A program made the position numbers and the translations under genes. DNA of 64,000 bases from Candidatus Methylomirabilia bacterium (GTDB lineage Bacteria; Methylomirabilota; Methylomirabilia; Rokubacteriales; CSP1-6): NCBI GenBank assembly GCA_041492755.1, contig JBGPXN010000001.1, positions 37,261 to 101,260 on the forward strand, written 5' to 3'. Positions 1 to 64,000 of this stretch are shown one piece after another. Positions within the stretch are counted from its first letter, which is position 1, and each line of letters begins with the position of its first letter. Below the pieces are notes generated by a model. The model was given only the letters and a program-made list of their open reading frames with translations. It did no database searches and had not been told where the DNA came from.

Positions 1-937
1 TCACACCGAGCTCGAGCAGCGCCTTGATCACCTCGCCCGACTTCCGCCGCATCTTCTCCGCCAGCTCGGCCACCGTGACCGATTCCCCCACACGGACGAC
101 TTCCCGCTTGACGTCGACGGCCGGCGCGGGCGGCGGCGGCGGTGGTTCGACAACGGCCACGGCCGCTGGCGAAACGACCCCCGGGCGGAGGGGTTCAACC
201 GCGAGTGGCGCGGGCGCGCTCGCGGCCTGCGCCACCGGCGCGGGTTCCCGCCGGGGTGGCGGCAGTGGCGGCGTAAGCCGCGGAGGCCCGACGGTGATGC
301 GCGGCGGCGCGAACGGACCGACGGGCTGCCGCGACGGCCGCGACGGCGGCGCGGCCGGGCGTTCGAGCGGCCGGAACGGCACGATCTTCGGCTCCGGCTT
401 CCGCGGCGTCCCCGGCGCCGGCGGCGGCGTGGTCACGACTGGCTTCGGAGACCACGGCAGCTCGACAATCGGAGGCGCAGCAGGAGAAGCCACCGCCGCC
501 GGCGTGAGCTCCACGGGTTCCGGCGGCTTGACGACGACCGGCAGCTCCGGTGCGACTTCAACCGGCGGTGCTTCCGTCGTCTCGGCAGGCTTCGGCTTCA
601 CGATCGTCGCCGTCGGACGGAGCTCGAGGGGGGTGTCCTCGGTCTCCGCGGTCTTGACCTTCCTCGCTCGCGGTGACTTCGTCAGGAGCGCGGCGGCGTC
701 GCCCGTGCCGCCTTCCTCCGGCGCCTTCGCGCGGGCCGGTCGCTTCGGCTTCGGCTCCTCCGGCAGCTCGCGGCCTTTGCCGAGCTTCACGCGCAGCGAA
801 TTGGCGAGGGTGGCCTCGAGTGGGGTCATGGCGCGCACGCCCTTGTGCCCCATCTCCTCGGCGGCCAGCATCAGATCCTTGCTGGTCACGCCAAGCTCCT
901 TGGCGAGTTCGATCACCTTTATCTTTGTCGCTGCCAA
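1..937 (-). CDS. infB: Translation initiation factor IF-2, N-terminal part (gene continues beyond window start)
   Basis: Reverse translation from TTG at 935-937 gives MAATKIKVIELAKELGVTSKDLM... and ...VTVAELAEKMRRKSGEVIKALLELGV, with an Ala/Pro/Gly-rich linker between, typical of IF-2. SD GGAGGTGAGGGGG lies upstream. The track ORF 24..989(+) is its antisense. Confidence 0.85.
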   Translation of the reverse strand, partial: MAATKIKVIELAKELGVTSKDLMLAAEEMGHKGVRAMTPLEATLANSLRVKLGKGRELPEEPKPKRPARAKAPEEGGTGDAAALLTKSPRARKVKTAETEDTPLELRPTATIVKPKPAETTEAPPVEVAPELPVVVKPPEPVELTPAAVASPAAPPIVELPWSPKPVVTTPPPAPGTPRKPEPKIVPFRPLERPAAPPSRPSRQPVGPFAPPRITVGPPRLTPPLPPPRREPAPVAQAASAPAPLAVEPLRPGVVSPAAVAVVEPPPPPPAPAVDVKREVVRVGESVTVAELAEKMRRKSGEVIKALLELGV

Positions 938-1190
938 AGCCCCCTCACCTCCTCGACCAGGTCCATCCGCATCTCACAAGGCTTCCTGAATGCCTGCGCG
1001 AGTCGTCGCGACACGAGCGCACGCCCCCAACACGCCGGCTCTCCGCACACGTAGGCGCCACGTCCGGGCACAACGCCGCGGGCGTCCACCCGGACCACAC
1101 CGTCTGCGGCCCGCACGAGTCGAACGAGCTGCCGCTTCGGCTTGACCTGCCGGCACCCGAGACAGGTACGCCGTGGCTCATCGCCGTCGC
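919..1190 (-). CDS. YlxR/RnpM (DUF448) family protein; start codon unresolved
   Basis: Track ORF 919..1116 has the GRGAYVC motif. The in-frame upstream sequence encodes EPRRTCLGCRQVKPKRQLVRL (the YlxR RTCxGCR motif), so the N-terminus lies upstream and overlaps the nusA 3' end. No ATG/GTG/TTG was found in frame there. Confidence 0.55.
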
Positions 1191-1195
1191 CGCCG

Positions 1196-2350
1196 TCACC
1201 CGTTGACCGCGCCGTCCGCGGGCCCCGGGGTCGCGTCCTGGATCTCCGTGGCCGGCTCGCCGGCGGCCTCCGTCGGCCGCTCGCCGCCGGACTCCGACCG
1301 CGCCGCCTCGACCTCGGCCTCGCTCTTGATGTCGATGCGCATGCCGGTGAGCTTGGCCGCCAGCCGCGCGTTCTGTCCCTTCTTACCGATCGCCAGCGAA
1401 AGCTGGTTGTCGGGAACGACGACCAGCGCGGCCAGGCCTTCCGTGTCGGGCTCGTCGACCACCGTGACCGAGGAAACCTTGGCCGGCGAGAGCGCGCGGG
1501 CGACGAACGTCACCGGATCCTCCGACCACTCGATGATATCGATCTTTTCCCCCCGCAGCTCGCGGCTGATCACCTGGATCCGGGTGCCACGGAGCCCGAC
1601 GCAGGCGCCGATCGGGTCGACGTCGCGCTTGGTGGACGCCACCGCGATCTTCGCGCGTTCACCGGCCTCACGGGCCGCGGCCTTCACGAGGACGATCCCT
1701 TCCTGGATCTCGGGGATCTCGGTTTCGAACAACCGCACCAGGTAGCCTGGATGCGTCCGGGACAGCGTGATTTGCGGTCCCTTTGCCGTCCGTCGCACTT
1801 CGAGCACGTAGGCGCGCAAGCGATCGCCGGGGTTGTAGCGCTCCCCCGGGATCTGCTCGCGATCGGGCAGGATGGCCTCGCCCTTGCCGATCTCGACGAT
1901 GACGTTGCGCTTCTCGATCCGGTGCACCACCCCGCGCAGGATCTGGCCCTCGCGGCCCGCGAACTCGGCGTAGATCCGGTCGCGCTCGGCATCGCGGACG
2001 CGCTGGAGGATCACCTGCTTGGCCGTCTGCGCGGCGATGCGACCGAACTCTTGAGGCGGCAGCTCCTGCTCGAGCTCGTCACCGATCTCGGCTTCGGCGT
2101 TCAGCGCCTTGGCCTCGGCCAGACTGAGCTCGATCTTCGGGTCGGCCACCTCCTCGACCACCGTCTTCCGCCCGTAGACCTTGACCGCGCCGGTCTTGCG
2201 GTCGATCTGCATGCGGATGTTGTCGGCGGCGCCGAGGTTCTTGCGCGACGCCGAGAGCAGGGCAGACTCCAGCGCTTCGAAGAGAACCTCAGGTTCGATT
2301 CCCTTCTCGCGACCGATCTGCTCGATCACCATCAGCAATTCGCGATTCAT
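1196..2350 (-). CDS. nusA: Transcription termination/antitermination factor NusA (short form, no AR1/AR2 domains)
   Basis: MNRELLMVIEQIGREKGIEPEVLFEALESALLSA..., with S1 and KH regions. ATG at 2348-2350 overlaps the rimP TGA (ATGA). Confidence 0.9.
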   Translation of the reverse strand: MNRELLMVIEQIGREKGIEPEVLFEALESALLSASRKNLGAADNIRMQIDRKTGAVKVYGRKTVVEEVADPKIELSLAEAKALNAEAEIGDELEQELPPQEFGRIAAQTAKQVILQRVRDAERDRIYAEFAGREGQILRGVVHRIEKRNVIVEIGKGEAILPDREQIPGERYNPGDRLRAYVLEVRRTAKGPQITLSRTHPGYLVRLFETEIPEIQEGIVLVKAAAREAGERAKIAVASTKRDVDPIGACVGLRGTRIQVISRELRGEKIDIIEWSEDPVTFVARALSPAKVSSVTVVDEPDTEGLAALVVVPDNQLSLAIGKKGQNARLAAKLTGMRIDIKSEAEVEAARSESGGERPTEAAGEPATEIQDATPGPADGAVNG

Positions 2351-2823
2351 TCCCCCGACTTCACCCGCGGCCACGGCACGTCCGCGTCCAGCCGCGCCTT
2401 CGTCACGCTCGGGCGTGGCACCTCGATCCGGTCACTGTCGCGCTCGAGCACCAACCGGTCCGGCCCCACGTGCGCGAGCCGTCCCCGCAACTCCTCGCCG
2501 CCGGCCAGCCAGCACTGCACGCGCTTGCCCACCGCCCACCTGAACTCGCGGTCTGAGCGCAGGAGCCGGTCCAGCCCCGGCGACGATACCTCCAAATCAT
2601 ACGGGTCCGCGATCGCCCCTTCTGCATCGAGCAGGTGACCGATCTCTCGGCTCACGCGCTCACAGTCGCCGATCCCCACACCTTCCGGCTTGTCCACGAA
2701 GACGCGGAGCACGGACCGCGGGCGCCGGGGGCGCCATTCGAGATCGACGAGCTCCAATCCGTGATCGCGGAGCACGGGCAGGATGATGTTCTCGATCCGG
2801 CCCCCGTGCTCGTCATCCATCAT
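2347..2823 (-). CDS. rimP: Ribosome maturation factor RimP
   Basis: MMDDEHGGRIENIILPVLRDHGLELVDLEW...SSPGLDR. The track N-extension (to 2862) runs through a terminator hairpin and is not coding. Confidence 0.85.
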   Translation of the reverse strand: MMDDEHGGRIENIILPVLRDHGLELVDLEWRPRRPRSVLRVFVDKPEGVGIGDCERVSREIGHLLDAEGAIADPYDLEVSSPGLDRLLRSDREFRWAVGKRVQCWLAGGEELRGRLAHVGPDRLVLERDSDRIEVPRPSVTKARLDADVPWPRVKSGE

Positions 2824-2841
2824 TGGCGTGCCCACGAAATC

Positions 2842-2867
2842 AAAAAAGTGGGCAACGCCCACTTTTT
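2842..2867. terminator. Bidirectional intrinsic-terminator-like hairpin between proS and rimP
   Basis: A6-GTGGGC-AAC-GCCCAC-T5. On the minus strand it gives a stem plus U6 directly after the proS stop, only ~20 nt before the rimP start. Confidence 0.5.
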
Positions 2868-2902
2868 CAGGACTTTAGCACGTGCCGGCGCGGGAGGCAA
2901 GT

Positions 2903-4591
2903 TCAGGAGGTCGCGAGCACCTCGCGGATGGCGTCGAGGACGGCATCTTTGCCGACCTTCCGGTCCTGGCGAGTGCGCCGGGCGCGCACCTCGCAGAGCC
3001 CTTCCTTGACCCAGGCGTTGCCGATGGTCACGCGGGCGGGGATGCCGAGGAGATCGGCGTCCTTGAACTTCACGCCCGGGCGCTCGTCGCGATCGTCGAG
3101 CAACACGTCCAGACCCGCCTGCGTGCAGGCGGCGTAGATCTCGTCGGCCGCCGTGGCCTGGGCCTGATCCTTGACGTTGATGACGACGAGGTGGACGTGG
3201 AAGGGGGCGATGCCGGCCGGCCAGACGATCCCGTCGGCGTCCGCTCGCTGCTCGATGGCGGCGGCCGCGATGCGCGCGGGGCCGATTCCATAGCTGCCCA
3301 TGACGACCGGACGGGTTTTCCCGGCCTCGTCCAGGTAGGTGGCGCCGAGAGCGTCGGAGAAGCGCGTCCCGAGCTTGAAGATGTTGCCGACTTCGATCAC
3401 CCGCTCGATCGCGAGCGGTGCGCCGCACTGCGGGCAGCCCTCCCCCGCCAGGGCCGTGTGGAGATCGACGAAGCGGACTTCGAAGTCGCGGCCGACGGTG
3501 ACACCGCGCGTGTGAAATCCGTCGCGATTCGCCCCGACGACGTACTGGCCTTCGCGCAGCGTGTCGTCGGCGAGAATCGGCACGCGGGCACCGAGCGGCC
3601 CGACCGAGCCCACCGGCACGCCGAGATGCTGCGGCACCTCGTCCGGGTGCGCGGCGCGACACTCCTCGCCCATCGCGCGCATGAGCTTGCGCTCGTGGAG
3701 GCTGTGATCGCCCCGCAGCATGACGAGCACCGGCCCGGCCTTGGGCGCAACGTAGAGGAGCGACTTCGCGGTGAGCCGCGGGTCGATCTTCAAGAATGCC
3801 GCGACCTCCGCGATGGTGCGTGCCCCCGGCGTGGCGACCTCGTCGCGCGGCGCCGCGGGGAACTCGGGCGCGCGCGGGACCGCGCGGGCCAGCTCGACGT
3901 TCGCGGCGTAGCCGCAGGTGGCGCACATCGCAATCTCGTCTTCGCCGGCCGCGCTGGGCGCCATGAACTCGTGCGCGCTCTTGCCGCCCATCATGCCGGT
4001 GTCCGACTGCACGACGTGGAACCGCAATCCGGAGCGCTCGAAGATCCGCCGGTAGGCGTGCTCGTGCGCGGCGTACGAACGGTCGAGGGCCGCGTCGTCG
4101 GCATCCAGCGTGTAGGAGTCCTTCATGACGAACTCGCGCGTGCGCAACACACCCGAGCGCGGCCGGGCTTCGTCGCGCTCCTTCGTCTGGATCTGGTACC
4201 AGATCTGCGGCAGGTCGCGGTAGGAGCGGATCTCGCGGGAGGCCAGCCAGGCGACGACCTCTTCGTGCGTCATCCCGAGACACATGTCCCGCCCGTGCCG
4301 ATCTCGCAACTTGAACATCTCGGGAATGCCGTCCCACCGTCCCGACTGCTTCCAGATCTCGGCGGGATGGATGACGGGCATGGTGATCTCCTGCCCACCG
4401 ATCGCGTTCATCTCCTCCCGGATGATAGCGGTGATCTTGTCGAGCACGCGCTGGCCGATGGGCAGCCACACGAACACGCCCGCCGCGAGCTGGCGCACGA
4501 GGCCGGCCCGCAGCATCAGCTTGTGACTGAGCGCCTCCGCCTCGGCCGGCTCCTCGCGGAGGGTGGGAACCAGGGACTTGGACAGCCGCAT
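2903..4591 (-). CDS. proS: Proline--tRNA ligase
   Basis: MRLSKSLVPTLREEPAEAEALSHKLMLRAGLVRQ..., class II aaRS motifs. The track N-extension upstream of MRLSKSL is not coding. Confidence 0.9.
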   Translation of the reverse strand: MRLSKSLVPTLREEPAEAEALSHKLMLRAGLVRQLAAGVFVWLPIGQRVLDKITAIIREEMNAIGGQEITMPVIHPAEIWKQSGRWDGIPEMFKLRDRHGRDMCLGMTHEEVVAWLASREIRSYRDLPQIWYQIQTKERDEARPRSGVLRTREFVMKDSYTLDADDAALDRSYAAHEHAYRRIFERSGLRFHVVQSDTGMMGGKSAHEFMAPSAAGEDEIAMCATCGYAANVELARAVPRAPEFPAAPRDEVATPGARTIAEVAAFLKIDPRLTAKSLLYVAPKAGPVLVMLRGDHSLHERKLMRAMGEECRAAHPDEVPQHLGVPVGSVGPLGARVPILADDTLREGQYVVGANRDGFHTRGVTVGRDFEVRFVDLHTALAGEGCPQCGAPLAIERVIEVGNIFKLGTRFSDALGATYLDEAGKTRPVVMGSYGIGPARIAAAAIEQRADADGIVWPAGIAPFHVHLVVINVKDQAQATAADEIYAACTQAGLDVLLDDRDERPGVKFKDADLLGIPARVTIGNAWVKEGLCEVRARRTRQDRKVGKDAVLDAIREVLATS

Positions 4592-4618
4592 CGCTAGGAG
4601 TCCGTCCGGGTAACGCGG

Positions 4619-4695
4619 TGTCGAGGAGCGCCCCGGCTCCGCCGGGGTGCTGCCGAGAGCTGGGGGGTGTGGGGGGCCATGTCTGGGCCCCCCAC
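4619..4695. repeat. REP-like composite palindromic element, copy A (12-bp GC hairpin plus G-rich palindrome)
   Basis: gtcgaggagcgccccggctccgccggggtgctgccgagagc + tggggggtgtggggggccatgtctgggcccccc, directly after the stop of the 4696..5028 gene. Same family as copies B-E. Confidence 0.7.
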
Positions 4696-5028
4696 CTAGT
4701 GGGCGTCGGGCGTCTTGTTGGCCCCCTTCACCCCCGGGTCGTAGCGCAGGCGCTCCACGGGCTTGCCGCCCAGGATGTGGGACTTCAAGATCTCGGGCAG
4801 GTCGCTCTCCTGCACGCCGTGGTACCAGACGTCGTCGGGATAGACGACGATCATCGGCCCGTGGCCGCACTGCGAGAAGCAGCCGGCCTTGTTGACGCGG
4901 ACGTCGGTCTTGAGCCCGGCCTTGACGGCTTCTCCCCGCAGATACTTCACGTACTCCTCGACGTTGCCGCGGGTCGGGCAGTCCTCCCCGCTCGTGCAGA
5001 CGAAGACGTGCGTCTTGTACTGGCCCAT
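4696..5028 (-). CDS. Thioredoxin-like [2Fe-2S] ferredoxin family protein
   Basis: CTSGEDCPTRG ... CFSQCGHGP Cys motifs. ATGA overlap with the ispG stop. Confidence 0.6.
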   Translation of the reverse strand: MGQYKTHVFVCTSGEDCPTRGNVEEYVKYLRGEAVKAGLKTDVRVNKAGCFSQCGHGPMIVVYPDDVWYHGVQESDLPEILKSHILGGKPVERLRYDPGVKGANKTPDAH

Positions 5029-6122
5029 CAGGCGTTGACCTCCGTCCCCTGCGCCGCCCGGCGCTCGGCGATGAATTTGTCGACCTCCTCGCGCATCGCC
5101 TGCACGATCCCGCTCTCGGGCACCTTGCGGATCACCTCACCGTGCTTGAAGATCAACCCGATCCCCTTCCCGCCCGCGACGCCGATGTCGGCCACCCGCG
5201 CCTCGCCGGGACCGTTGACTTCACATCCCATCACCGCGATGTGGATCTCTTCGTTGAGGCCCTTGAACTCGTCTTCCACTTCGCGGGCGAGCTTGACGAG
5301 GTCGACGTCGGCGCGGCCGCACGACGGGCAGGCGACGAAGGTGAGGCCGCCGCGACGCAGGCCGAGCGCCTTGAGGATGTCGATGCCGACGCGGACTTCT
5401 TCGGTGGGGTCGGCGGACAGGGACACGCGAATCGTGTCGCCGATGCCCTGGGAGAGGAGCGCGCCGAGGCCGACCGCGGACTTGATGGTGCCCACGCCGG
5501 GCGTGCCGGCCTCGGTGACGCCGAGATGGAACGGATAGTCCACCTGGTCGGCGAGCATCCGGTACGCCTCGATCATCATGGACGGATCGGACGCCTTGAG
5601 GGAGATCTTCATCTCCGGATAGTCACACTCTTCGAGGATCCGGATGTGTCGCAGCCCCGACTCCACCATCCCCTTCGCGCTGGGGCCGTTGTACTTCGCG
5701 AGCAGATCCTTCTCCAGCGAGCCCGCGTTGACGCCGATGCGGATGGGGATCTTGCGGTCCTTGGCGAGGTTGACGACCTCCATCACGAACGGCTTGCCGC
5801 CGATGTTGCCCGGGTTGAGGCGGAGACCGTCCACACCCTGCTGGAGCGCGATGAGGGCCAGCTTGTAGTTGAAGTGGATGTCGGCCACCAGCGGGATGCG
5901 GATCTGCTTCTTGATCTCGCCGAGCTTCTCGGCGGCCTCGCGCACGGGCACCGCGCAGCGCACGACGTCGCACCCGGCCGCCTCCAGCGACCAGATCTCG
6001 AGCAGCGTCGCTTCCACGTTCCGCGTGTCCGTCTTGGTCATGGACTGCACGGTGATGGGCGCGTCACCGCCGATCTTGACGTTGCCGATCTGGATCTGCC
6101 GTGTTCTCCGCCGTTCGGTCAT
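5028..6122 (-). CDS. ispG: 4-hydroxy-3-methylbut-2-en-1-yl diphosphate synthase (flavodoxin)
   Basis: MTERRRTRQIQIGNVKIGGDAPITVQSMTKTDT...VACPSCGR...MGCEVNGPGE. The track N-extension is not coding. Confidence 0.9.
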   Translation of the reverse strand: MTERRRTRQIQIGNVKIGGDAPITVQSMTKTDTRNVEATLLEIWSLEAAGCDVVRCAVPVREAAEKLGEIKKQIRIPLVADIHFNYKLALIALQQGVDGLRLNPGNIGGKPFVMEVVNLAKDRKIPIRIGVNAGSLEKDLLAKYNGPSAKGMVESGLRHIRILEECDYPEMKISLKASDPSMMIEAYRMLADQVDYPFHLGVTEAGTPGVGTIKSAVGLGALLSQGIGDTIRVSLSADPTEEVRVGIDILKALGLRRGGLTFVACPSCGRADVDLVKLAREVEDEFKGLNEEIHIAVMGCEVNGPGEARVADIGVAGGKGIGLIFKHGEVIRKVPESGIVQAMREEVDKFIAERRAAQGTEVNA

Positions 6123-6133
6123 GTCACCCGTCC

Positions 6134-7497
6134 CTATCGAAAAAAGCGAAACGCGTCGATGCGCACGAGGTCGTTGTAGAGCGCATAGACCATGAGCAGC
6201 ATGAGGAGCACGAAGCCGAGCTGCTGGGCGGCCTCCCGCTTCTTGAGCGAGAGCGGCCGGCCCCGGATGCCTTCGATGACGAAGAAGAAGAGGTGGCCGC
6301 CGTCCAGCATGGGGACGGGCAGCAGATTCAGCACCGCGAGGTTCACGCTGATGATCGCGGTGAAGAGCGCCAGTGAGGCGGCGCCTTCTTTGGCCTGGCG
6401 CCCGGCTTCGGCGGCGATCTGGATGGGGCCGCCGATGTTCGAGCGGTCGATGGTCCCCCACACGACCTTCCACAGGCCCTTCACGGTGAGGACGGTCATG
6501 TCCCACGTCTTGACCGCGCCGTACGCGATGGCCTGGGGCAGTGGATACGGCTCGTAGCTCACCGTCTTCGTCACGATGCCGACGCCGATCCGACCGACTT
6601 CAGTCTCGCCCGTCGGCGTCTTTTCCTTCACGACGATCGCCGTCACCGGCACCGTCAGCGGGCGGCCGTCACGCTCGATGGTGATCTCGAACGTCTGACC
6701 GCCGCGCTTCTGGATCGCCTGCATCAGGTCCTCGGGCGTGAACACGGGTTGTCCGGCCACCGCCTTCACGACGTCGCCCGGCTTCAGTCCGGCCTTGTCG
6801 GCGGGTGATCCCGGGTTCACGGAGCCGATCTGCGGCGTGAGCTGCGGGCCGGCGCCGATCTCCCACGTTTCGCGGGCCTCCTTGAAGATGAGATCGCGCA
6901 CGACGGTGAGACGCGGCTCGACCGTCACCGGCTGGGTCGCTCCGGCGGCGCGGGCGATCATCAGCGACAGCGGCTGGCCGGTGCTCGAGGTCAGCGCCCG
7001 CTCGAGATCTTCCCAGTACGCGACGGGCCTGCCGTCCACCGCCACCACCCTGTCGCCGGTGCGGAGTCCGGCGGCCGCCGCCGGGCTGTCCTCGGTCACA
7101 CGTCCGATCACGGGGGCCCACACCGGCCGGCCGGCGGTGGCGAGGACGCCCATGAAGATGACGGCGGCCAGCACGAAGTTCATCCCCGGCCCGGCAAAGA
7201 CGATGAGGAACCGCATCCAGAGCGGCTTCAGCGCGAACGCCTTGGACGGATCCCACGGCATCGGCGCACCGCCCTCGAGCGGATTCTCCTCGCCCAGCAT
7301 CTTCACGTAGCCGCCCATGGGAATGACGGACAGGCAGTACTCGGTCTCCTGGCCGCGCCAGCGCAGCAACACGGGACCGAAACCGATCGAGAAGCGCTCC
7401 ACACCGACCCCACACCACCGCGCGACGATGAAGTGACCGAGCTCGTGGATGAGGATGAGAATTCCGATGACGACGACGAAAGAAACCACCGTGGTCA
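6134..7497 (-). CDS. rseP: RIP metalloprotease RseP (site-2 protease)
   Basis: HELGHF zinc motif, two PDZ-like segments, C-terminal LDGGHL. GTG start overlaps the dxr TGA (GTGA). Confidence 0.85.
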
Positions 7498-8685
7498 CGA
7501 CGACAAACCTCCCGACAGCGCGTCGACCAGATCCGCCGCCAGGCGACGGACGTCGGCGTCGACCGCGACACATTCTTCGATGGACGTGAGCTCGCCGATC
7601 GGATACTTCCCGAGGGCGCGCTCGATCAGCTCGGGGATCTGGACGAATCGCAGGCGGCGGCCCAGGAAGGCGGCCACCGCCACTTCGTTCGCGGCGTTGA
7701 GGACGACGGGCGCCGCGCCGCCCCGCTCGAGCGCACCGCGGGCCAGCGCGAGGCAGGGAAACTTGACGGGGTCGGGCGCGAAGAAGGTCAGGCCCGAAAG
7801 CCGGGTGAGATCGAGCCGCGCCGACGGCGTCGGCCGGCGCTCGGGGTACGTGAGCGCGTAGAGGATGGGCACGCCCATGTCGGCGACGCCCAGCTGGGCG
7901 ATCACCGAGCCATCGATGTACTCCACCATCGAGTGGACGATCGACTGCGGATGCACGATGACCTGGACCTGCGCCGACGCGACGTCGAACAGCCAGCGCG
8001 CCTCGATCACTTCGAGGCCCTTGTTCATCAGGGTGGCGGAATCGACGGTGATCTTCGCCCCCATCTTCCACGTCGGATGCTTGAGGGCGTCTTCCACGGT
8101 GACCGCGGCCAGCGCGGACGCGGGCAGCTCGCGGAACGGTCCGCCGGACGCGGTGAGGAGGATCTTATGGACGTCGCCGCGATTGTGTCCCTGCAGGCAC
8201 TGGAACACCGCGCTGTGCTCGGAGTCCACGGGCAGCAACGGCACGCCGGCCTGGCGCGCCGCCGCCGTCATGAGGCTTCCGGCCATGACCAGCGTTTCCT
8301 TGTTGGCGAGGGCCACCGGTCGCCGCGCGCGGATCGCTGCCATCGTCGGTAGCAGCCCGGCGCCGCCGACCAGCGCCGACACCACGATGTCGGCTTCCGT
8401 TTCCCCCGCGAGCGCGGCCACCCCGGCCGGCCCGCCCAGCAACTCGGGCCGCGGCGCGGGCAGGTGCGCGGCGAGCCGATCGATGGCGGCCTCGTCCAGG
8501 AGCGCCACCGCCTGCGGCGCGTACTTGCGACAGAGATCGGCGATGAGCTCGACGTTCGAGCCCCGGGCGGCCAGACCGGCGATCGAGAATTCTTCCGGGA
8601 AACTCGAGACCAGCTCGAGCGTGCGGAGACCGATGGATCCGGTGGCGCCGAGCAGCGTGATGCGCTTCACGACGTCGCCCCCCAC
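7495..8685 (-). CDS. dxr: 1-deoxy-D-xylulose 5-phosphate reductoisomerase
   Basis: KRITLLGATGSIGLRTLELV..., full-length Dxr. Confidence 0.9.
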   Translation of the reverse strand: MGGDVVKRITLLGATGSIGLRTLELVSSFPEEFSIAGLAARGSNVELIADLCRKYAPQAVALLDEAAIDRLAAHLPAPRPELLGGPAGVAALAGETEADIVVSALVGGAGLLPTMAAIRARRPVALANKETLVMAGSLMTAAARQAGVPLLPVDSEHSAVFQCLQGHNRGDVHKILLTASGGPFRELPASALAAVTVEDALKHPTWKMGAKITVDSATLMNKGLEVIEARWLFDVASAQVQVIVHPQSIVHSMVEYIDGSVIAQLGVADMGVPILYALTYPERRPTPSARLDLTRLSGLTFFAPDPVKFPCLALARGALERGGAAPVVLNAANEVAVAAFLGRRLRFVQIPELIERALGKYPIGELTSIEECVAVDADVRRLAADLVDALSGGLSS

Positions 8686-9527
8686 AGCTTCACGTAGTAG
8701 TAGAAGGACGGGACGTTGAAGAGCAGGCTGTCGATCCGGTCGAGCATCCCGCCGTGACCGGGGATCAATGCGCCCGTGTCCTTCGTGCCGAGGCTTCGCT
8801 TGACCACCGATTCAGCGAGGTCGCCGAGTTGCCCCATCGCGCCGAGGAACGCGCCGGCGCCGGCCGTGAAGGTGGCCGGCCACGCGGTCAGCAACCAGCG
8901 TCCCAGGATCAGCGCGGAGATCACGGAGACCACGAGCTGGGCGATCGCACCCTCCATCGTCTTGGCCGGACTGATCGTCGGCGCGAGCCGATGCCGGCCG
9001 ACCGTTGAGCCCACGAGGTAGGCGGCGGATTCACCAGCCCACGTCACGCCGACCAAGAACAGCACCAGCCACGCCCCCTCGGGGAGCTCGCGCAAGAGGA
9101 CGGCGTGACCGAGCGGCCATCCCACGTAGACCGCGGCCAGCAGCCCCACCGCCACCGGCTCGATGGACAGCGGAGCGCCCCCCCACACCGGGGCGCTCAT
9201 GACCAGCATCACCACCCCGGTCAGCACGATCACCGATGCGCCGGACACGGCGAAGCTCAGCGTCACCGCGAACGCGGCGGCGACGCCCAGACGGGGATAC
9301 GCCGGCCGACCCGCGCGCTGGAACATCCGTCCCAGCTCCCAGGCGGCCGCGGCGCTGACCGCCACCACGAGCGCGATGAAGACCGCCGCCGGCGCCGCCA
9401 CCAGCACGAGGATGAACAGGGGGAGCAGCACGGCGGTGCTGAGGACGCGCTTCAGCATGTGGTCATACGCCGTCCTTCGGCGGACGGCCGGCGTGGCGGG
9501 CGCGACACCCCCCGGCAACCACGTCAA
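8667..9527 (-). CDS. cdsA: Phosphatidate cytidylyltransferase
   Basis: Multi-TM protein ending ...GHGGMLDRIDSLLF (CdsA signature). Overlaps the uppS stop. Confidence 0.85.
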   Translation of the reverse strand: MTWLPGGVAPATPAVRRRTAYDHMLKRVLSTAVLLPLFILVLVAAPAAVFIALVVAVSAAAAWELGRMFQRAGRPAYPRLGVAAAFAVTLSFAVSGASVIVLTGVVMLVMSAPVWGGAPLSIEPVAVGLLAAVYVGWPLGHAVLLRELPEGAWLVLFLVGVTWAGESAAYLVGSTVGRHRLAPTISPAKTMEGAIAQLVVSVISALILGRWLLTAWPATFTAGAGAFLGAMGQLGDLAESVVKRSLGTKDTGALIPGHGGMLDRIDSLLFNVPSFYYYVKLWGATS

Positions 9528-10306
9528 ATCCCACCGAACCTGCGCGCGCGGCCCTGGTAGTCCGCGACCGCGCGGTACAAATCAACGGCACTGAAATCGG
9601 GCCACAGCGTCGGTGTGATCCACAGCTCGGTGTACGCGATCTGCCAGAGCAGGAAGTTGGAGATGCGCATCTCGCCGCTGGTGCGGATGAGCAGGTCCGG
9701 GTCCGGAATGCCGTCCGTGTACAGCGCGCGGCTCACGTGGGCCTCGGTGATGTCTTCGGGCGCCAACTTCCCCGCCTGCACCTGGCCGGCCAACGTCCGC
9801 ACCGCGTCCAGCAGCTCGTCGCGGCCGCCGTAGTTGAACGCGACGAGCAGGGTGAGCCCGGTATTCTCCGCCGTCTCCGCGGCCATGCGCTCGATGCCGC
9901 GCCGCACCCCCGACGGCACCCCGCGCATGCGACCGATGGGGCGCACGCGCACGTTCTGCTCCATGAGCTGGGGGAGCTCGCGCACGATCGCCTCTTCGAG
10001 GAGGCGCATCAGCATGGACACTTCGTCTTCGGGCCGATTCCAGTTCTCCGTGGAAAAGGCGTAGAGCGTGAGGTAGTCGAGCCCGATCTCGCCGGCCGCG
10101 CGCACGACCGCGTGCGCGGTCTTCACGCCTTCGCGGTGCCCCGCGATGCGCGGAAGCCCGCGACCGGTGGCCCACCGTCCGTTGCCGTCCATGATGACCG
10201 CGACGTGGGCGGGCAAGGGACGCGAGCGGACGAGCCCCCGCAGCTCGCCCTCATCGAGCGCGGCCGGCGCGGCGCGGAGGCCGGCGCTGGAGGATTTCAG
10301 CGGCAT
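9524..10306 (-). CDS. uppS: Undecaprenyl diphosphate synthase
   Basis: VAVIMDGNGRWA ... LLIRTSGEMRISNFLLWQ motifs. Confidence 0.9.
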   Translation of the reverse strand: MPLKSSSAGLRAAPAALDEGELRGLVRSRPLPAHVAVIMDGNGRWATGRGLPRIAGHREGVKTAHAVVRAAGEIGLDYLTLYAFSTENWNRPEDEVSMLMRLLEEAIVRELPQLMEQNVRVRPIGRMRGVPSGVRRGIERMAAETAENTGLTLLVAFNYGGRDELLDAVRTLAGQVQAGKLAPEDITEAHVSRALYTDGIPDPDLLIRTSGEMRISNFLLWQIAYTELWITPTLWPDFSAVDLYRAVADYQGRARRFGGI

Positions 10307-10321
10307 GAGCTTGCCATCTTA

Positions 10322-10882
10322 CTAAAACGAGAGGATTTCCCCTTCCTTCTTCTTGAGCAGCTCGTCCACTCTTGCGATGAGCTTGTCGGTCGTCTTCTGG
10401 ATCTGATCGTGGCCCCGCCGCTCTTCGTCCTCGGACACTTTCTTGTCGCGGGCCAGGCCCTTGAGCTTGTCGTTGGCCTCGCGCCGGACGTTGCGGACGG
10501 CGACCCGGCCCTCCTCGGCGATCTTGTTGACGTTCTTGGCGAGCTGCTTGCGGCGCTCCTCGGTCAGCGTCGGCATGACGAGCCGGATCACTTTGCCGTC
10601 GTTGACCGGCGTCAGACCGAGGTCGGACTTCATGATCGCCTTCTCGATGGCCGGAAGCTGCGCCACCTCCCACGGCTGGATGACGAGCGTGCGCGGATCC
10701 GGGACCGCCAGCGACGCCATCTGAGAAATCGGAGTGAGCGTGCCGTAGTAGTCGACGCGCACGCTGTCGAGGAGCCCGGTGGACGCGCGCCCCGTGCGCA
10801 CGGAGGCGAACTCGCGTCCGAGCGTGTCGATGGCGGAATTCATCCGGCTCTCCATGTCCTTGATGACATCTTGCATGGCCAT
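10322..10882 (-). CDS. frr: Ribosome recycling factor
   Basis: 186 aa, MAMQDVIKDMESRMNSAIDTL... with the typical RRF C-terminus. Confidence 0.9.
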   Translation of the reverse strand: MAMQDVIKDMESRMNSAIDTLGREFASVRTGRASTGLLDSVRVDYYGTLTPISQMASLAVPDPRTLVIQPWEVAQLPAIEKAIMKSDLGLTPVNDGKVIRLVMPTLTEERRKQLAKNVNKIAEEGRVAVRNVRREANDKLKGLARDKKVSEDEERRGHDQIQKTTDKLIARVDELLKKKEGEILSF

Positions 10883-10905
10883 GGCCGCTCCTTCCCGCCG
10901 GCCGG

Positions 10906-12249
<1,344 letters not shown>

Positions 12250-13011
12250 TCAGGCCTCGGTCTCGGCGACCGCCATCTCCGGCTCCGCCGTGGCCTCGGC
12301 CGCCGCCTCGTCGGCCTCGTCCTTGGCGAGCGTGCCGCGCCCTTCGAGGATCGCGTCGGCGATCCGCCCGGTGATCAGCCGGACCGCGCGAATGGCGTCG
12401 TCATTGCCCGGCACCGGATAGTCGATGCCGGTCGGATCGCAGTTGGTGTCCACGATGGCCACGATGGGGATGCCCAGCCGCTGGGCCTCCGCCACCGCGA
12501 TCTTCTCCTTCCGCGGATCGATGATGAACACCGCGGACGGCAGCTGCTCCATCATCTTGATCCCGATGAGCGCCTTCTCGAGCTTCAGGCGCTCGCGGTC
12601 GAGCTGGAGGGCCTCCTTTTTCGGCAGCCGCTCCACGGCGCCGCTTTCCTTCATCTCCTCGATCTTCTTCAGGCGGCCGATCGACTTTCGAATGGTGGCG
12701 AAGTTGGTCAGGGTGCCGCCCAGCCAGCGCTGGTTCACGTAGAACATCGCGCAGCGGCCGGCCTCCTCGAAGACGGTGTCTTGCGCCTGCTTCTTGGTGC
12801 CGATGAAGAGCACGCTGCCGCCACCGGCGGCAAGGTCGCGGACGAAGGCGTACGCTTCACGGAACTTCTTGAGGGTCTTTTGCAGATCGATGATGTAGAT
12901 GCCGTTGCGCTCGCCGAAGATGTATTTCTGCATCTTCGGGTTCCAGCGCTTGGTTTGGTGGCCGAAGTGCACTCCAGCCTCGAGCAACTCCTTCATGGTC
13001 AGGGCAGCCAT
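12250..13011 (-). CDS. rpsB: 30S ribosomal protein S2
   Basis: [22 protein letters not shown]... The leader has SD GGAGGA and a small hairpin. Confidence 0.9.
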
Positions 13012-13101
13012 GCATCCTCCTTCGGTTTGCCTCCGCCGCGTCTATCGGGGCTCCCTGCGTGAAGCCCCGCACCGAAGTCGCGCGGCGTGAATGATAGTGA
13101 G

Positions 13102-14316
13102 CTACGTCGTGTACTTCGCATTGATCCGCACGTACTCCTCGGAGAGGTCACAGGTCCACACCCGCTCCTCTCCGCGGCCCAACCCCAGGTCGATCGTGAT
13201 CGTGTAGGCCGGCTCTCCCATGATCTCGCGGATTCGGTCCAGGCGCGCGCCTTCCTTGCCCACCCCCCGCTCCACCAGCGGCTCGTCGGCGAAGGCGATA
13301 CTGACCTTGTCCTGCTCCACGCGCGCCGCCGATTTCCCGAGCGCCATCATGATCCGGCCCCAGTTCGGGTCCTGCCCGTTGATGGCGGTCTTCACCAGGG
13401 GCGAGTTGGCCACGCTGCGCGCCGCGGTCAGGGCGTCCCGGCGGCTGGCCGCGCCGCGGACGACGACGGTCACCAGCTTGGTGGCGCCTTCACCGTCGCT
13501 GACCAGCATCTGGGCCAGTCGGCCCGTGAGCGCCTCCAGACCCTGGGTGAACTGCCGGAAACCGCGCCCGCCCGACTCGAGGGGCGCGTTCTCCGCCAGC
13601 CCGTTGGCGAGCACGGCGACCGTATCGCTCGTCGACTGGTCGCCATCGACGGTAATCCGGTTGAAGGAGCGGGCCGCGGCCCGGCGCAGCGCGGTCTGAA
13701 GGGCTTTGGCCGTCACGACCGCGTCGGTGGTGACGAAGCAGAACATCGTCGCCATGTGGGGCTCGATCATCCCCACCCCCTTGGCGATCCCGCCGAGCGT
13801 CACCGGACGGCCGTTCACCTCGAGGCGCAACGCCGCTTCCTTGGGGCGCGTGTCCGTCGTCATGATCGCTTCGGCGGCGGCGCGCCCGCCCTGCGGCGAC
13901 AGCGACTTCACCAGCTTCGGGAGCGCGCTCCGGATCTTGTCCATCGGCAGCGGCACCCCGATGACCCCGGTGGCGCCGATCAGCACCTGCTTGGCCGAGA
14001 TGCGGAGCAACTCACCGACGATTCCCGTGATCTCACGCGCGTCCTTGACCCCCTGCTCGCCCGTGCACACGTTGGCGCAGCCGCTGGAGGCGACGATGGC
14101 TTGCGCGGTGCCGCCGCGAACGTGGTCCATCGAGACCAGCACCGAGGCACCCTTGACCTGGTTCGTGGTGAACACGGCGGCCACGCGCGCGGGAGAGGAG
14201 GAGTAGATGAGGGCGAGGTCCTTCTTGCCGCTCGGCTTGATGCCCCCCGTGATACCAGCAGCAAGAATGCCCGGAACCGCGGTGACGCCGCCTCCCAGCC
14301 ACTCGATCTCGCCCAA
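13102..14316 (-). CDS. argJ: Bifunctional glutamate N-acetyltransferase/amino-acid acetyltransferase ArgJ
   Basis: ...GMIEPHMATMFCFVTTDA..., ArgJ self-cleavage site (ATM). Confidence 0.9.
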   Translation of the reverse strand: MGEIEWLGGGVTAVPGILAAGITGGIKPSGKKDLALIYSSSPARVAAVFTTNQVKGASVLVSMDHVRGGTAQAIVASSGCANVCTGEQGVKDAREITGIVGELLRISAKQVLIGATGVIGVPLPMDKIRSALPKLVKSLSPQGGRAAAEAIMTTDTRPKEAALRLEVNGRPVTLGGIAKGVGMIEPHMATMFCFVTTDAVVTAKALQTALRRAAARSFNRITVDGDQSTSDTVAVLANGLAENAPLESGGRGFRQFTQGLEALTGRLAQMLVSDGEGATKLVTVVVRGAASRRDALTAARSVANSPLVKTAINGQDPNWGRIMMALGKSAARVEQDKVSIAFADEPLVERGVGKEGARLDRIREIMGEPAYTITIDLGLGRGEERVWTCDLSEEYVRINAKYTT

Positions 14317-14332
14317 TGCTAACGATCGCTCC

Positions 14333-15382
14333 TCAGGGATAGACCGGCGGGCTGCTGAGCCCAGTGCGCTCGTTCCAGCCGAACAGGATGTTGAGGACCT
14401 GCACCCCGTTGGCGGAGCCGCCCTTGCCCAGGTTGTCGAGCGCCGACACGCACTTGGCGCGCCCGGTTCGGGAATCCGCCACGACCGTGAGGTCGCAGTA
14501 GTTGGAGCCGACCACCGAGCGCGTCGTCGGCCGCTCCCCCTCGTCGAGCACCCGCACGAACGGCTCGCCCGCGTAGAACTCGCGGTACACCGCGAGCAGG
14601 TCGGCGGTGGAGAGCGCGCGCACGAGCGGGACCGACGCGGTGGTGAAGAGGCCGCGGTTGAGCGGGACTAGATGCGGCGTGAACGATACCCGCACCGGCG
14701 CCCCCAGCAGCGCGCTCATCTCCTGCTCCATCTCGGGCGTGTGGCGATGGGACTCGAGCGCGTAGGCCTGCACGTTCTCGTTCGACTCCGTGTAGAGATA
14801 CATCGGGTCGATCTTGCGGCCCTGGGCCCCCGCGCCCGTCACCCCGGACTTGCCGTCCACCACGATGCCCTCGGGCCGCGCGAGCCCCGCTTTCAGCAGG
14901 GGCGCCGTCGCGAGGATGGTGCCGGTGGGATAGCAGCCCGGCGAGGCGACCAGCGCGGCGGAGACGATCGCCTTGCGATGCAGCTCGGGCAACCCGTATA
15001 CCGCTTCGGCGAGTCCGTCGGGATCGATGTGCGGCGCCTTGTACCAGGTCGTGTAGTCGGCGGCATCGTGCAGCCGATAGTCCGCGGACAGGTCGATCAC
15101 GCGGACGCCCCGACGCCGGAGCACCGGCACCACCTTCTGCGACTCCATGTGCGGCAGGGCCAGGAACACGACGTCCGCCATGGCGACGAAGTGATCGGGG
15201 TCGAGCTCGGTGAAGCGCAACTCGGTGAATCCGCGCAGGTGCGGATACGCCTTGGCCAGCGGCTCACCGGCCAGGCGGTCCGACGTCACGGCGGTCAGCG
15301 AGACGTTCGGGTGCCCGAGGAGAATTCGCAGGAGCTCGGCCCCCATGTAGCCGCTCGCTCCCGCCACTGCAACACGGATCAT
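14333..15382 (-). CDS. argC: N-acetyl-gamma-glutamyl-phosphate reductase
   Basis: MIRVAVAGASGYMGAELLRIL... The track N-extension is not coding. Confidence 0.85.
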   Translation of the reverse strand: MIRVAVAGASGYMGAELLRILLGHPNVSLTAVTSDRLAGEPLAKAYPHLRGFTELRFTELDPDHFVAMADVVFLALPHMESQKVVPVLRRRGVRVIDLSADYRLHDAADYTTWYKAPHIDPDGLAEAVYGLPELHRKAIVSAALVASPGCYPTGTILATAPLLKAGLARPEGIVVDGKSGVTGAGAQGRKIDPMYLYTESNENVQAYALESHRHTPEMEQEMSALLGAPVRVSFTPHLVPLNRGLFTTASVPLVRALSTADLLAVYREFYAGEPFVRVLDEGERPTTRSVVGSNYCDLTVVADSRTGRAKCVSALDNLGKGGSANGVQVLNILFGWNERTGLSSPPVYP

Positions 15383-15389
15383 CGTCGCG

Positions 15390-15788
15390 CTACCGCTTCG
15401 AGTACTGAAACTTCTGCCGCGCGCCCGGCTGGCCGTACTTCTTCCGCTCGCGCATCCGTGGATCACGGGTCAGCAAGCCGGCCTTCTTCAGCGGCTGGCG
15501 AAGCTTCTCGTCGAACTGCACGAGCGCCCGCGCGATGCCGTGCCGTACCGCGCCGGCCTGTCCGGTGGGCCCGCCGCCGGTAACGGTCGCGACGACGTCG
15601 AACTGGCCGTAGGTGTTGGTCACCTGCAGCGGCTGCGCGATGATCATCCGGTTCGTTTCGCGCGAAAAGTAGTCTTCGAAGGCGCGACGATTCACGACCA
15701 TCCGACCCGAGCCGGGACGAATCCAGACCCGCGCCACCGATGTCTTCCGTCGGCCAGTTCCATAGAAGCGATCGATGACGGCCGCCAT
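15390..15788 (-). CDS. rpsI: 30S ribosomal protein S9
   Basis: [21 protein letters not shown]...[21 protein letters not shown] overlap with rplM. Confidence 0.9.
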
Positions 15789-16231
15789 CAGCGGGCTCCC
15801 TTCGGTTCCGGCATGGCCTCCGGCTGCTGCGCCTGGTGAGGATGGTCGGGGCCGCGGTAGACCTTGAGCTTCTTGACCATCGCGCGTCCGAGCCGGTTCT
15901 TCGGCAGCATGCCCTGCACCGCCCACTCGATCAGCCGATCGGGATGCGTCTTGATCATGACGCCCGCGCTGACCTCACGGAGACCGCCGATGTAGCCGGT
16001 GTGCCAGCGATACATCTTGTTCTGGAGCTTGCGGCCGGTGAGGTGAACCTTCTCCGCGTTCACGACGACTACGTGATCGCCGACGTCGAGATGGGGAGTG
16101 AAATTCGGGCGGTGCTTGCCGCGCAGGATCGTCGCGATGCGGGTGGCCAGCCGTCCCAGCACCTGACCGTCCGCGTCGACCACGAACCATTTGCGCTCGA
16201 TTTCGCTCTCCTTGGGAATCGGCGTCGGCAT
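15788..16231 (-). CDS. rplM: 50S ribosomal protein L13
   Basis: [40 protein letters not shown]... Confidence 0.9.
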
Positions 16232-16284
16232 CGTCTTCCTTTCGGCTAAGTGGGCCACAGAGCAGGAGAATTCGCGCGAAAATT

Positions 16285-16316
16285 GACTTTATAGGAAAAG
16301 CCCTGGGCTGTCAACG
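16285..16316 (-). promoter_or_regulatory. Candidate sigma-70-type promoter for rplM-rpsI
   Basis: Minus strand TTGACA (16309-16314) and TATAAA (16288-16293) with a ~15-nt spacer, in a relatively AT-rich 130-bp gap. Confidence 0.35.
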
Positions 16317-16387
16317 AACGGGCCGCCCGGACGGCGACCGGCGGCGGCTACCCTCGACCTGCCAAGTCGTTGACACATTCCGATGCG

Positions 16388-17539
16388 CTAAGAATCCTCG
16401 TCGACGCCGCCGCTAGCCCTTCTGAACCGGGGAACTTTCTCCTCTAACGTTCCCCGTATCTCGCCGGCAACGATCCGAGCGATCTCATCGTTGCCGGCGT
16501 CAGTGTGATGGACCAGGTCGTAGTAGAAGTCGGATCGCTTCGGGAGCTGGCGGGCGAGGTCGACGACGAGGAGGCCGTTTCGGGCACCCGTGTCCTTGAG
16601 CGCCTGGTTGTACAACTCGAGGACGGCCCAGGCCGCCTTGCCATTCCACTGGCCGACCCTGATGCTCTCGAGGTCGACCCCGGTCACGGGGTCGGAGCCG
16701 CTGCCGTACAGCGCGGGCTGGGTCACGAAGATCGGGAGGATCCCGCTGGCCTGGCACTCGCGGATCAGTCGCTCCAGCCGCCGGACGTAGGGTGGAATCA
16801 TCCGTGTCTTCACCGCCTCGAGCCGCGCCTGCAGGGCGGCTTCGGTCACCTCCCGGCTCGGGGCGGAGCGCACGTCGAAGTCGCGGTCGTAGGGCAGCGC
16901 CAGCTCGGTCGCCCGCAGCCGGCGCTTGATGGTGATCCCGGCACTGACGATCTCGCTCTTCAGCGCGTAGCCGAACAGCCGTTGCCGCCACGAGGCCTGG
17001 GTCGTGTTGTACAGAAAGTTGTAGGAGTGCTCGAGCGCCTCGAAATCTCCCTCGCTGTCGACGTCGTTGAGTCCGACCAGGAAGATCGCCACCTTCGGAC
17101 GCAGCTTCGCCAGGTAGTCGCGAACCAGGACGATGTGCCCGAGCGTCGAGTGTCCCGCGATGCCGGCGTTGTTCAGCCACACGTTTCGCAGACCGGTGCC
17201 GAGACGCTGGTGGAGGCGTGCCGGCCACGTGCGGTCACCGTCGGAGAAGAATTCCTCGGTTGTGCTGCCACCGATCGCAACCAACGTCAGGAAGCGGTCG
17301 AAGTCGGCGGGCGGTTCCGGGCCCCGGAAGCCGAGCGAGTTGGTGCTGAACGTGGTCGAGCGTTGCAGCTTGTCCGACCGTTCGTGGACGAGCTGGATGC
17401 GGTTGTTCGCGTGGAGAATGACCTTGTTGTGCTTCACTGAGGATGGCAACGGGTTGTAGAGGTGCAGGGCCAATTCGAGCAGCACGACGGCGACGAACAC
17501 GTTGATGAGAACGATTCCTGCCACGCGAAGCCATCTCAC
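16388..17539 (-). CDS. SGNH/GDSL-family hydrolase with N-terminal membrane anchor
   Basis: IGGSTTEE (block I), LVGLNDV (block III), DLVHHTDAGN (block V DxxH). GTG start overlaps the nth TGA. Confidence 0.6.
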   Translation of the reverse strand: MRWLRVAGIVLINVFVAVVLLELALHLYNPLPSSVKHNKVILHANNRIQLVHERSDKLQRSTTFSTNSLGFRGPEPPADFDRFLTLVAIGGSTTEEFFSDGDRTWPARLHQRLGTGLRNVWLNNAGIAGHSTLGHIVLVRDYLAKLRPKVAIFLVGLNDVDSEGDFEALEHSYNFLYNTTQASWRQRLFGYALKSEIVSAGITIKRRLRATELALPYDRDFDVRSAPSREVTEAALQARLEAVKTRMIPPYVRRLERLIRECQASGILPIFVTQPALYGSGSDPVTGVDLESIRVGQWNGKAAWAVLELYNQALKDTGARNGLLVVDLARQLPKRSDFYYDLVHHTDAGNDEIARIVAGEIRGTLEEKVPRFRRASGGVDEDS

Positions 17540-18189
17540 GCGCGGGTCTTGCCGGGCCACGGACACAACGCGCGCACGGGGCACGCCGGACACGCCGGCC
17601 GCCGCGCCGTGCACGTGCCCCGGCCGTGCGTGATGAGCAGGTGGGTCGCCTGCGTGAGCCCGGTGCGGGGCAGGATGGCCACCAACTGGTCGTGGATCTC
17701 GTCGGGTTCGTCCGACTTGGCGAGGCCCAGTCGCTGAGAGACGCGGAACACGTGCGTGTCGACGGCCACGGCCTGCTGGCCGAACGCGTTGCCCAGTACC
17801 ACGTTGGCCGTCTTGAGTCCCACCCCCGGCAGCTCCATCAGCGCCTCGCGCTCGCCCGGGACTTCGCCGCGGTGGCGCTCCACCAGCGCGCGCGCCATGC
17901 CGAGGATCGATTTCGTCTTGGACCGGTAGAAGCCGGTGGAGCGAATCTCCTCCTCGAACGTGCCGGTATCCGCCCGGGCGTAGTCCTGGGCCGTGCGGTA
18001 CTTGCGGAAGAGGGCCGGCGTCACCATGTTCACGCGCTCGTCCGTGCATTGCGCGGACAGGATGGTGGCGACGAGCAGCTCGAGCGGCGTGTGGAAGTCC
18101 AGCGCGATCCGCGCGTCCGGGTAGGCCTTCGCGAGCCGCGTGAGGATCGGCCGTGCGCGCCGTTTCTTCGCGTCCGTGGTTTCGCGCAT
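17536..18189 (-). CDS. nth: Endonuclease III
   Basis: HhH-GPD fold, C-terminal 4Fe-4S motif CTARRPACPACPVRALC. Confidence 0.9.
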   Translation of the reverse strand: MRETTDAKKRRARPILTRLAKAYPDARIALDFHTPLELLVATILSAQCTDERVNMVTPALFRKYRTAQDYARADTGTFEEEIRSTGFYRSKTKSILGMARALVERHRGEVPGEREALMELPGVGLKTANVVLGNAFGQQAVAVDTHVFRVSQRLGLAKSDEPDEIHDQLVAILPRTGLTQATHLLITHGRGTCTARRPACPACPVRALCPWPGKTRA

Positions 18190-18196
18190 TTGCTCG

Positions 18197-20347
18197 TCAG
18201 CCCCCTGCCCCGCGGCCCAGACGCACGGCCTCCGGCGTCACACTGACCGGCCCGATCCGCACCCGCAACGGCAACCGTTGCGCCATCCGGATCGACGGAT
18301 CGTACGAGCGCATCGCCCAGTCGACGAGCGGGCCCGGCAACGGCACGCCTCCTAGGCTCAGGCGCTCGGCGATCAGCACGAACGGCCGCTCGGACGAGGC
18401 GGAAAGACGGATTCGGCCGCTCACGTCGAGACCGGGCTGGCCGAGGTTCACCGCGAACGCCCCGTCCTCGAGAATGATCCGTCCTCGCCGGAACGCTTTC
18501 AAGCCGGCGAGAAACGCTTGAAGGTCCTGCGCCGTCACGGTGGCGTCGGAAAGCGTCAGGGCCGTGGCCTCGAGGACGTCGAGCCGGTGGTCGACCGATA
18601 CGCTGACCAGGTTGACGAGCACGTCGTCGAGGACCACGCGGACGTCGCGGACCCGAAGCCGGGAGCTGTCGGGCCTCGCGAAGTCGCTCAGCGTCGCGGC
18701 GGTCGCGCGGATTTCCATGCTCCGGACTCGACCGGCGAGGATGTCGCGATCCCAGATCAACCTTACTTGCAATCCTTCGACGTCGCGCGCCACGTCGGGG
18801 AGGCGACGGCGAACGGCGTCCTCCAGATCCTTGGCCAGGCGCTCGGGGGCAACCTCGAGGTGCGTGGGGATGCGCCGGGCCCGGAGCTGCGCGACCGAGC
18901 CGTCCGGGAGCGGGAACTCACCGATGACGGGATAGATCGCGACGAGCGAACGATCGGTCGCGAGACGAGCGTCGATCCGCTTGATCCGCTCGGCGGTCCA
19001 CGGCGGACCGACGTCCCCCGACTTGACGATCATGTAGCCGAGGTCGAACGGCTCGTCCCACGCGCGCATGAACCGGAGCGGCAAGCCGTCCCGCACGGCG
19101 TAATAGCGGAAGTTCGCCACCGAGAAGAACGCGTGGTTCGGCACCACGCTGACCATGGGCGCGCCCGCGCGAACTTCCCCCCGCCCACGGGCAGCGTCGG
19201 CGTCGCGGACGATGCGGTCCAGGATCTCACGCTGCCGCCAATCCGTCGGGTCGGGCGCCGCGTTCATCGCGATGCCGGCGCCGAGCAGCGCACCGCGGGC
19301 CGCCGGTACGACGTCGAACGCCGACGCCACGACCTGCACGAGCGCGAACACCGCCACCAGCACGGCGACGGGGCGGCGCGTCATGGCCGGCAGCGCGGCG
19401 AAGCCCAGTCCGGCCAGCACCCCGGCGACCGGCAGCAGCGGAAGCGTGTAGCGAAGGTTCTTGTTCTGGATCAAGAAGAACAGCACGAGCGGAGCCAGCG
19501 CAACGAGCACGAGCGCGTGCCGGCGCCGCACGGCGACGACGACACCGACGACGGTCAACACGGCCGCCAGCAGGCCGAACTGCCCCGCAAAGTTCAGCGG
19601 GTAGAAGGCGAGAGCCGTGGCCGTGAACGGCTCGGGATGGCCGGATTCCGCGGCCTGCCGGAACGAGCGGGCACCCACCTGCCCCACCATCGTCAGGAGC
19701 CGCAGCCCGTAGAACGGCAGGGCGACCAGAACGGCGAGGATCATCGCAAGCCCGGCGTGAGCCAGCGCGCGACGGTTCCGGGCACCGGCGACGACGAGTA
19801 CGAGCGCCGGCGCCAAATAGACCGCAAACGGCGTTTTGGTGAGGAGGCCCAGGCCGAGCACGACTCCGCACACGAACGACCATCCACGCCGATTGAAGTG
19901 CTCGGTGTTCTGGAGCACCACCAACGCCGTCGCCACCATCGCGGCCAGTGGCAGGTCGAGCTGAAATCGCAGCATCGTGTGGACGACGAACGGCGCCGCG
20001 CCGAACAGCACGGCCGCCACCACGCCGCCGGCGCCCCCGGCAACGCGGCGCCCGAGCACGTACGTCATCGCCATCCCCAGGGCGAGAAAACCGAGCATCA
20101 CGATCTGGCCGAAGGCGGCATCGGAGGGCCAGGCGAGATAGGCGAGGCCGGCGAGGCAGAGCACGAGCTGCGGATAGAAGGAGGATCGGCCTTCGAGCAC
20201 GTAGCGGACGTTGCCCGCCGTCAGATCGTGCGCGCAGACCACCGCCCGCTCGAGATGGTTGGCGTGATCCCACACGGGCGGGGCGCGGTCGAGTCGCAGC
20301 CACACCGCCGAGACGCCCGCGAGGACGAGCACGGCAACGGCAACCAT
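18197..20347 (-). CDS. GT-C-fold membrane glycosyltransferase (ArnT/PMT, GT39/GT83-like) with large C-terminal soluble domain
   Basis: About 11 predicted TM helices in the N-terminal 400 aa, with a WDHANHL loop motif near the first TM. Start set at MVAVAVLV... to avoid overlap with the upstream methyltransferase. Confidence 0.55.
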   Translation of the reverse strand: MVAVAVLVLAGVSAVWLRLDRAPPVWDHANHLERAVVCAHDLTAGNVRYVLEGRSSFYPQLVLCLAGLAYLAWPSDAAFGQIVMLGFLALGMAMTYVLGRRVAGGAGGVVAAVLFGAAPFVVHTMLRFQLDLPLAAMVATALVVLQNTEHFNRRGWSFVCGVVLGLGLLTKTPFAVYLAPALVLVVAGARNRRALAHAGLAMILAVLVALPFYGLRLLTMVGQVGARSFRQAAESGHPEPFTATALAFYPLNFAGQFGLLAAVLTVVGVVVAVRRRHALVLVALAPLVLFFLIQNKNLRYTLPLLPVAGVLAGLGFAALPAMTRRPVAVLVAVFALVQVVASAFDVVPAARGALLGAGIAMNAAPDPTDWRQREILDRIVRDADAARGRGEVRAGAPMVSVVPNHAFFSVANFRYYAVRDGLPLRFMRAWDEPFDLGYMIVKSGDVGPPWTAERIKRIDARLATDRSLVAIYPVIGEFPLPDGSVAQLRARRIPTHLEVAPERLAKDLEDAVRRRLPDVARDVEGLQVRLIWDRDILAGRVRSMEIRATAATLSDFARPDSSRLRVRDVRVVLDDVLVNLVSVSVDHRLDVLEATALTLSDATVTAQDLQAFLAGLKAFRRGRIILEDGAFAVNLGQPGLDVSGRIRLSASSERPFVLIAERLSLGGVPLPGPLVDWAMRSYDPSIRMAQRLPLRVRIGPVSVTPEAVRLGRGAGG

Positions 20348-20406
20348 CAGCCAGTCGCCGCGACCGTGCGACGACCGTCGGTCCGGACGGGTGGCGGCGG
20401 GCGTCG

Positions 20407-21130
20407 TCACCGGCGGCCGACAAGCAGGATCGAGACACCCAACGGCAGCCGCCACCGCGGTACCACGAAACGCTCCAACCCGAACGCCGTCGCGAGCAGC
20501 CCGTTGACCATGGCGTGAGGTCGCCGGAGATCGTGCCTCGTGTCACCACGCAACCGTTTCCAGCACCGGGCCAGCACGATGAGGGGGAACAGCAGCGTAT
20601 TGAAGTAGCTCACGTGCTCGATGCGGAATCCTGCCTCGGCCACGAGGGCCCGTAGCGCCCCCGCCGCGTAGCGGCGGCGATGACCGAGCGCAACGTCGTG
20701 GCCACTCCAGAGCCACGCGAAAGCGGGGACGGTGACGAGGATCACGCCACCGGGCCGCAGCGCCTTCCACGCCGTGTGCAGCGCCTGCTCGTCGTCGTCG
20801 AGATGCTCCAGGACGTCGAGCATCAGCACGAGATCGGCCCAGCCTTCGGGTACGACGAGATCGCGCGGCAGGCTTCCGGCACGCACGTCGAGGCCGGCAG
20901 CGCGGGCGGCGCCGATGAGCTCCGGATGCTCCTCCATCCCGACCGCCTCGCCCAGGGGGGCGAACGCACCGAGCACGTTGCCCGAGCCGCAACCCAGCTC
21001 GAGGACTCGCAGGGCCCCGGGGGGGCGGAAGGCGTCGACGACTGCGCGCAGTACGGCGAGCCGGCCGAGGAAGTACCAGTGCCGCCGGTCTTCCTCCAGG
21101 TGAACGGCGACGTACGCCGGATCCAGGCTA
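20407..21130 (-). CDS. Class I SAM-dependent methyltransferase
   Basis: HWYFLGR N-terminal motif, VLELGCGSGN (motif I), LVLMLDVLEHLDD. The exact start is unclear and may overlap the aminotransferase 3' end. Confidence 0.65.
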
Positions 21131-22284
21131 GGGCCCCGGACGCCGGCGGCTCGCGAGGAACGCGCCGATACGGCGGAGTCCCTCCTGGATGCGGTCGAGC
21201 GACGCGGCATAGGAAAAGCGCAGATAGCCCTCGGCGTTGGCGCCGAACGCGATGCCGGGCGTGACGGCGACGTGCGCCTCTTCGAGGATCTCGAGCGCCA
21301 GGCGCCGGGAATCGGCGGCGTACCCGCGGGCGTTGGCGAGAACGTAGAAGGCGCCGGTGGGCTCGCTGGCGACGCCGAGCCCGATGGCCCGCAGACCGTC
21401 GATCATCGCGCGCCGCCGCCCGGCGAAGACGTCCCGGAAGCGCCGCGCCTCGTCGCCGGCCTCACGGAGCGCCGCCACGCCTGCCCACTGGACGAACTCG
21501 TTCGTCGAGATGAAAAAGTTACCGAAGATCTTCTGCAAGGCCGGCATGTGGGCCGCGGGCGCGATGAGGTAGCCGAGGCGCCAGCCCGTCATGGCGAACG
21601 CCTTGGAGAAACCGTTGAGCACGAAGGCGCGATCGGTGAACTCGAGGACGGACCGGTCCCGACCCTCGTAGCTCAGCCCGTGATAGATCTCGTCGGACAC
21701 CACGACGGGCCCGAGCCCCGCGATCGCGGCCATCCGCTCGGCCGAGAGCACGGTGCCCGTGGGATTGGCCGGTGAGTTCACGATGACCGCCTTGGTGCGT
21801 GGCGTGATCCGGGCCCGGACCGCTTCCGGCCGGAACTGAAACCCATCCTCCTCGGTCACGCCCACGTAGGTTGGCACGCCGTCGCTGTAGCGAATGAAAT
21901 TCGGATAACACGCGTAGTACGGGTCGGACAGGATCACCTCGTCGCCCGGATCGAGGAGGTGACCGAACAGCAACAGCATCGCGGGCGACGTCCCCGGCGT
22001 GACCAGGACGTGCTCCGGCGACACGCGGACCCCGTAGGTATCCGCGTAGTGGTCCGCGATGGCCTCGCGGAGCGGGAGGATGCCGAGGCTGTGGGTATAC
22101 CGGGCGCGCCCGTCCTTCAGCGCCTTCTCGGCCGCCTCGCGCACCACCGCCGGCGCCTCGAAGTCCGGTTCGCCGAACTCGAGGTGCACGACGTCGACGC
22201 CCGCGCGTTCGAGCACCTGTGCCCGCTCGCTCATCTCCAGGGCGAGGAACGTCTCGATCGCCTCGAGGCGCCGCGCCAGGTTCA
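21128..22284 (-). CDS. Pyridoxal-phosphate-dependent aminotransferase, class I (AspAT/AlaAT-like)
   Basis: HLEFGEPDF ... NSPANPTG ... SKAFAMTGWRLGY (PLP-lysine motif). GTG start overlaps the GT2 TGA. Confidence 0.8.
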
Positions 22285-23004
22285 CCGCCCGCTCCCCGCC
22301 CGCCAGCGCGCGCGCAGGATCTCGCCCAGCATGCGGGGCCCTGTCCGCACGACCCCGACCTTGCTGCCCGGCTGGTCCGCCCAGTTCACGGCCACCTCGA
22401 CGACGCGATACCCGGCCGCCTGCGCCAGGAGCAGCAGCTCGACGTCGAACCCAAAGCCCGTGGTGCGGAGTCGCCCGAAAAGCTGCCGCGCCGCCGGGGC
22501 GGTGAACGCCTTGAACCCGCACTGCGAATCAGCGATGCCTCTGAGCCCCAGGCGCGCGACCGTCCAGTTGAACAGCCGGCCCGCGGCCACCCGGTGTGGC
22601 CGGGCGGCGACGGAGACGCTGTGATCGCCCAGCGCCCGCGAGCCGATGACGACGTCGGCGCCCGCGGCCAGCGCCGGCTCCAGCCGCTTGAGCTCCCCGA
22701 TCGGCGTGGCCCCGTCGGCATCGGCGAACAACCGGAAGGCGCCGCGCGCTTCGAGCATCCCGCGGCGCACGGCCGCGCCCTTGCCGGTGTTGTGCGGCTG
22801 GCGGAGGGCGCGGACCTCCGGATGCGCCCGCGCCGCGGCTACGACGCCGGCCAGGGTCCCGTCGGTGCTTCCGTCGTCCACGACCAGCACCTCCCACGGC
22901 GCGCCCCGGCCATCGAAGAAGCTCACCACGTCATCCAGATAGCGCGGCAGGCGGGCTGCCTCGTTGTAGGCTGGAATGATCACGGACCAGCAGGGACCGA
23001 TCAC
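22282..23004 (-). CDS. GT2 glycosyltransferase, polyprenyl-phosphate sugar synthase-like (Ppm1/DPM1/ArnC family)
   Basis: SVIIPAYNEAARLP ... VVDDGSTDGT ... DADG ... QCGFKAF. GTG start overlaps the TGA of the upstream ACT/ME fragment. Confidence 0.8.
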   Translation of the reverse strand: MIGPCWSVIIPAYNEAARLPRYLDDVVSFFDGRGAPWEVLVVDDGSTDGTLAGVVAAARAHPEVRALRQPHNTGKGAAVRRGMLEARGAFRLFADADGATPIGELKRLEPALAAGADVVIGSRALGDHSVSVAARPHRVAAGRLFNWTVARLGLRGIADSQCGFKAFTAPAARQLFGRLRTTGFGFDVELLLLAQAAGYRVVEVAVNWADQPGSKVGVVRTGPRMLGEILRARWRAGSGR

Positions 23005-23576
23005 TGGATGCCGCTGAGGGCGGCCTCCGGCCCGATGTTCCCGAGTCCCAGGACGGCCGTGCCGTCGGTCACCACGGCGACCGTGTTGTGCTTCATGGTC
23101 AGCGCGAATGCGCGCTCCCGGTCGTCGCGGATGGCCAGACACACCCGGGCCACCGCAGGCGTGTAGACCATGGACAAGTCGTCGCGGGTTCGAATCGGGA
23201 CCTTGTTGCGGACCTCGATCTTCCCGCCCAGATGGACCAGGAACGTTCGGTCGGAGACGTTCACGACCCGGGTCCCGGCCAGTCGCTTGAGCGCGGCGAC
23301 GATCTGCTGCCCGTGGTCGCTGTCGCGAGCCTCGATCGTCATGTCCCGGACCACCCGGGCTCGGAAGGACTCGACCAGGTCCACCGCGCCGATGTCGCCC
23401 CCTGCTTCGCCAATGGCCAGCGCCACCCGGCCGAGCATGCCGGGCGTGTTCCGGATCTCCAGACGGACCGTGATGCTGTAACTGGCGCTCGGCGAGACGG
23501 CCATCAGCGGGGTGACTCCGAGGGAACTCCTCTGTGGGGGAATAACGGTTCTGCCCTCGGGGACGTCGACCTTCAT
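23001..23576 (-). pseudogene. ACT domain fused to the first ~55 aa of a malic-enzyme domain, then truncated (possible gene remnant)
   Basis: ACT region (ITVRLEIRNTPGMLGRVALAIGEAGG), then TFLVHLGGKIEV...DDLSMVYTPAVARVC...VAVVTDGTAVLGLGNIGPEAAL. It stops where malic enzymes continue PVMEGKA... No continuation exists in any frame downstream. Confidence 0.5.
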
Positions 23577-23821
23577 GGACCCCCCTTCGGCGGCGTCATC
23601 ATAGCAGGACAACAATGGTCTGAATAGATGGAGCAGAATACCCACTCCGCCTGGTGCGTCATACGGTCACCGTCGTCTTTCTCAACCCTTAGGAAAACTT
23701 TCCGGGTCGTGGCGTGGAACTTGAATTCACAGAGGCCTGAAACGGTGCTCGACTTGCAAACATCCAAAGTGCAGAGACTACGAGTTTTTTTCGCCGGCAG
23801 CTCCACACAGACTCCGGGGAC

Positions 23822-25333
<1,512 letters not shown>

Positions 25334-25346
25334 CTCGTCCGGAGCC

Positions 25347-25414
25347 GGCAGGGGGCCGAGGGGGTGCTTCGCTAACTATTCGCTACGCACCCCCTCGGCC
25401 CCCTGCCGTTTTCT
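25347..25414 (+). terminator. Intrinsic terminator after the rpoD-like gene
   Basis: 21-bp perfect stem GGCAGGGGGCCGAGGGGGTGC ... GCACCCCCTCGGCCCCCTGCC followed by GTTTTCT. Confidence 0.7.
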
Positions 25415-25710
25415 GATCGTTCCGCGTCGACACTCGCACTTCACACCTCCGCAACGACACTGCACAGCTGCGCACTCCTCTGGTGGCCTCATCGGCTGCT
25501 GACACTGCCGTCGATGACATCGTCGACCAGGGCCGCACCGGCGGCGATGTAAGGGTCGATGAGCTTGCGGAAGTCTTCGACCCGGTGGGCGCGTTCCTCC
25601 TCTGGGTTCGCGGCGGCGTGCTGCCGGGCGACGGCCTCCGTGCCGCCCATCGCGCGCGCGCGCGGCGCCGAGCGAGGTCGTCGGCGAGGTCCTTCATGCC
25701 CACGGCGCCG

Positions 25711-25926
25711 CTACTCGAGGACGGCGACCGTCTCCCCCTCCTGGACCGTCTGACCTTCCTGGACCCTGATCTCCTTCACGGCGCCGGCGCGCGGGGCTTC
25801 CACCGGGATCTCCATCTTCATCGACTCCAGCACAATCACCGGGTCACCAGCCTGGACCTTGTCGCCCGCCTTCGCGGTAATCTGGAACACCACGCCGGTG
25901 ATGTGGGCCTTGATCTCCTCAGGCAT
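25711..25926 (-). CDS. Biotin carboxyl carrier (biotinyl-domain-only) protein
   Basis: 71 aa, MPEEIKAHITGVV...VLESMKMEIPV (biotinyl-Lys motif). The track N-extension is not coding. Confidence 0.8.
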   Translation of the reverse strand: MPEEIKAHITGVVFQITAKAGDKVQAGDPVIVLESMKMEIPVEAPRAGAVKEIRVQEGQTVQEGETVAVLE

Positions 25927-25937
25927 GAACGGTCTCC

Positions 25938-27284
25938 TCAGGCATGAAACGTTCCTTGTTCGACCATCTGGGTATGCACCGCGCCCCGGCGGAAGCTCGC
26001 GTGCGCGAGCACCCGGGCCAGGAACGGCACCGTCGTGCGGACGCCTTCGATCACACACGCACCGAGCGCCGCCTGCATCCGCTCGATCGCCTGGGACCGC
26101 GTGTCGCCGCGGGCAACCAGCTTGAGCAGCAGTGGATCATAGTGAACGGAGACGACGCTGCCCGCGACGACACCGGATTCGATCCGGATCCCTTCGCCGC
26201 CGGGAAGGTCCAACCGCGTGATCGTGCCCGGTGACGGCAGAAAGTTTTTCGTCGGGTCTTCCGCGTATACGCGGCACTCGATCGCCGCTCCGTGCTGAAC
26301 GATCTCCGCCTGGCCCCACGGCAGCGGCTCGCCGGCGGCGACGCGGAGCTGCGCGACGACGAGGTCGGTGCCGGTGACCTCCTCGGTCACGGGGTGCTCC
26401 ACCTGCAGCCGTGTGTTCATTTCGAGGAAGTAGAACGCGCCCGCTTCGTCCACCAGGAACTCCATGGTACCGGCGTTGACGTAGCCGATCGCGCGCGCCC
26501 CGCGCACCGCCGCGTCGGCGAGTCCGGCCTTGGTGGCCGAGGACAGCACGGGCGCCGGCGACTCCTCGACCAGCTTCTGGTGCCGGCGCTGGATCGAGCA
26601 CTCGCGCTCGTGCAGGTGCACGACGTTGCCGTGGGCGTCGCCGAACACCTGCACCTCCACGTGCCGTGGACGGGCCAGATAGCGCTCGACGTAGAGGGCG
26701 CCGTTGCCGAACGCAGCTTCCGCGCGGCGGCGAGCCGTCTCGAAGGCTCGCACCAGCTCGTCCGGGCCCGAGACGCGGGCCATGCCGATACCGCCCCCCC
26801 CCGCCGCGGCTTTGAGGAGCACGGGAAAGCCGACCGCCGCCGCCGCCTGCGCCGCGGCGCCGAGATCCGCCACGGGCCCGGGGCTGCCGCCGAGGACCGG
26901 CACGCCAGCCGCCTCCATCACGCGCCGGGCTTCGATCTTGTCGCCCATCGTGCGAATCGCGTCCGCGGCCGGGCCGATGAAGACCAGTCCGGCCTCGCCG
27001 CACGCGGCGGCAAACCGCCAGTTCTCGGAGAGAAAGCCGTAGCCGGGATGCACGGCCTCGGCCCCGCGGGCGCGCGCCGCAGCGACGATGCGATCGACCG
27101 CGAGGTAGCTTTCGCTGGCGCGCGCCGGACCGATCGCCACGCTCTCGTCGGCATCCCGGACGTGCGGCGCTGCGGCGTCGGCGTCCGAATACACGGCGAC
27201 GGTCTTGATCCCGACCGACCGGCACGCGCGCGCGATTCGGCGCGCGATCTCTCCCCGATTGGCGATCAGGACCTTGCCAAACAT
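25938..27284 (-). CDS. accC: Biotin carboxylase (acetyl/acyl-CoA carboxylase subunit)
   Basis: MFGKVLIANRGEIARRIARAC..., ATP-grasp motifs, GTFHA C-terminus. Confidence 0.9.
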   Translation of the reverse strand: MFGKVLIANRGEIARRIARACRSVGIKTVAVYSDADAAAPHVRDADESVAIGPARASESYLAVDRIVAAARARGAEAVHPGYGFLSENWRFAAACGEAGLVFIGPAADAIRTMGDKIEARRVMEAAGVPVLGGSPGPVADLGAAAQAAAAVGFPVLLKAAAGGGGIGMARVSGPDELVRAFETARRRAEAAFGNGALYVERYLARPRHVEVQVFGDAHGNVVHLHERECSIQRRHQKLVEESPAPVLSSATKAGLADAAVRGARAIGYVNAGTMEFLVDEAGAFYFLEMNTRLQVEHPVTEEVTGTDLVVAQLRVAAGEPLPWGQAEIVQHGAAIECRVYAEDPTKNFLPSPGTITRLDLPGGEGIRIESGVVAGSVVSVHYDPLLLKLVARGDTRSQAIERMQAALGACVIEGVRTTVPFLARVLAHASFRRGAVHTQMVEQGTFHA

Positions 27285-27302
27285 GGCGTCCCCGAACGGA
27301 TT

Positions 27303-28265
27303 CTAGCCGAGCGGCTCGGTGGCCACGCGGTCGGCGCGCGTCACCTGCCAGTCGTCGCCCGTGCGGCGCCACTCGAGCTGCAGGGTCGCCAGCTCGCGCG
27401 CCCCGTGGACCCGGAGCTTCACGAGGCGGCAGCCGGGACCGATCTTGGCCTGGGCGACGATGGCCACGTCGCGAACGGGCCGCAGCGTCGCGCACTCGGC
27501 CACGAGGAGGAAGCGGACCGCCGGCGCGATGAACGGCTCGGCGTTGGCCCACTCCCCGCTTCTCACGGCCTGGCGCACCACCTCCACACCGGGCACGACC
27601 TCCGGACTCAGGACCGCCGGGTCGAAGGTCGAGTCGAGCGCGACCACGTCTCGCGCTCCGCCCGGGTGGAACGCGACGGCAGCGAACGCCACCTCGCCGT
27701 CTCCCACCACACCGCCGGCAGCAGTCAGCGCCTCGCGCAGCCTGGCCTCCCACTCGGTGGCACGCCTCCGCTCCCCCTCGCTCGCGAGCAGCCGTTCGAG
27801 CACGATGGCCCCGGCCGCGACGTGACGGCGCTCTTCCTCCACGCAACGGTCCAGGATGCGGCGGGTCGGCGGCTCGTAGATCGGGTTGGCGATGGCGAGG
27901 TGGCGCTCGTACACGGCGATCAGATGCGGCTTGGCGACGCGATAGAGGCCGACCACGCGCTCGATCGATTCGCGCCGCGTCTCGCGACTTTCCGCGAGAT
28001 CGAAGAAACGCGCCACGCCGTCGTTGGCCGGCTCGGATTGCTGGGCGGGCGCGCGCAGCTCGGGCAACCGCCGGCCCCACAGATCGGCGTGCTGCGCGCA
28101 ATCCCAGACGTGCCGGCCGAAGAGCAGCTTCACGGGTAGCTCCGGCGTGAGCGCGATGGCGCCCGCCATGATCCGCATGAGGCGCTCCTCGGCATAACGG
28201 TAATGGCGCACGCGCTTGGCCGAGGCTTCGACCGAGAAGTGGCCGGCGAGCGGATGAGCGGTCAT
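27303..28265 (-). CDS. Ferritin-like (diiron-carboxylate) protein with extra C-terminal domain; hypothetical
   Basis: HVWDCAQHAD and EEERRHV (E..ExxH-type motifs). Paralogous to the 28466..29230 product (HVWDCAQHAD vs QVWDESRHVE). Confidence 0.45.
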   Translation of the reverse strand: MTAHPLAGHFSVEASAKRVRHYRYAEERLMRIMAGAIALTPELPVKLLFGRHVWDCAQHADLWGRRLPELRAPAQQSEPANDGVARFFDLAESRETRRESIERVVGLYRVAKPHLIAVYERHLAIANPIYEPPTRRILDRCVEEERRHVAAGAIVLERLLASEGERRRATEWEARLREALTAAGGVVGDGEVAFAAVAFHPGGARDVVALDSTFDPAVLSPEVVPGVEVVRQAVRSGEWANAEPFIAPAVRFLLVAECATLRPVRDVAIVAQAKIGPGCRLVKLRVHGARELATLQLEWRRTGDDWQVTRADRVATEPLG

Positions 28266-28465
28266 GCGCGGGCCGCCGCGCGCGAGATCAGAGCCCGCGA
28301 ACGAATCGCGGCATCAAGGAACGCCCGGGCTTTGCCGGGGCGTTTCCGAGCGCGAGGCGTAGGTTGGGCGTCACGTCGGGGCGTCGAGGGCCGTCCGTCG
28401 AGGGCCGTCCCGGGTTTCCCGGGACGGCTCCGAGCGCAGGGGGGGGCCATGTCGGGGCCCCCCAC
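28266..28465. repeat. REP-like composite element, copy B (two GC hairpins plus G-rich palindrome)
   Basis: aacgcccgggctttgccggggcgtt ... ggccgtcccgggtttcccgggacggc ... ctccgagcgcag + gggggggccatgtcggggcccccc. Fills the whole gap between the two ferritin-like genes. Confidence 0.7.
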
Positions 28466-29230
28466 TCAGTACACGGGAGATCGCTGGGTGGTGCGGACGA
28501 GCCGCTCGATCTCCTCGTCGGTGAAGCCGGCGAGGCGACGGACGTCCCGCGCGATCGAGATACTGACTTCCTCGTGCTCGCCGTCCTGGCGGACGCCGCC
28601 GAGGTTGAAGCGCTCGTCGATGGTCTCCTGGAACTCGATGGCGCGCCGGCGGCGGTCCGGGTCGCCCCTGGTCAGCTCGTTGAGCCACCTGGAGCCCATG
28701 CGCACGTGGGTGATCTCGTCGGCCAGCACGAAGTCCACCGAGCGCTCGATGATCGGATCGCCGATCTTCGCCGCGATGTGCACGAGCTGGTTGAAGACGT
28801 CGCAGGCCAGCCCTTCCAGTCCGCGGTTGACTCCGGCCACGCGCGCCGCCGCGTCTTCCGCGCACGCGCACCGCCAGAGGATCGTCGTCTCCGCGAACTC
28901 GCCGACGTAGCCACCCAGGTGATCGAGCAGCCCGAGGAAGATCTCGACGTGGCGCGACTCGTCCCAGACCTGTCGCGCCATGTCCAGCGTGAACTCCCAG
29001 GGCGCGTCCGGGAAGTCGTAGACGGTGCGGCCGGCCCCCTCCATCGCCTGCAGCTCGCCGACGAGGATGCCGTGCACGCGCTCGCGCATGGATTCGCGGG
29101 AGGACAGGGTGGGAAACACCGACAGCCCCTGCTCGACCCGGCGCTCGGCGATGTCGCGCGCGCGCATCCGGACGAACCGCTCCTCGCGCGCCAGCTTGTC
29201 GTAGGCGATCGGCCTGTCCACGGGCTCCAT
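28466..29230 (-). CDS. Ferritin-like diiron-carboxylate protein (DUF455-like); hypothetical
   Basis: DESRHVEIF and ADEITHV motifs. Confidence 0.5.
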   Translation of the reverse strand: MEPVDRPIAYDKLAREERFVRMRARDIAERRVEQGLSVFPTLSSRESMRERVHGILVGELQAMEGAGRTVYDFPDAPWEFTLDMARQVWDESRHVEIFLGLLDHLGGYVGEFAETTILWRCACAEDAAARVAGVNRGLEGLACDVFNQLVHIAAKIGDPIIERSVDFVLADEITHVRMGSRWLNELTRGDPDRRRRAIEFQETIDERFNLGGVRQDGEHEEVSISIARDVRRLAGFTDEEIERLVRTTQRSPVY

Positions 29231-29239
29231 TATAGGGCC

Positions 29240-30121
29240 TTACACGCGCTCCTTGAATTCCTTGCCGAGCAGTCCCTCCGGACGCACGAGGAGCACCACG
29301 ATGATGATGGCGAACGCGAGCGTGTTCTTGAACTGGATGGTCAGGTAGGCGCCGGCCAGGCTCTCGGCCACGCCCAGGAGCAGGCCGCCGACGATGGCGC
29401 CCGGCAGACTGTTGAGCCCTCCGAGGACCGCGGCGGCGAAGCCCTTGAGGAACGGATCGAGCATGAAGAACGGGTCCAGCAGCAGCGCGGGGGCGAGAAA
29501 GATCCCGGCCACCACGCCGAGGGCCGAGGCGACCCCCCAGGACACGCCGAGCACGAGCCGGGTCGGGATCCCGAGCGTCTGGGCCGCCATCACGTTCTCC
29601 GAGGTCGCCCGCATGGCGAGCCCGAGCCGCGTGCGCTGCACGAGCAGGTAGAGCAGCGCGCTGGCCACGAGCCCGGCCGCCATCGTGGCCAGCGAGAGCT
29701 GGCTCACCACCACGGCCCCCACCCGGTACGTCTTCACGTCCGAGATCGGAAACGGCAGCGCGACCGGCTCCGCGCCCCACACGTAGACGACCACGCCCTG
29801 GATGATCAGCGCGAGCCCGAGGGTGAGGATCACCATGCTGAGCAGGTTGGCGCCCTCGCGCTGGGCGCGCACCAGGACGCCGAAGTAGAACGCGATCCCG
29901 ACGGCGGCCCCGGTTCCGAGACTCAGCAGGAGCGCCACCGGGAAGGAGTAGCCGCGCGAGAGCAGCGAGAACGCCACGAACGTCGCCAGGGTCGCGATGT
30001 CACCGTGCGCGAAGTTGAGCACCCGCGTCGACCGGTAGATCAACACGATCCCGAGCGCCACCAGCGCGTAGAGGCTCCCCGCCGACAACCCGGTCAGCGC
30101 GTATTGCAGGCCCCTGGCCAT
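29240..30121 (-). CDS. Branched-chain amino acid-type ABC transporter permease (LivH family)
   Basis: Multi-TM protein, ...VLGGLNSLPGAIVGGLLLGV... Confidence 0.85.
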   Translation of the reverse strand: MARGLQYALTGLSAGSLYALVALGIVLIYRSTRVLNFAHGDIATLATFVAFSLLSRGYSFPVALLLSLGTGAAVGIAFYFGVLVRAQREGANLLSMVILTLGLALIIQGVVVYVWGAEPVALPFPISDVKTYRVGAVVVSQLSLATMAAGLVASALLYLLVQRTRLGLAMRATSENVMAAQTLGIPTRLVLGVSWGVASALGVVAGIFLAPALLLDPFFMLDPFLKGFAAAVLGGLNSLPGAIVGGLLLGVAESLAGAYLTIQFKNTLAFAIIIVVLLVRPEGLLGKEFKERV

Positions 30122-30143
30122 CAGCAGATCTCGCCCTCGCCGC

Positions 30144-31124
30144 TCATCGGAACGGCCAGAGCTGGAAGTAGAGCCGGGTCTTCAACCAGAGGCCGAACAA
30201 GCCGAGCTGCTGGAACACGAGCACGAGCAGGATGGCGACGCCGAAGATCACCGGAACCAGCTCACGGAAGCCCGACAGCACCTTCGGGACGAGGATGACG
30301 AAGGCCGCGCCGAGGATGGAGCCTTCGATGGAGGCCAGGCCGCCGATGATCACGGCCACGAAGATGGTGATCGACTCCAGCACGTTGAAGATCTGCGGCT
30401 CGATGTGGCCGAGGACCTGCGCGTAGAGCGCGCCGTGCACGCCGGTGTAGAACGACGACAGCGCGAAGGCGAGCAGCTTGTAGCGCGTGAGGTTGATGCC
30501 GTTGACCTCGGCCGCGATGTCGGAGTCGCGGATGGCGATGAAGGCGCGCCCGACGTAGGACGAGATGAGGTTGTAGGTGACGAGCGTGAAGACCATCAGG
30601 AGCAGGAGGTAGACGTAATACTCCCACTGGCTGCGGGACAGCCCGAACAGCGGCGTGAGCTTGGAGACGGCCAGCCCGGAGCGGCCGCCCGACAGCACCT
30701 CCCAGTTGACGAAGACCTGGTAGACGGCGACGCCGAAGCCGAGCGTCGCGATCGACAGGTACGGGCCCTTGAGCCTCAGCGACGGGAACCCCACGAGAAT
30801 GCCGGCGACGGCCGCCAGCAGGCCGGCGCCCACGAGGGCGACCAGGAACGGGGCGCCCCAGATGCGCAAGTGGCCGAAGCCGAAGGCACCGATGGCCAGG
30901 AAGCCGGCCTGGCCGAATGAGATCTGCCCGGTGTAGCCGATCAGGAGGTTCTGGCCCATCACGCCGATCGCGGTGAGCGCGACGAGCGTGGCGGAGAAAA
31001 CAGCGCCCTCGGGCGCGAGCCACGGGAAGACGGCGAGCGCGGCCAGGAGCCCGCCGAGCAGGACCTGCGTGACGCGCTTGCGCGCGAACTTCAGATCCTC
31101 GGCGTAAGACTCGACCAGATCCAT
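30144..31124 (-). CDS. Branched-chain amino acid-type ABC transporter permease (LivM family)
   Basis: Multi-TM protein, ...GYTGQISFGQAGFLAIGAF... Confidence 0.85.
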   Translation of the reverse strand: MDLVESYAEDLKFARKRVTQVLLGGLLAALAVFPWLAPEGAVFSATLVALTAIGVMGQNLLIGYTGQISFGQAGFLAIGAFGFGHLRIWGAPFLVALVGAGLLAAVAGILVGFPSLRLKGPYLSIATLGFGVAVYQVFVNWEVLSGGRSGLAVSKLTPLFGLSRSQWEYYVYLLLLMVFTLVTYNLISSYVGRAFIAIRDSDIAAEVNGINLTRYKLLAFALSSFYTGVHGALYAQVLGHIEPQIFNVLESITIFVAVIIGGLASIEGSILGAAFVILVPKVLSGFRELVPVIFGVAILLVLVFQQLGLFGLWLKTRLYFQLWPFR

Positions 31125-31163
31125 CGGTCAGACGAAATCCATTGGTCGGTCGACGAGATCCAT

Positions 31164-32981
31164 CTAGTCGCGGTAGAGGCCCCGGACCAGGTCGGCGTAG
31201 CGGGTCTCGATCGCCCGGCGCTTCACCTTCTTGGTCGGGGTCACGTCGCCCTCCTCCTCGTAGAAGCGGCGCGGCAAGAGCGCGATCTTCTTGATCGACT
31301 CGACTTGGGACAGCGTGCGGTTGACCTTGTCGACCTCGGCCTGGATGAGCCGGACGACGTCGGGGCTCTGCGTGAGGTCCTGGAAGGTGGTGAACGGGAT
31401 GCGGTGGTCCTGCGCAAACTTGGTGACGTTGTCCTCGTCGATGAGGATCAGGGCGACCAGGTACTTCCGCCGGTCGCCGACGACGACCGCGTCCTGCACG
31501 TACGAGCTGAACTTCAGCTTGTTCTCGATGTAGGCCGGCGTGATGTTCTTGCCGCCCGCCGTGATGATGATGTCCTTCTTGCGGTCGAGGATCCTGAGAT
31601 AACCGTCGTCCCAGGCGCCCACGTCGCCCGTGTGCAGCCAGCCCTCGGCGTCGACCGTCTCCGCCGTGAGCGCCGGGTCCTTGAAGTATCCCTTGAAGAC
31701 GTGCGGGCCGCGCGTGAGGATCTCGCCGTCGTCGCTGATCCGCACCTCGACGCCCGGGACGGGCTGTCCCACCGTCCCCGCCCGGGGCTGCTCCACACGG
31801 TTCAGGGAGATCACGCCGGTCGACTCCGTCATGCCGTACCCCTCGACGAGCGGGATGCCGAGGGCGTGGTAGAACTCGAACAGCTCGGGCGAGGCCGGCG
31901 CGGCGCCACAGACCGCCACCCGGATGCGGTCGAAGCCGAGCCGCCGCTTGAGCGGGGCCAGCGCGGCCCAGTAGCAGAGCCGGTAGAGGAGCCGCAGCCC
32001 GGGCGACGGCCCCGGCGTCGCGTACTTCACGCGCGCGTACCTCCGCCCCACCCGCACCGCCGTCCGGTAGAGCGCGCGCTTGAGGCGCGTGGAGTCCGCC
32101 ATGCGGAGCTCGACGGTGGAGGCCAGCTTCTCCCAGATCCGCGGCACGCTGCCGAAGTAGGTCGGCGACACCTCGCGCAGGTTCTGCGAGAGCGTGTCGA
32201 GGCTCTCCACGAAGTTCACGACGTACCCGGCGCCGATCGCCCCGAACACGCTGATGAGATTCTCGTAGACGTGGGCGAAGGGCAGATAGGACACGACCTC
32301 GTCGGCGCCCGACTGGGAGTTCACGCTGAGGACGGCGGCGGTGCTCCAGATGATGTTGTGGTGGGAGAGCATGGCGCCCTTGGGTGGTCCGGTGGTGCCC
32401 GAAGTGTAGATGATCATCGCGGTATCGTCGGGCTGGATGGCGTCCCGGCGGTTGGCCACGGCGGCCGGATGAGCCTGGGCGTGGAGCATCCCCTGCTTGA
32501 CGAAGTCGTCGAAGAACTGCACGCGCTCGTCGGTGAAGCCCCACAGCCCCTTGGCGTCCCAGACGACGACGCGCTCGAGCCGCGTGGCGGGGGCGACGGC
32601 CAGAACCTTGTCGAGCTGCTCGTCGTTCTCCACGAAGATCAGCCGCGCCTCGGAGTGGTTCAGCAAGTACTGGATCTGCTCGGGCGCCGAGGTGGGATAG
32701 ATGCCGCAGGTGGCGCCGGCGGCGGTCTGGATCCCGAGGTGGCAGTAGAGCCACTCGGGCCGGTTGTCGGCGAGGACCGCGACGTTCTCTCCGGGCCGCA
32801 GGCCGAAGGCGAGGAGGCCCGCGGCCACGCCGGCCACGCGCTCGCCGTATTCCCGCCAGGTCACCCGGTGCCAGATCCCGTATTCCTTGAACCGGATGGC
32901 GAGCCGGTCCCCCTGGACTTCCACCTGGCGCGCGAACAGCTCGGGCAGCGTGCGTCCCGTCACCGTGACTTGCATCACCAT
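31164..32981 (-). CDS. Long-chain-fatty-acid--CoA ligase / AMP-dependent acyl-CoA synthetase
   Basis: MVMQVTVTGRTLPELF..., YTSGTTGPPKG (AMP-binding), EGYGMTE, GWLHTGD. ATG overlaps the upstream ATPase stop. Confidence 0.85.
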   Translation of the reverse strand: MVMQVTVTGRTLPELFARQVEVQGDRLAIRFKEYGIWHRVTWREYGERVAGVAAGLLAFGLRPGENVAVLADNRPEWLYCHLGIQTAAGATCGIYPTSAPEQIQYLLNHSEARLIFVENDEQLDKVLAVAPATRLERVVVWDAKGLWGFTDERVQFFDDFVKQGMLHAQAHPAAVANRRDAIQPDDTAMIIYTSGTTGPPKGAMLSHHNIIWSTAAVLSVNSQSGADEVVSYLPFAHVYENLISVFGAIGAGYVVNFVESLDTLSQNLREVSPTYFGSVPRIWEKLASTVELRMADSTRLKRALYRTAVRVGRRYARVKYATPGPSPGLRLLYRLCYWAALAPLKRRLGFDRIRVAVCGAAPASPELFEFYHALGIPLVEGYGMTESTGVISLNRVEQPRAGTVGQPVPGVEVRISDDGEILTRGPHVFKGYFKDPALTAETVDAEGWLHTGDVGAWDDGYLRILDRKKDIIITAGGKNITPAYIENKLKFSSYVQDAVVVGDRRKYLVALILIDEDNVTKFAQDHRIPFTTFQDLTQSPDVVRLIQAEVDKVNRTLSQVESIKKIALLPRRFYEEEGDVTPTKKVKRRAIETRYADLVRGLYRD

Positions 32982-33754
32982 CGTCTCCTCTTCCGGTAGA
33001 GTCGCCAGCCCCGCGTGGCGGTCTCCGTCGTCGTGCCCACGCCCAGGTAGACCTCCTGGACGTCCGCGTTCTGCGTCAGTGCTTCGGCGGTGTCTTCCAG
33101 GACGACCCGCCCGGCTTCCAGGATCGCGCCGCGGGCGGCGACCCCGAGCGCGAGCCGCGCGTTCTGCTCCACGAGCAGGATCGTCGTTCCCGTCCGGCTG
33201 ATGGCGCCGAGCGCTTCGTAGACGCCGCGCGCGATGCGGGGGGCCAGTCCGAGCGACGGCTCGTCCAGCATCAGCAACCGCGGGCGGCGCAGCATCGCGC
33301 GGCCGAGCGCGAGCATCTGCTGCTCGCCCCCGGACAGCGTCTCTGCCTCCTGCCGCGCGCGCTCCTTGAGGATCGGGAACATGCCGTGCACGACGTCGAG
33401 GTCCTTGCTGACGTCGGCGTCCCGGCGTCCCCACAGACCGAGCTCGAGGTTCTCGGCAACCGTGAGCTCTTTGAAGAGGCCGCGGTCCTCGGGCACGTAG
33501 ACGATACCGAGCCGGGCCACCGCCTCCGGAGCCCAGCCGTCGATCCGTCGGCCGTCGAAGCGGATCTCGCCCTTCTTGGGCTGGTCCTTGAGGAGCCCGG
33601 CGATCGTGCGCAGCAGCGTGGTCTTCCCCGCCCCGTTCGGTCCGAGCACGGTGAAGATCTCGCCCGGCTCGACGGACAGCGACACCCCGAACAGCGCGTA
33701 GATCCGGTCGAAGTAGAGCGTCTCGATGCTGGAGACCTGGAGCAGTGGGGCCAT
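32975..33754 (-). CDS. ABC transporter ATP-binding protein (LivF family)
   Basis: GPNGAGKTT Walker A, LSGGEQQML signature. Confidence 0.85.
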   Translation of the reverse strand: MAPLLQVSSIETLYFDRIYALFGVSLSVEPGEIFTVLGPNGAGKTTLLRTIAGLLKDQPKKGEIRFDGRRIDGWAPEAVARLGIVYVPEDRGLFKELTVAENLELGLWGRRDADVSKDLDVVHGMFPILKERARQEAETLSGGEQQMLALGRAMLRRPRLLMLDEPSLGLAPRIARGVYEALGAISRTGTTILLVEQNARLALGVAARGAILEAGRVVLEDTAEALTQNADVQEVYLGVGTTTETATRGWRLYRKRRRW

Positions 33755-33790
33755 CAGCGCGTCACGCGGACCGTCGGGGCCATCGGCGCC

Positions 33791-34543
33791 TCATTCCCCC
33801 ACGTACGCCTTCACGACGTCCGGGTGGCGCTGGACCTCGGCCGGCGTCCCCTCCGCGATCTTCACGCCGTGATCGAGCGCAACCATGCGACCGGCCAGCC
33901 GCGAGGCCACGCGCAGGTCGTGCTCCACGAGGAGGATCGTGATGCCGAACCGGCCGCGGATCTCGTGGATCCAGTACGCGAACTCTTCCTTCTCCTCCTG
34001 GGTCAGCCCGGACACCGGCTCGTCGAGCAGCAGCAGCCGCGGCTCGGTGGCCAGGGCACGGCCCAGCTCCACGCGCTTCTGCACGCCGTACGAACAGTCG
34101 GCCGCCCGCGCCCTTCGCACCGGCTCGAGGTTGAGGAACTCGATGAGCTCCTCGCAGCGACGTCGATGCCGGATCTCCTCGCCCCGCCGCCGCAGGACCG
34201 CGGCCAGCAGGCTCTTCTTGAAGTGCAGGTGACGGCCGACCAACAGGTTGTCGAGCACGGTCATATTGTGGAAGAGGCGCAGATTCTGGAACGTGCGGGC
34301 GATCCCGAGCCGGGTGATGTGGTCCGGGGACCGGCCGAGCACCACCTCCCCACGAAAGGTGATGGTTCCCCCCGTGGGCCGATAGATCCCGGTGATGCAG
34401 TTGAAGAGCGACGTCTTGCCGGAGCCGTTGGGCCCGATGACGGCGAGGGTCTCCCCGTCCGCCACCGTCACGCTCACGTCCTGGAGCGCGGTGATGCCGC
34501 CGAAGCGCAGGGCGACGTCCTTGACGCTCAGCAGGTCTCCCAT
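33791..34543 (-). CDS. ABC transporter ATP-binding protein (LivG family)
   Basis: GPNGSGKTS, LSYGVQKRVEL, LLLDEP. Confidence 0.85.
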   Translation of the reverse strand: MGDLLSVKDVALRFGGITALQDVSVTVADGETLAVIGPNGSGKTSLFNCITGIYRPTGGTITFRGEVVLGRSPDHITRLGIARTFQNLRLFHNMTVLDNLLVGRHLHFKKSLLAAVLRRRGEEIRHRRRCEELIEFLNLEPVRRARAADCSYGVQKRVELGRALATEPRLLLLDEPVSGLTQEEKEEFAYWIHEIRGRFGITILLVEHDLRVASRLAGRMVALDHGVKIAEGTPAEVQRHPDVVKAYVGE

Positions 34544-34800
34544 TCAGTACGCAGTTCCCGGACCCCGGGGCAGGTTCGGCCCACCCCGGCGCCCGCGTCG
34601 CGGACGCAGGCTCAGAGCCCGCGAATCAAGGAGCGCCCCGGCTTCGCCGGGACGCTGCCAAGCGTATCGGGGTCGAGGAGCGCCCCGGCTTCGCCGGGAC
34701 GCTGCCGAGCGCGTCGGGGTCGAGGAGCGCCCCGGCTTCGCCGGGGCGCTGCCGAGCGTATGGGGGGTATGGGGGGCCATGTCGGGGCCCCCCCATCCAA
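34544..34800. repeat. REP-like composite element, copy C (three tandem hairpin units plus G-rich palindrome)
   Basis: 3 x ~46-bp unit ggggtcgaggagcgccccggcttcgccggg(a/g)cgctgccgagcg, then tatggggggtatggggggccatgtcggggccccccc. Lies between the livK-like stop and the livG-like start. Confidence 0.8.
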
Positions 34801-35994
34801 TCAGAAATGTGGCTGGAACACCTGCCAGGGCATGACCTCCGAATAGGAATTGTTCGACGCCTTCTCGGCTTTGAGCAAACGGACGGCGTTGAGCCCGTGC
34901 CGGCGATTGGGACCGAACGTGACCGGCGCGGTGAGACCCATGGTGTCGAAGTTCTTGATCGACTCCATCGCCTCCACGTAGCTCTCCCGGGTGAGATTGC
35001 GCCCGGCCTTCTTGAGCCCCTCGAGCGCGAGGATGATGGCGCTGCCGCCGGCCAGCGCGGTGTTCTCCTTGCCGGCGAGCTTGGGCTCGTGCTTGACCAG
35101 GATGTCGGCGATCGCCTTGCCCGGCGGATCGTTGTAGGTGGCGCCGAGACCGGCGAAGTAGGCGCCCTCCCAGAGCTCGCCGAGCAGCCGATACATGATC
35201 GCGTAGTCGCCGAGCGGGAAGGACGCGACGATCCTCGGACGGTACCCCACCTTGGCCATCTCCTTGATGACGTTGGCGCCGTGGGTGATCGTCGAGTAGA
35301 AGATGACGGTGTCGGCGCCGGAGTCCTTGAGCTTCAGCGCGTGCGTGCCCATCTCGCGATCGGCCAGCTCGTAGGATACGGTGGTACCGAGGACGGCCTT
35401 GCCGCCCAGGCCCTTGAGGCCGCGGTTGATGCCCTCGAGCCCACCCTTGCCGTACTCGTCGTTCTGATAGAAGACCGCCACCTTCCTGGTGTTGAGGTTG
35501 CCGACCGAATAGGTCAGCAGGAACTCGCCCTCGTCCACGTAGTCGGGATAGTTCACGAAGACGTAGCGGAGCTTCTCGCGGGGCTGCTTGGCCCAGATGG
35601 CGGGGTTGCCGTAGGGGTTGATGGTCGGGATCTTGTACTCGGCCACGTCGTCCTTGGCCGCCTGCAACACCGCGGAGCCGAGCAGCCCCACGCTCATGAA
35701 GACGGAGTCCTTCATCTCCTTGAGGTTGGCCACCGCGCGGCCCGGATTGTAGCCGTCGTCCTTGAGGACGACCTTGAGCTTGCGGCCGTTGATCCCGCCC
35801 TGCTCGTTCACGGAGCGGGTCCACGCCTCCATGGCGACCGCCGTGTTGCCCCAGGCCGCGGCCGGGCCCGACAGCGGTGTGGTCAGGCCGATCACGACCT
35901 CGGTGTCCGTCACCCCGGGCACCTTCTGGGCAAAGGCCGCCGGCGCCGCCAGCAGCACGAACGCCAGCACGAGCGCAGCTGTTCGAAGAGTCAT
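34801..35994 (-). CDS. ABC transporter substrate-binding protein (LivK/LivJ family) with signal peptide
   Basis: MTLRTAALVLAFVLLAAPAAFAQ signal, periplasmic binding protein type I fold. The track N-extension is not coding. Confidence 0.85.
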   Translation of the reverse strand: MTLRTAALVLAFVLLAAPAAFAQKVPGVTDTEVVIGLTTPLSGPAAAWGNTAVAMEAWTRSVNEQGGINGRKLKVVLKDDGYNPGRAVANLKEMKDSVFMSVGLLGSAVLQAAKDDVAEYKIPTINPYGNPAIWAKQPREKLRYVFVNYPDYVDEGEFLLTYSVGNLNTRKVAVFYQNDEYGKGGLEGINRGLKGLGGKAVLGTTVSYELADREMGTHALKLKDSGADTVIFYSTITHGANVIKEMAKVGYRPRIVASFPLGDYAIMYRLLGELWEGAYFAGLGATYNDPPGKAIADILVKHEPKLAGKENTALAGGSAIILALEGLKKAGRNLTRESYVEAMESIKNFDTMGLTAPVTFGPNRRHGLNAVRLLKAEKASNNSYSEVMPWQVFQPHF

Positions 35995-36025
35995 GGGGAA
36001 CACCTCCAGGACGAAGTGGGCGAAA

Positions 36026-37234
36026 TTATACCGCGTCGTCCCCGGCGGCAGGGCGTTCCGGAGACGGGCGCGAGCGGCGGCGGAGCAACGCCGCCGGCAC
36101 CACGGTCGTCTCGCCGAAGCGCTGCGCGAGGGCATCGACGGCACGGGCGAGGCGCTCGCGGCGCAGGACGGAGGGATCGAGCAGCGGCAACTGCCCGCTG
36201 GCCTCCTCCTGAAGCCGTGACACGGACACCCCGATGAGGCGGATGGGCTGATCCAGCCGCTCACGGGCGAGGAGGCCTGCGGCGCGGCGGAACACCTCCA
36301 GGCCGTCCTGAGTCGGATCGCCGCTGTGCGCCCGGGTGATCGTGGTGAAGTCGGCGAAGCGGAGCTTGAGCGTCACCCGCCCACCCGCCAGCCGCTGCGC
36401 TCGCAGCTGCCGCCCGACGCGCTCGGCGTGTTCGCGCAGCACACGATGCAGGCGCTCGAGGTCTCGCGTGTCCGTCCCGAACGTCGTCTCGGCGCCGATC
36501 GACTTGGGCGCGGACACGGGATCCACGGAACGATCGTCGCGGCCGAAGGCGAGGTCGTGCAGATCGGCGCCGTGCTCGCCGAAACGTTGCACGAGCGAGG
36601 CTCGCGGAATCCGCTGGAGCTGGCCGATGGTGGCCACGCCGAGCGTGGCCAGCGCGTCGGCCATCACCCGGCCCACGCCCCACAGACGCTCCACCGGCAA
36701 CGGGGCCAGGAACGCGGCCTCCGTGCCGGGCGGCACCACGACGAGGCCGTCCGGCTTGCGCAGGTCCGAGGCGACTTTCGCCACGAACTTGTTCGCGGCA
36801 AGGCCGGCCGACGCCGTCAGCCCCGTCTCGTCACGAATGCGGGTCTTGACCCGCGCCACCGCGCGCGGGGGATCGCCGAAGAGCGGCTCGGTGCCGGTAA
36901 GATCGAGGAAGGCTTCGTCCACCGACACCGGTTCGACGAGGGGCGAGAAGTCGGCGAGGATCGCCATCACCTGATGCGACGCCTGCTGGTACCTGTCCAT
37001 GTCGACGGGCAGGAAGATCGCGTGCGGACAGAGTCGCGCCGCCTTGCCGATCGGCATCGCCGACCGCACGCCATACCGCCGCGCCTCGTACGAGGCGGCC
37101 GACACGACCCCACGCCCGCGCGGATTGGCGCCAACGATCACCGGATACCCCCGCAGCTCCGGCCGATCACGCTGCTCGACGGACGCATAAAACGCATCCA
37201 TGTCCACATGCGCGATCGCCCGCGGCCCCGACAT
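36026..37234 (-). CDS. dinB: DNA polymerase IV
   Basis: IAHVDMDAFYASVEQRDRPELRGYPVIVG...SIDEAFLDLT... Confidence 0.9.
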   Translation of the reverse strand: MSGPRAIAHVDMDAFYASVEQRDRPELRGYPVIVGANPRGRGVVSAASYEARRYGVRSAMPIGKAARLCPHAIFLPVDMDRYQQASHQVMAILADFSPLVEPVSVDEAFLDLTGTEPLFGDPPRAVARVKTRIRDETGLTASAGLAANKFVAKVASDLRKPDGLVVVPPGTEAAFLAPLPVERLWGVGRVMADALATLGVATIGQLQRIPRASLVQRFGEHGADLHDLAFGRDDRSVDPVSAPKSIGAETTFGTDTRDLERLHRVLREHAERVGRQLRAQRLAGGRVTLKLRFADFTTITRAHSGDPTQDGLEVFRRAAGLLARERLDQPIRLIGVSVSRLQEEASGQLPLLDPSVLRRERLARAVDALAQRFGETTVVPAALLRRRSRPSPERPAAGDDAV

Positions 37235-37458
37235 GTGAGCTTAGGCCGGGCCTGGACTGTCGACGAGCGACGAGCGGGAGCCGGGCGGGTGGCGCAGGGT
37301 AGACTCCCGCAGGGACGGCGGAGTGGGACCCCCGAAGCCTCTCCGCCGCTCGCAGGGCGGCGGTTTGAGGCGAGTGGGTGACGGAGCCGGCCCTGCGGGA
37401 GTCTGCCCTGCGACAGCACCCGCCCCCCTCGCGCTCATGACGTCACGGACAATCCGGG

Positions 37459-38037
37459 CTACGCGGTCGAGAGTCCGATGTCGGGAGCGACAGAAGAGAG
37501 CGCGGCGACTACGAACGTGATGTGCTGGTCGAGGTCGACGCCGAGCTCGGAAGCGCCGCGATAGACGTCGTCGCGATTGACGGTCCGGGCGAACGCCCGG
37601 TCCTTGAGCTTCTTGCGGACGGACGCCGGCTCGAGCCCGGTGATGACCCGTCCCGGGCGGACGAGCGCGCAGGCGTGGACGAAGCCGGTGAGCTCGTCAC
37701 AGGCGTAGAGCGCGCGGTCGAGCAGGCTCACGCGCGGCATGCCGGAGTAGTCGGCGTGGGCCAGGATCGCGTAAATGACGTCGGCGGGCACGCCGCGGCC
37801 GGCCAGGATCTCGGCGCCCTTCAGGGGATGGTGCGGCGCGCGCGGGTGCATCTCGTAGTCGAAGTCGTGGAGCATGCCGGCGACGCCCCACCGCTCGGGG
37901 TCCTCGCCGTACTGCCGTGCGTAGGCGCGCATGGAGGCCTCGACCGCGCGCGCGTGCTTGCGGAGGCCGTCACCCTTGGTGAACTCGGTCAGGATCGCCC
38001 ATGCATGGTCGCGGTCGACCATGGCGACCGTCGCCAC
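37459..38037 (-). CDS. HD-domain metal-dependent phosphohydrolase
   Basis: HARAVEASM...MLHDFDY...LAHADYSG (H..HD..H..D pattern). GTG start 2 nt after the upstream small gene's TGA. Confidence 0.6.
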   Translation of the reverse strand: MATVAMVDRDHAWAILTEFTKGDGLRKHARAVEASMRAYARQYGEDPERWGVAGMLHDFDYEMHPRAPHHPLKGAEILAGRGVPADVIYAILAHADYSGMPRVSLLDRALYACDELTGFVHACALVRPGRVITGLEPASVRKKLKDRAFARTVNRDDVYRGASELGVDLDQHITFVVAALSSVAPDIGLSTA

Positions 38038-38038
38038 C

Positions 38039-38218
38039 TCAGGCGCGCCGAGTCTCCCGCTGGCGCCATTTGTCGATGGACTTCTTGGAGAAGACCCAGT
38101 GGCCGTTGAGCTCGAGGCAGGGGATGCGCCGTTCGGCCGCCATCACGCTCAGCGCGCGCTCGTCCATGGCCAGGTATACCGACGCTTCCTTCACGCTCAT
38201 CACGTCCTTCGGGTTCAC
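38039..38218 (-). CDS. Small helix-turn-helix DNA-binding protein (excisionase/MerR-like HTH_17 family); absent from the ORF track
   Basis: Minus-strand translation [62 protein letters not shown] start overlaps the cysE TGA (GTGA). Confidence 0.5.
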
Positions 38219-38892
38219 TCGGTGTCCTCCTTGACCTGGTCTCGATCCACCACCTTGCGGAGCGCCTGCACCTCCGCTTCCAGCGACTGCAGCCGGTCCA
38301 CCAGTTGCTCGAGGGCGCGGCTCACCGGGTCGGGCAAGTCGGTCATGTTCAGGTCGATGCCGCCCGTCACCCGCTGGCCGTCGCGGTATGTTACCCGCCC
38401 CGGCACACCGACGACAACAGAGTTGGGGGGCACGTCGCGCACGACGACCGAGCCGGCGCCGATGCGGCTGCCGTCACCGATGGTGAGGGCGCCGATGACC
38501 TTGGCGCCCGCGCCGACGACCACGTTGTCTCCGAGGGTGGGGTGGCGCTTCTCCCGCTTGAGGCTCGTGCCTCCGAGCGTCACGCCCTGGAGCAGCGTCA
38601 CGTTGTCGCCGACCTCGGCCGTCTCTCCGATCACCACGCCCATGCCGTGGTCGATGAACAGCCCGCGCCCGAGGCGCGCGGCCGGGTGGATCTCGATGCC
38701 AGTCGCGAAGCGCGAGACGTGGGACAGGAACCGGGCGAGGGTGGTCCAGCCGGCGTGCCAGCAGCGATGCGCGAGGCGGTGGAGCGCAAGGGCGTGCACG
38801 CCCGGATAGCAGCAGAGGACTTCGAACCGCGAGCGCGCGGCCGGGTCGCGCTCGAGGACGGTCTGGATGTCGGCACGGAGGGCGTCAAACAC
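38215..38892 (-). CDS. cysE: Serine O-acetyltransferase
   Basis: Hexapeptide repeats, [31 protein letters not shown]... Confidence 0.85.
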
Positions 38893-39265
38893 CGGGCGTT
38901 CTCCGGCGCAGACAATCGAGCGCCGCCGCCCGCACGGCGCCCGCCGCCACCTCTGCGGCGTGCTTGCGGTCCTCGGGCAGCCCCCCGAGCGCCTGCTCGA
39001 TCGTTTCCGCTTTCACCTCGACCAGCTCCTCGACCGTCCGGCCCTGGAGCAGCTCGCTCGCGACGCTGGCGGCGGCAATGGTGGGCCCGCAGCCGTACGT
39101 CTGGAACCGGATCTCGGCCACGCGACCGTCGCGCACCCGCAGGAAGAAGCGGGCAAGATCGCCGCAACCGTCGAACTGGTCCTCCCCGATGCCATCGGCA
39201 TCGCGCAGCAGCCCGGCGTTGCGGGGATGGAGGAAGTGGTCCACCAGCGTCGGGCTGTATCTCAC
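38885..39265 (-). CDS. NifU/IscU-family Fe-S cluster scaffold (N-terminal-domain type)
   Basis: [18 protein letters not shown] ... DGCGD ... [13 protein letters not shown]. Confidence 0.7.
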
Positions 39266-39289
39266 GCCGCCTCGCTCACGCGCGGCGCC

Positions 39290-40447
39290 TCAGGCGGTGG
39301 CCACCGGCACGAGCTGGCGCAGCTTCCGCACGATCGGTTCCACGCATTCCACGACGTAGTCGATGTCCTCGGCGGTGGTGGAGCGCCCGAGCGAGAATCG
39401 CACGGCGCCCATCGCCCACTCGACCGGCACGCCCATCGCCACCAGCACGTACGACGGCTCGACGCTCCCCGCCGTGCAGGCCGAGCCGGCGGACACGGCG
39501 ACGCCCTTTAGATCCAGTCCGAGCACGATGGATTCCGACTCGACCCCGCGGAAGACGAGGTTGGCCGTGCCGGGCAGACGCTGGATTGGATGCCCGCTGA
39601 GGCGGACCTCCGGAACCCGGGCCCGGATCCCTTCCCACAACCGGTCGCGCAGCGCGCTCACCCGGGTGGCTTCTTCCGCCATGTCGCAACCGCGGATCTC
39701 CACGGCCCTGCCGAAGCCGACGATGCCCGCCACGTTTTCGGTGCCGGCACGGCGGCGACGCTCGTGCTCGCCGCCGTGCTGGATGGCCGCCATGCGGGTG
39801 CCCTTGCGGATGTAGAGGCCGGCCACGCCCTTGGGCCCGTAGACCTTGTGCGCGGAGAACGAGAGCGCATCGACGCCGAGATCGTCGACGTCGATCGGCA
39901 CCTTGCCGAACGTCTGCACGGCATCGACGTGGAACGGCACGCCGCGCGCGCGGGCGAGCGCGCCGACCGCCTTCACGGGCTGGATCGTCCCCACCTCGCT
40001 GTTCGCGTGCATGATGCTGATCGCGATCGTGTCGGGGCGCAGCGCCCGCTCGACGTCGGCCGCATCGACCATGCCGGACTCGTCCACGGGCAGATAGGTC
40101 ACGTCGAAGCCCTGCGCTTCGAGGGCCTGACACGTACGCAGGACCGCGTGATGCTCCACGCGCGAGGTGATCAGGTGACCGCGGCCGCGCGCCACCGCCA
40201 GTCCCTTGACCGCGAAGTTGTCGGATTCGGTGCCGCCCGAGGTGAAGACGATCTCGTCGGGCTTGACGCGTAGGAAGCGCGCGATGCGCTCGCGCGCGGT
40301 GTCCACGCCCTCGCGGGCGGCGCGGCCGAAGCCGTGAACGCTGGAGGGGTTGCCGAAAACGTCCGAGAAATACGGCAGCATCTCGGCCACGACGTCCGGG
40401 TGCACCGGGGTCGAGGCGTTGTGATCGAGGTACACACGCTGGCTCAT
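39290..40447 (-). CDS. nifS: Cysteine desulfurase (NifS/IscS class I)
   Basis: YLDHNASTPV...TSGGTESDN...SFSAHKVYGPKG...SAGSACTAGS. Confidence 0.85.
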   Translation of the reverse strand: MSQRVYLDHNASTPVHPDVVAEMLPYFSDVFGNPSSVHGFGRAAREGVDTARERIARFLRVKPDEIVFTSGGTESDNFAVKGLAVARGRGHLITSRVEHHAVLRTCQALEAQGFDVTYLPVDESGMVDAADVERALRPDTIAISIMHANSEVGTIQPVKAVGALARARGVPFHVDAVQTFGKVPIDVDDLGVDALSFSAHKVYGPKGVAGLYIRKGTRMAAIQHGGEHERRRRAGTENVAGIVGFGRAVEIRGCDMAEEATRVSALRDRLWEGIRARVPEVRLSGHPIQRLPGTANLVFRGVESESIVLGLDLKGVAVSAGSACTAGSVEPSYVLVAMGVPVEWAMGAVRFSLGRSTTAEDIDYVVECVEPIVRKLRQLVPVATA

Positions 40448-40488
40448 TTCTTGCCGTCTCCTTCCGCCGATGCTAGGCTCGGCTCGCG

Positions 40489-40815
40489 ATGAGCCTCTCC
40501 CGGAAAAAACTCGGCGTCCTTCTGTCCACCGGGCCGGAGCGGGCGGACAACGTCGCCACCACCGTCGGCCTCGGCGCCGCCACGCTCGACGCGGGCGCTG
40601 ACCTCTACCTCTATCTCATCGACGACGGCGTACGCGCCCTCGCCGATCCCCGCCTGCGCGCGCTGTCCGCGCGCGGGGCCAAGCTGTTCGTGTGCGCGTA
40701 CGGATGTCAGAAGCGGCGCATCCCGCTCGAGGACGCCGCCGACGTCACCTACTGCGGCCTCGTGGTGCTGACCGACCTCATCAACGCCACCGATCGCTTC
40801 ATCGCCCTGAATTAA
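40489..40815 (+). CDS. DsrE/TusD-like sulfur relay protein
   Basis: 108 aa, ...LYLYLIDDGV ... KLFVCAYGC (active-Cys region), DsrE/DsrF fold. Confidence 0.55.
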   Translation: MSLSRKKLGVLLSTGPERADNVATTVGLGAATLDAGADLYLYLIDDGVRALADPRLRALSARGAKLFVCAYGCQKRRIPLEDAADVTYCGLVVLTDLINATDRFIALN

Positions 40816-40993
40816 GGACATGGGGGACCCCGAGATGGCCCCCCATACTCCCCCTCCGCTCGGAGGCGTCCCGGGGAAGCCGTGGCGCTCGACCGATGTC
40901 ATCAGGGGCCCCGACATGGCCCCCGATTCCCCCAACGCTCGGAGCGCCCCGGCGAAGCCGTGGCGCTCCTCGAATGCCGTCTGAGGTCCTGCC
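40816..40993. repeat. REP-like composite element, copy D (two tandem composites, opposite + strand orientation but same orientation relative to transcription)
   Basis: (gggggaccccgagatggccccccatact + ccgctcggaggcgtcccggggaagccgtggcgctcgac) then (aggggccccgacatggcccccgattccccc + gctcggagcgccccggcgaagccgtggcgctcctcgaatgc). Sits between the dsrE-like stop and the dsrF-like GTG. Confidence 0.8.
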
Positions 40994-41347
40994 GTGCCCG
41001 AGTCGCCCGTCGTCGTCGTGATTGGCTGCGATCCGCGCGACAGCCACCGCGCCAACGAAGCCATGCGCATCGGGCTCGGGATCGTGGCCGGCGAGAACGA
41101 GGTCGTGTACGTGCTGCAGGGCGCGGCCACCCACCTGCTCGATGCCGACACCGACGACCTCGTGGACGGCGACGACATCGCGAAGTTCCGGGCTAACCTG
41201 CGCGATCTCGGCATCCCGTTCCACGTCGAGGACGCGGCCGTGCCCGACGATCCGGACTGGAACGCCGACGGCCACCCGGTCATCCGGGTGAGCCGCGAGC
41301 GCGCCGCCGAGCTCGTGGCCAGCGCGCGCCGAGTGCTGGTTTTCTGA
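40994..41347 (+). CDS. DsrF/TusC-like sulfur relay protein
   Basis: 117 aa DsrE/F-fold protein (VVVVIGCDPRD...VVYVLQGAATHLL). Confidence 0.5.
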   Translation: MPESPVVVVIGCDPRDSHRANEAMRIGLGIVAGENEVVYVLQGAATHLLDADTDDLVDGDDIAKFRANLRDLGIPFHVEDAAVPDDPDWNADGHPVIRVSRERAAELVASARRVLVF

Positions 41348-41574
41348 TGGCGAGCGCGCTCCACTTGCTCAAGGGCGCGGCCGGCGCCGAGCTCGCGGTC
41401 ACCGTCATCGCGCGACAGGTAGCGGCCGGCGATCGCGTCACCGTCGCGCTGCTGGAGGGCGCCCAGCGTCCCGAGCTGCCCGCGGGCGTCGCGGTCCACC
41501 GCGTGCCCGAGGATCTGGCATATCCACGGCTGCTGGAGCTGATCTTCGCGAGCGACCACGTCGTGACCTGGTAG
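41347..41574 (+). CDS. DsrH/TusB-like sulfur relay protein
   Basis: 75 aa, C-terminus ...LAYPRLLELIFASDHVVTW resembles the TusB/DsrH C-terminus. Start overlaps the upstream stop (ATGA). Confidence 0.5.
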   Translation: MASALHLLKGAAGAELAVTVIARQVAAGDRVTVALLEGAQRPELPAGVAVHRVPEDLAYPRLLELIFASDHVVTW

Positions 41575-41597
41575 CCGACCTGGGAGTGTCGCCCGCG

Positions 41598-41800
41598 TCA
41601 CCGGTTCCGGTACTCGTCCAGCCACGCCATCTGGATCGCCTCCAGCAGCTTCTCGTTGGAGACCTTCGGATCGTCCTTGAACTCCGGCAGCTCGGTGACG
41701 AACCGATGGAGGTCGGTGAAGCGCACGGTCAGCGGATCGGTGTCGGGATGGCGCTCGGAGAGCGCGATGCCGATATCCTCCGCGTCGCGCCACGTCATCA
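41598..41800 (-). CDS. iscX: Fe-S assembly protein IscX
   Basis: MTWRDAEDIGIALSERHPDTDPLTVRFTDLHRFVTELPEFKDDPKVSNEKLLEAIQMAWLDEYRNR. Shown in the track only as the tail of a longer alternate-start ORF. Confidence 0.7.
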
Positions 41801-42124
41801 CCTGGGAATCTCGACGACCACGTCGCCCCGGACCACGGCCTGGCAACCGAGGCGCGAGTGGATGGTGAGCCCTTCGGCCATGTCCAGCCGATCCTCCTCG
41901 TCGGGCTGCATCTCGGACAGGTTCTCCTCCCCCTCGCGCACCACCACGTGACACGTCGTGCAGGCGCAGGAGCCACCGCAGTTGTGCTCGAGGTGGATGT
42001 CGTTGGCGAGCGCGATGTCGAGCAGCGAGCCCGGCTGTCCGTGGTCGGCCAGCGGGTACTTCGAGTCGTCGACTTCCACCGTCTTGTTCAGCGGCAGGAA
42101 CGTCACCTTGTGGACTGCCATCAT
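41798..42124 (-). CDS. fdx: ISC-type [2Fe-2S] ferredoxin
   Basis: CGGSCACTTCHV...LGCQ adrenodoxin-like motif. Confidence 0.85.
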   Translation of the reverse strand: MMAVHKVTFLPLNKTVEVDDSKYPLADHGQPGSLLDIALANDIHLEHNCGGSCACTTCHVVVREGEENLSEMQPDEEDRLDMAEGLTIHSRLGCQAVVRGDVVVEIPR

Positions 42125-43995
42125 CCTGACTCCATGATCTCGTCCGCACGCTTGCTGGCGAGCGCGCCGCGCAGGGCGGCGTCCATCATCCGTTCGGCCA
42201 GCGGCTCGGTCGCGCGGTTCAATTCCGTCGTCCGGTCCCGAATGGCGTCCCGGTCGGTGCCCGCGCGCGCGGCCGTCAGCGCGGCCGCCGCGGCTTCCAC
42301 GCGGGCCCGCTCCTTCGGGCTCACCAGATCACCGGCCTGACGCAGGGCCCGGCCGACGTGGGTGAGCACGGTCTCGGCCTCGTTGCGCACCTCGATGAGC
42401 ATCCGGGCTTCGACGTCGGCCTCCGCGTACTGGAACGACTCCTCCACCATCCGCTCCACGTCGCCTTCGCTGAGGCCATAGGTCGGCTTCACCTCGATGG
42501 AGGCGGCCTTACCCGTCCGCAGCTCCTTGGCGTGGACCTGCAGGATGCCGTTGGCGTCGATCAGGAACGTCACCTCGATCTTCGGCATGCCGGCCGGCAT
42601 CGGATCGATCCCGCGCAGCTCGAAGCGGGCCAGCGAGCGGTTGTCCTTGGCCAGCTCGCGCTCGCCCTGCAGCACGTGCATGTCGACCACCGTCTGCCCG
42701 TCCACCGACGTCGTGAACATCTCGCGGGCGCTGGTTGGGATCGTGGTGTTGCGCGGGATCAGCACGCTGACGATGCCCCCGAGCGTCTCGATTCCGAGCG
42801 AGAGCGGTGTCACGTCGAGCAGGAGCATGTCGGTGATGCCGCCGGCCAGGATCTGGGCCTGCACGGCCGCCCCCAGGGCAACGACCTCGTCGGGATTGAG
42901 CTGGCTGTGCGGCGTCTTGCCGAAGAGCTCTTCCACCCGACGGCGGACGAGCGGCACCCGTGTGGAGCCGCCCACCAGCACGACCTCGTCGATCTGGGCG
43001 GTGACGAGCCCGGCGTCGGCGAGCGCCATGCGGCAGGGGCCGAGCGTCTTCCGCACCAGCGACTCCAGGAGACGCTCGAGATCGGCCCGCGTGATCTCCC
43101 GCACGTACGTGAAGTCCTCGAACGGAATCGTGAGGGTCGTGCGCGACTCGGCGCTCAGGCGGATCTTCGCCGCTTCGGCGGCCAGACGAAGCTCCTGGAT
43201 GGCTTCGCTGTCGCGCGCGAGGTCCACCGGGCGGCAGGCCAACTCGGCATGGTGGCGGGCCTGGATGTCTTCCAACAACCAGAGCGCGATGACGCGGTCG
43301 AAGTCGTCGCCGCCGAGGTGGGTATCACCGTTGGTGGCGAGCACTTCGAAAATCCCGTCCTTGATCCGGAGGATCGAGATGTCGAACGTCCCGCCCCCCA
43401 GATCGTAGACGGCCACGAGCCCTTCCTGGCGCCGGTGCAGGCCGTAGGCAAGTGACGCCGCGGTCGGCTCGTTCACGATCCGGACGACGTCGAGCCCCGC
43501 GATGCGGCCGGCATCGCGCGTGGCCTGGCGCTGGCTATCGTTGAAGTAGGCCGGCACCGTGACGACGGCCTGCTCCACCGGTTCGCCGAAGTGCGCCTCG
43601 GCCCGCTCCTTGAGCGCGCGGAGCACGATCGCCGACACTTCGGGCGGCGTGACCTGCCGGTCCCCGACGTCGATCCGCACCGTGCCCTCGGCCGGAGCCA
43701 CCGTGAAGGGCAAATACCGCAGCTCGTCCTTGACGTCCTCGTAGCCACGTCCCATCAGGCGCTTGACCGAATAGACCGTCGCGCGCGGGCGGCGCACAAG
43801 CTGGCGCCGCGCCGCCTCGCCAACCAGGACGCCGTCCGGGGTGAAGGCGACCACGGACGGGAGCAGCACACGGCCGTCGGCGCCAGCGATGACGCGGGCC
43901 AGGCCGGTCGCTTGATCGAAGTAGGCGACCAGGCTGTTGGTCGTACCGAGGTCAATGCCGATGATGCGTGCCATGTCCGATCGTGTCCGCATCAC
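42121..43995 (-). CDS. hscA: Fe-S protein assembly chaperone HscA (Hsp70 family)
   Basis: [16 protein letters not shown] ... DLGGGTFD ... The start may be the internal MARIIG (43974). Confidence 0.9.
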
Positions 43996-44545
43996 CGAGT
44001 GCCTCCGTGAGGTCCTCGATGACGGTTCGCAGATAGGCCCGCATGGCCAGCCCGCGCTTCAGCGCGCCCAGGACATCCGCGCGATCGGCAGGCGGCGCCG
44101 CGTCCCACGCCTCGCTCAGCGGTCCGGCCAGGCGCCGCTCTTCCTGCCGAAAGCGATCGAGCAGGCGCTCGCGCTGGCCGGCGAGGTCGGCGCGCGCGCC
44201 GTCGTCGAGGCCACCCGCCTTGGCGTCCGCGAGCGCTTCCTGGATCTCGAACATCTCGGCCAGCAGCTCGGGCGGCGCGGGCGGACGCGCAGCCGCGCCC
44301 TCGCGGGTCTCGCGTCCCTCTTCGAGACGGACGAGGTAGTCGGCGCGCGCGACGGGATCACGCAGCGTCCGGTAGGCGGCGTTCAGCCGGGCGGACGCCT
44401 CCAGCGCCTCGGCCTGCGCGTCCACCGACGCGCCGTGATGGAAGTCCGGGTGGTGCCGGCGCGACCGCTCGTAGAACTGTCCCCGCAGCGCCTCGGTATC
44501 GATCCGCAGGTGCCGTGGCAGCCCGAACACTTCGAAATGATCCAT
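43952..44545 (-). CDS. hscB: Co-chaperone HscB (J-domain)
   Basis: MDHFEVFGLPRHLRIDTEALRGQFYERSRRHHPD (HPD motif). Confidence 0.8.
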   Translation of the reverse strand: MDHFEVFGLPRHLRIDTEALRGQFYERSRRHHPDFHHGASVDAQAEALEASARLNAAYRTLRDPVARADYLVRLEEGRETREGAAARPPAPPELLAEMFEIQEALADAKAGGLDDGARADLAGQRERLLDRFRQEERRLAGPLSEAWDAAPPADRADVLGALKRGLAMRAYLRTVIEDLTEALGDADTIGHGTHHRH

Positions 44546-44559
44546 GCCTCTCCTGTTCC

Positions 44560-44587
44560 CCCAAAATGCGAACGGGCCCTCCGTCGG
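44560..44587 (-). promoter_or_regulatory. Intercistronic stem-loop between iscA and hscB (possible attenuator or processing site)
   Basis: mRNA GAACGGGCCC-GACGGA-GGGCCCGUUC followed by GCAUUUUGGGGG, then SD AGGAGAGG and the hscB AUG. Confidence 0.4.
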
Positions 44588-44617
44588 GCCCGTTCTCGCT
44601 CGCGCGCTGGAACCCGG

Positions 44618-44947
44618 CTACGCCGAGAAGGACGTGCCACAGCCGCAGGAGCTTTTCGCCTGCGGATTGACGAAGGTGAACCCTCCGGTCAGCCCCTGCT
44701 GCACGTAGTCGAGGGTGGTGCCGGCGAGGTAGAGGTAGCTCTTCTTGTCGATGACCACCTTCACCCCGTCGATCTCGAACTCCTTGTCGTGCGGCCCCAT
44801 CTCGGTGTCGAACTCCAGCGAGTACGACATCCCCGAGCAGCCGCCGCCCTTGACCCCCATGCGAAGGAACACGTTGTCGCCCAGGTTCTGGGCGCTCTTG
44901 AGCTCCTTCACCTGCTTGCTCGCCGCTTCGGACAGTGTCAACGCCAT
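44618..44947 (-). CDS. iscA: Fe-S cluster insertion protein IscA (HesB family)
   Basis: ...GGGCSGMSY... C-terminal CGCGTSF. Confidence 0.85.
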   Translation of the reverse strand: MALTLSEAASKQVKELKSAQNLGDNVFLRMGVKGGGCSGMSYSLEFDTEMGPHDKEFEIDGVKVVIDKKSYLYLAGTTLDYVQQGLTGGFTFVNPQAKSSCGCGTSFSA

Positions 44948-44974
44948 GGACCCGGTCTCCTCCTTTGCGCTCGC

Positions 44975-45376
44975 TTACTTCGTGCCGGCCGCCACGCCGC
45001 TCCGGTCCTTGTAGTCGGCGAGGGCCGCCTTGATGGCATCCTCGGCCAGCACCGAGCAGTGGATCTTCACCGGCGGCAGCTTCAGCTCGTTCACGATGTC
45101 CGTGTTCTTGATCTTGGCCGCGTCGTCGACGGTCTTGCCCTTGAGCCACTCGGTGGCGAGGCTGGACGACGCGATGGCGCTCCCGCAGCCGAACGTCTTG
45201 AATTTGGCGTCCTCGATGACGCCGGTCTCGACGTTGACCTTGATCTGGAGCTTCATGACGTCGCCGCACTCCGGCGCGCCCACCAGCCCCGTGCCCACAC
45301 CGGGGGCGTCCTTCGGGAACGACCCCACGTTGCGCGGGTTGTTGTAGTGATCGACGACCTTATCGCTGTACGCCAT
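44975..45376 (-). CDS. iscU: Fe-S cluster assembly scaffold IscU
   Basis: GAPECGDVMKLQIKV ... FGCGSAIASSS ... LPPVKIHCSVLAEDAIKAA. Confidence 0.9.
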   Translation of the reverse strand: MAYSDKVVDHYNNPRNVGSFPKDAPGVGTGLVGAPECGDVMKLQIKVNVETGVIEDAKFKTFGCGSAIASSSLATEWLKGKTVDDAAKIKNTDIVNELKLPPVKIHCSVLAEDAIKAALADYKDRSGVAAGTK

Positions 45377-45387
45377 CGAAGCCCCCC

Positions 45388-46614
45388 TTACTCACCCTTC
45401 CACTGGATGGACTTGATATCCACGCCTTCTTTGGCCAGCTCGTAGAGCGGCGACATGTCGCGCAGCCGCTCGATCACCTCGACGGTGCGCTTGCCGACGA
45501 ACTCGACCTCTTCCTCCGTGTTGAAGCGGTGCAGGCTGAACCGGATCGACGAGTGCGCCAGCTCCGTGCTCGCCCCCAGCGCCGCGATCACGTACGAGGG
45601 CTCGAGCGTGGACGACGTGCAGGCCGAGCCGGAGCTCAGCGCCGCCTCCTTGTTGAGCCCCATCAGGACCGACTCGCCCTCCACGTAGGCGAACGAGATG
45701 TTCAGGTTCTGCGGCAGCCGGCGCTCCGGATGTCCATTGAGGAACGCCTCCTCGACCTGCGACAGAATCAAACCTTGAAGACGATCGCGCAGCTTGCTGA
45801 GCCGCGCCGCCTCTTCGACCATCGTCTCCTGGCAGATCTCAGCCGCCCGACCAAAGCCCACCACCAGCGGCACCGGCAGCGTGCCCGACCGCATCCCGCG
45901 CTCGTGGCCCCCGCCGTCGATCATCGGCGCCAGCCGCACCCGCGGCCCCTTGCGTCGCACGTAGAGCGCGCCGACGCCCTTGGGCCCATACATGAGATGC
46001 GCGGTACAGGTCAGGAGATCGATGCCCATGGCCTCCACGTCGATCGGGATCTTGCCCGCGGCCTGGGTGGCGTCGGCGTGGAAAATGACGCCCTTCTCCT
46101 TCGCGAGCTTCCCGATGGCGGCGACGTCCTGGATCGTCCCGATCTCGTTGTTGGCGAACATGATGGAAACCAGGATGGTCTTCGGCGTCAGCGCCTTGGC
46201 GATCTCGTCGACGTCCACCAGCCCGTCGGGGCGAACCGGAACGTAGGTCACCTCGACGCCCTGGCGCTCGAGTCGCTTGCAGGTATCCAGCGTCGCGCGC
46301 TGCTCGATCGCGGTGGTGACGATGTGGTTGCCCTTCTCGCGGTACATCTCGGCCACGCCCTTGAGCGCCAGATTGATCGACTCCGTCCCGCCCGAGGTGA
46401 AGATGACCTCTTTGGGATCGCGAGCACCGATCAGCTTGGCGATCTTCGCGCGCGCGGCATCCACCGCGCCCTCCGCCTCCCACCCGAACGGGTGGTTGCG
46501 GCTGGCCGGGTGGCCAAACTTCTCGGTGAAGTAGGGCAGCATCGCCTCCAGCACCCGCGGGTCGACCGGCGTCGTCGACTGGGCGTCCATGAAGATCGGA
46601 AACTTCACGGCCAT
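45388..46614 (-). CDS. iscS: Cysteine desulfurase IscS
   Basis: IFMDAQSTTPVDPRVLEAM ... TSGGTESINL ... SSGSACTSSTLEPSYV. Confidence 0.9.
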   Translation of the reverse strand: MAVKFPIFMDAQSTTPVDPRVLEAMLPYFTEKFGHPASRNHPFGWEAEGAVDAARAKIAKLIGARDPKEVIFTSGGTESINLALKGVAEMYREKGNHIVTTAIEQRATLDTCKRLERQGVEVTYVPVRPDGLVDVDEIAKALTPKTILVSIMFANNEIGTIQDVAAIGKLAKEKGVIFHADATQAAGKIPIDVEAMGIDLLTCTAHLMYGPKGVGALYVRRKGPRVRLAPMIDGGGHERGMRSGTLPVPLVVGFGRAAEICQETMVEEAARLSKLRDRLQGLILSQVEEAFLNGHPERRLPQNLNISFAYVEGESVLMGLNKEAALSSGSACTSSTLEPSYVIAALGASTELAHSSIRFSLHRFNTEEEVEFVGKRTVEVIERLRDMSPLYELAKEGVDIKSIQWKGE

Positions 46615-46627
46615 CGGGTCCGTCTCC

Positions 46628-47062
46628 TTACCGTCGAATCGCCATCAGGTCGGGCACGTCGTCGCCGACCAGCTCGGCCAAGCTCATGCTGTCCAGCATC
46701 TGCGTGATCGCCACTTGTAGTTTCTGCACGGGGCGCCGCAGGTTGCACCGCGCCATCTGCGGACACTCGCTCTCACTCTCCATGCACTCGACGATGTTGA
46801 TCGGCCCCTCGAGTGCCCGCACCACCTGCCCCACCGTGATGTCTGCCGGATGCCGGGCGAGCGTGTATCCCCCTTTCGGCCCGTTCTGACTCACGATGAG
46901 TCGCTGCTTGGCCAACCGCTGGAGGATCTTGGCGAGGAGCTCCGAAGGAATCCCGAAGGTCTCGGCGATCCGCTTCACGCTGACAGACCCGTCCTCTTCG
47001 TGGACGGCGATGAAATGAATCGCCATCAGCCCGTAATCCGCCCGTTTCGTGAACCTCAGCAC
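46628..47062 (-). CDS. iscR: Rrf2-family transcriptional regulator IscR
   Basis: GTG-initiated MLRFTKRADYGLMAIHFIA..., cluster-ligand region CMESESECPQMARC. Confidence 0.85.
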   Translation of the reverse strand: MLRFTKRADYGLMAIHFIAVHEEDGSVSVKRIAETFGIPSELLAKILQRLAKQRLIVSQNGPKGGYTLARHPADITVGQVVRALEGPINIVECMESESECPQMARCNLRRPVQKLQVAITQMLDSMSLAELVGDDVPDLMAIRR

Positions 47063-47118
47063 CCCGTCCCGTCCTCCGCCCGATCCATCACCGATCAGTA
47101 TATCCGACCGTCTTGATC

Positions 47119-47133
47119 GGCGACTAATTCAGT
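47119..47133. promoter_or_regulatory. Predicted IscR type-1 operator upstream of iscR
   Basis: cGACTAATTCAGTCg matches the IscR type-1 core GACT-RWWWY-AGTC, 57-71 bp upstream of the iscR start. It overlaps a putative -35 for a minus-strand TATACT -10 (47098-47103). Confidence 0.5.
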
Positions 47134-47264
47134 CGGAGTCTGCCACCAGGAACACCGCATGTCAAGATCGCGAATTGCCAAGCCAATGTAGGCGAAGAGG
47201 GACCAAGGGCGGACGAACCGAATCGAGACGTCGCCCGAGCAGGACCATCGGAAGGGCGGCAGCC

Positions 47265-47385
47265 ACTCCGGGGAAACCGGGGCCCCGGAGTCAGAGGGTG
47301 TGAGGGAATTCGAGGGTGTGAGAAGAATTCGAGGAGCGCCACGGCTCCGCCGGGGCGCTCCGAGCGCAGGGGGGGTAGGGGGTAC
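47265..47385. repeat. REP-like composite element, copy E (degenerate G-rich part)
   Basis: ccggggaaaccgggg hairpin; direct repeat gagggtgtgagggaattc/gagggtgtgagaagaattc; gaggagcgccacggctccgccggggcgctccgagcgcag; gggggggtagggggtac. Located after the galT-like stop. Confidence 0.7.
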
Positions 47386-48369
47386 TCACTCGAGCCAGGC
47401 GTTACGAAGCTCGGCGGCCGTCTCCTCGGGGGCCTTTTCGTTCACGTAGATGCCGCCCACACGGTTGAATCGGTCGGAATGAGACACGATCTCGATGTGC
47501 CAGTGGTAGTCGTCCCGAATGGTCGCCCAGTCGCCCTGAAGAATCCGTGACCGGAGGTTCGGCGCGGTGTGCAGCACCATCTCGTAGGGCGGGTCGTCGA
47601 GGCGCTCCAGCGTCCGGAAGGACTGCGACAGCAGCCGCGCCAGATCGGGCGCCGTCTCCGACGTCAACGCTTCCTCGAACGAGCATCCGTGCCGGCGCGG
47701 AAGCACCCAGACCTCGAGCGGGCCGCGCGCCGCGTACGGTACGACCGCCGCGAACGATTGGGTCAGGCGCACGATGCGGTCCTCGGCCGCAATCTCCTGG
47801 CGCAGCATGTCGCAGTAGAGGCAGCGCCGCTTGTACTGATAGTATTCGCGGGCTTCCCGCAGTTCCCGCCGTGTGTCATCGAACACGATCGGAATCGCCG
47901 TGACCCGCGAGTACGGATGGTGTGCGGCAACCCCGGGCTTCTTGTGGTGCCGGGAGATCAGGATGTCGCGGATCTGGTTGTCGCGCTTGAGGTCCAACAG
48001 CCGGTCCCGGTACATCCAGAACACGGACTCGAGTTGATCGCAATGCATCGAGGCCATGGTGTCTTCGTGGCGGGTAGACTCGACGATCAGCTCGCTGGCG
48101 CCCCGCGGCGTGATCGTGTCGAACATGCCCACCCCCTCGCGGACGACTTCCCACTCGATGCGGAAGTAGGGATCGGCCTCGGCAACCACGCGTACGGTCC
48201 AGCCGGGCGCGTTGGGCGACGAGCCTTCCTTCCGATACGCAGCGATCTCGGGCCCGGTCGCGTTCTCCGCGCCGGGGCAGAAGGGACACTCGACTTCAGC
48301 GCTGGAGGCGGCCTTCGGCCGAACAAGGACCCAGCGCCCCCGGGTAGGGTCTTTCCTCAACTCGTTCAC
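47386..48369 (-). CDS. Galactose-1-phosphate uridylyltransferase (GalT/HIT-like) family protein
   Basis: VNELRKDPTRGRWVLV (GalT-like N-terminus), ECPFCPG zinc knuckle, HWHIEI. GTG start at 48369; the track N-extension is not coding. Confidence 0.6.
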   Translation of the reverse strand: MNELRKDPTRGRWVLVRPKAASSAEVECPFCPGAENATGPEIAAYRKEGSSPNAPGWTVRVVAEADPYFRIEWEVVREGVGMFDTITPRGASELIVESTRHEDTMASMHCDQLESVFWMYRDRLLDLKRDNQIRDILISRHHKKPGVAAHHPYSRVTAIPIVFDDTRRELREAREYYQYKRRCLYCDMLRQEIAAEDRIVRLTQSFAAVVPYAARGPLEVWVLPRRHGCSFEEALTSETAPDLARLLSQSFRTLERLDDPPYEMVLHTAPNLRSRILQGDWATIRDDYHWHIEIVSHSDRFNRVGGIYVNEKAPEETAAELRNAWLE

Positions 48370-48406
48370 ACGGTTCTCCCAGTGGGGCGGACGAAGTGCG
48401 GGAGAT

Positions 48407-49753
48407 CTACTCCTTGATCTGGCCCTTGAGCTTGCGGAGATGCTGGCGGGCAACGTCCACCCAGTCCTTCTCGGACGGCAGTCCCGAGGCTAGCGCGATG
48501 TACTTTTCCCACTGCGCGATGGCCTCCCGCGGATCCACCTTTTCGTACACGACGGCCAGGTTGTACATGGCGCCGGTGTGCTTCCCGTCGAGATCGATGA
48601 CTTTGCGATACTCCTCGATTGCCTCTTTGTAGAGGCCCTTGTCCTCGTAGACATCGCCCAGGCCCATCCGGGCCTCGACCGAACGAGGGTCGAAGTCGAT
48701 CGCCTTCCGGTAGGCGTTGACCGACTCGTAGTAGAGGCCCTTCTCGGCGTAGTAGATCTTCCCGAGACTCAGGTACACGCGCGAATTCACCGGGTCGAAG
48801 GTGAGCGCCTTCTGGTAGCCCGTGATGGCACCGTCCACGTCGCCCTTCGCGGCTCGGGCGTCTCCAAGCCCTACGTGCGCGTCGGCGTAGAACGGCCGCA
48901 GATCGATCGCCTTGGCGTAGGCCTCCACCGCCTGGTCGAAGAGGCGGCGGGGCGCGGACAGGAACAGGTCACCGAGCGCCTTGTAGGGCTCCGGGTATGC
49001 GGGGTCGAGCTGCGTGGAGGCACGGAACTGGGCGGCGGCCTTCCAGCGATTGCCAAGACTGAGGTGCACCGTGCCGAGCATGTACTGGGCGACAGCGAAG
49101 CTCGGATCCGTCTCGATCGCCCGGGACAACAGATCGGCCGCAGACTCGTTGCTTTCCTGCCCGCCGCGCCGGAGGGTCGCCTGGCTCCGCGCGTAGAGCT
49201 CGAGCGCCTTCAACGAGCGCGTCGGCCGGGCGGCCTTGTCCATGCGGTTCGCTTCCGCATCCGTCGGTGTCACCTTGAGCGTGCGCGCGTACGCGAGCGG
49301 CAGTGCCGCCATGCGGTTCAACAGCTCGCCATCGGGAACCGACACGGGCTCGAGGTTGACGACGTCCGTTCCATTGGCTTTCACATCGAGCAGCCGCGGC
49401 CGGAGCACCAGCTCCCCACCTGCGCGGACGACCTGGCCGAAGGCCGCGTTGTCGACCTTCAAGGCGCGCGCGGCCTGGGTCACCGGGGCCTCGCCCCATG
49501 CCGAATGCTCGCCGAGCGCCCGCGAACGGGCGGGGTCGAGCTCGATGAAGGCGGGATGCTGGGCCAACCCGAGACGGACGATCTGCGCCACGCCCTCGCC
49601 GATCCACTGCTCGTCGGGCGGCAGCGTGGACGCGTCGAACGGCAGCACCAACACGATCCGGGGCTTGACCGCGGCCGCGGCTGACCCCGCCGCAATCAGG
49701 ACGAACACGGCGGCCAACAGTCGCGCGACGTTCCGCCCCGTCTTACCGTTCAT
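48407..49753 (-). CDS. TPR-repeat protein with signal peptide (BatC/BatE-like partner of the vWA protein)
   Basis: MNGKTGRNVARLLAAVFVLIAAGSAAAA signal, then multiple TPR motifs (AYAKAIDLRPFYADAHVGLGD...). Confidence 0.7.
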   Translation of the reverse strand: MNGKTGRNVARLLAAVFVLIAAGSAAAAVKPRIVLVLPFDASTLPPDEQWIGEGVAQIVRLGLAQHPAFIELDPARSRALGEHSAWGEAPVTQAARALKVDNAAFGQVVRAGGELVLRPRLLDVKANGTDVVNLEPVSVPDGELLNRMAALPLAYARTLKVTPTDAEANRMDKAARPTRSLKALELYARSQATLRRGGQESNESAADLLSRAIETDPSFAVAQYMLGTVHLSLGNRWKAAAQFRASTQLDPAYPEPYKALGDLFLSAPRRLFDQAVEAYAKAIDLRPFYADAHVGLGDARAAKGDVDGAITGYQKALTFDPVNSRVYLSLGKIYYAEKGLYYESVNAYRKAIDFDPRSVEARMGLGDVYEDKGLYKEAIEEYRKVIDLDGKHTGAMYNLAVVYEKVDPREAIAQWEKYIALASGLPSEKDWVDVARQHLRKLKGQIKE

Positions 49754-52700
49754 CGAGCGGTCCTCCCTGCCCTTCGCCCCGTTTGCGGCTCGCAACGCGC
49801 CACCGCCACAGCCGACCACCCAAGCGGCGGAACGCCGCGGGAGCAACCCGTCGCAGCGCGATCTCCGGGATCATGAGCAACGCCACCAACCCCACCATCC
49901 AGGGCCAAACCTCGACAGCAATCCGCGATTGCCTTCGTGCTTCCTGGAACGCCTGCCGCGGTTCCTTGAGGGCGCCACCGCCGGTCAGCTCGGCCAGCTC
50001 GCGCAGCGCCGTCTCGTCGACGCCGAGGTTGCGCAACTCCTGTGCATACGGTACCACCAGCCCGGCAAGCTGCGAACCAATGACACGCTCCTGCTTCCGC
50101 TGTGCCATCCCGACCAGGTACACGCCTTCCTGGGGCGCCGGGAACCGGCCGCGATACCGGCCGGGAGCGACCTGCTCGAGATCGAGCACGGTGCGCTCGC
50201 GGTTGGGCGCGACCACACCGACCTGCGTGTCCAGGAAGTTGATGAACTCGCCCTTGGCGTCCACGGCGTCGACCACGATCTCGCCGAAGTTGTCGCGGCG
50301 CTCGACGGTGGCGACCGTCTCCGATCGCGAGCCGCTGCGCAGCGTCCATCGCGTGACCTGCGCCCAAAACTTGTTGAAGTCGCGCCAACGGAGCCACAGG
50401 ACGCCCCACTTCGCCTTGGCGTCGGAGGTGAACGCCACCGAACGCCCGAGACCGTACCGCCAGGCGGCGAGGATCGGATCCTCCTGGTGGCTCATGAGGA
50501 CCATCTCGGCGTTCTGCTTCAGCGTCGTCGCCACGTAGCCGCCCAGCGGCGGCACCGCTTTCCAGTCGATGTCCTGGATCGACTCGTGCGACGGTCCGGT
50601 CAGCTGCGGCTTGAACGGCTGCTCGACCAGCGAGGCTTTGGAGGCGAGTTGCGTTTCCAGCGTGAAGATGCGCGGGATCGTCTGCGAGTCCTCGGTGTAG
50701 TAGAAGCGCCCGCGGCCCCACTTGGCGATGTCCACCATGAGCTGGACGTCGGAGTCCTTGCCGATGGCGACGGACGACACGGTGATCTTGTCCTTCACCA
50801 TGCGCCGCAGCAGCCCCTGGAAATCGCCCCGCGTCATCTGGCCGTCGGACAGGAAGATCACGTGCTTGAGCAGCGCGGGGCGCTCGAAGAGCACGGCGTA
50901 CGCGTCCTTCAGCGCCGGGTACCCATCGGTGCCGCCGCCCGCCTTGATGGTCGCGATCGCGTGGTGGATCGCCGACTTGTCCCGGGCCGGCCGCACCGGC
51001 ACGTCCCAGATGAACTCCGTGTCCCAGCTCTGCACGCCGACTTCGTTGCGGTCGTCGAGGAGGTCGACCACGAGGTGGCTGGCCTCCTTGGCGAGGTCCA
51101 GCTTGGTGACCTTCTCGTCCGTCGACATCGCCATCGAACCGGAACGGTCGATCGAGAGCACGACGGCGAGGCTCGGGATCTCGACCTTCTGCCGGACCTC
51201 CATCGTGACCGGCAGCGCTTCTTCGACCGGCGTGCGGTAGTAGCCGCCGACGCCGAAGCTTTCTTCGCCGCCGATCATGATGAGGCCACCGCCATGATCG
51301 CGGACGTAGTCACGGATGTTCGTCATTTGCGGGCGCGAGATCTTCAACGACGACACGTTGGACAGCACGATGCCGTCGTACTTCTCCAGCCCGGCCATGT
51401 CCTTGGGAATGCCGGCCGCCTCGACGACGGTGACCTCGATGTTCTGGGCGCGCAGCGCGGCCACCAGCGATTGCGCGTGGCTCTTGTCCTTCTCCGCCAG
51501 CAGCACCTGAGGTCGGCCGCGCACCACCACCGTCCCGACCGCGCGGTTGTTCTCTTCGATGGTGTCGCCGTCGACCTCGATGGCGGCCTGGTAAACGTGG
51601 ATGCCGCTGGCGTCCAGCGACTGGCGGTAGCTGAACACGTTCTTGCCGGCGTTGAGCCGGATGACCTGCGAGCCGAGGAACTCGCCGTTGCGGAACAGCG
51701 AGAGGCGGCCGTTGGTGTCCTTCAGGCTCCACGCCACCACCTTGGCCTGGAACGGCTCCCCGTACTTCACCTCGCGTGGCAGCACCATGGACTCCGCCAC
51801 GACTTCCTGGGTGAAGGTCAGCGGGGCGGCGACGTAGTAGATGTCGGCCCCCCCGTCCTTGGCCGCCTGCGCGCCCGTCACGCTGTTGCCGCGCGTTTCC
51901 TGGCCGTCGGTGAGCATGACGATGCGATTGGCGTGTCCCGGAGGCAGCGTGGCGAGCGCGAGCTGCAGCGCCTGGAAGATGTTGGTGCCGCGCGCGTTCA
52001 CTTCGGCCTTCGGGCGATCGACCGTCGGCCGGTTGGCCAACGGCTGATCGACGACGGGTTCCTCGCCGAAGACGATCACGCTCTGGCGGTCGTTGGCTCG
52101 CATGTGCTTGACGGCTTCGGACACGAAGCGCCACGAGCGCTCACGGGCGGCCAGACTCACGCTGTCCGAGTGGTCGAGCAGGAAGACGACGTTGAGCCGG
52201 TCGACCCATCGCGGCACCGTCGGCCGGAGCAGCGTCAGCGCGAGCAAGATCACCAAGGCGCCGCGGGTGGCGAGCGCCCACCGATCGGCCTGGCCGCCGG
52301 GCAACGCCCAGCGTCCCGCGCTCTGTCGCCGCCAGTAGAGGACGCCCTCCAGCAGCAGGAGCAGCACGGCGATCAGCACGAACAGCTGCCAGAGCTCGCG
52401 CTGCACCGGGACGGGCATCGCGGTGGCCGCCGCGGCGCCGGTGGCCACCGGCAACGGGCGAGGCACGACGTTGGACTCGTCCGCGTCCATCAGGTTGACG
52501 GCGACCTTCATCTGGCCGCGCGAGGTCGTCAGCGTGTAGACACCGACCTCGTCGGTCTCGGTGAAGCTCGCCATGCCTCGCGTGATCTGCCCCTTCACCG
52601 TGCGGCCGCCGGGGGTGGTCACCGTGACCGAGTTCACCCCGTGCTCCACCGGGAGCAGGATCGGCTGCCCCGTCGCGAGCTGGAAGCTGGCCTGGTCCAG

Positions 52701-54152
52701 ACCGGCCGGGTGCAGCCAGCGCAGCCCGTTCGAGAGGATCAACGGGAACGCCACCCGCAATGGCAGGTCGCTCTTGAACAGGTCGAAGCCCACGAACAGC
52801 GCCTTGCGATCCGGCTCCTCCAGCGCGTAGATGATCGGCCCGCCGACCGCCTCCACCAGCGGCCGCCCGGCGGCGAGCGGACGGATCCGTAGCGCGTCTT
52901 CGATGGCGACCTTGGCGAACTCGACGTGACGCATAACGGGATGACTGCGGTCCCAATCCATGATGGTCGGGCGCTCGATGCGGCCCAGCGTCTCCAGCGG
53001 CACGTCGGGCGGCACGGCGTTGACGAAGATGAAGCGACCGGCGCCGACCTTGGCCGGCGTGACGGAGTCGAGCACGACCACGTCGGCCTCGCCCATGCCG
53101 CCCTGGTACTGATCGGGCGTGCGGACCTCGACGGTTACTTGTGGGTCGGTTCTCAGAACCTTTTCCAGGAACAGGTTGCCGGGGCTGACCAGCAACACCG
53201 AGATCTTGCGTGGGGGCGGCAGGACGGCGTAGGCCACATTGTCGGTGGCGAGGTCGTCGCGCACTTGCAGCCGCGCCGTCACCACGCCGCCGCCGGTGTG
53301 GCTGAAGGGCAGGACCACCGAGCGCCGCACGTTCGGCTCGAGGGTCACCGACTTCTCGGCGAAGGGACGGTCGTCGACGTCGAGCGTGAACGTGAACGTC
53401 TGCGCGTCCGGCGTGTAGTTCACCAGTGACACGAAGGCCTGGTACTCGAGCGCGCCGTAGTAGTTCTTGCGGATGGCCAGGTTGGTGATGCCGACGTTGC
53501 GACCGCCCTGGCCGATGCCGATCCAGCGCACGCGTGGATCCTTCGTTTCCTCGGAGTCGGCCAGCGCGTAGGCCCCATCGGTGAAGACGTGGATCTCGGC
53601 GCGCCGGTCGTTGCCCACGAGCGCGCGCGCCGTGCGGATGGCCTCCGGGAGCCGATGCGGCAGGTCGTGGGCCTGCGCACTGCGGATGGCGGCCACCGCG
53701 CGGTCGCGATCGCGCGAGAGCGCCGCCACCACCTTCGGCTGCACGCCCGATTCGATCACCATGATCTCGGCGCCTTCACCGAGCCGGCCGACCAGCCCGA
53801 GCGCCTCGCTCCGGGCTACCGCGAAGCGCGTGGCTCCGACGTCGCGGGTCTTCATGGATGCGGACGTGTCGAGGACGATCACGACCTTGCGCGCGCCCTG
53901 GCCCATGATCGTCACCGCCGGCCGCGCGAGCGCCAGCGCCAGCGCGAGCAGGGCGAGGATCTGGAGGATCATCAGCGGGTCGCGCTGCAAGCGCTGGAAG
54001 AACGCGGAGGCCTCGCGGTCGCGGAGCGACGTCTCCCACAGCAGCAGGCTGGACACCGTGCGCTCGCGCCGGCGAACCTTGAGGAAGTAGAGGAGGACGA
54101 GCGGCAGCGACAGCCCGAAGAGGGCCAGCGCAAGTGGGGACAGGAAACTCAT
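49743..54152 (-). CDS. Giant BatA/BatB-like fusion: aerotolerance-regulator N-terminal TM domain plus three vWA domains plus GATase1/ThuA-like domain
   Basis: N-terminal TM plus VVIVLDTSASM (vWA 1), VVFLLDHSDSV (vWA 2), LAVVLSIDRSGSM (vWA 3), and a DGIVLSNV...GGGLIMIGGEESF class-I-amidotransferase-like segment; 1469 aa. Its antisense 1218-aa track ORF is an artefact. Confidence 0.7.
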   Translation of the reverse strand: MSFLSPLALALFGLSLPLVLLYFLKVRRRERTVSSLLLWETSLRDREASAFFQRLQRDPLMILQILALLALALALARPAVTIMGQGARKVVIVLDTSASMKTRDVGATRFAVARSEALGLVGRLGEGAEIMVIESGVQPKVVAALSRDRDRAVAAIRSAQAHDLPHRLPEAIRTARALVGNDRRAEIHVFTDGAYALADSEETKDPRVRWIGIGQGGRNVGITNLAIRKNYYGALEYQAFVSLVNYTPDAQTFTFTLDVDDRPFAEKSVTLEPNVRRSVVLPFSHTGGGVVTARLQVRDDLATDNVAYAVLPPPRKISVLLVSPGNLFLEKVLRTDPQVTVEVRTPDQYQGGMGEADVVVLDSVTPAKVGAGRFIFVNAVPPDVPLETLGRIERPTIMDWDRSHPVMRHVEFAKVAIEDALRIRPLAAGRPLVEAVGGPIIYALEEPDRKALFVGFDLFKSDLPLRVAFPLILSNGLRWLHPAGLDQASFQLATGQPILLPVEHGVNSVTVTTPGGRTVKGQITRGMASFTETDEVGVYTLTTSRGQMKVAVNLMDADESNVVPRPLPVATGAAAATAMPVPVQRELWQLFVLIAVLLLLLEGVLYWRRQSAGRWALPGGQADRWALATRGALVILLALTLLRPTVPRWVDRLNVVFLLDHSDSVSLAARERSWRFVSEAVKHMRANDRQSVIVFGEEPVVDQPLANRPTVDRPKAEVNARGTNIFQALQLALATLPPGHANRIVMLTDGQETRGNSVTGAQAAKDGGADIYYVAAPLTFTQEVVAESMVLPREVKYGEPFQAKVVAWSLKDTNGRLSLFRNGEFLGSQVIRLNAGKNVFSYRQSLDASGIHVYQAAIEVDGDTIEENNRAVGTVVVRGRPQVLLAEKDKSHAQSLVAALRAQNIEVTVVEAAGIPKDMAGLEKYDGIVLSNVSSLKISRPQMTNIRDYVRDHGGGLIMIGGEESFGVGGYYRTPVEEALPVTMEVRQKVEIPSLAVVLSIDRSGSMAMSTDEKVTKLDLAKEASHLVVDLLDDRNEVGVQSWDTEFIWDVPVRPARDKSAIHHAIATIKAGGGTDGYPALKDAYAVLFERPALLKHVIFLSDGQMTRGDFQGLLRRMVKDKITVSSVAIGKDSDVQLMVDIAKWGRGRFYYTEDSQTIPRIFTLETQLASKASLVEQPFKPQLTGPSHESIQDIDWKAVPPLGGYVATTLKQNAEMVLMSHQEDPILAAWRYGLGRSVAFTSDAKAKWGVLWLRWRDFNKFWAQVTRWTLRSGSRSETVATVERRDNFGEIVVDAVDAKGEFINFLDTQVGVVAPNRERTVLDLEQVAPGRYRGRFPAPQEGVYLVGMAQRKQERVIGSQLAGLVVPYAQELRNLGVDETALRELAELTGGGALKEPRQAFQEARRQSRIAVEVWPWMVGLVALLMIPEIALRRVAPAAFRRLGGRLWRWRVASRKRGEGQGGPLDER

Positions 54153-55060
54153 CCCAGCACCAACCCCCTGAGCTGTCCGAGGACGAATTCCTCGACGGAC
54201 ACGTCGGTGGTCACCCGCCGGTAGCCGATCTCCTGGCTTCGGCAGAAGCCCTCGACCTTCTCGAGGAACTGGGCGAGCCGCTGGCGGTAGGCACGCATCA
54301 CGTCACCATCGATGGTGATCTCGCGGACCTCGCCCGTTTCGGAATCGTGCAGTCGGAGGTCGCCCCCGAGCGTCGGATTGACTTCCTCCGGATCCAACAC
54401 GTGGATGACGTGCACCTCGAATCGTCGCTCGAGCATCGCCCGCACGCCCTGCTCGAATCCCACGGGATCCATGAAGTCGGAGATGATCACCGCGAGTCCG
54501 GACTCCCGCGCCCGCATCGCGTACGCGCCGAGGGCGCCATTGAGGCTCGTCGGGCCGCCGGGGCGCACCCGCCCGAAGAAATCCACCAGCGCGGAGAACT
54601 GATTGCGGCCGCGTACCGGCGGCCACCCCTCGCTGAGGCGCTCGCGCAGCACGGCGACGCCCACCCGCTCGAGGTTGACCAGGCCTACGAAGCCGAGCGC
54701 GAGCGCGACGCGGGAGGCGAACTGCAGCTTGCTCGGCGTGCCGAAGCCCATCGACAGCGAGGCGTCGACCAGCAGGTGCAGTCGGAGGTCTTCCTCGTCG
54801 ACGAACAGCTTGACGTGCAGGCGGTCGTGCCGCCCGTACACGTTCCAGTCGACGTAGCGGAGATCGTCGCCGCTGCCGTAGGCGCGGTAGTCGCAGAACT
54901 CGACGCTGTGACCCTTGCGCGGACTGCGCCGCTCGCCCTTGACCCGGCCCCGGAACGCCCGGCGGGAGGCGAGGGCGAGGCGCTCGAGCTGCGCCAGGAA
55001 CTCGGAGGTGAACGGCGTCTGCGCGGTGGCCGCGGTCTTACCGGTCGTCGCCGTGCTCAC
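54149..55060 (-). CDS. DUF58 domain protein (vWA-like, MoxR partner)
   Basis: ...YVDWNVYGRHDRLHVKLFVDEEDLRLHLLVDASLSMGFG... Confidence 0.75.
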   Translation of the reverse strand: MSTATTGKTAATAQTPFTSEFLAQLERLALASRRAFRGRVKGERRSPRKGHSVEFCDYRAYGSGDDLRYVDWNVYGRHDRLHVKLFVDEEDLRLHLLVDASLSMGFGTPSKLQFASRVALALGFVGLVNLERVGVAVLRERLSEGWPPVRGRNQFSALVDFFGRVRPGGPTSLNGALGAYAMRARESGLAVIISDFMDPVGFEQGVRAMLERRFEVHVIHVLDPEEVNPTLGGDLRLHDSETGEVREITIDGDVMRAYRQRLAQFLEKVEGFCRSQEIGYRRVTTDVSVEEFVLGQLRGLVLG

Positions 55061-55063
55061 GAT

Positions 55064-56512
55064 CTACCGCTCGTCCAGCGCCTGGAAATAGTCCTTGATC
55101 TGCCCGTGGAACTCCCGCGGCACCTGCTCGCGGGCGATGGCGTCCTCCATCATCTTTCGGTACTGGCCGATGACGCCGAGGTACGACAGCCGCGAGCCCA
55201 TGGGGCCGCCCTTGCCGGTGAGGTTCGTGTCGAAGCCGTCCTTGCGGCCGCGCCGACTCTCACCCTCGACGCCGACGTCGTACGGACTGGCGCGCAACCG
55301 CTGCGTCGCGTCGCCCTTGGGCGAGCCGCTCTTGCCCTTGCCAGGAAGCAGCCCTTCGCCCTCCCCGAAGTCCTGGTCCTCGGGCCCGCCGCCCCCCGGC
55401 TGGTTTCGATCGCGTCCGGCCGACTGGCTGCTGTCGCGGCCGCCGCGCAGATTTTTGCCGCCGCGCTGTCGCTCCTCCATCGCGCGCAGCTTGTCGAGAG
55501 CCTTGGACATCGCCTCCATGGCCTTGTCGGTCTGGCCACCCTCGAGCGCTTCCATGCCTTCGGAGACTTCCGAGCCCCAGTTGCCGCCCTTGCGTCCCAG
55601 CCGCTCCATCTCCTCGAGCAGCTCCTTCAGTTTCTGCGGCGAAATCTGGTCGGGACGCAGGCCGCCACTGAGCGCCTTCGACTTGCGGAAGACCATCTTG
55701 TACTGGCTCTGGGTGAAGTCGGACTGTAGATCCGGCAGCCGGTCGGCCTGCTCCAGCATCTTCAGTCGCTCGTCACCCTTGTTCAGGAAGCTGTTGAAGT
55801 CCGGGCGCTGCGAGCCGAGCGCGGTGTCCTTGAAGATGGCCGAGAGGTCGCCGGTGGTCGATGCTCCGGCCGCCCCGGTCTTCTGCGCGAAGTCACGCTC
55901 CTCGAACGCCGAGCGCTTGAGCGCGTCTTTCGGCGTGCGCGGACGGTCCTGCTCGACCATGCCCGCCCCGGTGCGGTCCGCCGGCTCTTCGCTCTCGGCC
56001 CCGTCGGAGAGGTTCGGCAGGCGCGGCGTCGGCAACGGCAGCGGTGGCGCCAGCGCCAGTATCACCGCGGCCAGCGCGGGCACCGGCAGCCACATCGCCT
56101 CGCGCGGCAGGATGCGTCGCGCCACTTGCTTCGGCGCCAGCGAGCCCACGCGCGCGGTCACGTCGGCCACGAGCGCCTCCACCAGCGGCGTGCGGTCAGG
56201 ACGCGGCGCCCATTCCAGCGCGGTCGCGAGCCGGTCTTGCAGCCCGAACGCGGCGTCGGCGAGGCGGGCGGCGTCCCCGCGCGGCACGCGACGCACGAAT
56301 CCCCAGAGCCCGCCGGCCAGCAAGCCGGCCGCGGCCACGCCGAGGGCCAGGGGCAACGCGAGCGCGCCGAGCGGTGTCTTGAAGACGAGGAGCGCGGCGC
56401 CGAGGGCCACGCCGTAGAAGAGTCCGCGGAGCGCGTAGTGCTCGGCGCGCCGCAGGCGGACCTGTGACACGATGGTCTGCACGAGACGGTCGAGCGGTTC
56501 AGGCTGCGACAT
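55064..56512 (-). CDS. Hypothetical membrane protein with long charged/coiled C-terminal region (MoxR-operon component)
   Basis: Two predicted N-terminal TM helices, a Pro-rich segment, and a K/E/R-rich region. No recognisable catalytic motif. Confidence 0.45.
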   Translation of the reverse strand: MSQPEPLDRLVQTIVSQVRLRRAEHYALRGLFYGVALGAALLVFKTPLGALALPLALGVAAAGLLAGGLWGFVRRVPRGDAARLADAAFGLQDRLATALEWAPRPDRTPLVEALVADVTARVGSLAPKQVARRILPREAMWLPVPALAAVILALAPPLPLPTPRLPNLSDGAESEEPADRTGAGMVEQDRPRTPKDALKRSAFEERDFAQKTGAAGASTTGDLSAIFKDTALGSQRPDFNSFLNKGDERLKMLEQADRLPDLQSDFTQSQYKMVFRKSKALSGGLRPDQISPQKLKELLEEMERLGRKGGNWGSEVSEGMEALEGGQTDKAMEAMSKALDKLRAMEERQRGGKNLRGGRDSSQSAGRDRNQPGGGGPEDQDFGEGEGLLPGKGKSGSPKGDATQRLRASPYDVGVEGESRRGRKDGFDTNLTGKGGPMGSRLSYLGVIGQYRKMMEDAIAREQVPREFHGQIKDYFQALDER

Positions 56513-56538
56513 CCGGGCCTCCTCGGTGGCGACGGCGC

Positions 56539-57570
56539 CTACCGGAGAAAGGGTTCGCGCGTCTGGGCCTGGGTACTCTGGGCGGCGTCGACGATGTCCC
56601 CGATCAGCGTGTCGACGTCGATGCCCTCGGCTTCACCCTCGAAGTTGAGGATGATTCGATGGCGCAGCGCGGGCAGGGTCAGCGCCTTGAGATCGTCCAC
56701 GCTGACGTTGCACCGCCCCTGGGACAGCGCGAGCACCTTGGCGCCGAGCACGAGGGCCTGGGCACCGCGCGGACTGGCGCCGTAGCGGATGAAGCGCCGG
56801 CTGACGTCGGGTGCGCCCTCCCACGCGGGGTGGGTCGCCATCACGATCGTCGAGGCGAGATCGCGGACGTGGGAGGCGATCGGGACTTCACGGACCAGCT
56901 CGCGGAAGCCGAGCACGGTCGCTCCGCTCATCACCCGCGAGACGTCGACGTGGCGGGACTGGGTGGTGCGATCGATGATCGCGTTCAGCTCCTCCAGCGC
57001 GGGATACCGCACGCGCAGCTTGAAGAGGAAGCGATCGAGCTGCGCTTCCGGCAGCGGATACGTCCCTTCCATCTCGATCGGGTTCTGGGTGGCGAGCACG
57101 AAGAACGGCGCCGGCAGCGGACGCGAGGCGCCGCCCACGGTCACCCCGCCCTCCTGCATGCCTTCCAGTAGCGCGGACTGGGTCTTCGGGGTCGCCCGGT
57201 TGATCTCGTCCGCGAGCAGGATGTGGGCGAAGATCGGCCCGGCCTGGAACTGGAAGTGCTTCCGGCCGTCGGCGTCCTCCACGATGATGTTGGTGCCGGT
57301 GATGTCGGCCGGCATGAGGTCCGGGGTGAACTGGATACGAGAGAACGCCAGGTCCAGGCACTCGGACAGCGTCTTGATGAGCAGCGTCTTGCCGAGCCCG
57401 GGGACGCCTTCCAGCAGCGCGTGCCCGCCGGCGAACATCCCGATGAGCACGTGATCGATGATCTCGCGGTGGCCGACGATGACCTTCTCGACCTCCGCGC
57501 GCAGGCCCTCGAACGCGGTGACGAACTCCTGGACCCGGGACTCTTGCGTCATGCGGTCTCCCTCTCTCAC
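56539..57570 (-). CDS. MoxR-family AAA+ ATPase
   Basis: LLEGVPGLGKT (Walker A), ILLADEINRA (Walker B), typical MoxR length. Confidence 0.85.
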   Translation of the reverse strand: MREGDRMTQESRVQEFVTAFEGLRAEVEKVIVGHREIIDHVLIGMFAGGHALLEGVPGLGKTLLIKTLSECLDLAFSRIQFTPDLMPADITGTNIIVEDADGRKHFQFQAGPIFAHILLADEINRATPKTQSALLEGMQEGGVTVGGASRPLPAPFFVLATQNPIEMEGTYPLPEAQLDRFLFKLRVRYPALEELNAIIDRTTQSRHVDVSRVMSGATVLGFRELVREVPIASHVRDLASTIVMATHPAWEGAPDVSRRFIRYGASPRGAQALVLGAKVLALSQGRCNVSVDDLKALTLPALRHRIILNFEGEAEGIDVDTLIGDIVDAAQSTQAQTREPFLR

Positions 57571-57821
57571 GAGTCGACGCCCCTCGATTCTAATAGCAAG
57601 ACTACTGCCATGCCCCGTCGAGCATCAGCCGAATTAAATCGCTGGCCTATCCCTTCACCGCCGGCGTGCCGGGTGCCCACCGGGTGGGCTGGCTGATCGA
57701 TTTTGTGGCGCTACCGGCGGATCGACCACCCGCGACGTCCCCTCGGCCGGTCGCCGCCATGGTCGGAGTAACGGCGACGGCCCGACGCCGGCTCCCCGGT
57801 CGGCGCGCCGTCGGCGATCCA

Positions 57822-58892
57822 TCACGCATCGCGGCACACCGGCCGCGCATCGGCCGACATGGGCACCAAGCCCCGGTAGGCGTCGAGGTAGCCCTCGATC
57901 TCGCGCGCCGCCGGATAGCGCTCTTCCACGAGCGCACGGCCGGCCGCACCCAGCCGCCCGCGCAGATCGGGTTCACGGATGAGCCGCTCCGCCTTCGCTT
58001 CGAACTCGGCGTCGTCACGGAAGAGCAGTCCGGTCACGCCGTCCTCGACCAGCGAGCGATTCCCCGGAACGTCGGATGCCAGCACGGCGCGGCCCAGGGC
58101 CAGCGCCTCCAGCACCGAGTTCGCCATGCCGCCTTCGGACTCGGAACAGTTCAGCACCACCGACGCGCGATCGAGAAGCGAGGCCATCTGCGCGTGGGGC
58201 ACGGCCCCGACGTGGCGCGCCCACTCGAGCCCGTCGATCGCCCGTAGCAGCGCCTCGCCTTCGTCAGCCTCGATGATCGGCCCCGCGTAGAGCAACCTCA
58301 GGTCGGGGTGGCGAGCCACCAGCCGGGAGCATGGGCCCAGCGGCAGCCGCGGCCGCTTCACCGGCCGGATACCGGCGGGGAACACGACGAGCGTGCGCGC
58401 CACCGCATCCGGCCAGCGTGCGCCGAGATCGAACCGCTGCGCGCGGTCCAGCCCGATCGACTGGGGAACCTCGCGCAGCCGCGGCCGGAGGTCGGGGAGC
58501 GCTCCGGCAACCCGCTCGGCGATGGAACCGTGAAAGACGGTGATCGCGGCGGCGCCTTCCAGCACGTGGCGAACGAGGGCCGCGTGCCGGGGGTCGAACA
58601 GCTCGTGATTGGCGTCGGTCCCCGTCAGCGTTACCACCAGCGGGATCTCGGCGCGCCGGGCGAGCCGTAACGCGAGCGGACCGGTGCGGTAGGCGTGGAA
58701 TGCGTGAACGATTCGGGGGCCGAAGCGCTCGAGCTCCGCTTCGACAGCAGCGGGAGCCGTGACGGCGAGATCCCACACCCGAACGTCCACGCCCCGCGCG
58801 CGCAACCCGCGGGTGATGCGTTCGACCGTAATGGCGTTACCGCGGACCGACGGGTACGCGAACGGGGTCAGAAGCGCGACCCGCGGCAGCAT
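57822..58892 (-). CDS. GT4-family glycosyltransferase
   Basis: ...NCSESEGGMANSVLEALALGRAVLASDVPG... (GT4 E-x7-E region). Confidence 0.8.
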   Translation of the reverse strand: MLPRVALLTPFAYPSVRGNAITVERITRGLRARGVDVRVWDLAVTAPAAVEAELERFGPRIVHAFHAYRTGPLALRLARRAEIPLVVTLTGTDANHELFDPRHAALVRHVLEGAAAITVFHGSIAERVAGALPDLRPRLREVPQSIGLDRAQRFDLGARWPDAVARTLVVFPAGIRPVKRPRLPLGPCSRLVARHPDLRLLYAGPIIEADEGEALLRAIDGLEWARHVGAVPHAQMASLLDRASVVLNCSESEGGMANSVLEALALGRAVLASDVPGNRSLVEDGVTGLLFRDDAEFEAKAERLIREPDLRGRLGAAGRALVEERYPAAREIEGYLDAYRGLVPMSADARPVCRDA

Positions 58893-58947
58893 TAGCGCAC
58901 AGGATATCAGGAATCTCCAGAGGCAACGGGCGCGTCTTCAATATAGA

Positions 58948-59232
58948 ATGATGCCAATGTCCCCCGGCGGCGACCTCCCCGCAAGCTCTCTCGAGTGCCG
59001 GCAAATCGCCGAGCTGCTGGGGGACTACCTGGACGGCTCGCTCCCCAAGCCCACCGTCGAGCTGATCGAATGGCACATCGAAGGCTGTGGGCCCTGCGTG
59101 GCGTTCATCAACACGTATCGCGGAACGGTGAACGCCGCCGCCAAGCTACGTGACGCCAGCATCCCCGCCGAGCTTCGCCACCGCCTTCTGACCGTCCTCC
59201 GCGCGAAGAACGAGACGCCGCCCCTGGGCTGA
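58948..59232 (+). CDS. Zinc-finger anti-sigma factor (ZAS, ChrR/RsrA-like), stand-alone
   Basis: MMPMSPGG...CRQIAELLGDYLDGSL...EWHIEGCGPCVAF (H-x3-C-x2-C). The track ORF start at 58759 would overlap the divergent GT4 gene. TATAGAAT sits immediately 5' of the ATG cluster. Confidence 0.55.
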   Translation: MMPMSPGGDLPASSLECRQIAELLGDYLDGSLPKPTVELIEWHIEGCGPCVAFINTYRGTVNAAAKLRDASIPAELRHRLLTVLRAKNETPPLG

Positions 59233-59258
59233 CGCTCAGCCCCCGGCTACCGGGGCGC

Positions 59259-60317
59259 TCAGCCGGCGACGCGAATCACCGGATCCGAGACGACTTCGCC
59301 GATCTCCCACGCCGTCTCGCCGCGCGCGCTGAAGGCCGCGAGAACGCCACCCGCCCGATCGGGCGCGACGGAAAAGAGCAGGCCGCCGGACGTCTCCGCT
59401 TCGAAGAGCAGCGCCACCATCGCCGGGGCGATGCCGGGATCGATCGACAGGCGGGAGCCGAACACGGCTTCGACGTGCCGGCGGTTACGCTTCATTCCGC
59501 CGCTGAGATGACCCGCCTCCGCCAGCGCCAGCGCCCCTGGTAAAAATGGCAGCCGCCCGGCGCCGAGGGCAAGCCCCGCGCCCGACGCTTCGACCATTTC
59601 CCCGCCGTGACCCAGCAAGCCGAATCCGGTGACGTCGGTGGCGCCGCGGGCGCCGAAGTCGCGCGCGACCTCGGCCGCGACGCGATTCAGCCGGAGCATG
59701 CTCGCCACGGCGCCCGCCAGCGTCTCGGCGCTGGCCGCGCCATCCTTGGCCGCGGTCGTGATGGTCCCGGTACCGAGCGGCTTGGAAAGAAACACGCGAT
59801 CGCCCGGGCGCAACCCGCCCTTGATCAGCACGCGGTCGGGGTGCACGCGGCCGGTGACGCAGAGGCCGTACTTCGGCTCGGCATCGATGACGGTGTGGCC
59901 GCCGGCGATGACCCCACCCGCCTCCGCCACCTTCTCCGCGCCACCGCGGAAGACTTCGGCCACGACCGCCTTGGGCAGCTCGCGAGGAAAGCCGGCGATC
60001 GCGAGCGCGAACATCACTTCGCCCCCCATCGCGTACACGTCGGACATCGCGTTGGCTGCCGCCACCGCGCCCCAGGTGTACGGATCGTCCACGACGGGCG
60101 GGAAGAAATCGACGGTTTCTACCAGCGCGAGGTCCGGCGAGATGCGGTAGACGGCGGCATCGTCGGCAACCCCGAGCCCGACGAGCAGGTCCGGAGGGGC
60201 CGCCATCGCCGACGGCTTCAGCACCGCGAGCACCTCCTGGAGATCTCCAGGAGCCATCTTGGATGCTCAGCCGGCGCAGGAGGCGTACGAGGTGAGGCGG
60301 ATGTCCTTGCCTGTCAT
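59259..60317 (-). CDS. selD: Selenide, water dikinase (selenophosphate synthetase) with in-frame UGA (selenocysteine) at 60267-60269
   Basis: Reading through TGA gives MTGKDIRLTSYASCAG-U-ASKMAPGDLQEVLAV..., aligning with SelD IRLTQYSHGAG-C/U-GCKISPKVLETIL. The track splits it into 60267..60488 and 59259..60257. Confidence 0.8.
60234..60266 (-). promoter_or_regulatory. Putative bacterial SECIS hairpin downstream of the selD UGA
   Basis: mRNA UGA-gcauccaagaugg-CUCCUGGAGAUCUCCAGGAG: perfect 20-nt palindrome starting 13 nt after UGA. Confidence 0.55.
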
Positions 60318-60334
60318 GCCGGCGCCCTCGGAGC

Positions 60335-61240
60335 TCACGATGGAAGCTCGCGCACCTGGGATTCCACGAATGCCACGAACGCCTGCGCCAGCGGCGAGCG
60401 CGTGCGCTCGCGATGGAGCACGAGATAGAACGAGCGCGCGACGCGCAGGTCGGCCAGCCGCACGCAGACCAGGACGTTGGCCCGGCACTCGTCCGCCACC
60501 GCGCGCCGGGAGATGATCGTGATGCCCGCCCCCGCCCGCACGGTCTGCTTCACGGCCTGCGTGGACCCGATCTCGCCCGCGATCCGGAACGCGCCGAGGT
60601 CCGTCCCCGCCTCGCGGAGCGCCTGCTCGAGCGCCTCGCGGGAGCCGGAGCCGCGCTCGCGCACGATCATCGGCTCCGCCTTCACGTCGGCCAGCATCAC
60701 GGTCTGCCGCGTCGCCCAGGGATGGCTGGCCGGAACGACGATGACGAGCTCGTCGTTCATGAGCTCACGCGCCTCGAGCACGCGCGACGTCGGTTGCGCT
60801 CCAACCACGGCGGTCTCGACCTTTCCGCTCTCGACCCACTCGCACACCGTCCGGCTACCCCCGATGAGCAGGCTGATGGCGACGTCGGGGTACTTGCTCT
60901 TGAACTGTCCGATGAGGCCCGGCAATAGATACTCGCCGGGAATGGTGCTGCCCCCGATGACGAGCTCGCCGCTCATGCGGCCCTGGAACTGGTCCATGGC
61001 CTGCCGAGCTTCGCGCGAGAGACCCAGGATCCGCACGGCGTAGCGCAGCAGGAGCTGCCCCGCCGGCGTCGGCGCGGCGCCGCGCCCCAATCGGTCGAGC
61101 AACGACAACCCGAGCTCCTCTTCAAGGGCGCGGACATGCTCGGAGATCGTGGGCTGGGTAAGCGACAGCGCCTCGGCGGCGCGCGAAAAGCTACCGAGCT
61201 CGGCGACCTTGGCGAAGACTTCGAGGCGGCGTAGGTCCAT
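60335..61240 (-). CDS. LysR-family transcriptional regulator
   Basis: MDLRRLEVFAKVAELGSFSRAAEALSLTQPTISEHVRALEEELG (HTH), then LysR substrate-binding domain. Confidence 0.85.
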   Translation of the reverse strand: MDLRRLEVFAKVAELGSFSRAAEALSLTQPTISEHVRALEEELGLSLLDRLGRGAAPTPAGQLLLRYAVRILGLSREARQAMDQFQGRMSGELVIGGSTIPGEYLLPGLIGQFKSKYPDVAISLLIGGSRTVCEWVESGKVETAVVGAQPTSRVLEARELMNDELVIVVPASHPWATRQTVMLADVKAEPMIVRERGSGSREALEQALREAGTDLGAFRIAGEIGSTQAVKQTVRAGAGITIISRRAVADECRANVLVCVRLADLRVARSFYLVLHRERTRSPLAQAFVAFVESQVRELPS

Positions 61241-61299
61241 CGGTCAGAACGGGAGTCCCGAAGGCGGCGGCCGGCGCGGCGCCGGCGCCGTCGCTCAGG

Positions 61300-61512
61300 T
61301 CAGTGACAGGAACAGCCGCCGCCGCAACAACCGCCCCCGGCCGACGGCATCGTCGCGACGTCAGCCCCGTGACTCTTCATCGCGAAAAGGGAAAGACGCC
61401 GCTTGACCTCGGCGCTGGAGCATCCCGGACACGTGACGGCCGCGGCCGTCGAGGGGAGGTAGCGCTCGAATTCCTTGCCGCAGCCGCCGCACCTGTACTC
61501 GTAGACGGGCAT
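61300..61512 (-). CDS. FmdB-family zinc-ribbon protein with Gly/Cys-rich C-terminal tail
   Basis: MPVYEYRCGGCGKEFE...CPGCSS...; tail GGGCCGGGCSCH. Start is 3 nt after the pup-like stop. Confidence 0.7.
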   Translation of the reverse strand: MPVYEYRCGGCGKEFERYLPSTAAAVTCPGCSSAEVKRRLSLFAMKSHGADVATMPSAGGGCCGGGCSCH

Positions 61513-61515
61513 CGA

Positions 61516-61716
61516 CTACTCGCCCCCTCGCTGCACGTAACTCTTCACGAACTCCTCGGCGTTCTCCTCGAGGATGTCGTCGATCTCGTCAAGGAGCTTG
61601 TCGATGTCCTCCTTGATCTTCTTGCCCTTCTTGGCCAGCTCGGGGTTCGCATTCGCCCCGTCGCCATCCTCGTTGGGCTTCGTTGGCCGCGTCTCTTTCT
61701 TTTTCTGCTCTGCCAT
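61516..61716 (-). CDS. pup: Prokaryotic ubiquitin-like protein (Pup/UBact family), C-terminal GGE
   Basis: MAEQKKKETRPTKPNEDGDGANANPELAKKGKKIKEDIDKLLDEIDDILEENAEEFVKSYVQRGGE. Compare Mycobacterium Pup ...DDLLDEIDDVLEENAEDFVRAYVQKGGQ. Hidden in the track at the C-terminus of the 370-aa ORF 61516..62628. Confidence 0.75.
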   Translation of the reverse strand: MAEQKKKETRPTKPNEDGDGANANPELAKKGKKIKEDIDKLLDEIDDILEENAEEFVKSYVQRGGE

Positions 61717-61814
61717 GCTGGCCTCCATCGGGGCCCGGACCGTCGACGGCGCACGTGAGCAACGCCCCACACGTATCTTACCACCGGGCAATACCTCGGC
61801 CGCGGGCCTTTCTC

Positions 61815-62984
61815 CTACCGCCGGGACCGCCGGAACTGCTTGCTCAACGTCAGCGTCTGATTCTGGTAGGACGACGGCACCCCGACCCCGTAGAGCCGCG
61901 CCGGCGGGCTGGCCAGCCGCTCGAACCCGACCTTGAACGACGTCTGTCCGTCGTAGATCATGAACGGCACTTCCCGCGCGCGTACTTCCATCACGACCTT
62001 CGTGCCCAGCACGCTGCCGTCGCCGTAGCCGAAGCCGGGATCGAAGAAGCCCGCGTAGTGCGTGCGGATCTCCCCAGCGCCCGGATCGTAGACGACCATC
62101 TCGGCAGCATAGTCCGGGGGGACCCGAATCCGTTCCTTCGACGCGAGGATGTAGAACCGATTCGCCTCCAGGATGTAGGAGTCCCGGTTCGGCCGCTTGA
62201 TGGGCTCCCAGAACTCGGCCGGATCGTAGTGGTCGATCCGGCTCAGGTCGACCACCGGCGGATTCGGGTGGGCGCGGTACCCGATGATGCCGTCGGTCGC
62301 CCGTCCCGACAGATCGATCCCCATGCACAGTCCGTCGTTGATCACGCGCGGGCCGGGCGGGAGCGGCCGGTCGTCGTCGTCGTAGAGCAGCGGGATTCGC
62401 CGATACAGCTGGGTCAGCGCGGCGTCGGCCAGCGAGGTGGCGCCGGACAGCAGGCGGACCTGATTGAGCGAAAGCCCTTCGTGAACCCGCACGGGAAACG
62501 ACTGCGGCGCGACCTCGAGATACAGCGGACCGGCGTAGCCAGGGGCGATCTCGTCGAAGCGTGCCGTCGCGTCCGCCACCACCCGCGTGAAGATGTCCAG
62601 TCGACCCGTCGTGCTCTTCGGGTTGCACCGGCCCCGAACGTTCGCGGGCAGGCGCAGCGACTCCTGAAGCGGCACGAGGTAGACCGATCCGCGTTGCAGC
62701 GTCGCCCCCGTGGACAGCGCCAGCCGATCGATGACGAGATCGATCTCCGCGAAGTCGGTCTGCTGCAGCCGCGTGAGCACCGGCTCCCGGTACGGCAGGA
62801 AGCTCGCGCGGAGCTGATAGGCGACGGCGCCGACGCGAAGGTCCAGGCTCGATGGCTGGTATTGCGCGTCGGCAACGGGCGTGGCTGCGGTGATCCAGCC
62901 GTCGCGCACGGCCGCCCGTAGCGCATGGTCCGGCAGGACGCCGGGCGTGACCGCGCCGTCAGCGCGGACTCGGTGCGGTCGCAT
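61815..62984 (-). CDS. dCTP deaminase/dUTPase-fold protein, apparently tandem-domain; function uncertain
   Basis: 389 aa; N-terminal ...LPDHALRAAVRDGWITAATPV...SSLDLRVG resembles the dCTP deaminase N-terminus; length suggests a duplicated domain. Confidence 0.4.
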   Translation of the reverse strand: MRPHRVRADGAVTPGVLPDHALRAAVRDGWITAATPVADAQYQPSSLDLRVGAVAYQLRASFLPYREPVLTRLQQTDFAEIDLVIDRLALSTGATLQRGSVYLVPLQESLRLPANVRGRCNPKSTTGRLDIFTRVVADATARFDEIAPGYAGPLYLEVAPQSFPVRVHEGLSLNQVRLLSGATSLADAALTQLYRRIPLLYDDDDRPLPPGPRVINDGLCMGIDLSGRATDGIIGYRAHPNPPVVDLSRIDHYDPAEFWEPIKRPNRDSYILEANRFYILASKERIRVPPDYAAEMVVYDPGAGEIRTHYAGFFDPGFGYGDGSVLGTKVVMEVRAREVPFMIYDGQTSFKVGFERLASPPARLYGVGVPSSYQNQTLTLSKQFRRSRR

Positions 62985-63041
62985 GATAGTCGTAGAGCTG
63001 TCGCACCCACGCGAGATCCATCCGCGCCCCTTCCCCTGGCC

Positions 63042-63944
63042 TTACCCGTCGGTCTGGCAGACGGCGCCGGCCGCATCGACGTCGAGAACCCGCGCCCGGC
63101 CTTCGATGCCGGCCTTGCCGAGCGCCGTTTCCATCGCGCGCGCGACGGCGTCCCCGTCACCCGTGACGACGGCGAGCATCGACGGCCCCGCGCCGCTGAG
63201 GACACAACCCAACGCCCCGGCGTCGCGGGCGGCCGCGGCGACCGCGGGCAGCCACGGGAAGAGCCGGCGACGATAGGGCTGATGCAGTCGGTCCTCCAGG
63301 GCGACGGCGAGCGCGTCGGGCCGCCGCGTTTGCAGCGCGGCCAGGAGGAGCGCGACACGCTGCACGTTGAACACGGCGTCCGCCCGCGACACCGACTTCG
63401 GCAGCACCGCTCGCGCTTCCGCCGTCGTACTGGTCACCTCGGGCACGAGCACGATCCACCGCAGCTCGGGCGGGACCGGCAGCGTCAGCGCGCGCGTGCC
63501 GCTCCCATCCGAGGACGACACGGTCAAGCCGCCGTACACCGCGGCCGCGACGTTGTCGGGATGGCCCTCCGCCCGCGCCGCCAGCACCAACAGCGCCTCG
63601 CGGTCGAGCGGCGCGCCGAGCAGCGCGTTCCCCGCGACCAGCCCGGCCACCCACGCCGCCGCGCTCGACCCGAGTCCGCGCGCCAGCGGAATCCGATTCA
63701 CGCACGTCAGCGCGCACCCGGGAAACGGACGTCCCACGGCCTCGTACGCGAGACGAACCCCGCGCGCCACGACGTTGCGCGGCCCGGTCCCGAGCCGGTC
63801 CGCGCCCTCCCCCTCCGCGGTGATCGTGACGCTGTCCGCCTCCTCCGCCGTCACGTCGTTGTGCAGGGCCAGCGCGAGCCCCAGCGCATCGAACCCCGGC
63901 CCGAGGTTCGCGGAACTAGCCGGCACGCGTACGCGCACGCGCAT
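63042..63944 (-). CDS. thrB: Homoserine kinase
   Basis: VRVPASSANLGPGFDALGLAL ... PLARGLGSSAA (GHMP kinase motif). Confidence 0.85.
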   Translation of the reverse strand: MRVRVRVPASSANLGPGFDALGLALALHNDVTAEEADSVTITAEGEGADRLGTGPRNVVARGVRLAYEAVGRPFPGCALTCVNRIPLARGLGSSAAAWVAGLVAGNALLGAPLDREALLVLAARAEGHPDNVAAAVYGGLTVSSSDGSGTRALTLPVPPELRWIVLVPEVTSTTAEARAVLPKSVSRADAVFNVQRVALLLAALQTRRPDALAVALEDRLHQPYRRRLFPWLPAVAAAARDAGALGCVLSGAGPSMLAVVTGDGDAVARAMETALGKAGIEGRARVLDVDAAGAVCQTDG

Positions 63945-64000
63945 CGCGACGTCTAACGGATTGCGGAAAGCCGCCGCAGCATCGAAAAAGCCCCGGCGCC

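Follow-up and report, generated by a model that had tools for sequence, protein, structure and literature searches.

Five GC-rich intercistronic repeats in the window, the whole 64-kb stretch of DNA analysed here, raise the question of whether they serve the mRNAs of the operons that carry them or are copies of a DNA repeat that inserts at gene ends. A first-pass annotation had taken them for one two-part element, placed just after stop codons between co-directional genes and with strict polarity to transcription, and had preferred an RNA-level role. That all five sites carry the same element holds up, with no chance matches expected: the palindrome had no match in any of 100 shuffled sequences, the chance expectation for the hairpin was 0, and a profile built from 118 related copies (nhmmer) found sites A-E in the window and no others (Table 1).

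Anatomy of the composite unit

The unit common to the five sites is modular, about 76-100 nt long, and combines a G-rich palindrome with a C-run and a GC hairpin. On the top strand it starts with about 10 AT-richer bases, followed by hairpin 1, (N)T-GGGGGGCC-ccgacat-GGCCCCCC-A(N'), with 9-10 bp of G/C; a run of C5-7; and hairpin 2, CTCGG-AGCGCCCCGGC-gaa-GCCGTGGCGCT-CCTCGA, with 15 bp, a conserved C.T mismatch and a bulge. Some units add a small third hairpin. The bottom strand reads TCGAGGAGCGCC...GGGGGGCCATGTCGGGGCCCCCC, and the 7-nt loop within the 19-mer core is conserved as well. On direct reading, the unit consensus is open in all six frames; the short ORFs called on the repeats, which the annotation had already dismissed as mere translations of them, are spurious and have no support from codon statistics.

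Individual sites vary this plan. In unit 1 of site B, hairpin 2 is GAGCCGTCCCGGG-aaa-CCCGGGACGGCCC, diverged in sequence with its pairing perfect (fold -55.3 kcal/mol, z -3.9); it is followed by a 14-nt duplication, GGACGGCCCTCGAC, and unit 2 retains only a hairpin-2-like stem, GGAAACGCCCCGGC-aaa-GCCCGGGCGTTCC. The third module seen at this site also follows hairpin 2 in related loci L008, L014, L016, L044 and L065. At site C, two hairpin-2-only units and the hairpin of the full unit form a tandem array with a 47-nt period, and the two units of site D repeat with a period of 78 nt. At site E, palindrome and linker are reduced to CCCCC-TA-CCCCCCC, the 5' half of the palindrome being missing, and hairpin 2 is intact.

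The described placement is also correct for the window. Gaps between stop codon and element at sites A-E are 2, 2, 7, 6 and 3 nt (from TAG 4696-4698 to the palindrome at site A, and from the DsrE-like TAA 40813-40815 to unit 1 at site D), the flanking pairs are all co-directional, and element polarity relative to the genes is the same at 5/5. With 56 of the ~64 called genes on the minus strand, four of the five orientations do not count as independent observations, and given the 50:50 split in the wider family the uniform polarity has a two-sided p of only ~0.06.

Table 1. Units of the composite repeat, motif matches and flanking genes, in window positions
Feature	Position	Strand	Description	Neighbours
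Site A	4620..4694	-	one full unit; nhmmer E=3.9e-15, model positions 3-76; palindrome 4671-4693, C-run 4662-4667, hairpin 2 ~4621-4657	110-aa ORF (4696-5028, -) / proS (2903-4591, -)
Site B, unit 1	28398..28465	-	full unit; E=2e-9; palindrome exact, 28441-28463	DUF455 / 320-aa ORF
Site B, unit 2	28313..28382	-	degenerate copy; E=3e-4	
Site B, optional third module	28288..28311	-	GCGATTCGTTCGCGGGCTCTGA; small hairpin CCGCGA..TCGCGG	
Site C, full unit	34720..34794	-	palindrome 34771-34793, C-run, hairpin 2; E=2.9e-17; directly after binding-protein gene	liv-type binding protein (34801-35970, -) / ABC ATPase
Site C, hairpin-2-only units (n=2)	34626..34719	-	34673-34719 and 34626-34672	
Site C, third module	34612..34627	-	short form, GATTCGCGGGCTCTGA	
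Site D, unit 1	40820..40890	+	palindrome 40822-40844 with 2 mismatches; E=2.5e-12	DsrE-like / 117-aa ORF (start 40994)
Site D, unit 2	40902..40975	+	full unit; E=1.2e-17	
Site E	47327..47381	-	5'-truncated unit; model positions 23-77, E=1.9e-9; directly after galT-like stop	galT-like (stop codon 47386-47388) / Rrf2 regulator
Palindrome GGGGGGCCATGTCGGGGCCCCCC (+ strand form)	4671-4693, 28441-28463, 34771-34793	+	matches with <=3 mismatches	
Palindrome GGGGGGCCATGTCGGGGCCCCCC	40822-40844, 40903-40925	-	matches with <=3 mismatches	
Hairpin GAGCGCCCCGGCTTCGCCGGGGCGCT	4626, 34631, 34678, 34725, 47334	+	matches	
Hairpin GAGCGCCCCGGCTTCGCCGGGGCGCT	40943	-	match	

Spread, orientation and turnover among Rokubacteria

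The exact 19-mer core occurs at no fewer than 113 loci in at least 45 species-level MAGs, almost all of them Rokubacteria/Methylomirabilota; since related loci were retrieved by exact match to this core, its conservation is partly an ascertainment effect. The dispersed, REP-like family of GC-rich hairpins adjoining stop codons is genuine, and the palindrome lies 0-7 nt off a stop codon or else 5-27 nt before the next start, with a Shine-Dalgarno sequence between. Density varies at least 4-fold, from ~13 sites in 777 kb of unselected related loci to 5 in the 64-kb window. A minority of copies are intragenic, in frame or as C-terminal tails (in a P-type ATPase in L099 and in HscB in L050, L167, L172, L174 and L191).

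Strict polarity did not survive the larger sample. Among the matches listed (133 sites, 103 of them classifiable), with genes called by our own codon-statistics caller, whose validation is confined to the window and the junctions checked by homology, 72 sites lay between co-directional genes, 36 in sense and 36 in antisense orientation; convergent pairs accounted for 24 sites and divergent pairs for 7. Against a background of 667 co-directional, 87 convergent and 103 divergent gene pairs, convergent regions are enriched among these matches (24/103 classifiable sites versus 10% of gene pairs). Single genomes contain the element in both orientations. The polarity seen in the window is thus a small-sample effect, and the RNA-level role that had been preferred is left unsupported. 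The annotation had set random orientation, or a loss of enrichment after stop codons, against its own reading; orientation is indeed random, whereas adjacency to gene ends remained very strong.

Most relatives lack the element at the orthologous junctions, where their spacers span -1 to 25 nt. At the DsrE junction, 63 of 64 orthologous spacers are without the element and mostly measure 4-25 nt; at the DUF455 junction, the genes abut or overlap in 21 of 23 relatives, and it is filled in the window and in only two relatives, L188 and L189. The hscB and hscA genes overlap in the window and most relatives, and five relatives carry the element there, antisense by homology-checked assignment. With two additional filled/empty junction pairs, these comparisons show that the element has entered gene ends in both orientations, at spacers of very few nucleotides or where stop and start codons overlap. 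The insertions yielded neither a clean target site nor a target duplication, and TGA as an insertion target was rejected after it failed a control.

Once in place, units multiply or vanish by local tandem duplication and deletion. Strains that are ~99.9% identical differ in unit number and small indels: site D has three units in one such strain (L001) versus two in the window, and the 14-nt duplication of site B is missing from two others of that identity. Arrays include duplicated flank sequence, and the site B copy has gained SNPs and indels faster than its flanks. The hscB-hscA copies persist in diverged lineages, share one variant and look orthologous.

Stem pairing and strand asymmetry

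The stems are maintained through compensatory change. Compensatory covariation is strong in hairpin 2, where pairing holds in 93% of cells and both partners have changed in 12 pairs; it scores 0.140 versus 0.048 when shuffled (0/500 reach 0.140), and slid controls give at most 0.042. The outermost pair of hairpin 1 covaries too (71% paired versus 37% shuffled; 67% versus 29%).

The two strands are not equivalent. Mispairs on the top strand comprise 47 A.C versus 7 G.T (p=2e-8), with 17 versus 2 in the sense class and 18 versus 3 in the antisense class, tallies that count copies and not independent mutational events; on the transcribed strand, G.U and A.C stand at 20 versus 20. The bottom strand folds more stably in 114/118 copies and in the three window copies tested, the window mRNA strand being the less stable of the two. 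RNA folds reach -30 to -55 kcal/mol per ~90 nt, with z from -0.2 to -3.9 and five of six at or below -2.2. Loop sequence is conserved whichever the orientation, and orientation showed no relation to local GC skew or gene strand and no bias relative to a replication proxy. The asymmetry is intrinsic: the bottom strand keeps G.T wobbles and folds better regardless of transcription direction. Because it favours the complement of the window mRNA strand, whatever the direction of the flanking genes, it points to a strand-specific DNA process rather than selection on mRNA. The folding-energy asymmetry stems in part from fixed features (C.T versus A.G mismatch, loop identity), which could be recognition features and not evidence for which strand folds.

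Explanations and known counterparts

The scatter of the family through tiny gene gaps, in either orientation, argues for a REP-type insertional repeat and not a transcription-oriented RNA signal. Most probably, in our view, the five sites represent a non-autonomous, insertional DNA repeat that is specific to this lineage and behaves like REP/BIME sequences; the annotation's own alternative, a REP-like mini-element, is better than its RNA-level reading. Propagation or maintenance may proceed via a single-stranded DNA hairpin of one strand, recognised perhaps by an HUH/Y1 enzyme (RAYT or IS200-like) or another hairpin-specific protein, and stop-codon adjacency would mainly reflect a tolerated insertion zone, between a stop codon and the ribosome-binding site that comes after it. 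As to the suggested RAYT association, translating 1.7 Mb of related DNA in six frames revealed no Y1/RAYT motif or homologue and no transposase of any kind, a weak negative, since this sample is <1% of the genomes concerned. Inverted copies bracketed ordinary metabolic genes only.

It seems unlikely that the hairpins are instead kept in mRNA as intercistronic stabilisers, partial terminators or RNase barriers setting operon expression ratios, like the malE-malF REP. Such a role would suit the window copies (5/5 sense, 2-7 nt past the stop, co-directional neighbours), their very stable RNA folds, the position of the largest array after a periplasmic binding-protein gene and ahead of ABC ATPase genes, and the general view that REPs are transcribed (PMC3733652). 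Yet the even split of orientations among the matches listed, with both also present at homology-checked junctions, loop conservation independent of orientation, the 20:20 parity of mispairs and the weaker fold of the window mRNA strand all speak against it, as do the missing T-tract after the hairpins, the orthologous junctions that mostly lack the element with translational coupling retained, and the rapid change at site B. If window mRNAs are affected at all, for instance by protection of the 3' end behind the liv binding-protein gene, the stable hairpins would cause this incidentally, and it would not be the reason for the family's features. Very improbable are U-tract-less intrinsic or bidirectional terminators of a high-GC organism: the convergent enrichment and the GC-rich stems immediately past stop codons fit them, but most classifiable sites among the matches listed (72/103) separate co-directional genes, several were inserted where the stop and start codons of clearly co-transcribed genes overlap (liv ABC genes, hscB-hscA, the DUF455 operon), some are in-frame within genes, and a terminator scan misses the hairpins, which no T-run follows.

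Less likely again than an mRNA role is a host-selected DNA site, in which the palindrome, with or without hairpin 2, would be bound as duplex or cruciform by a conserved Rokubacteria protein, be it nucleoid-associated, gyrase/IHF-like, or recombination- or replication-related. This would account for cross-species sequence identity, the exact 19-mer including its 7-nt loop being conserved in at least 45 species, and function would not depend on orientation relative to genes; the persistence of hscB-hscA copies with a common variant would fit, and E. coli BIMEs bind IHF, gyrase and Pol I (PMC6006769). Against it stand the patchy presence at orthologous sites, the uneven density between relatives, the decay, truncation and strain variation of copies, stem covariation that favours base pairing over duplex half-site reading, and the ascertainment in core conservation. 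Core identity and the apparent hscB-hscA orthology could alternatively mean host-level selection or concerted evolution.

The composite element had no match in Rfam and no matching paper in the literature, and is apparently a REP/BIME-like family not described before. REP/BIME sequences of Enterobacteria and Pseudomonas share its short GC-rich imperfect palindromes with a stem mismatch or bulge, many dispersed copies within ~20 nt of 3' gene ends, enriched between unidirectional or convergent genes and rare between divergent ones, occasional stop-codon overlap or in-frame intragenic copies, and composite arrays of strain-variable copy number. Published REPs behave in the same way: lying near 3' ends, they are over-represented between ORFs that are unidirectional or convergent, provide stop codons and include in-frame intragenic copies (PMC3733652). 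They are described as species-specific (PMC6006769), unlike the core here, and consist of one palindrome or alternating inverted copies, whereas here two unrelated hairpins and a C-run are joined head to tail in a fixed composite, without GTAG or CGTC tags, and the 1.7 Mb gave no associated RAYT. REPIN-RAYT systems (Bertels and Rainey; PMC3116915, PMC3337134) likewise involve non-autonomous hairpin repeats with vertical persistence within a lineage; their copies face either way with respect to genes, and strand-specific recognition of a folded single strand is expected. REPIN architecture is absent here: a REPIN is two inverted copies of the same REP in one long hairpin, with a flanked single-copy RAYT gene as defining partner, whereas our two hairpins differ, stand in direct order and form head-to-tail arrays.

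Mycobacterial MIRU VNTRs are tandem units of 40-100 nt inside operons of a high-GC host, between stop and start codons, reportedly operon-oriented and with small ORFs coupling the flanking genes. The present units resemble them in size, tandem intra-operon stop/start placement and strain-variable number, but occur in both orientations and are hairpin-based. IS200/IS605-type elements show orientation bias relative to replication, and IS608 has similar hairpins at its left and right ends; here orientation is unbiased against the replication proxy, hairpins 1 and 2 are dissimilar, no conserved target tetra- or pentanucleotide is demonstrable and no TnpA was found in the 1.7 Mb. PATEs derived from IS200/IS605 (IS608/ISDra2 mechanism; PMC6006769) nevertheless share two different subterminal hairpins, a lack of terminal inverted repeats, intrinsic top/bottom strand asymmetry and possibly the scar-free presence/absence at hscB-hscA. 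Six open frames, and copies that lie in frame within genes or form C-terminal tails, are points in common with Rickettsia palindromic elements and other intragenic REPs; the sequences are unrelated, and intragenic copies are a minority in the present family.

Architecture and distribution of the repeat

The first-pass annotation had described the same composite element at five sites in the window, each just after a stop codon between co-directional genes, and this description holds. A 23-nt palindrome, allowing at most 3 mismatches, occurs 5 times at 4 window sites, and a 26-nt hairpin core occurs 6 times, also at 4 sites, while dinucleotide-preserving shuffles contain none of either. A profile built from 118 related copies finds exactly five sites in the 64 kb and nothing further (sites A-E; see table). 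Using gene calls from a codon-statistics caller trained on Pfam-confirmed window genes, all five lie between co-directional genes, with 2-7 nt between the preceding stop codon and the start of the element. Small ORFs that overlie the repeats, which had been considered spurious, are not coding-like in their codon statistics, and the repeat accounts for other spurious small ORF calls, such as a 75-aa 'gene' in L001, a related locus from another genome. The window has a G+C content of ~69%, carries nearly all of its genes on the minus strand, and is ~99.9% identical to contigs of uncultured Rokubacteria/'Methylomirabilia' MAGs.

Features of the window and of related loci (L numbers; coordinates are those of the locus named)
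Feature	Location	Strand or orientation	Description
Site A	window 4620-4694	minus	one full unit
Site B	window 28288-28465	minus	full unit and a degenerate unit
Site C	window 34612-34794	minus	full unit and two hairpin-only units, forming a 47-nt tandem array
Site D	window 40820-40975	plus	two full units, 78 nt apart
Site E	window 47327-47381	minus	unit without the 5' half of the palindrome
Third module	window 28288-28311 and 34612-34627		GCGATTCGTTC(A/G)CGGGCTCTGA, after hairpin 2
GC hairpin beside site E	window 47266-47290		CTCCGGGG-aaaccgggg-CCCCGGAG
Tandem repeat	window 47294-47330		two copies of 19 nt, GAGGGTGTGAG(G/A)(G/A)GAATTC, duplicating the right-end junction of the element (GAATTCGAGG)
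Unrelated hairpin	window 25346-25408		30-nt arms 90% complementary, 3-nt loop (CGGCAGGGGGCCGAGGGGGTGCTTCGCTAA / TTCGCTACGCACCCCCTCGGCCCCCTGCCG)
Inverted repeat	window 37290-37319 and 37386-37415		30-nt arms 66 nt apart, upstream of a dinB-like gene (36026-37234, minus)
Empty hscB-hscA junction	window 43952-43974		23-nt gene overlap
Paralogous gene pairs	window 38885-40447 and 44975-46614		cysteine desulfurase + NifU-like genes, 6 kb apart
hscB-hscA copy	L050 about 1340-1420	antisense to genes
hscB-hscA copy	L167 6459-6535	antisense to genes
hscB-hscA copy	L172 6588-6659	antisense to genes
hscB-hscA copy	L174 6489-6660	antisense to genes
hscB-hscA copy	L191 6609-6684	antisense to genes
In-frame array	L099 3323-3438		two units within a P-type ATPase gene, shortly before the MVGDGINDAP motif; 13 nt of gene sequence duplicated with each unit
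Palindrome-only in-frame array	L069 6240-6334		three 36-nt units inside a 2.3-kb ORF
Variant palindrome (example)	L023 2880-2898		sub-family without hairpin 2

When copies are oriented on the palindrome, the consensus extends over ~76 nt and reads nnT-GGGGGGCCCCGACATGGCCCCCC-A.A-CCCCCC-aaCGCTCGG-AGCGCCCCGGC-gaa-GCCGTGGCGCT-CCTCGAt, with weak signal continuing for ~10 nt on the left (AT-richer, YYnWTnAnRT) and ~8 nt on the right (TyyCsCG). The G-rich palindrome (hairpin 1) is followed by a C-run, a GC hairpin (hairpin 2) and, in a subset of copies that includes sites B and C, a third small hairpin, GCGATTCGTTCACGGGCTCTGA. This optional module, which the first-pass annotation did not list, is also present in L008, L014, L016, L044 and L065; it forms a small hairpin CCGCGA..TCGCGG with TGA at its end. 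In a 96-copy alignment, 93% of the cells of the two-hairpin structure are paired, and 12 stem pairs have changes on both sides (11/15 in hairpin 2). The covariation score is 0.140 versus 0.048 in shuffles, none of 500 reaching the observed value, and slid controls score at most 0.042. The element therefore has the short imperfect stem-loop palindrome with compensatory change by which REPs are broadly recognized. The core of hairpin 1 is invariant among the fetched copies, partly because the loci were fetched by that core; the outermost pair of this hairpin covaries (T-A, G-C or C-G), and in the next layer pairing reaches 71%, against an expected 37%. More than half of copies carry a conserved C.T mismatch at one position of hairpin 2. 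Five loci (L023, L043, L071, L084 and L090) carry a variant palindrome, CGGGGGCCCAGACATGGCCCCCG then CACTCCCCC, which is always preceded by a conserved left flank of ~26 nt, TTTACTTCTTCAAGGCyCTTCAkCTG; this sub-family may represent another composite assembled around the same palindrome.

An exact 19-nt core of the palindrome occurs at no fewer than 113 loci in 45 assemblies in a scan covering one genome per species, and at least 22 loci with the exact core lie in the assembly JACPCW alone. Among the matches listed, 41/45 assemblies are labelled Rokubacteria, Rokuibacteriota or Methylomirabilota, and the other four most likely represent mis-binned contigs. Core-bearing contigs of other phyla come from MAGs labelled Acidoferrum (L034), Anaerolineaceae (L066), Binatia (L087) and 'uncultured bacterium' (L080/L086). 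The flank of L066 is nearly identical to that of L048, from a Methylomirabilia MAG, and these contigs are probably mis-binned; the core is so lineage-specific that it could flag such contigs in MAGs labelled Acidoferrum, Binatia or Anaerolineaceae. Independently of the core search, a set of 80 loci (777 kb) orthologous to those of the window around nifS, fetched via protein rather than repeat, holds ~13 sites, and these too stand in both orientations, in support of the placement described below. A viral contig collection gave 0 matches to the element, and carriage by phage or plasmid was rejected on this basis. Our literature search found no paper containing the core sequence and none on such repeats in Rokubacteria. 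The element is real and represents an apparently undescribed family of REP/BIME-like repeats in an uncultured phylum.

Orientation, insertion and turnover at gene ends

Strict polarity relative to transcription, as the first-pass annotation had proposed, does not survive the wider sample. When 133 sites in related loci were sorted by their flanking genes, 36 were sense and 36 antisense to two co-directional genes, 24 lay between convergent and 7 between divergent genes, 23 fell inside a gene call, and 7 lacked a flanking gene and were left without a class. Both orientations occur within single genomes (8 sense and 4 antisense in JACPCW; 2 and 4 in a second assembly, JACPDG), and antisense copies at the hscB-hscA junction were checked by homology. 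By gene calls, 103/133 sites are intergenic; the 'inside' calls are mostly caller overruns, and a few are genuine in-frame intragenic copies. Measured against a background of 667 co-directional, 87 convergent and 103 divergent gene pairs, the 72 co-directional sites are accompanied by a roughly twofold over-representation in convergent spacers and an under-representation in divergent ones. This placement at 3' ends, enriched between unidirectional and convergent genes and depleted between divergent ones, agrees with the survey of REPs from >80 species by Di Nocera et al. (PMC3733652), in which REPs lie near 3' ends between unidirectional and convergent ORFs, their termini may supply stop codons, and in-frame intragenic copies occur. 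In its 3'-end, orientation, stop-codon and in-frame features, the element behaves like those REPs (PMC3733652).

In either orientation, the element nearly fills its spacer. In sense copies, the palindrome sits 0-7 nt past the stop codon at most stop-facing sites. In antisense copies, the hairpin-2 end adjoins the stop codon, and 5-27 nt separate the palindrome from the next start codon, a gap that often contains an intact AGGAGG. Adjacency to stop codons is probably for the most part a matter of survivorship in a genome with a median co-directional spacer of 14 nt.

Comparison of individual junctions reveals both filled and empty states. At the junction occupied by site D, between dsrE and a 117-aa ORF (p117), 63/64 relatives lack the element, and most of their spacers are 4-25 nt, typically TGA-nnnn-GTG. 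The DUF455 junction (site B) is overlapping or abutting in 21/23 relatives (taTTGAgc, or TAG with the next gene at once), and elements are found only in the window, L188 and L189. Five relatives have a livK-livG spacer (site C) of 41-79 nt, and in two of these it holds apparent remnants. Conversely, the hscB-hscA junction is empty in the window and filled in five relatives, where translation continues through the copies and gives HscB a C-terminal tail (...GGMGGH(I/V)GAPHQ*), the stop codon lying just past the palindrome. All five share an uncommon ...CCCTC variant of hairpin 2, which suggests one old insertion that has been retained or repeatedly lost. At the DUF455 operon, dsrE and hscB-hscA, the element marks broken translational coupling. 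An attempt to read exact insertion boundaries from filled and empty pairs was dropped, because the pairs are 15-25% diverged and the boundaries are blurred. In L150, L151, L155, L158 and L184, the dsrE-p117 spacer holds 2-3 copies of an unrelated 18-nt tandem repeat, CGTGTCTGGCGGAGCCGG, so stop-proximal spacers seem generally prone to gain of GC-rich repeats in this lineage.

Turnover is visible even between strains that are ~99.9% identical elsewhere. At site D the window carries two units and L001 three, and site B differs between such strains by a 14-nt duplication, the length of the C-run (by one C) and four SNPs within 200 nt. In arrays of other genomes, 13-15 nt of flanking gene sequence is duplicated with each unit, which indicates that arrays grow by local tandem duplication and not by repeated insertion. 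Contigs of other samples terminate within sites C and D, and the repeat accounts for contig breaks in Rokubacteria assemblies; its sites can also serve as VNTR loci for strain typing. Taken together, these comparisons show that the element is an insertion, found in both orientations in a narrow tolerated zone at gene ends, and that its arrays expand and contract while its stems are maintained by compensatory change.

Strand asymmetry of the hairpins

We take the strand reading GGGGGGCCCCGACATGG... as the top strand; at each of the five window sites it corresponds to the mRNA. Among non-Watson-Crick stem pairs on this strand, counted over copies rather than over independent events, A.C occupies 47 cells versus 7 for G.T (p=2e-8), and the lean has the same direction at 11/11 untied stem positions. 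The bias is as strong in sense copies (17 versus 2) as in antisense copies (18 versus 3), and when pairs are read on the transcribed strand it vanishes (20 G.U versus 20 A.C). Selection on pairing in the mRNA, which the RNA-level role favored by the first-pass annotation would involve, is rejected by this even split, and the interpretation based on transcriptional polarity lacks support.

A.C pairs of the top strand correspond to G.T wobbles in its complement, and better folding of the bottom strand is consistent with this. The bottom strand is the more stable in 114/118 copies, and with DNA parameters hairpin 2 averages -15.8 kcal/mol on the bottom versus -13.7 on the top strand in all orientation classes, a difference that derives partly from fixed consensus features. 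The bottom strand was also the more stable in each window copy tested (-31.5 versus -24.8, -31.9 versus -28.1 and -27.3 versus -21.8 kcal/mol). Orientation has no relation to the majority gene strand or to local GC skew (57 sites with positive and 61 with negative skew on the top strand, p=0.2, with 8-kb skew as a weak proxy for replication), so a transcription- or replication-linked mutation bias is an unlikely cause. By this weak proxy, orientation also showed no link to replication direction, to which that of IS200/IS605-derived elements is tied through the lagging-strand template. The asymmetry is independent of transcription and intrinsic to the element. No other observation argues as strongly for one specific DNA strand, or the element's own transcript, and not the operon mRNA, as the relevant folded form, and the asymmetry also offers a pointer to the active strand from sequence alone.

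Candidate mechanisms and relation to known repeats

REP/RAYT and IS200/IS605 systems combine a hairpin with a short guide or tag and are active on one strand (PMC6006769), and a RAYT-associated REP had been raised as the alternative to an RNA-level role. A nearby RAYT or IS200 transposase found no support in the sequence searched: six-frame translations of the window and 193 related loci (1.7 Mb) contain no Y...NP..AG motif by regular expression and no phmmer match to E. coli RayT, and the genes bracketed by inverted copies are ordinary metabolic enzymes, with no transposase in Pfam scans. IS200/IS605-derived miniature elements directly follow a conserved target tetra- or pentanucleotide, which they do not duplicate; the left flank of our element is AT-richer and has only the weak YYnWTnAnRT. 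TGA had seemed to be brought or targeted by the element, judging from left-hand flanks like TTGA-CAT-G6 and from a partial duplication in L189, but this idea failed its controls. TGA occurs in 15/44 start-facing flanks versus 13/44 for its complement TCA, both enriched over control, and the stop codons beside the element (31 TGA, 12 TAG, 5 TAA) match the overall usage among genes called in the related loci (564, 243 and 76). The element ends, (N)T-GGGGGG... and ...CCTCGA(T) (TCGAGG / CCGAGG / TAGAGG on the other strand), are unrelated to each other, so it has no MITE terminal inverted repeats; the sole candidate target-site duplication, ATGAG in L073, is explained by a tandem duplication that includes the flank. 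A classical MITE was rejected on both counts.

An intrinsic terminator would require T-tracts, but hairpin 2 is followed by CCTCGA and GC-rich sequence with no T-run, and 0/6 terminator-like matches in 28000-47600 fall on an element. A known RNA family was rejected because Rfam 15 gives 0 window matches at gathering thresholds, with only sub-threshold chance matches over site C. Integron attC sites were dropped, since there are no GTTRRRY core sites and the flanking genes are core operon genes, as was an uptake signal, the density being far below that of DUS/USS.

The element also departs from described REPs. The GTAG/CGTC super-families (Di Nocera et al. 2013) carry an unpaired GTAG or CGTC (TGTC/CCTC) at one palindrome end; our element has neither tag, which places it outside both, and this uncultured large-genome phylum carries its own REP-like family. 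A REPIN is an inverted pair of one REP that forms a larger hairpin, and genomes with REPIN-RAYT systems encode a RAYT (a Y1 HUH transposase), typically with the repeats on either side of its gene. Here two different hairpins stand in direct order and arrays are head-to-tail, the period being 47 or 78-100 nt; the element is therefore not a REPIN. Two points set it apart from typical REPs. Each unit joins two unrelated hairpins and a C-run in a fixed arrangement, and an identical core recurs in at least 45 species, whereas REPs have been described as specific to a species (PMC6006769). The kind of element would not surprise specialists; its modest interest would lie in the architecture, the phylum-wide conservation and the strand asymmetry.

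By analogy with REP/RAYT and IS200/IS605 systems, the element is probably propagated or maintained via a single-stranded DNA hairpin that a dedicated enzyme would recognize. A fuller version, which we consider speculative and rather unlikely as a whole, is that the element is a phylum-wide, vertically persistent single-stranded DNA 'replicator' (two different hairpins plus the C-run, with the bottom strand active), mobilized by a putative hairpin-specific Rokubacteria enzyme and preferentially inserted at stop/start junctions of translationally coupled genes, leaving uncoupled operon genes, C-terminal tails and strain-variable arrays. If true, the element would form a REPIN-like system of a new sort, lying beyond the GTAG/CGTC-RAYT world, and would have real effects on how genes are expressed in an uncultured phylum; finding the mobilizing enzyme would extend the host-element relation of the REPIN/RAYT type to a new phylum. 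RNA effects in the window are possible as by-products of hairpins whose stability is very high in either orientation, with the array downstream of the liv binding-protein gene as the best candidate for one.

Several other features of the window were observed alongside the repeat. The hairpin with 30-nt arms is unrelated to the family in sequence and lies directly after the sole long plus-strand gene (23879-25333), facing minus-strand genes. The two paralogous gene pairs are nifS/nifU-like, and iscS/iscU inside an iscR-iscSUA-hscBA-fdx cluster; a dsrE-like three-gene cluster sits between them on the opposite strand, and the direct repeats D8 and D11 from the window repeat search correspond to the cysteine desulfurase/NifU-like paralogues.

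Follow-up and report, generated by a model that had tools for sequence, protein, structure and literature searches.

The pup locus

The DNA analysed here, a 64-kb stretch that we refer to as the window, carries on its minus strand a gene for a 66-aa Pup (pup, 61516..61716; coding 61519-61716, stop TAG 61516-61518), whose translation is MAEQKKKETRPTKPNEDGDGANANPELAKKGKKIKEDIDKLLDEIDDILEENAEEFVKSYVQRGGE, with the C-terminal end ...EENAEEFVKSYVQRGGE. The start, as read from the sequence, is an ATG at 61716-61714, and a Shine-Dalgarno sequence read in the same direct way (GGAGG; 61722..61726, minus strand) precedes it with a 5-nt spacer; GGAG is kept at the equivalent site before pup in the related loci L003, L006, and L007. 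A second in-frame ATG at 61728 would give a 70-aa Pup, and it is this form that JGI annotates. Since the upstream ATG is missing from relatives L003 and L007, we take the 66-aa start to be the conserved one. The first-pass annotation of this DNA had pointed out that the gene is buried at the end of a 370-aa alternate-start open reading frame (ORF); in the ORF list, a 370-aa GTG ORF (61516-62628) overlapping dcd in a different frame is indeed the only entry to contain pup, as its tail.

Three nucleotides past the pup stop begins fmdB (61300..61512, minus strand), which encodes a 70-aa FmdB-family zinc ribbon, the junction reading TAG TCG ATG. The protein is laid out as MPVYEYRCGGCGKEF...CPGC...GGGCCGGGCSCH, where GGGCCGGGCSCH is a Gly/Cys-rich tail at the C-terminus, and has its Cys ligands at C8-x2-C11 and C28-x2-C31. 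It scored 49.5 bits with PF09723 (Zn_ribbon_8; cut-off 34.4) and 52.4 bits with TIGR02605 (cut-off 31.3), which places it in the FmdB family. The junction and the two scores bear out the tight bicistron with an FmdB zinc ribbon that had been claimed, and pup would accordingly be co-expressed with this gene as a two-gene unit. The FmdB tail had been called unusual; as its form GGGCCGGGC[SG]CH is preserved across related Rokubacteria loci, and low-complexity tails, GGGCCGGGCC-like ones included, are reportedly typical of FmdB-family proteins (TIGR02605 family description), we do not retain that description.

A candidate promoter element, the extended -10-like motif TGGTAAGAT (61775..61783, minus strand), is located ~58 nt 5' of the pup start. 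The pattern TGnTA(A/G)(A/G)(A/C)T is present at a similar site upstream of pup in the window, L003, L006, and L007, with L007 additionally having TTGACC 17 nt 5' of the -10-like motif. These motifs suggest that the pup-fmdB pair is probably driven by its own promoter, evidence that we graded as weak because a consensus promoter scan of the window gave no full sigma-70 site. One terminator-like match was rejected, as it sits within the fmdB coding sequence, and an Rfam search of positions 60000-64000 returned no match.

The same-strand neighbours are thrB and dcd on the 5' side and lysR and selD on the 3' side. The dcd gene (61815..62984, minus strand) encodes a two-domain 2'-deoxycytidine 5'-triphosphate deaminase (NF005734, 431.8 bits; cut-off 283), in agreement with the dCTP-deaminase fold previously assigned to this neighbour, and lysR (60335..61240, minus strand) is of the selenium-metabolism-associated type (NF040786, 299.7 bits; cut-off 250). 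Both are conserved, dcd upstream of pup at the same position in L001-L008 and L177-L182, and lysR downstream, after fmdB in all related loci; we use them as neighbourhood context alone. Also present in the window (41798-47128) is the full ISC operon with hscBA that had been noted, consisting of the Rrf2 regulator, iscS, iscU, iscA, hscB, hscA, and fdx.

Family membership and constraint of the Pup protein

The 66-aa protein matched Pfam PF05639 with E=1.4e-22 and 80.8 bits (cut-off 27; model positions 6-69 of 69) and NCBIfam TIGR03687 with 62.8 bits (cut-off 41.45); PF05639 was its sole Pfam match at E<=0.01. The PF05639 search was the check that the first-pass annotation had proposed for its Pup-like minus-strand ORF ending in GGE, and both profiles support that identification. 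Short length (about 60-70 aa), a conserved C-terminal segment for binding of Mpa and PafA/Dop, and a GG-Glu or GG-Gln end are hallmarks of Pup; by sequence, and all three are found here, the final residues being YVQRGGE, followed by TAG. A native GGE end is shared by many Pups already known, such as that of Corynebacterium (C. glutamicum). A homology search returned 1266 homologues at E<=1e-5, and the best 120 of these 1266 were 76-95% identical to the window Pup; among these 120 were many proteins to which JGI gives the name "ubiquitin-like protein Pup", as well as two that NCBI labels Candidatus Rokubacteria or Candidatus Rokuibacteriota bacterium. The exact 66-aa protein is annotated on two NCBI MAG contigs (GCA_041485185.1 and GCA_041496405.1), and the 70-aa form on seven JGI soil contigs, with Pfam Pup each time. 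Because near-identical proteins bear these NCBI labels, we assign the source organism to Rokubacteria, a group that GTDB places in the phylum Methylomirabilota, in line with the non-actinobacterial host that had been suspected. The Pup names given by NCBI and JGI establish that the gene is already recognised by the NCBI and JGI annotation pipelines, so that the novelty implied for the gene is not sustained.

Comparison of the C-terminal 37 pup codons among the Rokubacteria loci revealed 7-10 synonymous vs. 0-2 non-synonymous differences, indicating that the C-terminal half of Pup is strongly constrained. The repeated annotation of the exact protein, the 1266 homologues, and the scarcity of non-synonymous changes exclude a chance ORF; judged by its sequence, the 66-aa ORF is a genuine Pup.

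Related loci in Rokubacteria and Methylomirabilales

The order thrB-(MFS)-dcd-pup-fmdB-lysR is kept in five independent relatives (L003-L005, L006, L007, L008, and the L177 series), whose Pups are 85-88% identical to the window Pup; the block thrB-dcd-pup-fmdB-lysR recurs in all Rokubacteria loci retrieved. Related MAGs are GCA_016184365.1, GCA_973789865.1, and GCA_050731755.1. GGQ replaces GGE at the C-terminus of some Rokubacteria Pups from this locus (proteins P0061, P0111, and P0120; loci L007, with P0061, and L008). In every Rokubacteria locus examined (the window, L001-L008, L177-L179, L181, and L183), 3-5 nt separate the stop of pup from the start of fmdB. fmdB diverges much faster than pup, with its four Cys ligands, the Gly/Cys tail, and the reading frame kept. 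In a canonical locus pup lies between dop and prcB, and the window pup lies between dcd and fmdB; the canonical position defines a type of locus, not a protein family.

In Methylomirabilales, the sister order, L018, L024, and L025 read pup-fmdB-mpa-dop-prcB-prcA-pafA, the L025 Pup-proteasome cluster being confirmed by Pfam, and L022 reads fmdB-mpa-dop-pup-prcB-prcA-pafA; the position between dop and prcB is occupied by pup in L022, L023, and L044. Pups of the Methylomirabilales clusters are 59-65% identical to the window Pup overall, and Rokubacteria and Methylomirabilales Pups agree throughout their final 18 residues, EENAEEFVKSYVQRGG[EQ]. Most Methylomirabilales Pups end in GGE, those of L022 and L023 end in GGQ, and GGE ends were also seen in the Nitrospirae loci examined. 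With 63-65% identity to Pups of canonical clusters and the shared last 18 residues, the window Pup falls in a family that, in the sister order, serves a canonical Pup-proteasome system (PPS).

The recurrence of fmdB next to the tag gene raises the question of whether pup and FmdB form a functional pair, with FmdB as a lineage-specific Pup-system accessory in Methylomirabilota that would act as a regulator, an adaptor, a chaperone, or a preferred target. Such a pairing would extend our main explanation (see Discussion) rather than replace it, and if the two are a functional pair, fmdB would have travelled along when pup departed from the enzyme cluster. The constant 3-5 nt spacing in Rokubacteria speaks for it, as do the ligands and tail retained in an otherwise fast-diverging protein. 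In L018, L024, and L025, moreover, fmdB lies ~30 nt past pup and immediately 5' of mpa; in L022 it remains 5' of mpa though pup sits between dop and prcB; and it is present in 4/4 Methylomirabilales loci having sequence 5' of mpa. Against this, the link is one of gene neighbourhood solely, and could equally be one ancestral accident inherited phylum-wide. FmdB was not found near the PPS clusters of ~60 Nitrospirota loci, an Acidimicrobiia locus, and the soil PPS loci described below, and a search of the literature on the Pup system and zinc ribbons found no publication tying FmdB to pupylation. FmdB-family genes are common and small, and we know of no established function for them. We regard the functional pair as possible rather than probable.

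Search for the Pup-proteasome enzymes

The ligase and proteasome genes, which had been reported as absent from the window, were sought by tblastn with three protein sets. With a validated Mycobacterium tuberculosis PafA (PF03136, 569 bits; 96% identity to P0121) the best hit in the window had E=0.6, and with the Methylomirabilales and soil-type sets of PPS proteins nothing was found at E<=0.01. Pfam scans of the window ORFs without evident identity gave nothing relevant. Homologues of PafA, Dop, Mpa, PrcA, and PrcB are thus absent from the 64-kb window, and in the related loci the 10 kb to either side of pup are likewise free of enzyme genes.

Outside the window, a word-index search with M. 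tuberculosis PafA gave matches from Mycobacteriales alone, and a 50%-representative search yielded at least 150 representatives. Rokubacteria were absent from three PafA clusters, in which the named taxa were Actinobacteria, Candidatus Moduliflexus, Nitrospinota, and Entotheonellia, and the gene contexts of P0246, P0361, P0386, P0431, and P0288 identified no Rokubacteria. We also scanned one genome per GTDB species, using as query three PafA-like representatives from outside the actinobacteria. Among the matches listed, the best PafA (PF03136, 481 bits) came from L016, a MAG with the title "uncultured Candidatus Rokubacteria bacterium", and was followed among the listed matches by NC10/Methylomirabilota genomes and then by many Nitrospirota. 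The scan patterns, D[TG]GDHPEY and [NGE][TY]YGCHEN, exclude PafA of the Rokubacteria cluster type, which reads DTGFHPEY and NSYGCHEN, and since the patterns miss this type and the matches are those listed, the sole Rokubacteria match is uninformative on prevalence; likewise, all counts from our genome and metagenome scans are counts of matches listed and not prevalence estimates. In L016 the match to PafA ends at about residue 385, where the frame runs on into a fragment of an aldehyde dehydrogenase, and the gene adjoins a transposase-like gene, so this PafA may be a pseudogene or a misassembly. In a homology search with the L025 PafA, the best 120 proteins were all labelled Methylomirabilis or NC10 (at least 72% identity); the Rokubacteria-type PafA is ~60% identical to the L025 PafA.

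At least 80 soil metagenome contigs encode a PafA that is 85-95% identical to the L016 PafA. Thirty-nine of the 80 listed contigs contain the dop-prcB junction, and all 39 have the order mpa-dop-prcB-prcA-pafA. The five proteins of one such locus (L121) passed the cut-offs of the corresponding NCBIfam equivalogs: proteasome ATPase (TIGR03689, 745 bits), Dop (TIGR03688, 631), 20S beta (TIGR03690, 314), 20S alpha (TIGR03691, 331), and PafA (TIGR03686, 634). Neither tblastn nor a profile search with filters off (E<=0.1) found a Pup in the 80 listed loci; eight of the 80 extend ~5 kb 5' of mpa, and a Pup-like ORF is absent there too. No FmdB-like ORF was found in the 80 listed loci either. These pup-less PPS clusters are the mirror image of the enzyme-less Rokubacteria pup locus. 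Long contigs are available for both locus types, Ga0073930_1000004 (612 kb) with pup and Ga0081539_10000009 (509 kb) with the PPS cluster. A separate group of solitary L016-like pafA genes (L097-L104 and L123-L127) is of lower G+C, and no proteasome gene was found nearby, so that in part of the lineage pupylation may proceed with no proteasome linked to it.

The G+C content of the soil PPS loci is 0.66-0.71 vs. 0.69 for the window. Tetranucleotide correlation with positions 1-45000 of the window, a comparison that is non-discriminating on short loci and becomes informative when the loci are long and the window segment does not overlap, was 0.905-0.958 for the soil PPS loci; correlations with the window were 0.53-0.90 for Methylomirabilales, 0.75-0.82 for Nitrospira, and 0.86 for one Acidimicrobiia locus. 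One labelled MAG, the PafA identity, and the composition together suggest that the soil PPS contigs belong to Rokubacteria. The window and the PPS loci had no gene in common, the pup contigs and the PafA contigs had no sample in common, and none of the collected proteins was closer than 72.5% identity to the soil-type PafA.

A truly orphan Pup, in a genome where PafA and Dop were lost or never present and where Pup would be a relic or have a conjugation-independent role, is the reading that the missing enzyme genes invite, both in the window and within 10 kb of pup in all related loci; the truncation of the sole Rokubacteria-labelled PafA among the matches listed (L016) also speaks for it. This reading is difficult to reconcile with strict purifying selection on the half of Pup that would bind PafA and Mpa and on its GG[EQ] end. 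GGQ variants imply Dop, and there are many pup-less PPS clusters with matching composition and with PafA 85-95% identical to that of the Rokubacteria MAG. The orphan status proposed in the first-pass annotation therefore stands for the window and is unsupported for the genome, where lineage-level evidence points to a pup-less PPS cluster elsewhere; we consider a genome-wide orphan very unlikely.

The same annotation had likened the protein to UBact, a short tag proposed for several Gram-negative phyla, with ligation via a C-terminal Glu or Gln by PafA-like enzymes. The resemblance lies in the short protein, the non-actinobacterial host lineage, and the Glu end. The UBact of Lehmann et al. (2017) reportedly terminates without GG[EQ] and is encoded between two genes of the Dop/PafA type; going by this description, the window protein is set apart by its GG[EQ] end and by its neighbours, dcd and fmdB. 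It further scores above the curated Pup thresholds, has no second Pfam match at E<=0.01, and has a C-terminal half close to Pups within canonical Pup-proteasome clusters, all of which makes a UBact-family tag highly improbable. We did meet a UBact-like cluster in L011/L012, which has a very different architecture.

Discussion

We think it likely that the window Pup belongs to an ordinary Pup-proteasome system whose tag gene moved away from the enzyme genes. This explanation brings together the family membership of Pup, purifying selection, the conserved locus, the enzyme-less window, and the pup-less PPS clusters in Rokubacteria-like contigs. On lineage-level evidence, an mpa-dop-prcB-prcA-pafA cluster is most likely present in the same genome as the window pup; the pup-fmdB pair would then sit between dcd and lysR, and the enzyme cluster, without pup, elsewhere in the genome.

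The pathway of PafA, Mpa, the proteasome, and Dop is established in actinobacteria (PMC3511204, PMC7947786), and our account of the biochemistry of the window Pup is modelled on it. By this analogy, the 66-aa ORF would be the functional Pup of a Rokubacteria genome. PafA acts directly on Pup whose C-terminus is GGE (PMC3511204, PMC7947786); as the window Pup ends in Glu, deamidation by Dop should not be needed, and the claim that it is ligation-ready is supported to the extent that the known pathway applies. PafA, with ATP, would phosphorylate the gamma-carboxylate of the C-terminal Glu and join Pup to target lysines, and the Mpa/ARC ATPase would bind the C-terminal helix of Pup and thread the tagged protein into the PrcAB 20S proteasome. 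Dop would take Pup off and, in the GGQ-bearing relatives, would deamidate Pup beforehand. In that pathway, a GGQ-ending Pup requires Dop (PMC7947786), and it is for this reason that the GGQ variants at the same Rokubacteria locus imply Dop. For NC10, as for other phyla, draft genomes have been noted to contain Dop and PafA homologues "very sporadically" (PMC7947786).

The pup-fmdB pairing, as read from gene order, is possibly the one new point. A stronger version of it, in which the Methylomirabilota Pup system includes the FmdB zinc ribbon as a part so far overlooked and the Rokubacteria tag and FmdB form an independently transcribed module, is on present evidence improbable; with such a separate module, tag supply could be regulated apart from the ligase-proteasome machinery. 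In either version, a small zinc-ribbon gene that stays with pup or mpa phylum-wide is a testable candidate for an accessory factor.

Accounts of pupylation usually treat it as a property of Actinobacteria and Nitrospirae and its gene order as rigid (PMC3511204, PMC7947786), an order called "rigidly conserved" in pupylating organisms (PMC3511204). No paper on Pup or pupylation in Rokubacteria was found in the literature searched, where the combination of Rokubacteria and proteasome led to unrelated papers only. That an abundant uncultured soil lineage retains a strongly conserved Pup leaves the understanding of the pupylation mechanism unchanged. It does bear on surveys: since the tag gene can be unlinked from the enzymes, surveys that look for pup adjacent to dop and prcB would miss it or miscall it an orphan.

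Compared with known systems, the window Pup shares with the actinobacterial Pups (M. tuberculosis Rv2111c and C. glutamicum) its Pfam and NCBIfam family, its size, a charged low-complexity N-terminal half, and the C-terminal LLDEIDxxLEENAExFVxxYVQxGG[EQ]. It differs from them in its host, a member of the Methylomirabilota/Rokubacteria, in the coupling of its gene to fmdB, and in the location of pup away from dop and prcB. Its FmdB partner resembles the TIGR02605/PF09723 family in having a CxxC-17-CxxC ribbon from the initiator Met and a low-complexity Gly/Cys tail, and stands out from the family through the constant association of its gene with pup or mpa throughout one phylum. The Methylomirabilales/NC10 clusters (L018 and L022-L025) have an identical Pup C-terminus and an associated FmdB-family gene; there, however, pup or pup-fmdB lies inside the mpa-dop-prcB-prcA-pafA cluster, whereas in the window lineage the pair is flanked by dcd and lysR, and pup-fmdB would be missing from the enzyme cluster. 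The one real departure from known Pup systems is in organisation, with the tag gene and fmdB probably set apart from the enzyme cluster.

Association of fmdB with mpa in the Methylomirabilales

We examined the gene surroundings of Pup-proteasome systems (PPS; mpa-dop-prcB-prcA-pafA) in the fetched loci. In Methylomirabilales/NC10 genomes, a gene for an FmdB-family zinc ribbon lies directly 5' of mpa (L018:4184-4571, L024:4264-4694, L025:4179-4605, and L022:4218-4403). Three of these genomes (L018, L024, and L025) carry pup immediately before the FmdB-family gene; the fourth, L022, has the FmdB-family gene at mpa and no pup at that spot. Near the PPS clusters of the fetched Nitrospirota loci and the Acidimicrobiia locus, and in the soil PafA loci, we found no FmdB-family gene.

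Conserved neighbors of the window pup-fmdB pair

In the window, fmdB, whose product has a Cys-rich tail, is followed on its 3' side by a gene for a LysR regulator and then selD (59259-61240). The regulator passes the NCBIfam model "selenium metabolism-associated", and a LysR gene adjoins fmdB in all relatives; in two related Rokubacteria pup loci (L006 and L008), an unannotated 352-aa gene and a phosphonate-type ABC transporter take the place of selD. A few kb past selD, in all related loci, is a conserved block (window 49743-57624) comprising a MoxR AAA ATPase gene, a 522-aa ORF that matches no Pfam family, a DUF58 gene, and a gene for a BatA/VWA protein of 1519 aa, with zf-HC2 and glycosyltransferase genes separating it from selD. 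Elsewhere in the window (38215-40615 and 40477-41347), a second cysteine desulfurase/scaffold pair with cysE adjoins the ISC operon; the pair is NifS-like (slightly below the NifS cut-off) and NifU-like. The strand opposite this pair carries a gene of the DsrE family and another small ORF, the latter without a Pfam match.

PPS clusters without a detectable Pup ORF

In most Nitrospira-type mpa-dop-prcB-prcA-pafA clusters the dop-prcB gap is only ~60-100 nt, and no Pup ORF was detected within the fetched flanks (≤10 kb). This holds for L027-L031, L033-L035, and L037-L040, as well as for the majority of the remaining Nitrospira/Nitrospiraceae loci of the L026-L095 series. A Pup ORF is present in only 9 loci of that series (L026, L032, L036, L041, L044, L046, L065, L071, and L086), seven of which are labeled Nitrospirae/Nitrospirota, one Thermodesulfobacteriota (L041), and one "uncultured bacterium" (L044). 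Since so few PPS loci of this series have a Pup ORF, the tag gene may commonly be unlinked or very divergent outside Actinobacteria.

Further soil PafA genes and the PafA gene of L016

Another set of PafA genes from soil (L097-L104, L108-L111, L123-L127, L161, and L174; G+C 0.62-0.66) is 86-95% identical to the PafA of L016, a "Candidatus Rokubacteria" MAG locus, and scores above the equivalog threshold for PafA (619 bits in L124). In loci extending far enough to judge, no mpa, dop, or proteasome genes are nearby; these genes may serve pupylation that is independent of the proteasome, or they may belong to a split system. As for the L016 gene itself (L016:8236-12300; CAWBMV010000016.1), the PafA match does not extend past residue ~385. 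The reading frame then enters an aldehyde-dehydrogenase gene midway, and immediately 5' of the PafA gene is an HTH transposase-like gene. Rearrangement, pseudogenization, or an artefact of long-read assembly could account for this structure.

A possible mixed tag/conjugation cluster

Two further contigs (L011:8052-20909, ERZ27247709 k141_1097351; and L012, Ga0315282_10000337) carry a cluster that begins with genes for an Mpa-like ATPase and a Pup_ligase-family protein, a 77-aa ORF lacking a Pfam match, a Pup_ligase-HEAT fusion, and a Prok-RING-like gene. These are followed, in order, by ThiF (E1-like) and UQ_con (E2-like) genes, a gene with a YukD-like ubiquitin fold, and genes for a JAB peptidase and a CHAT protease. 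A UBact-like system appears to adjoin a ubiquitin-like conjugation system here.
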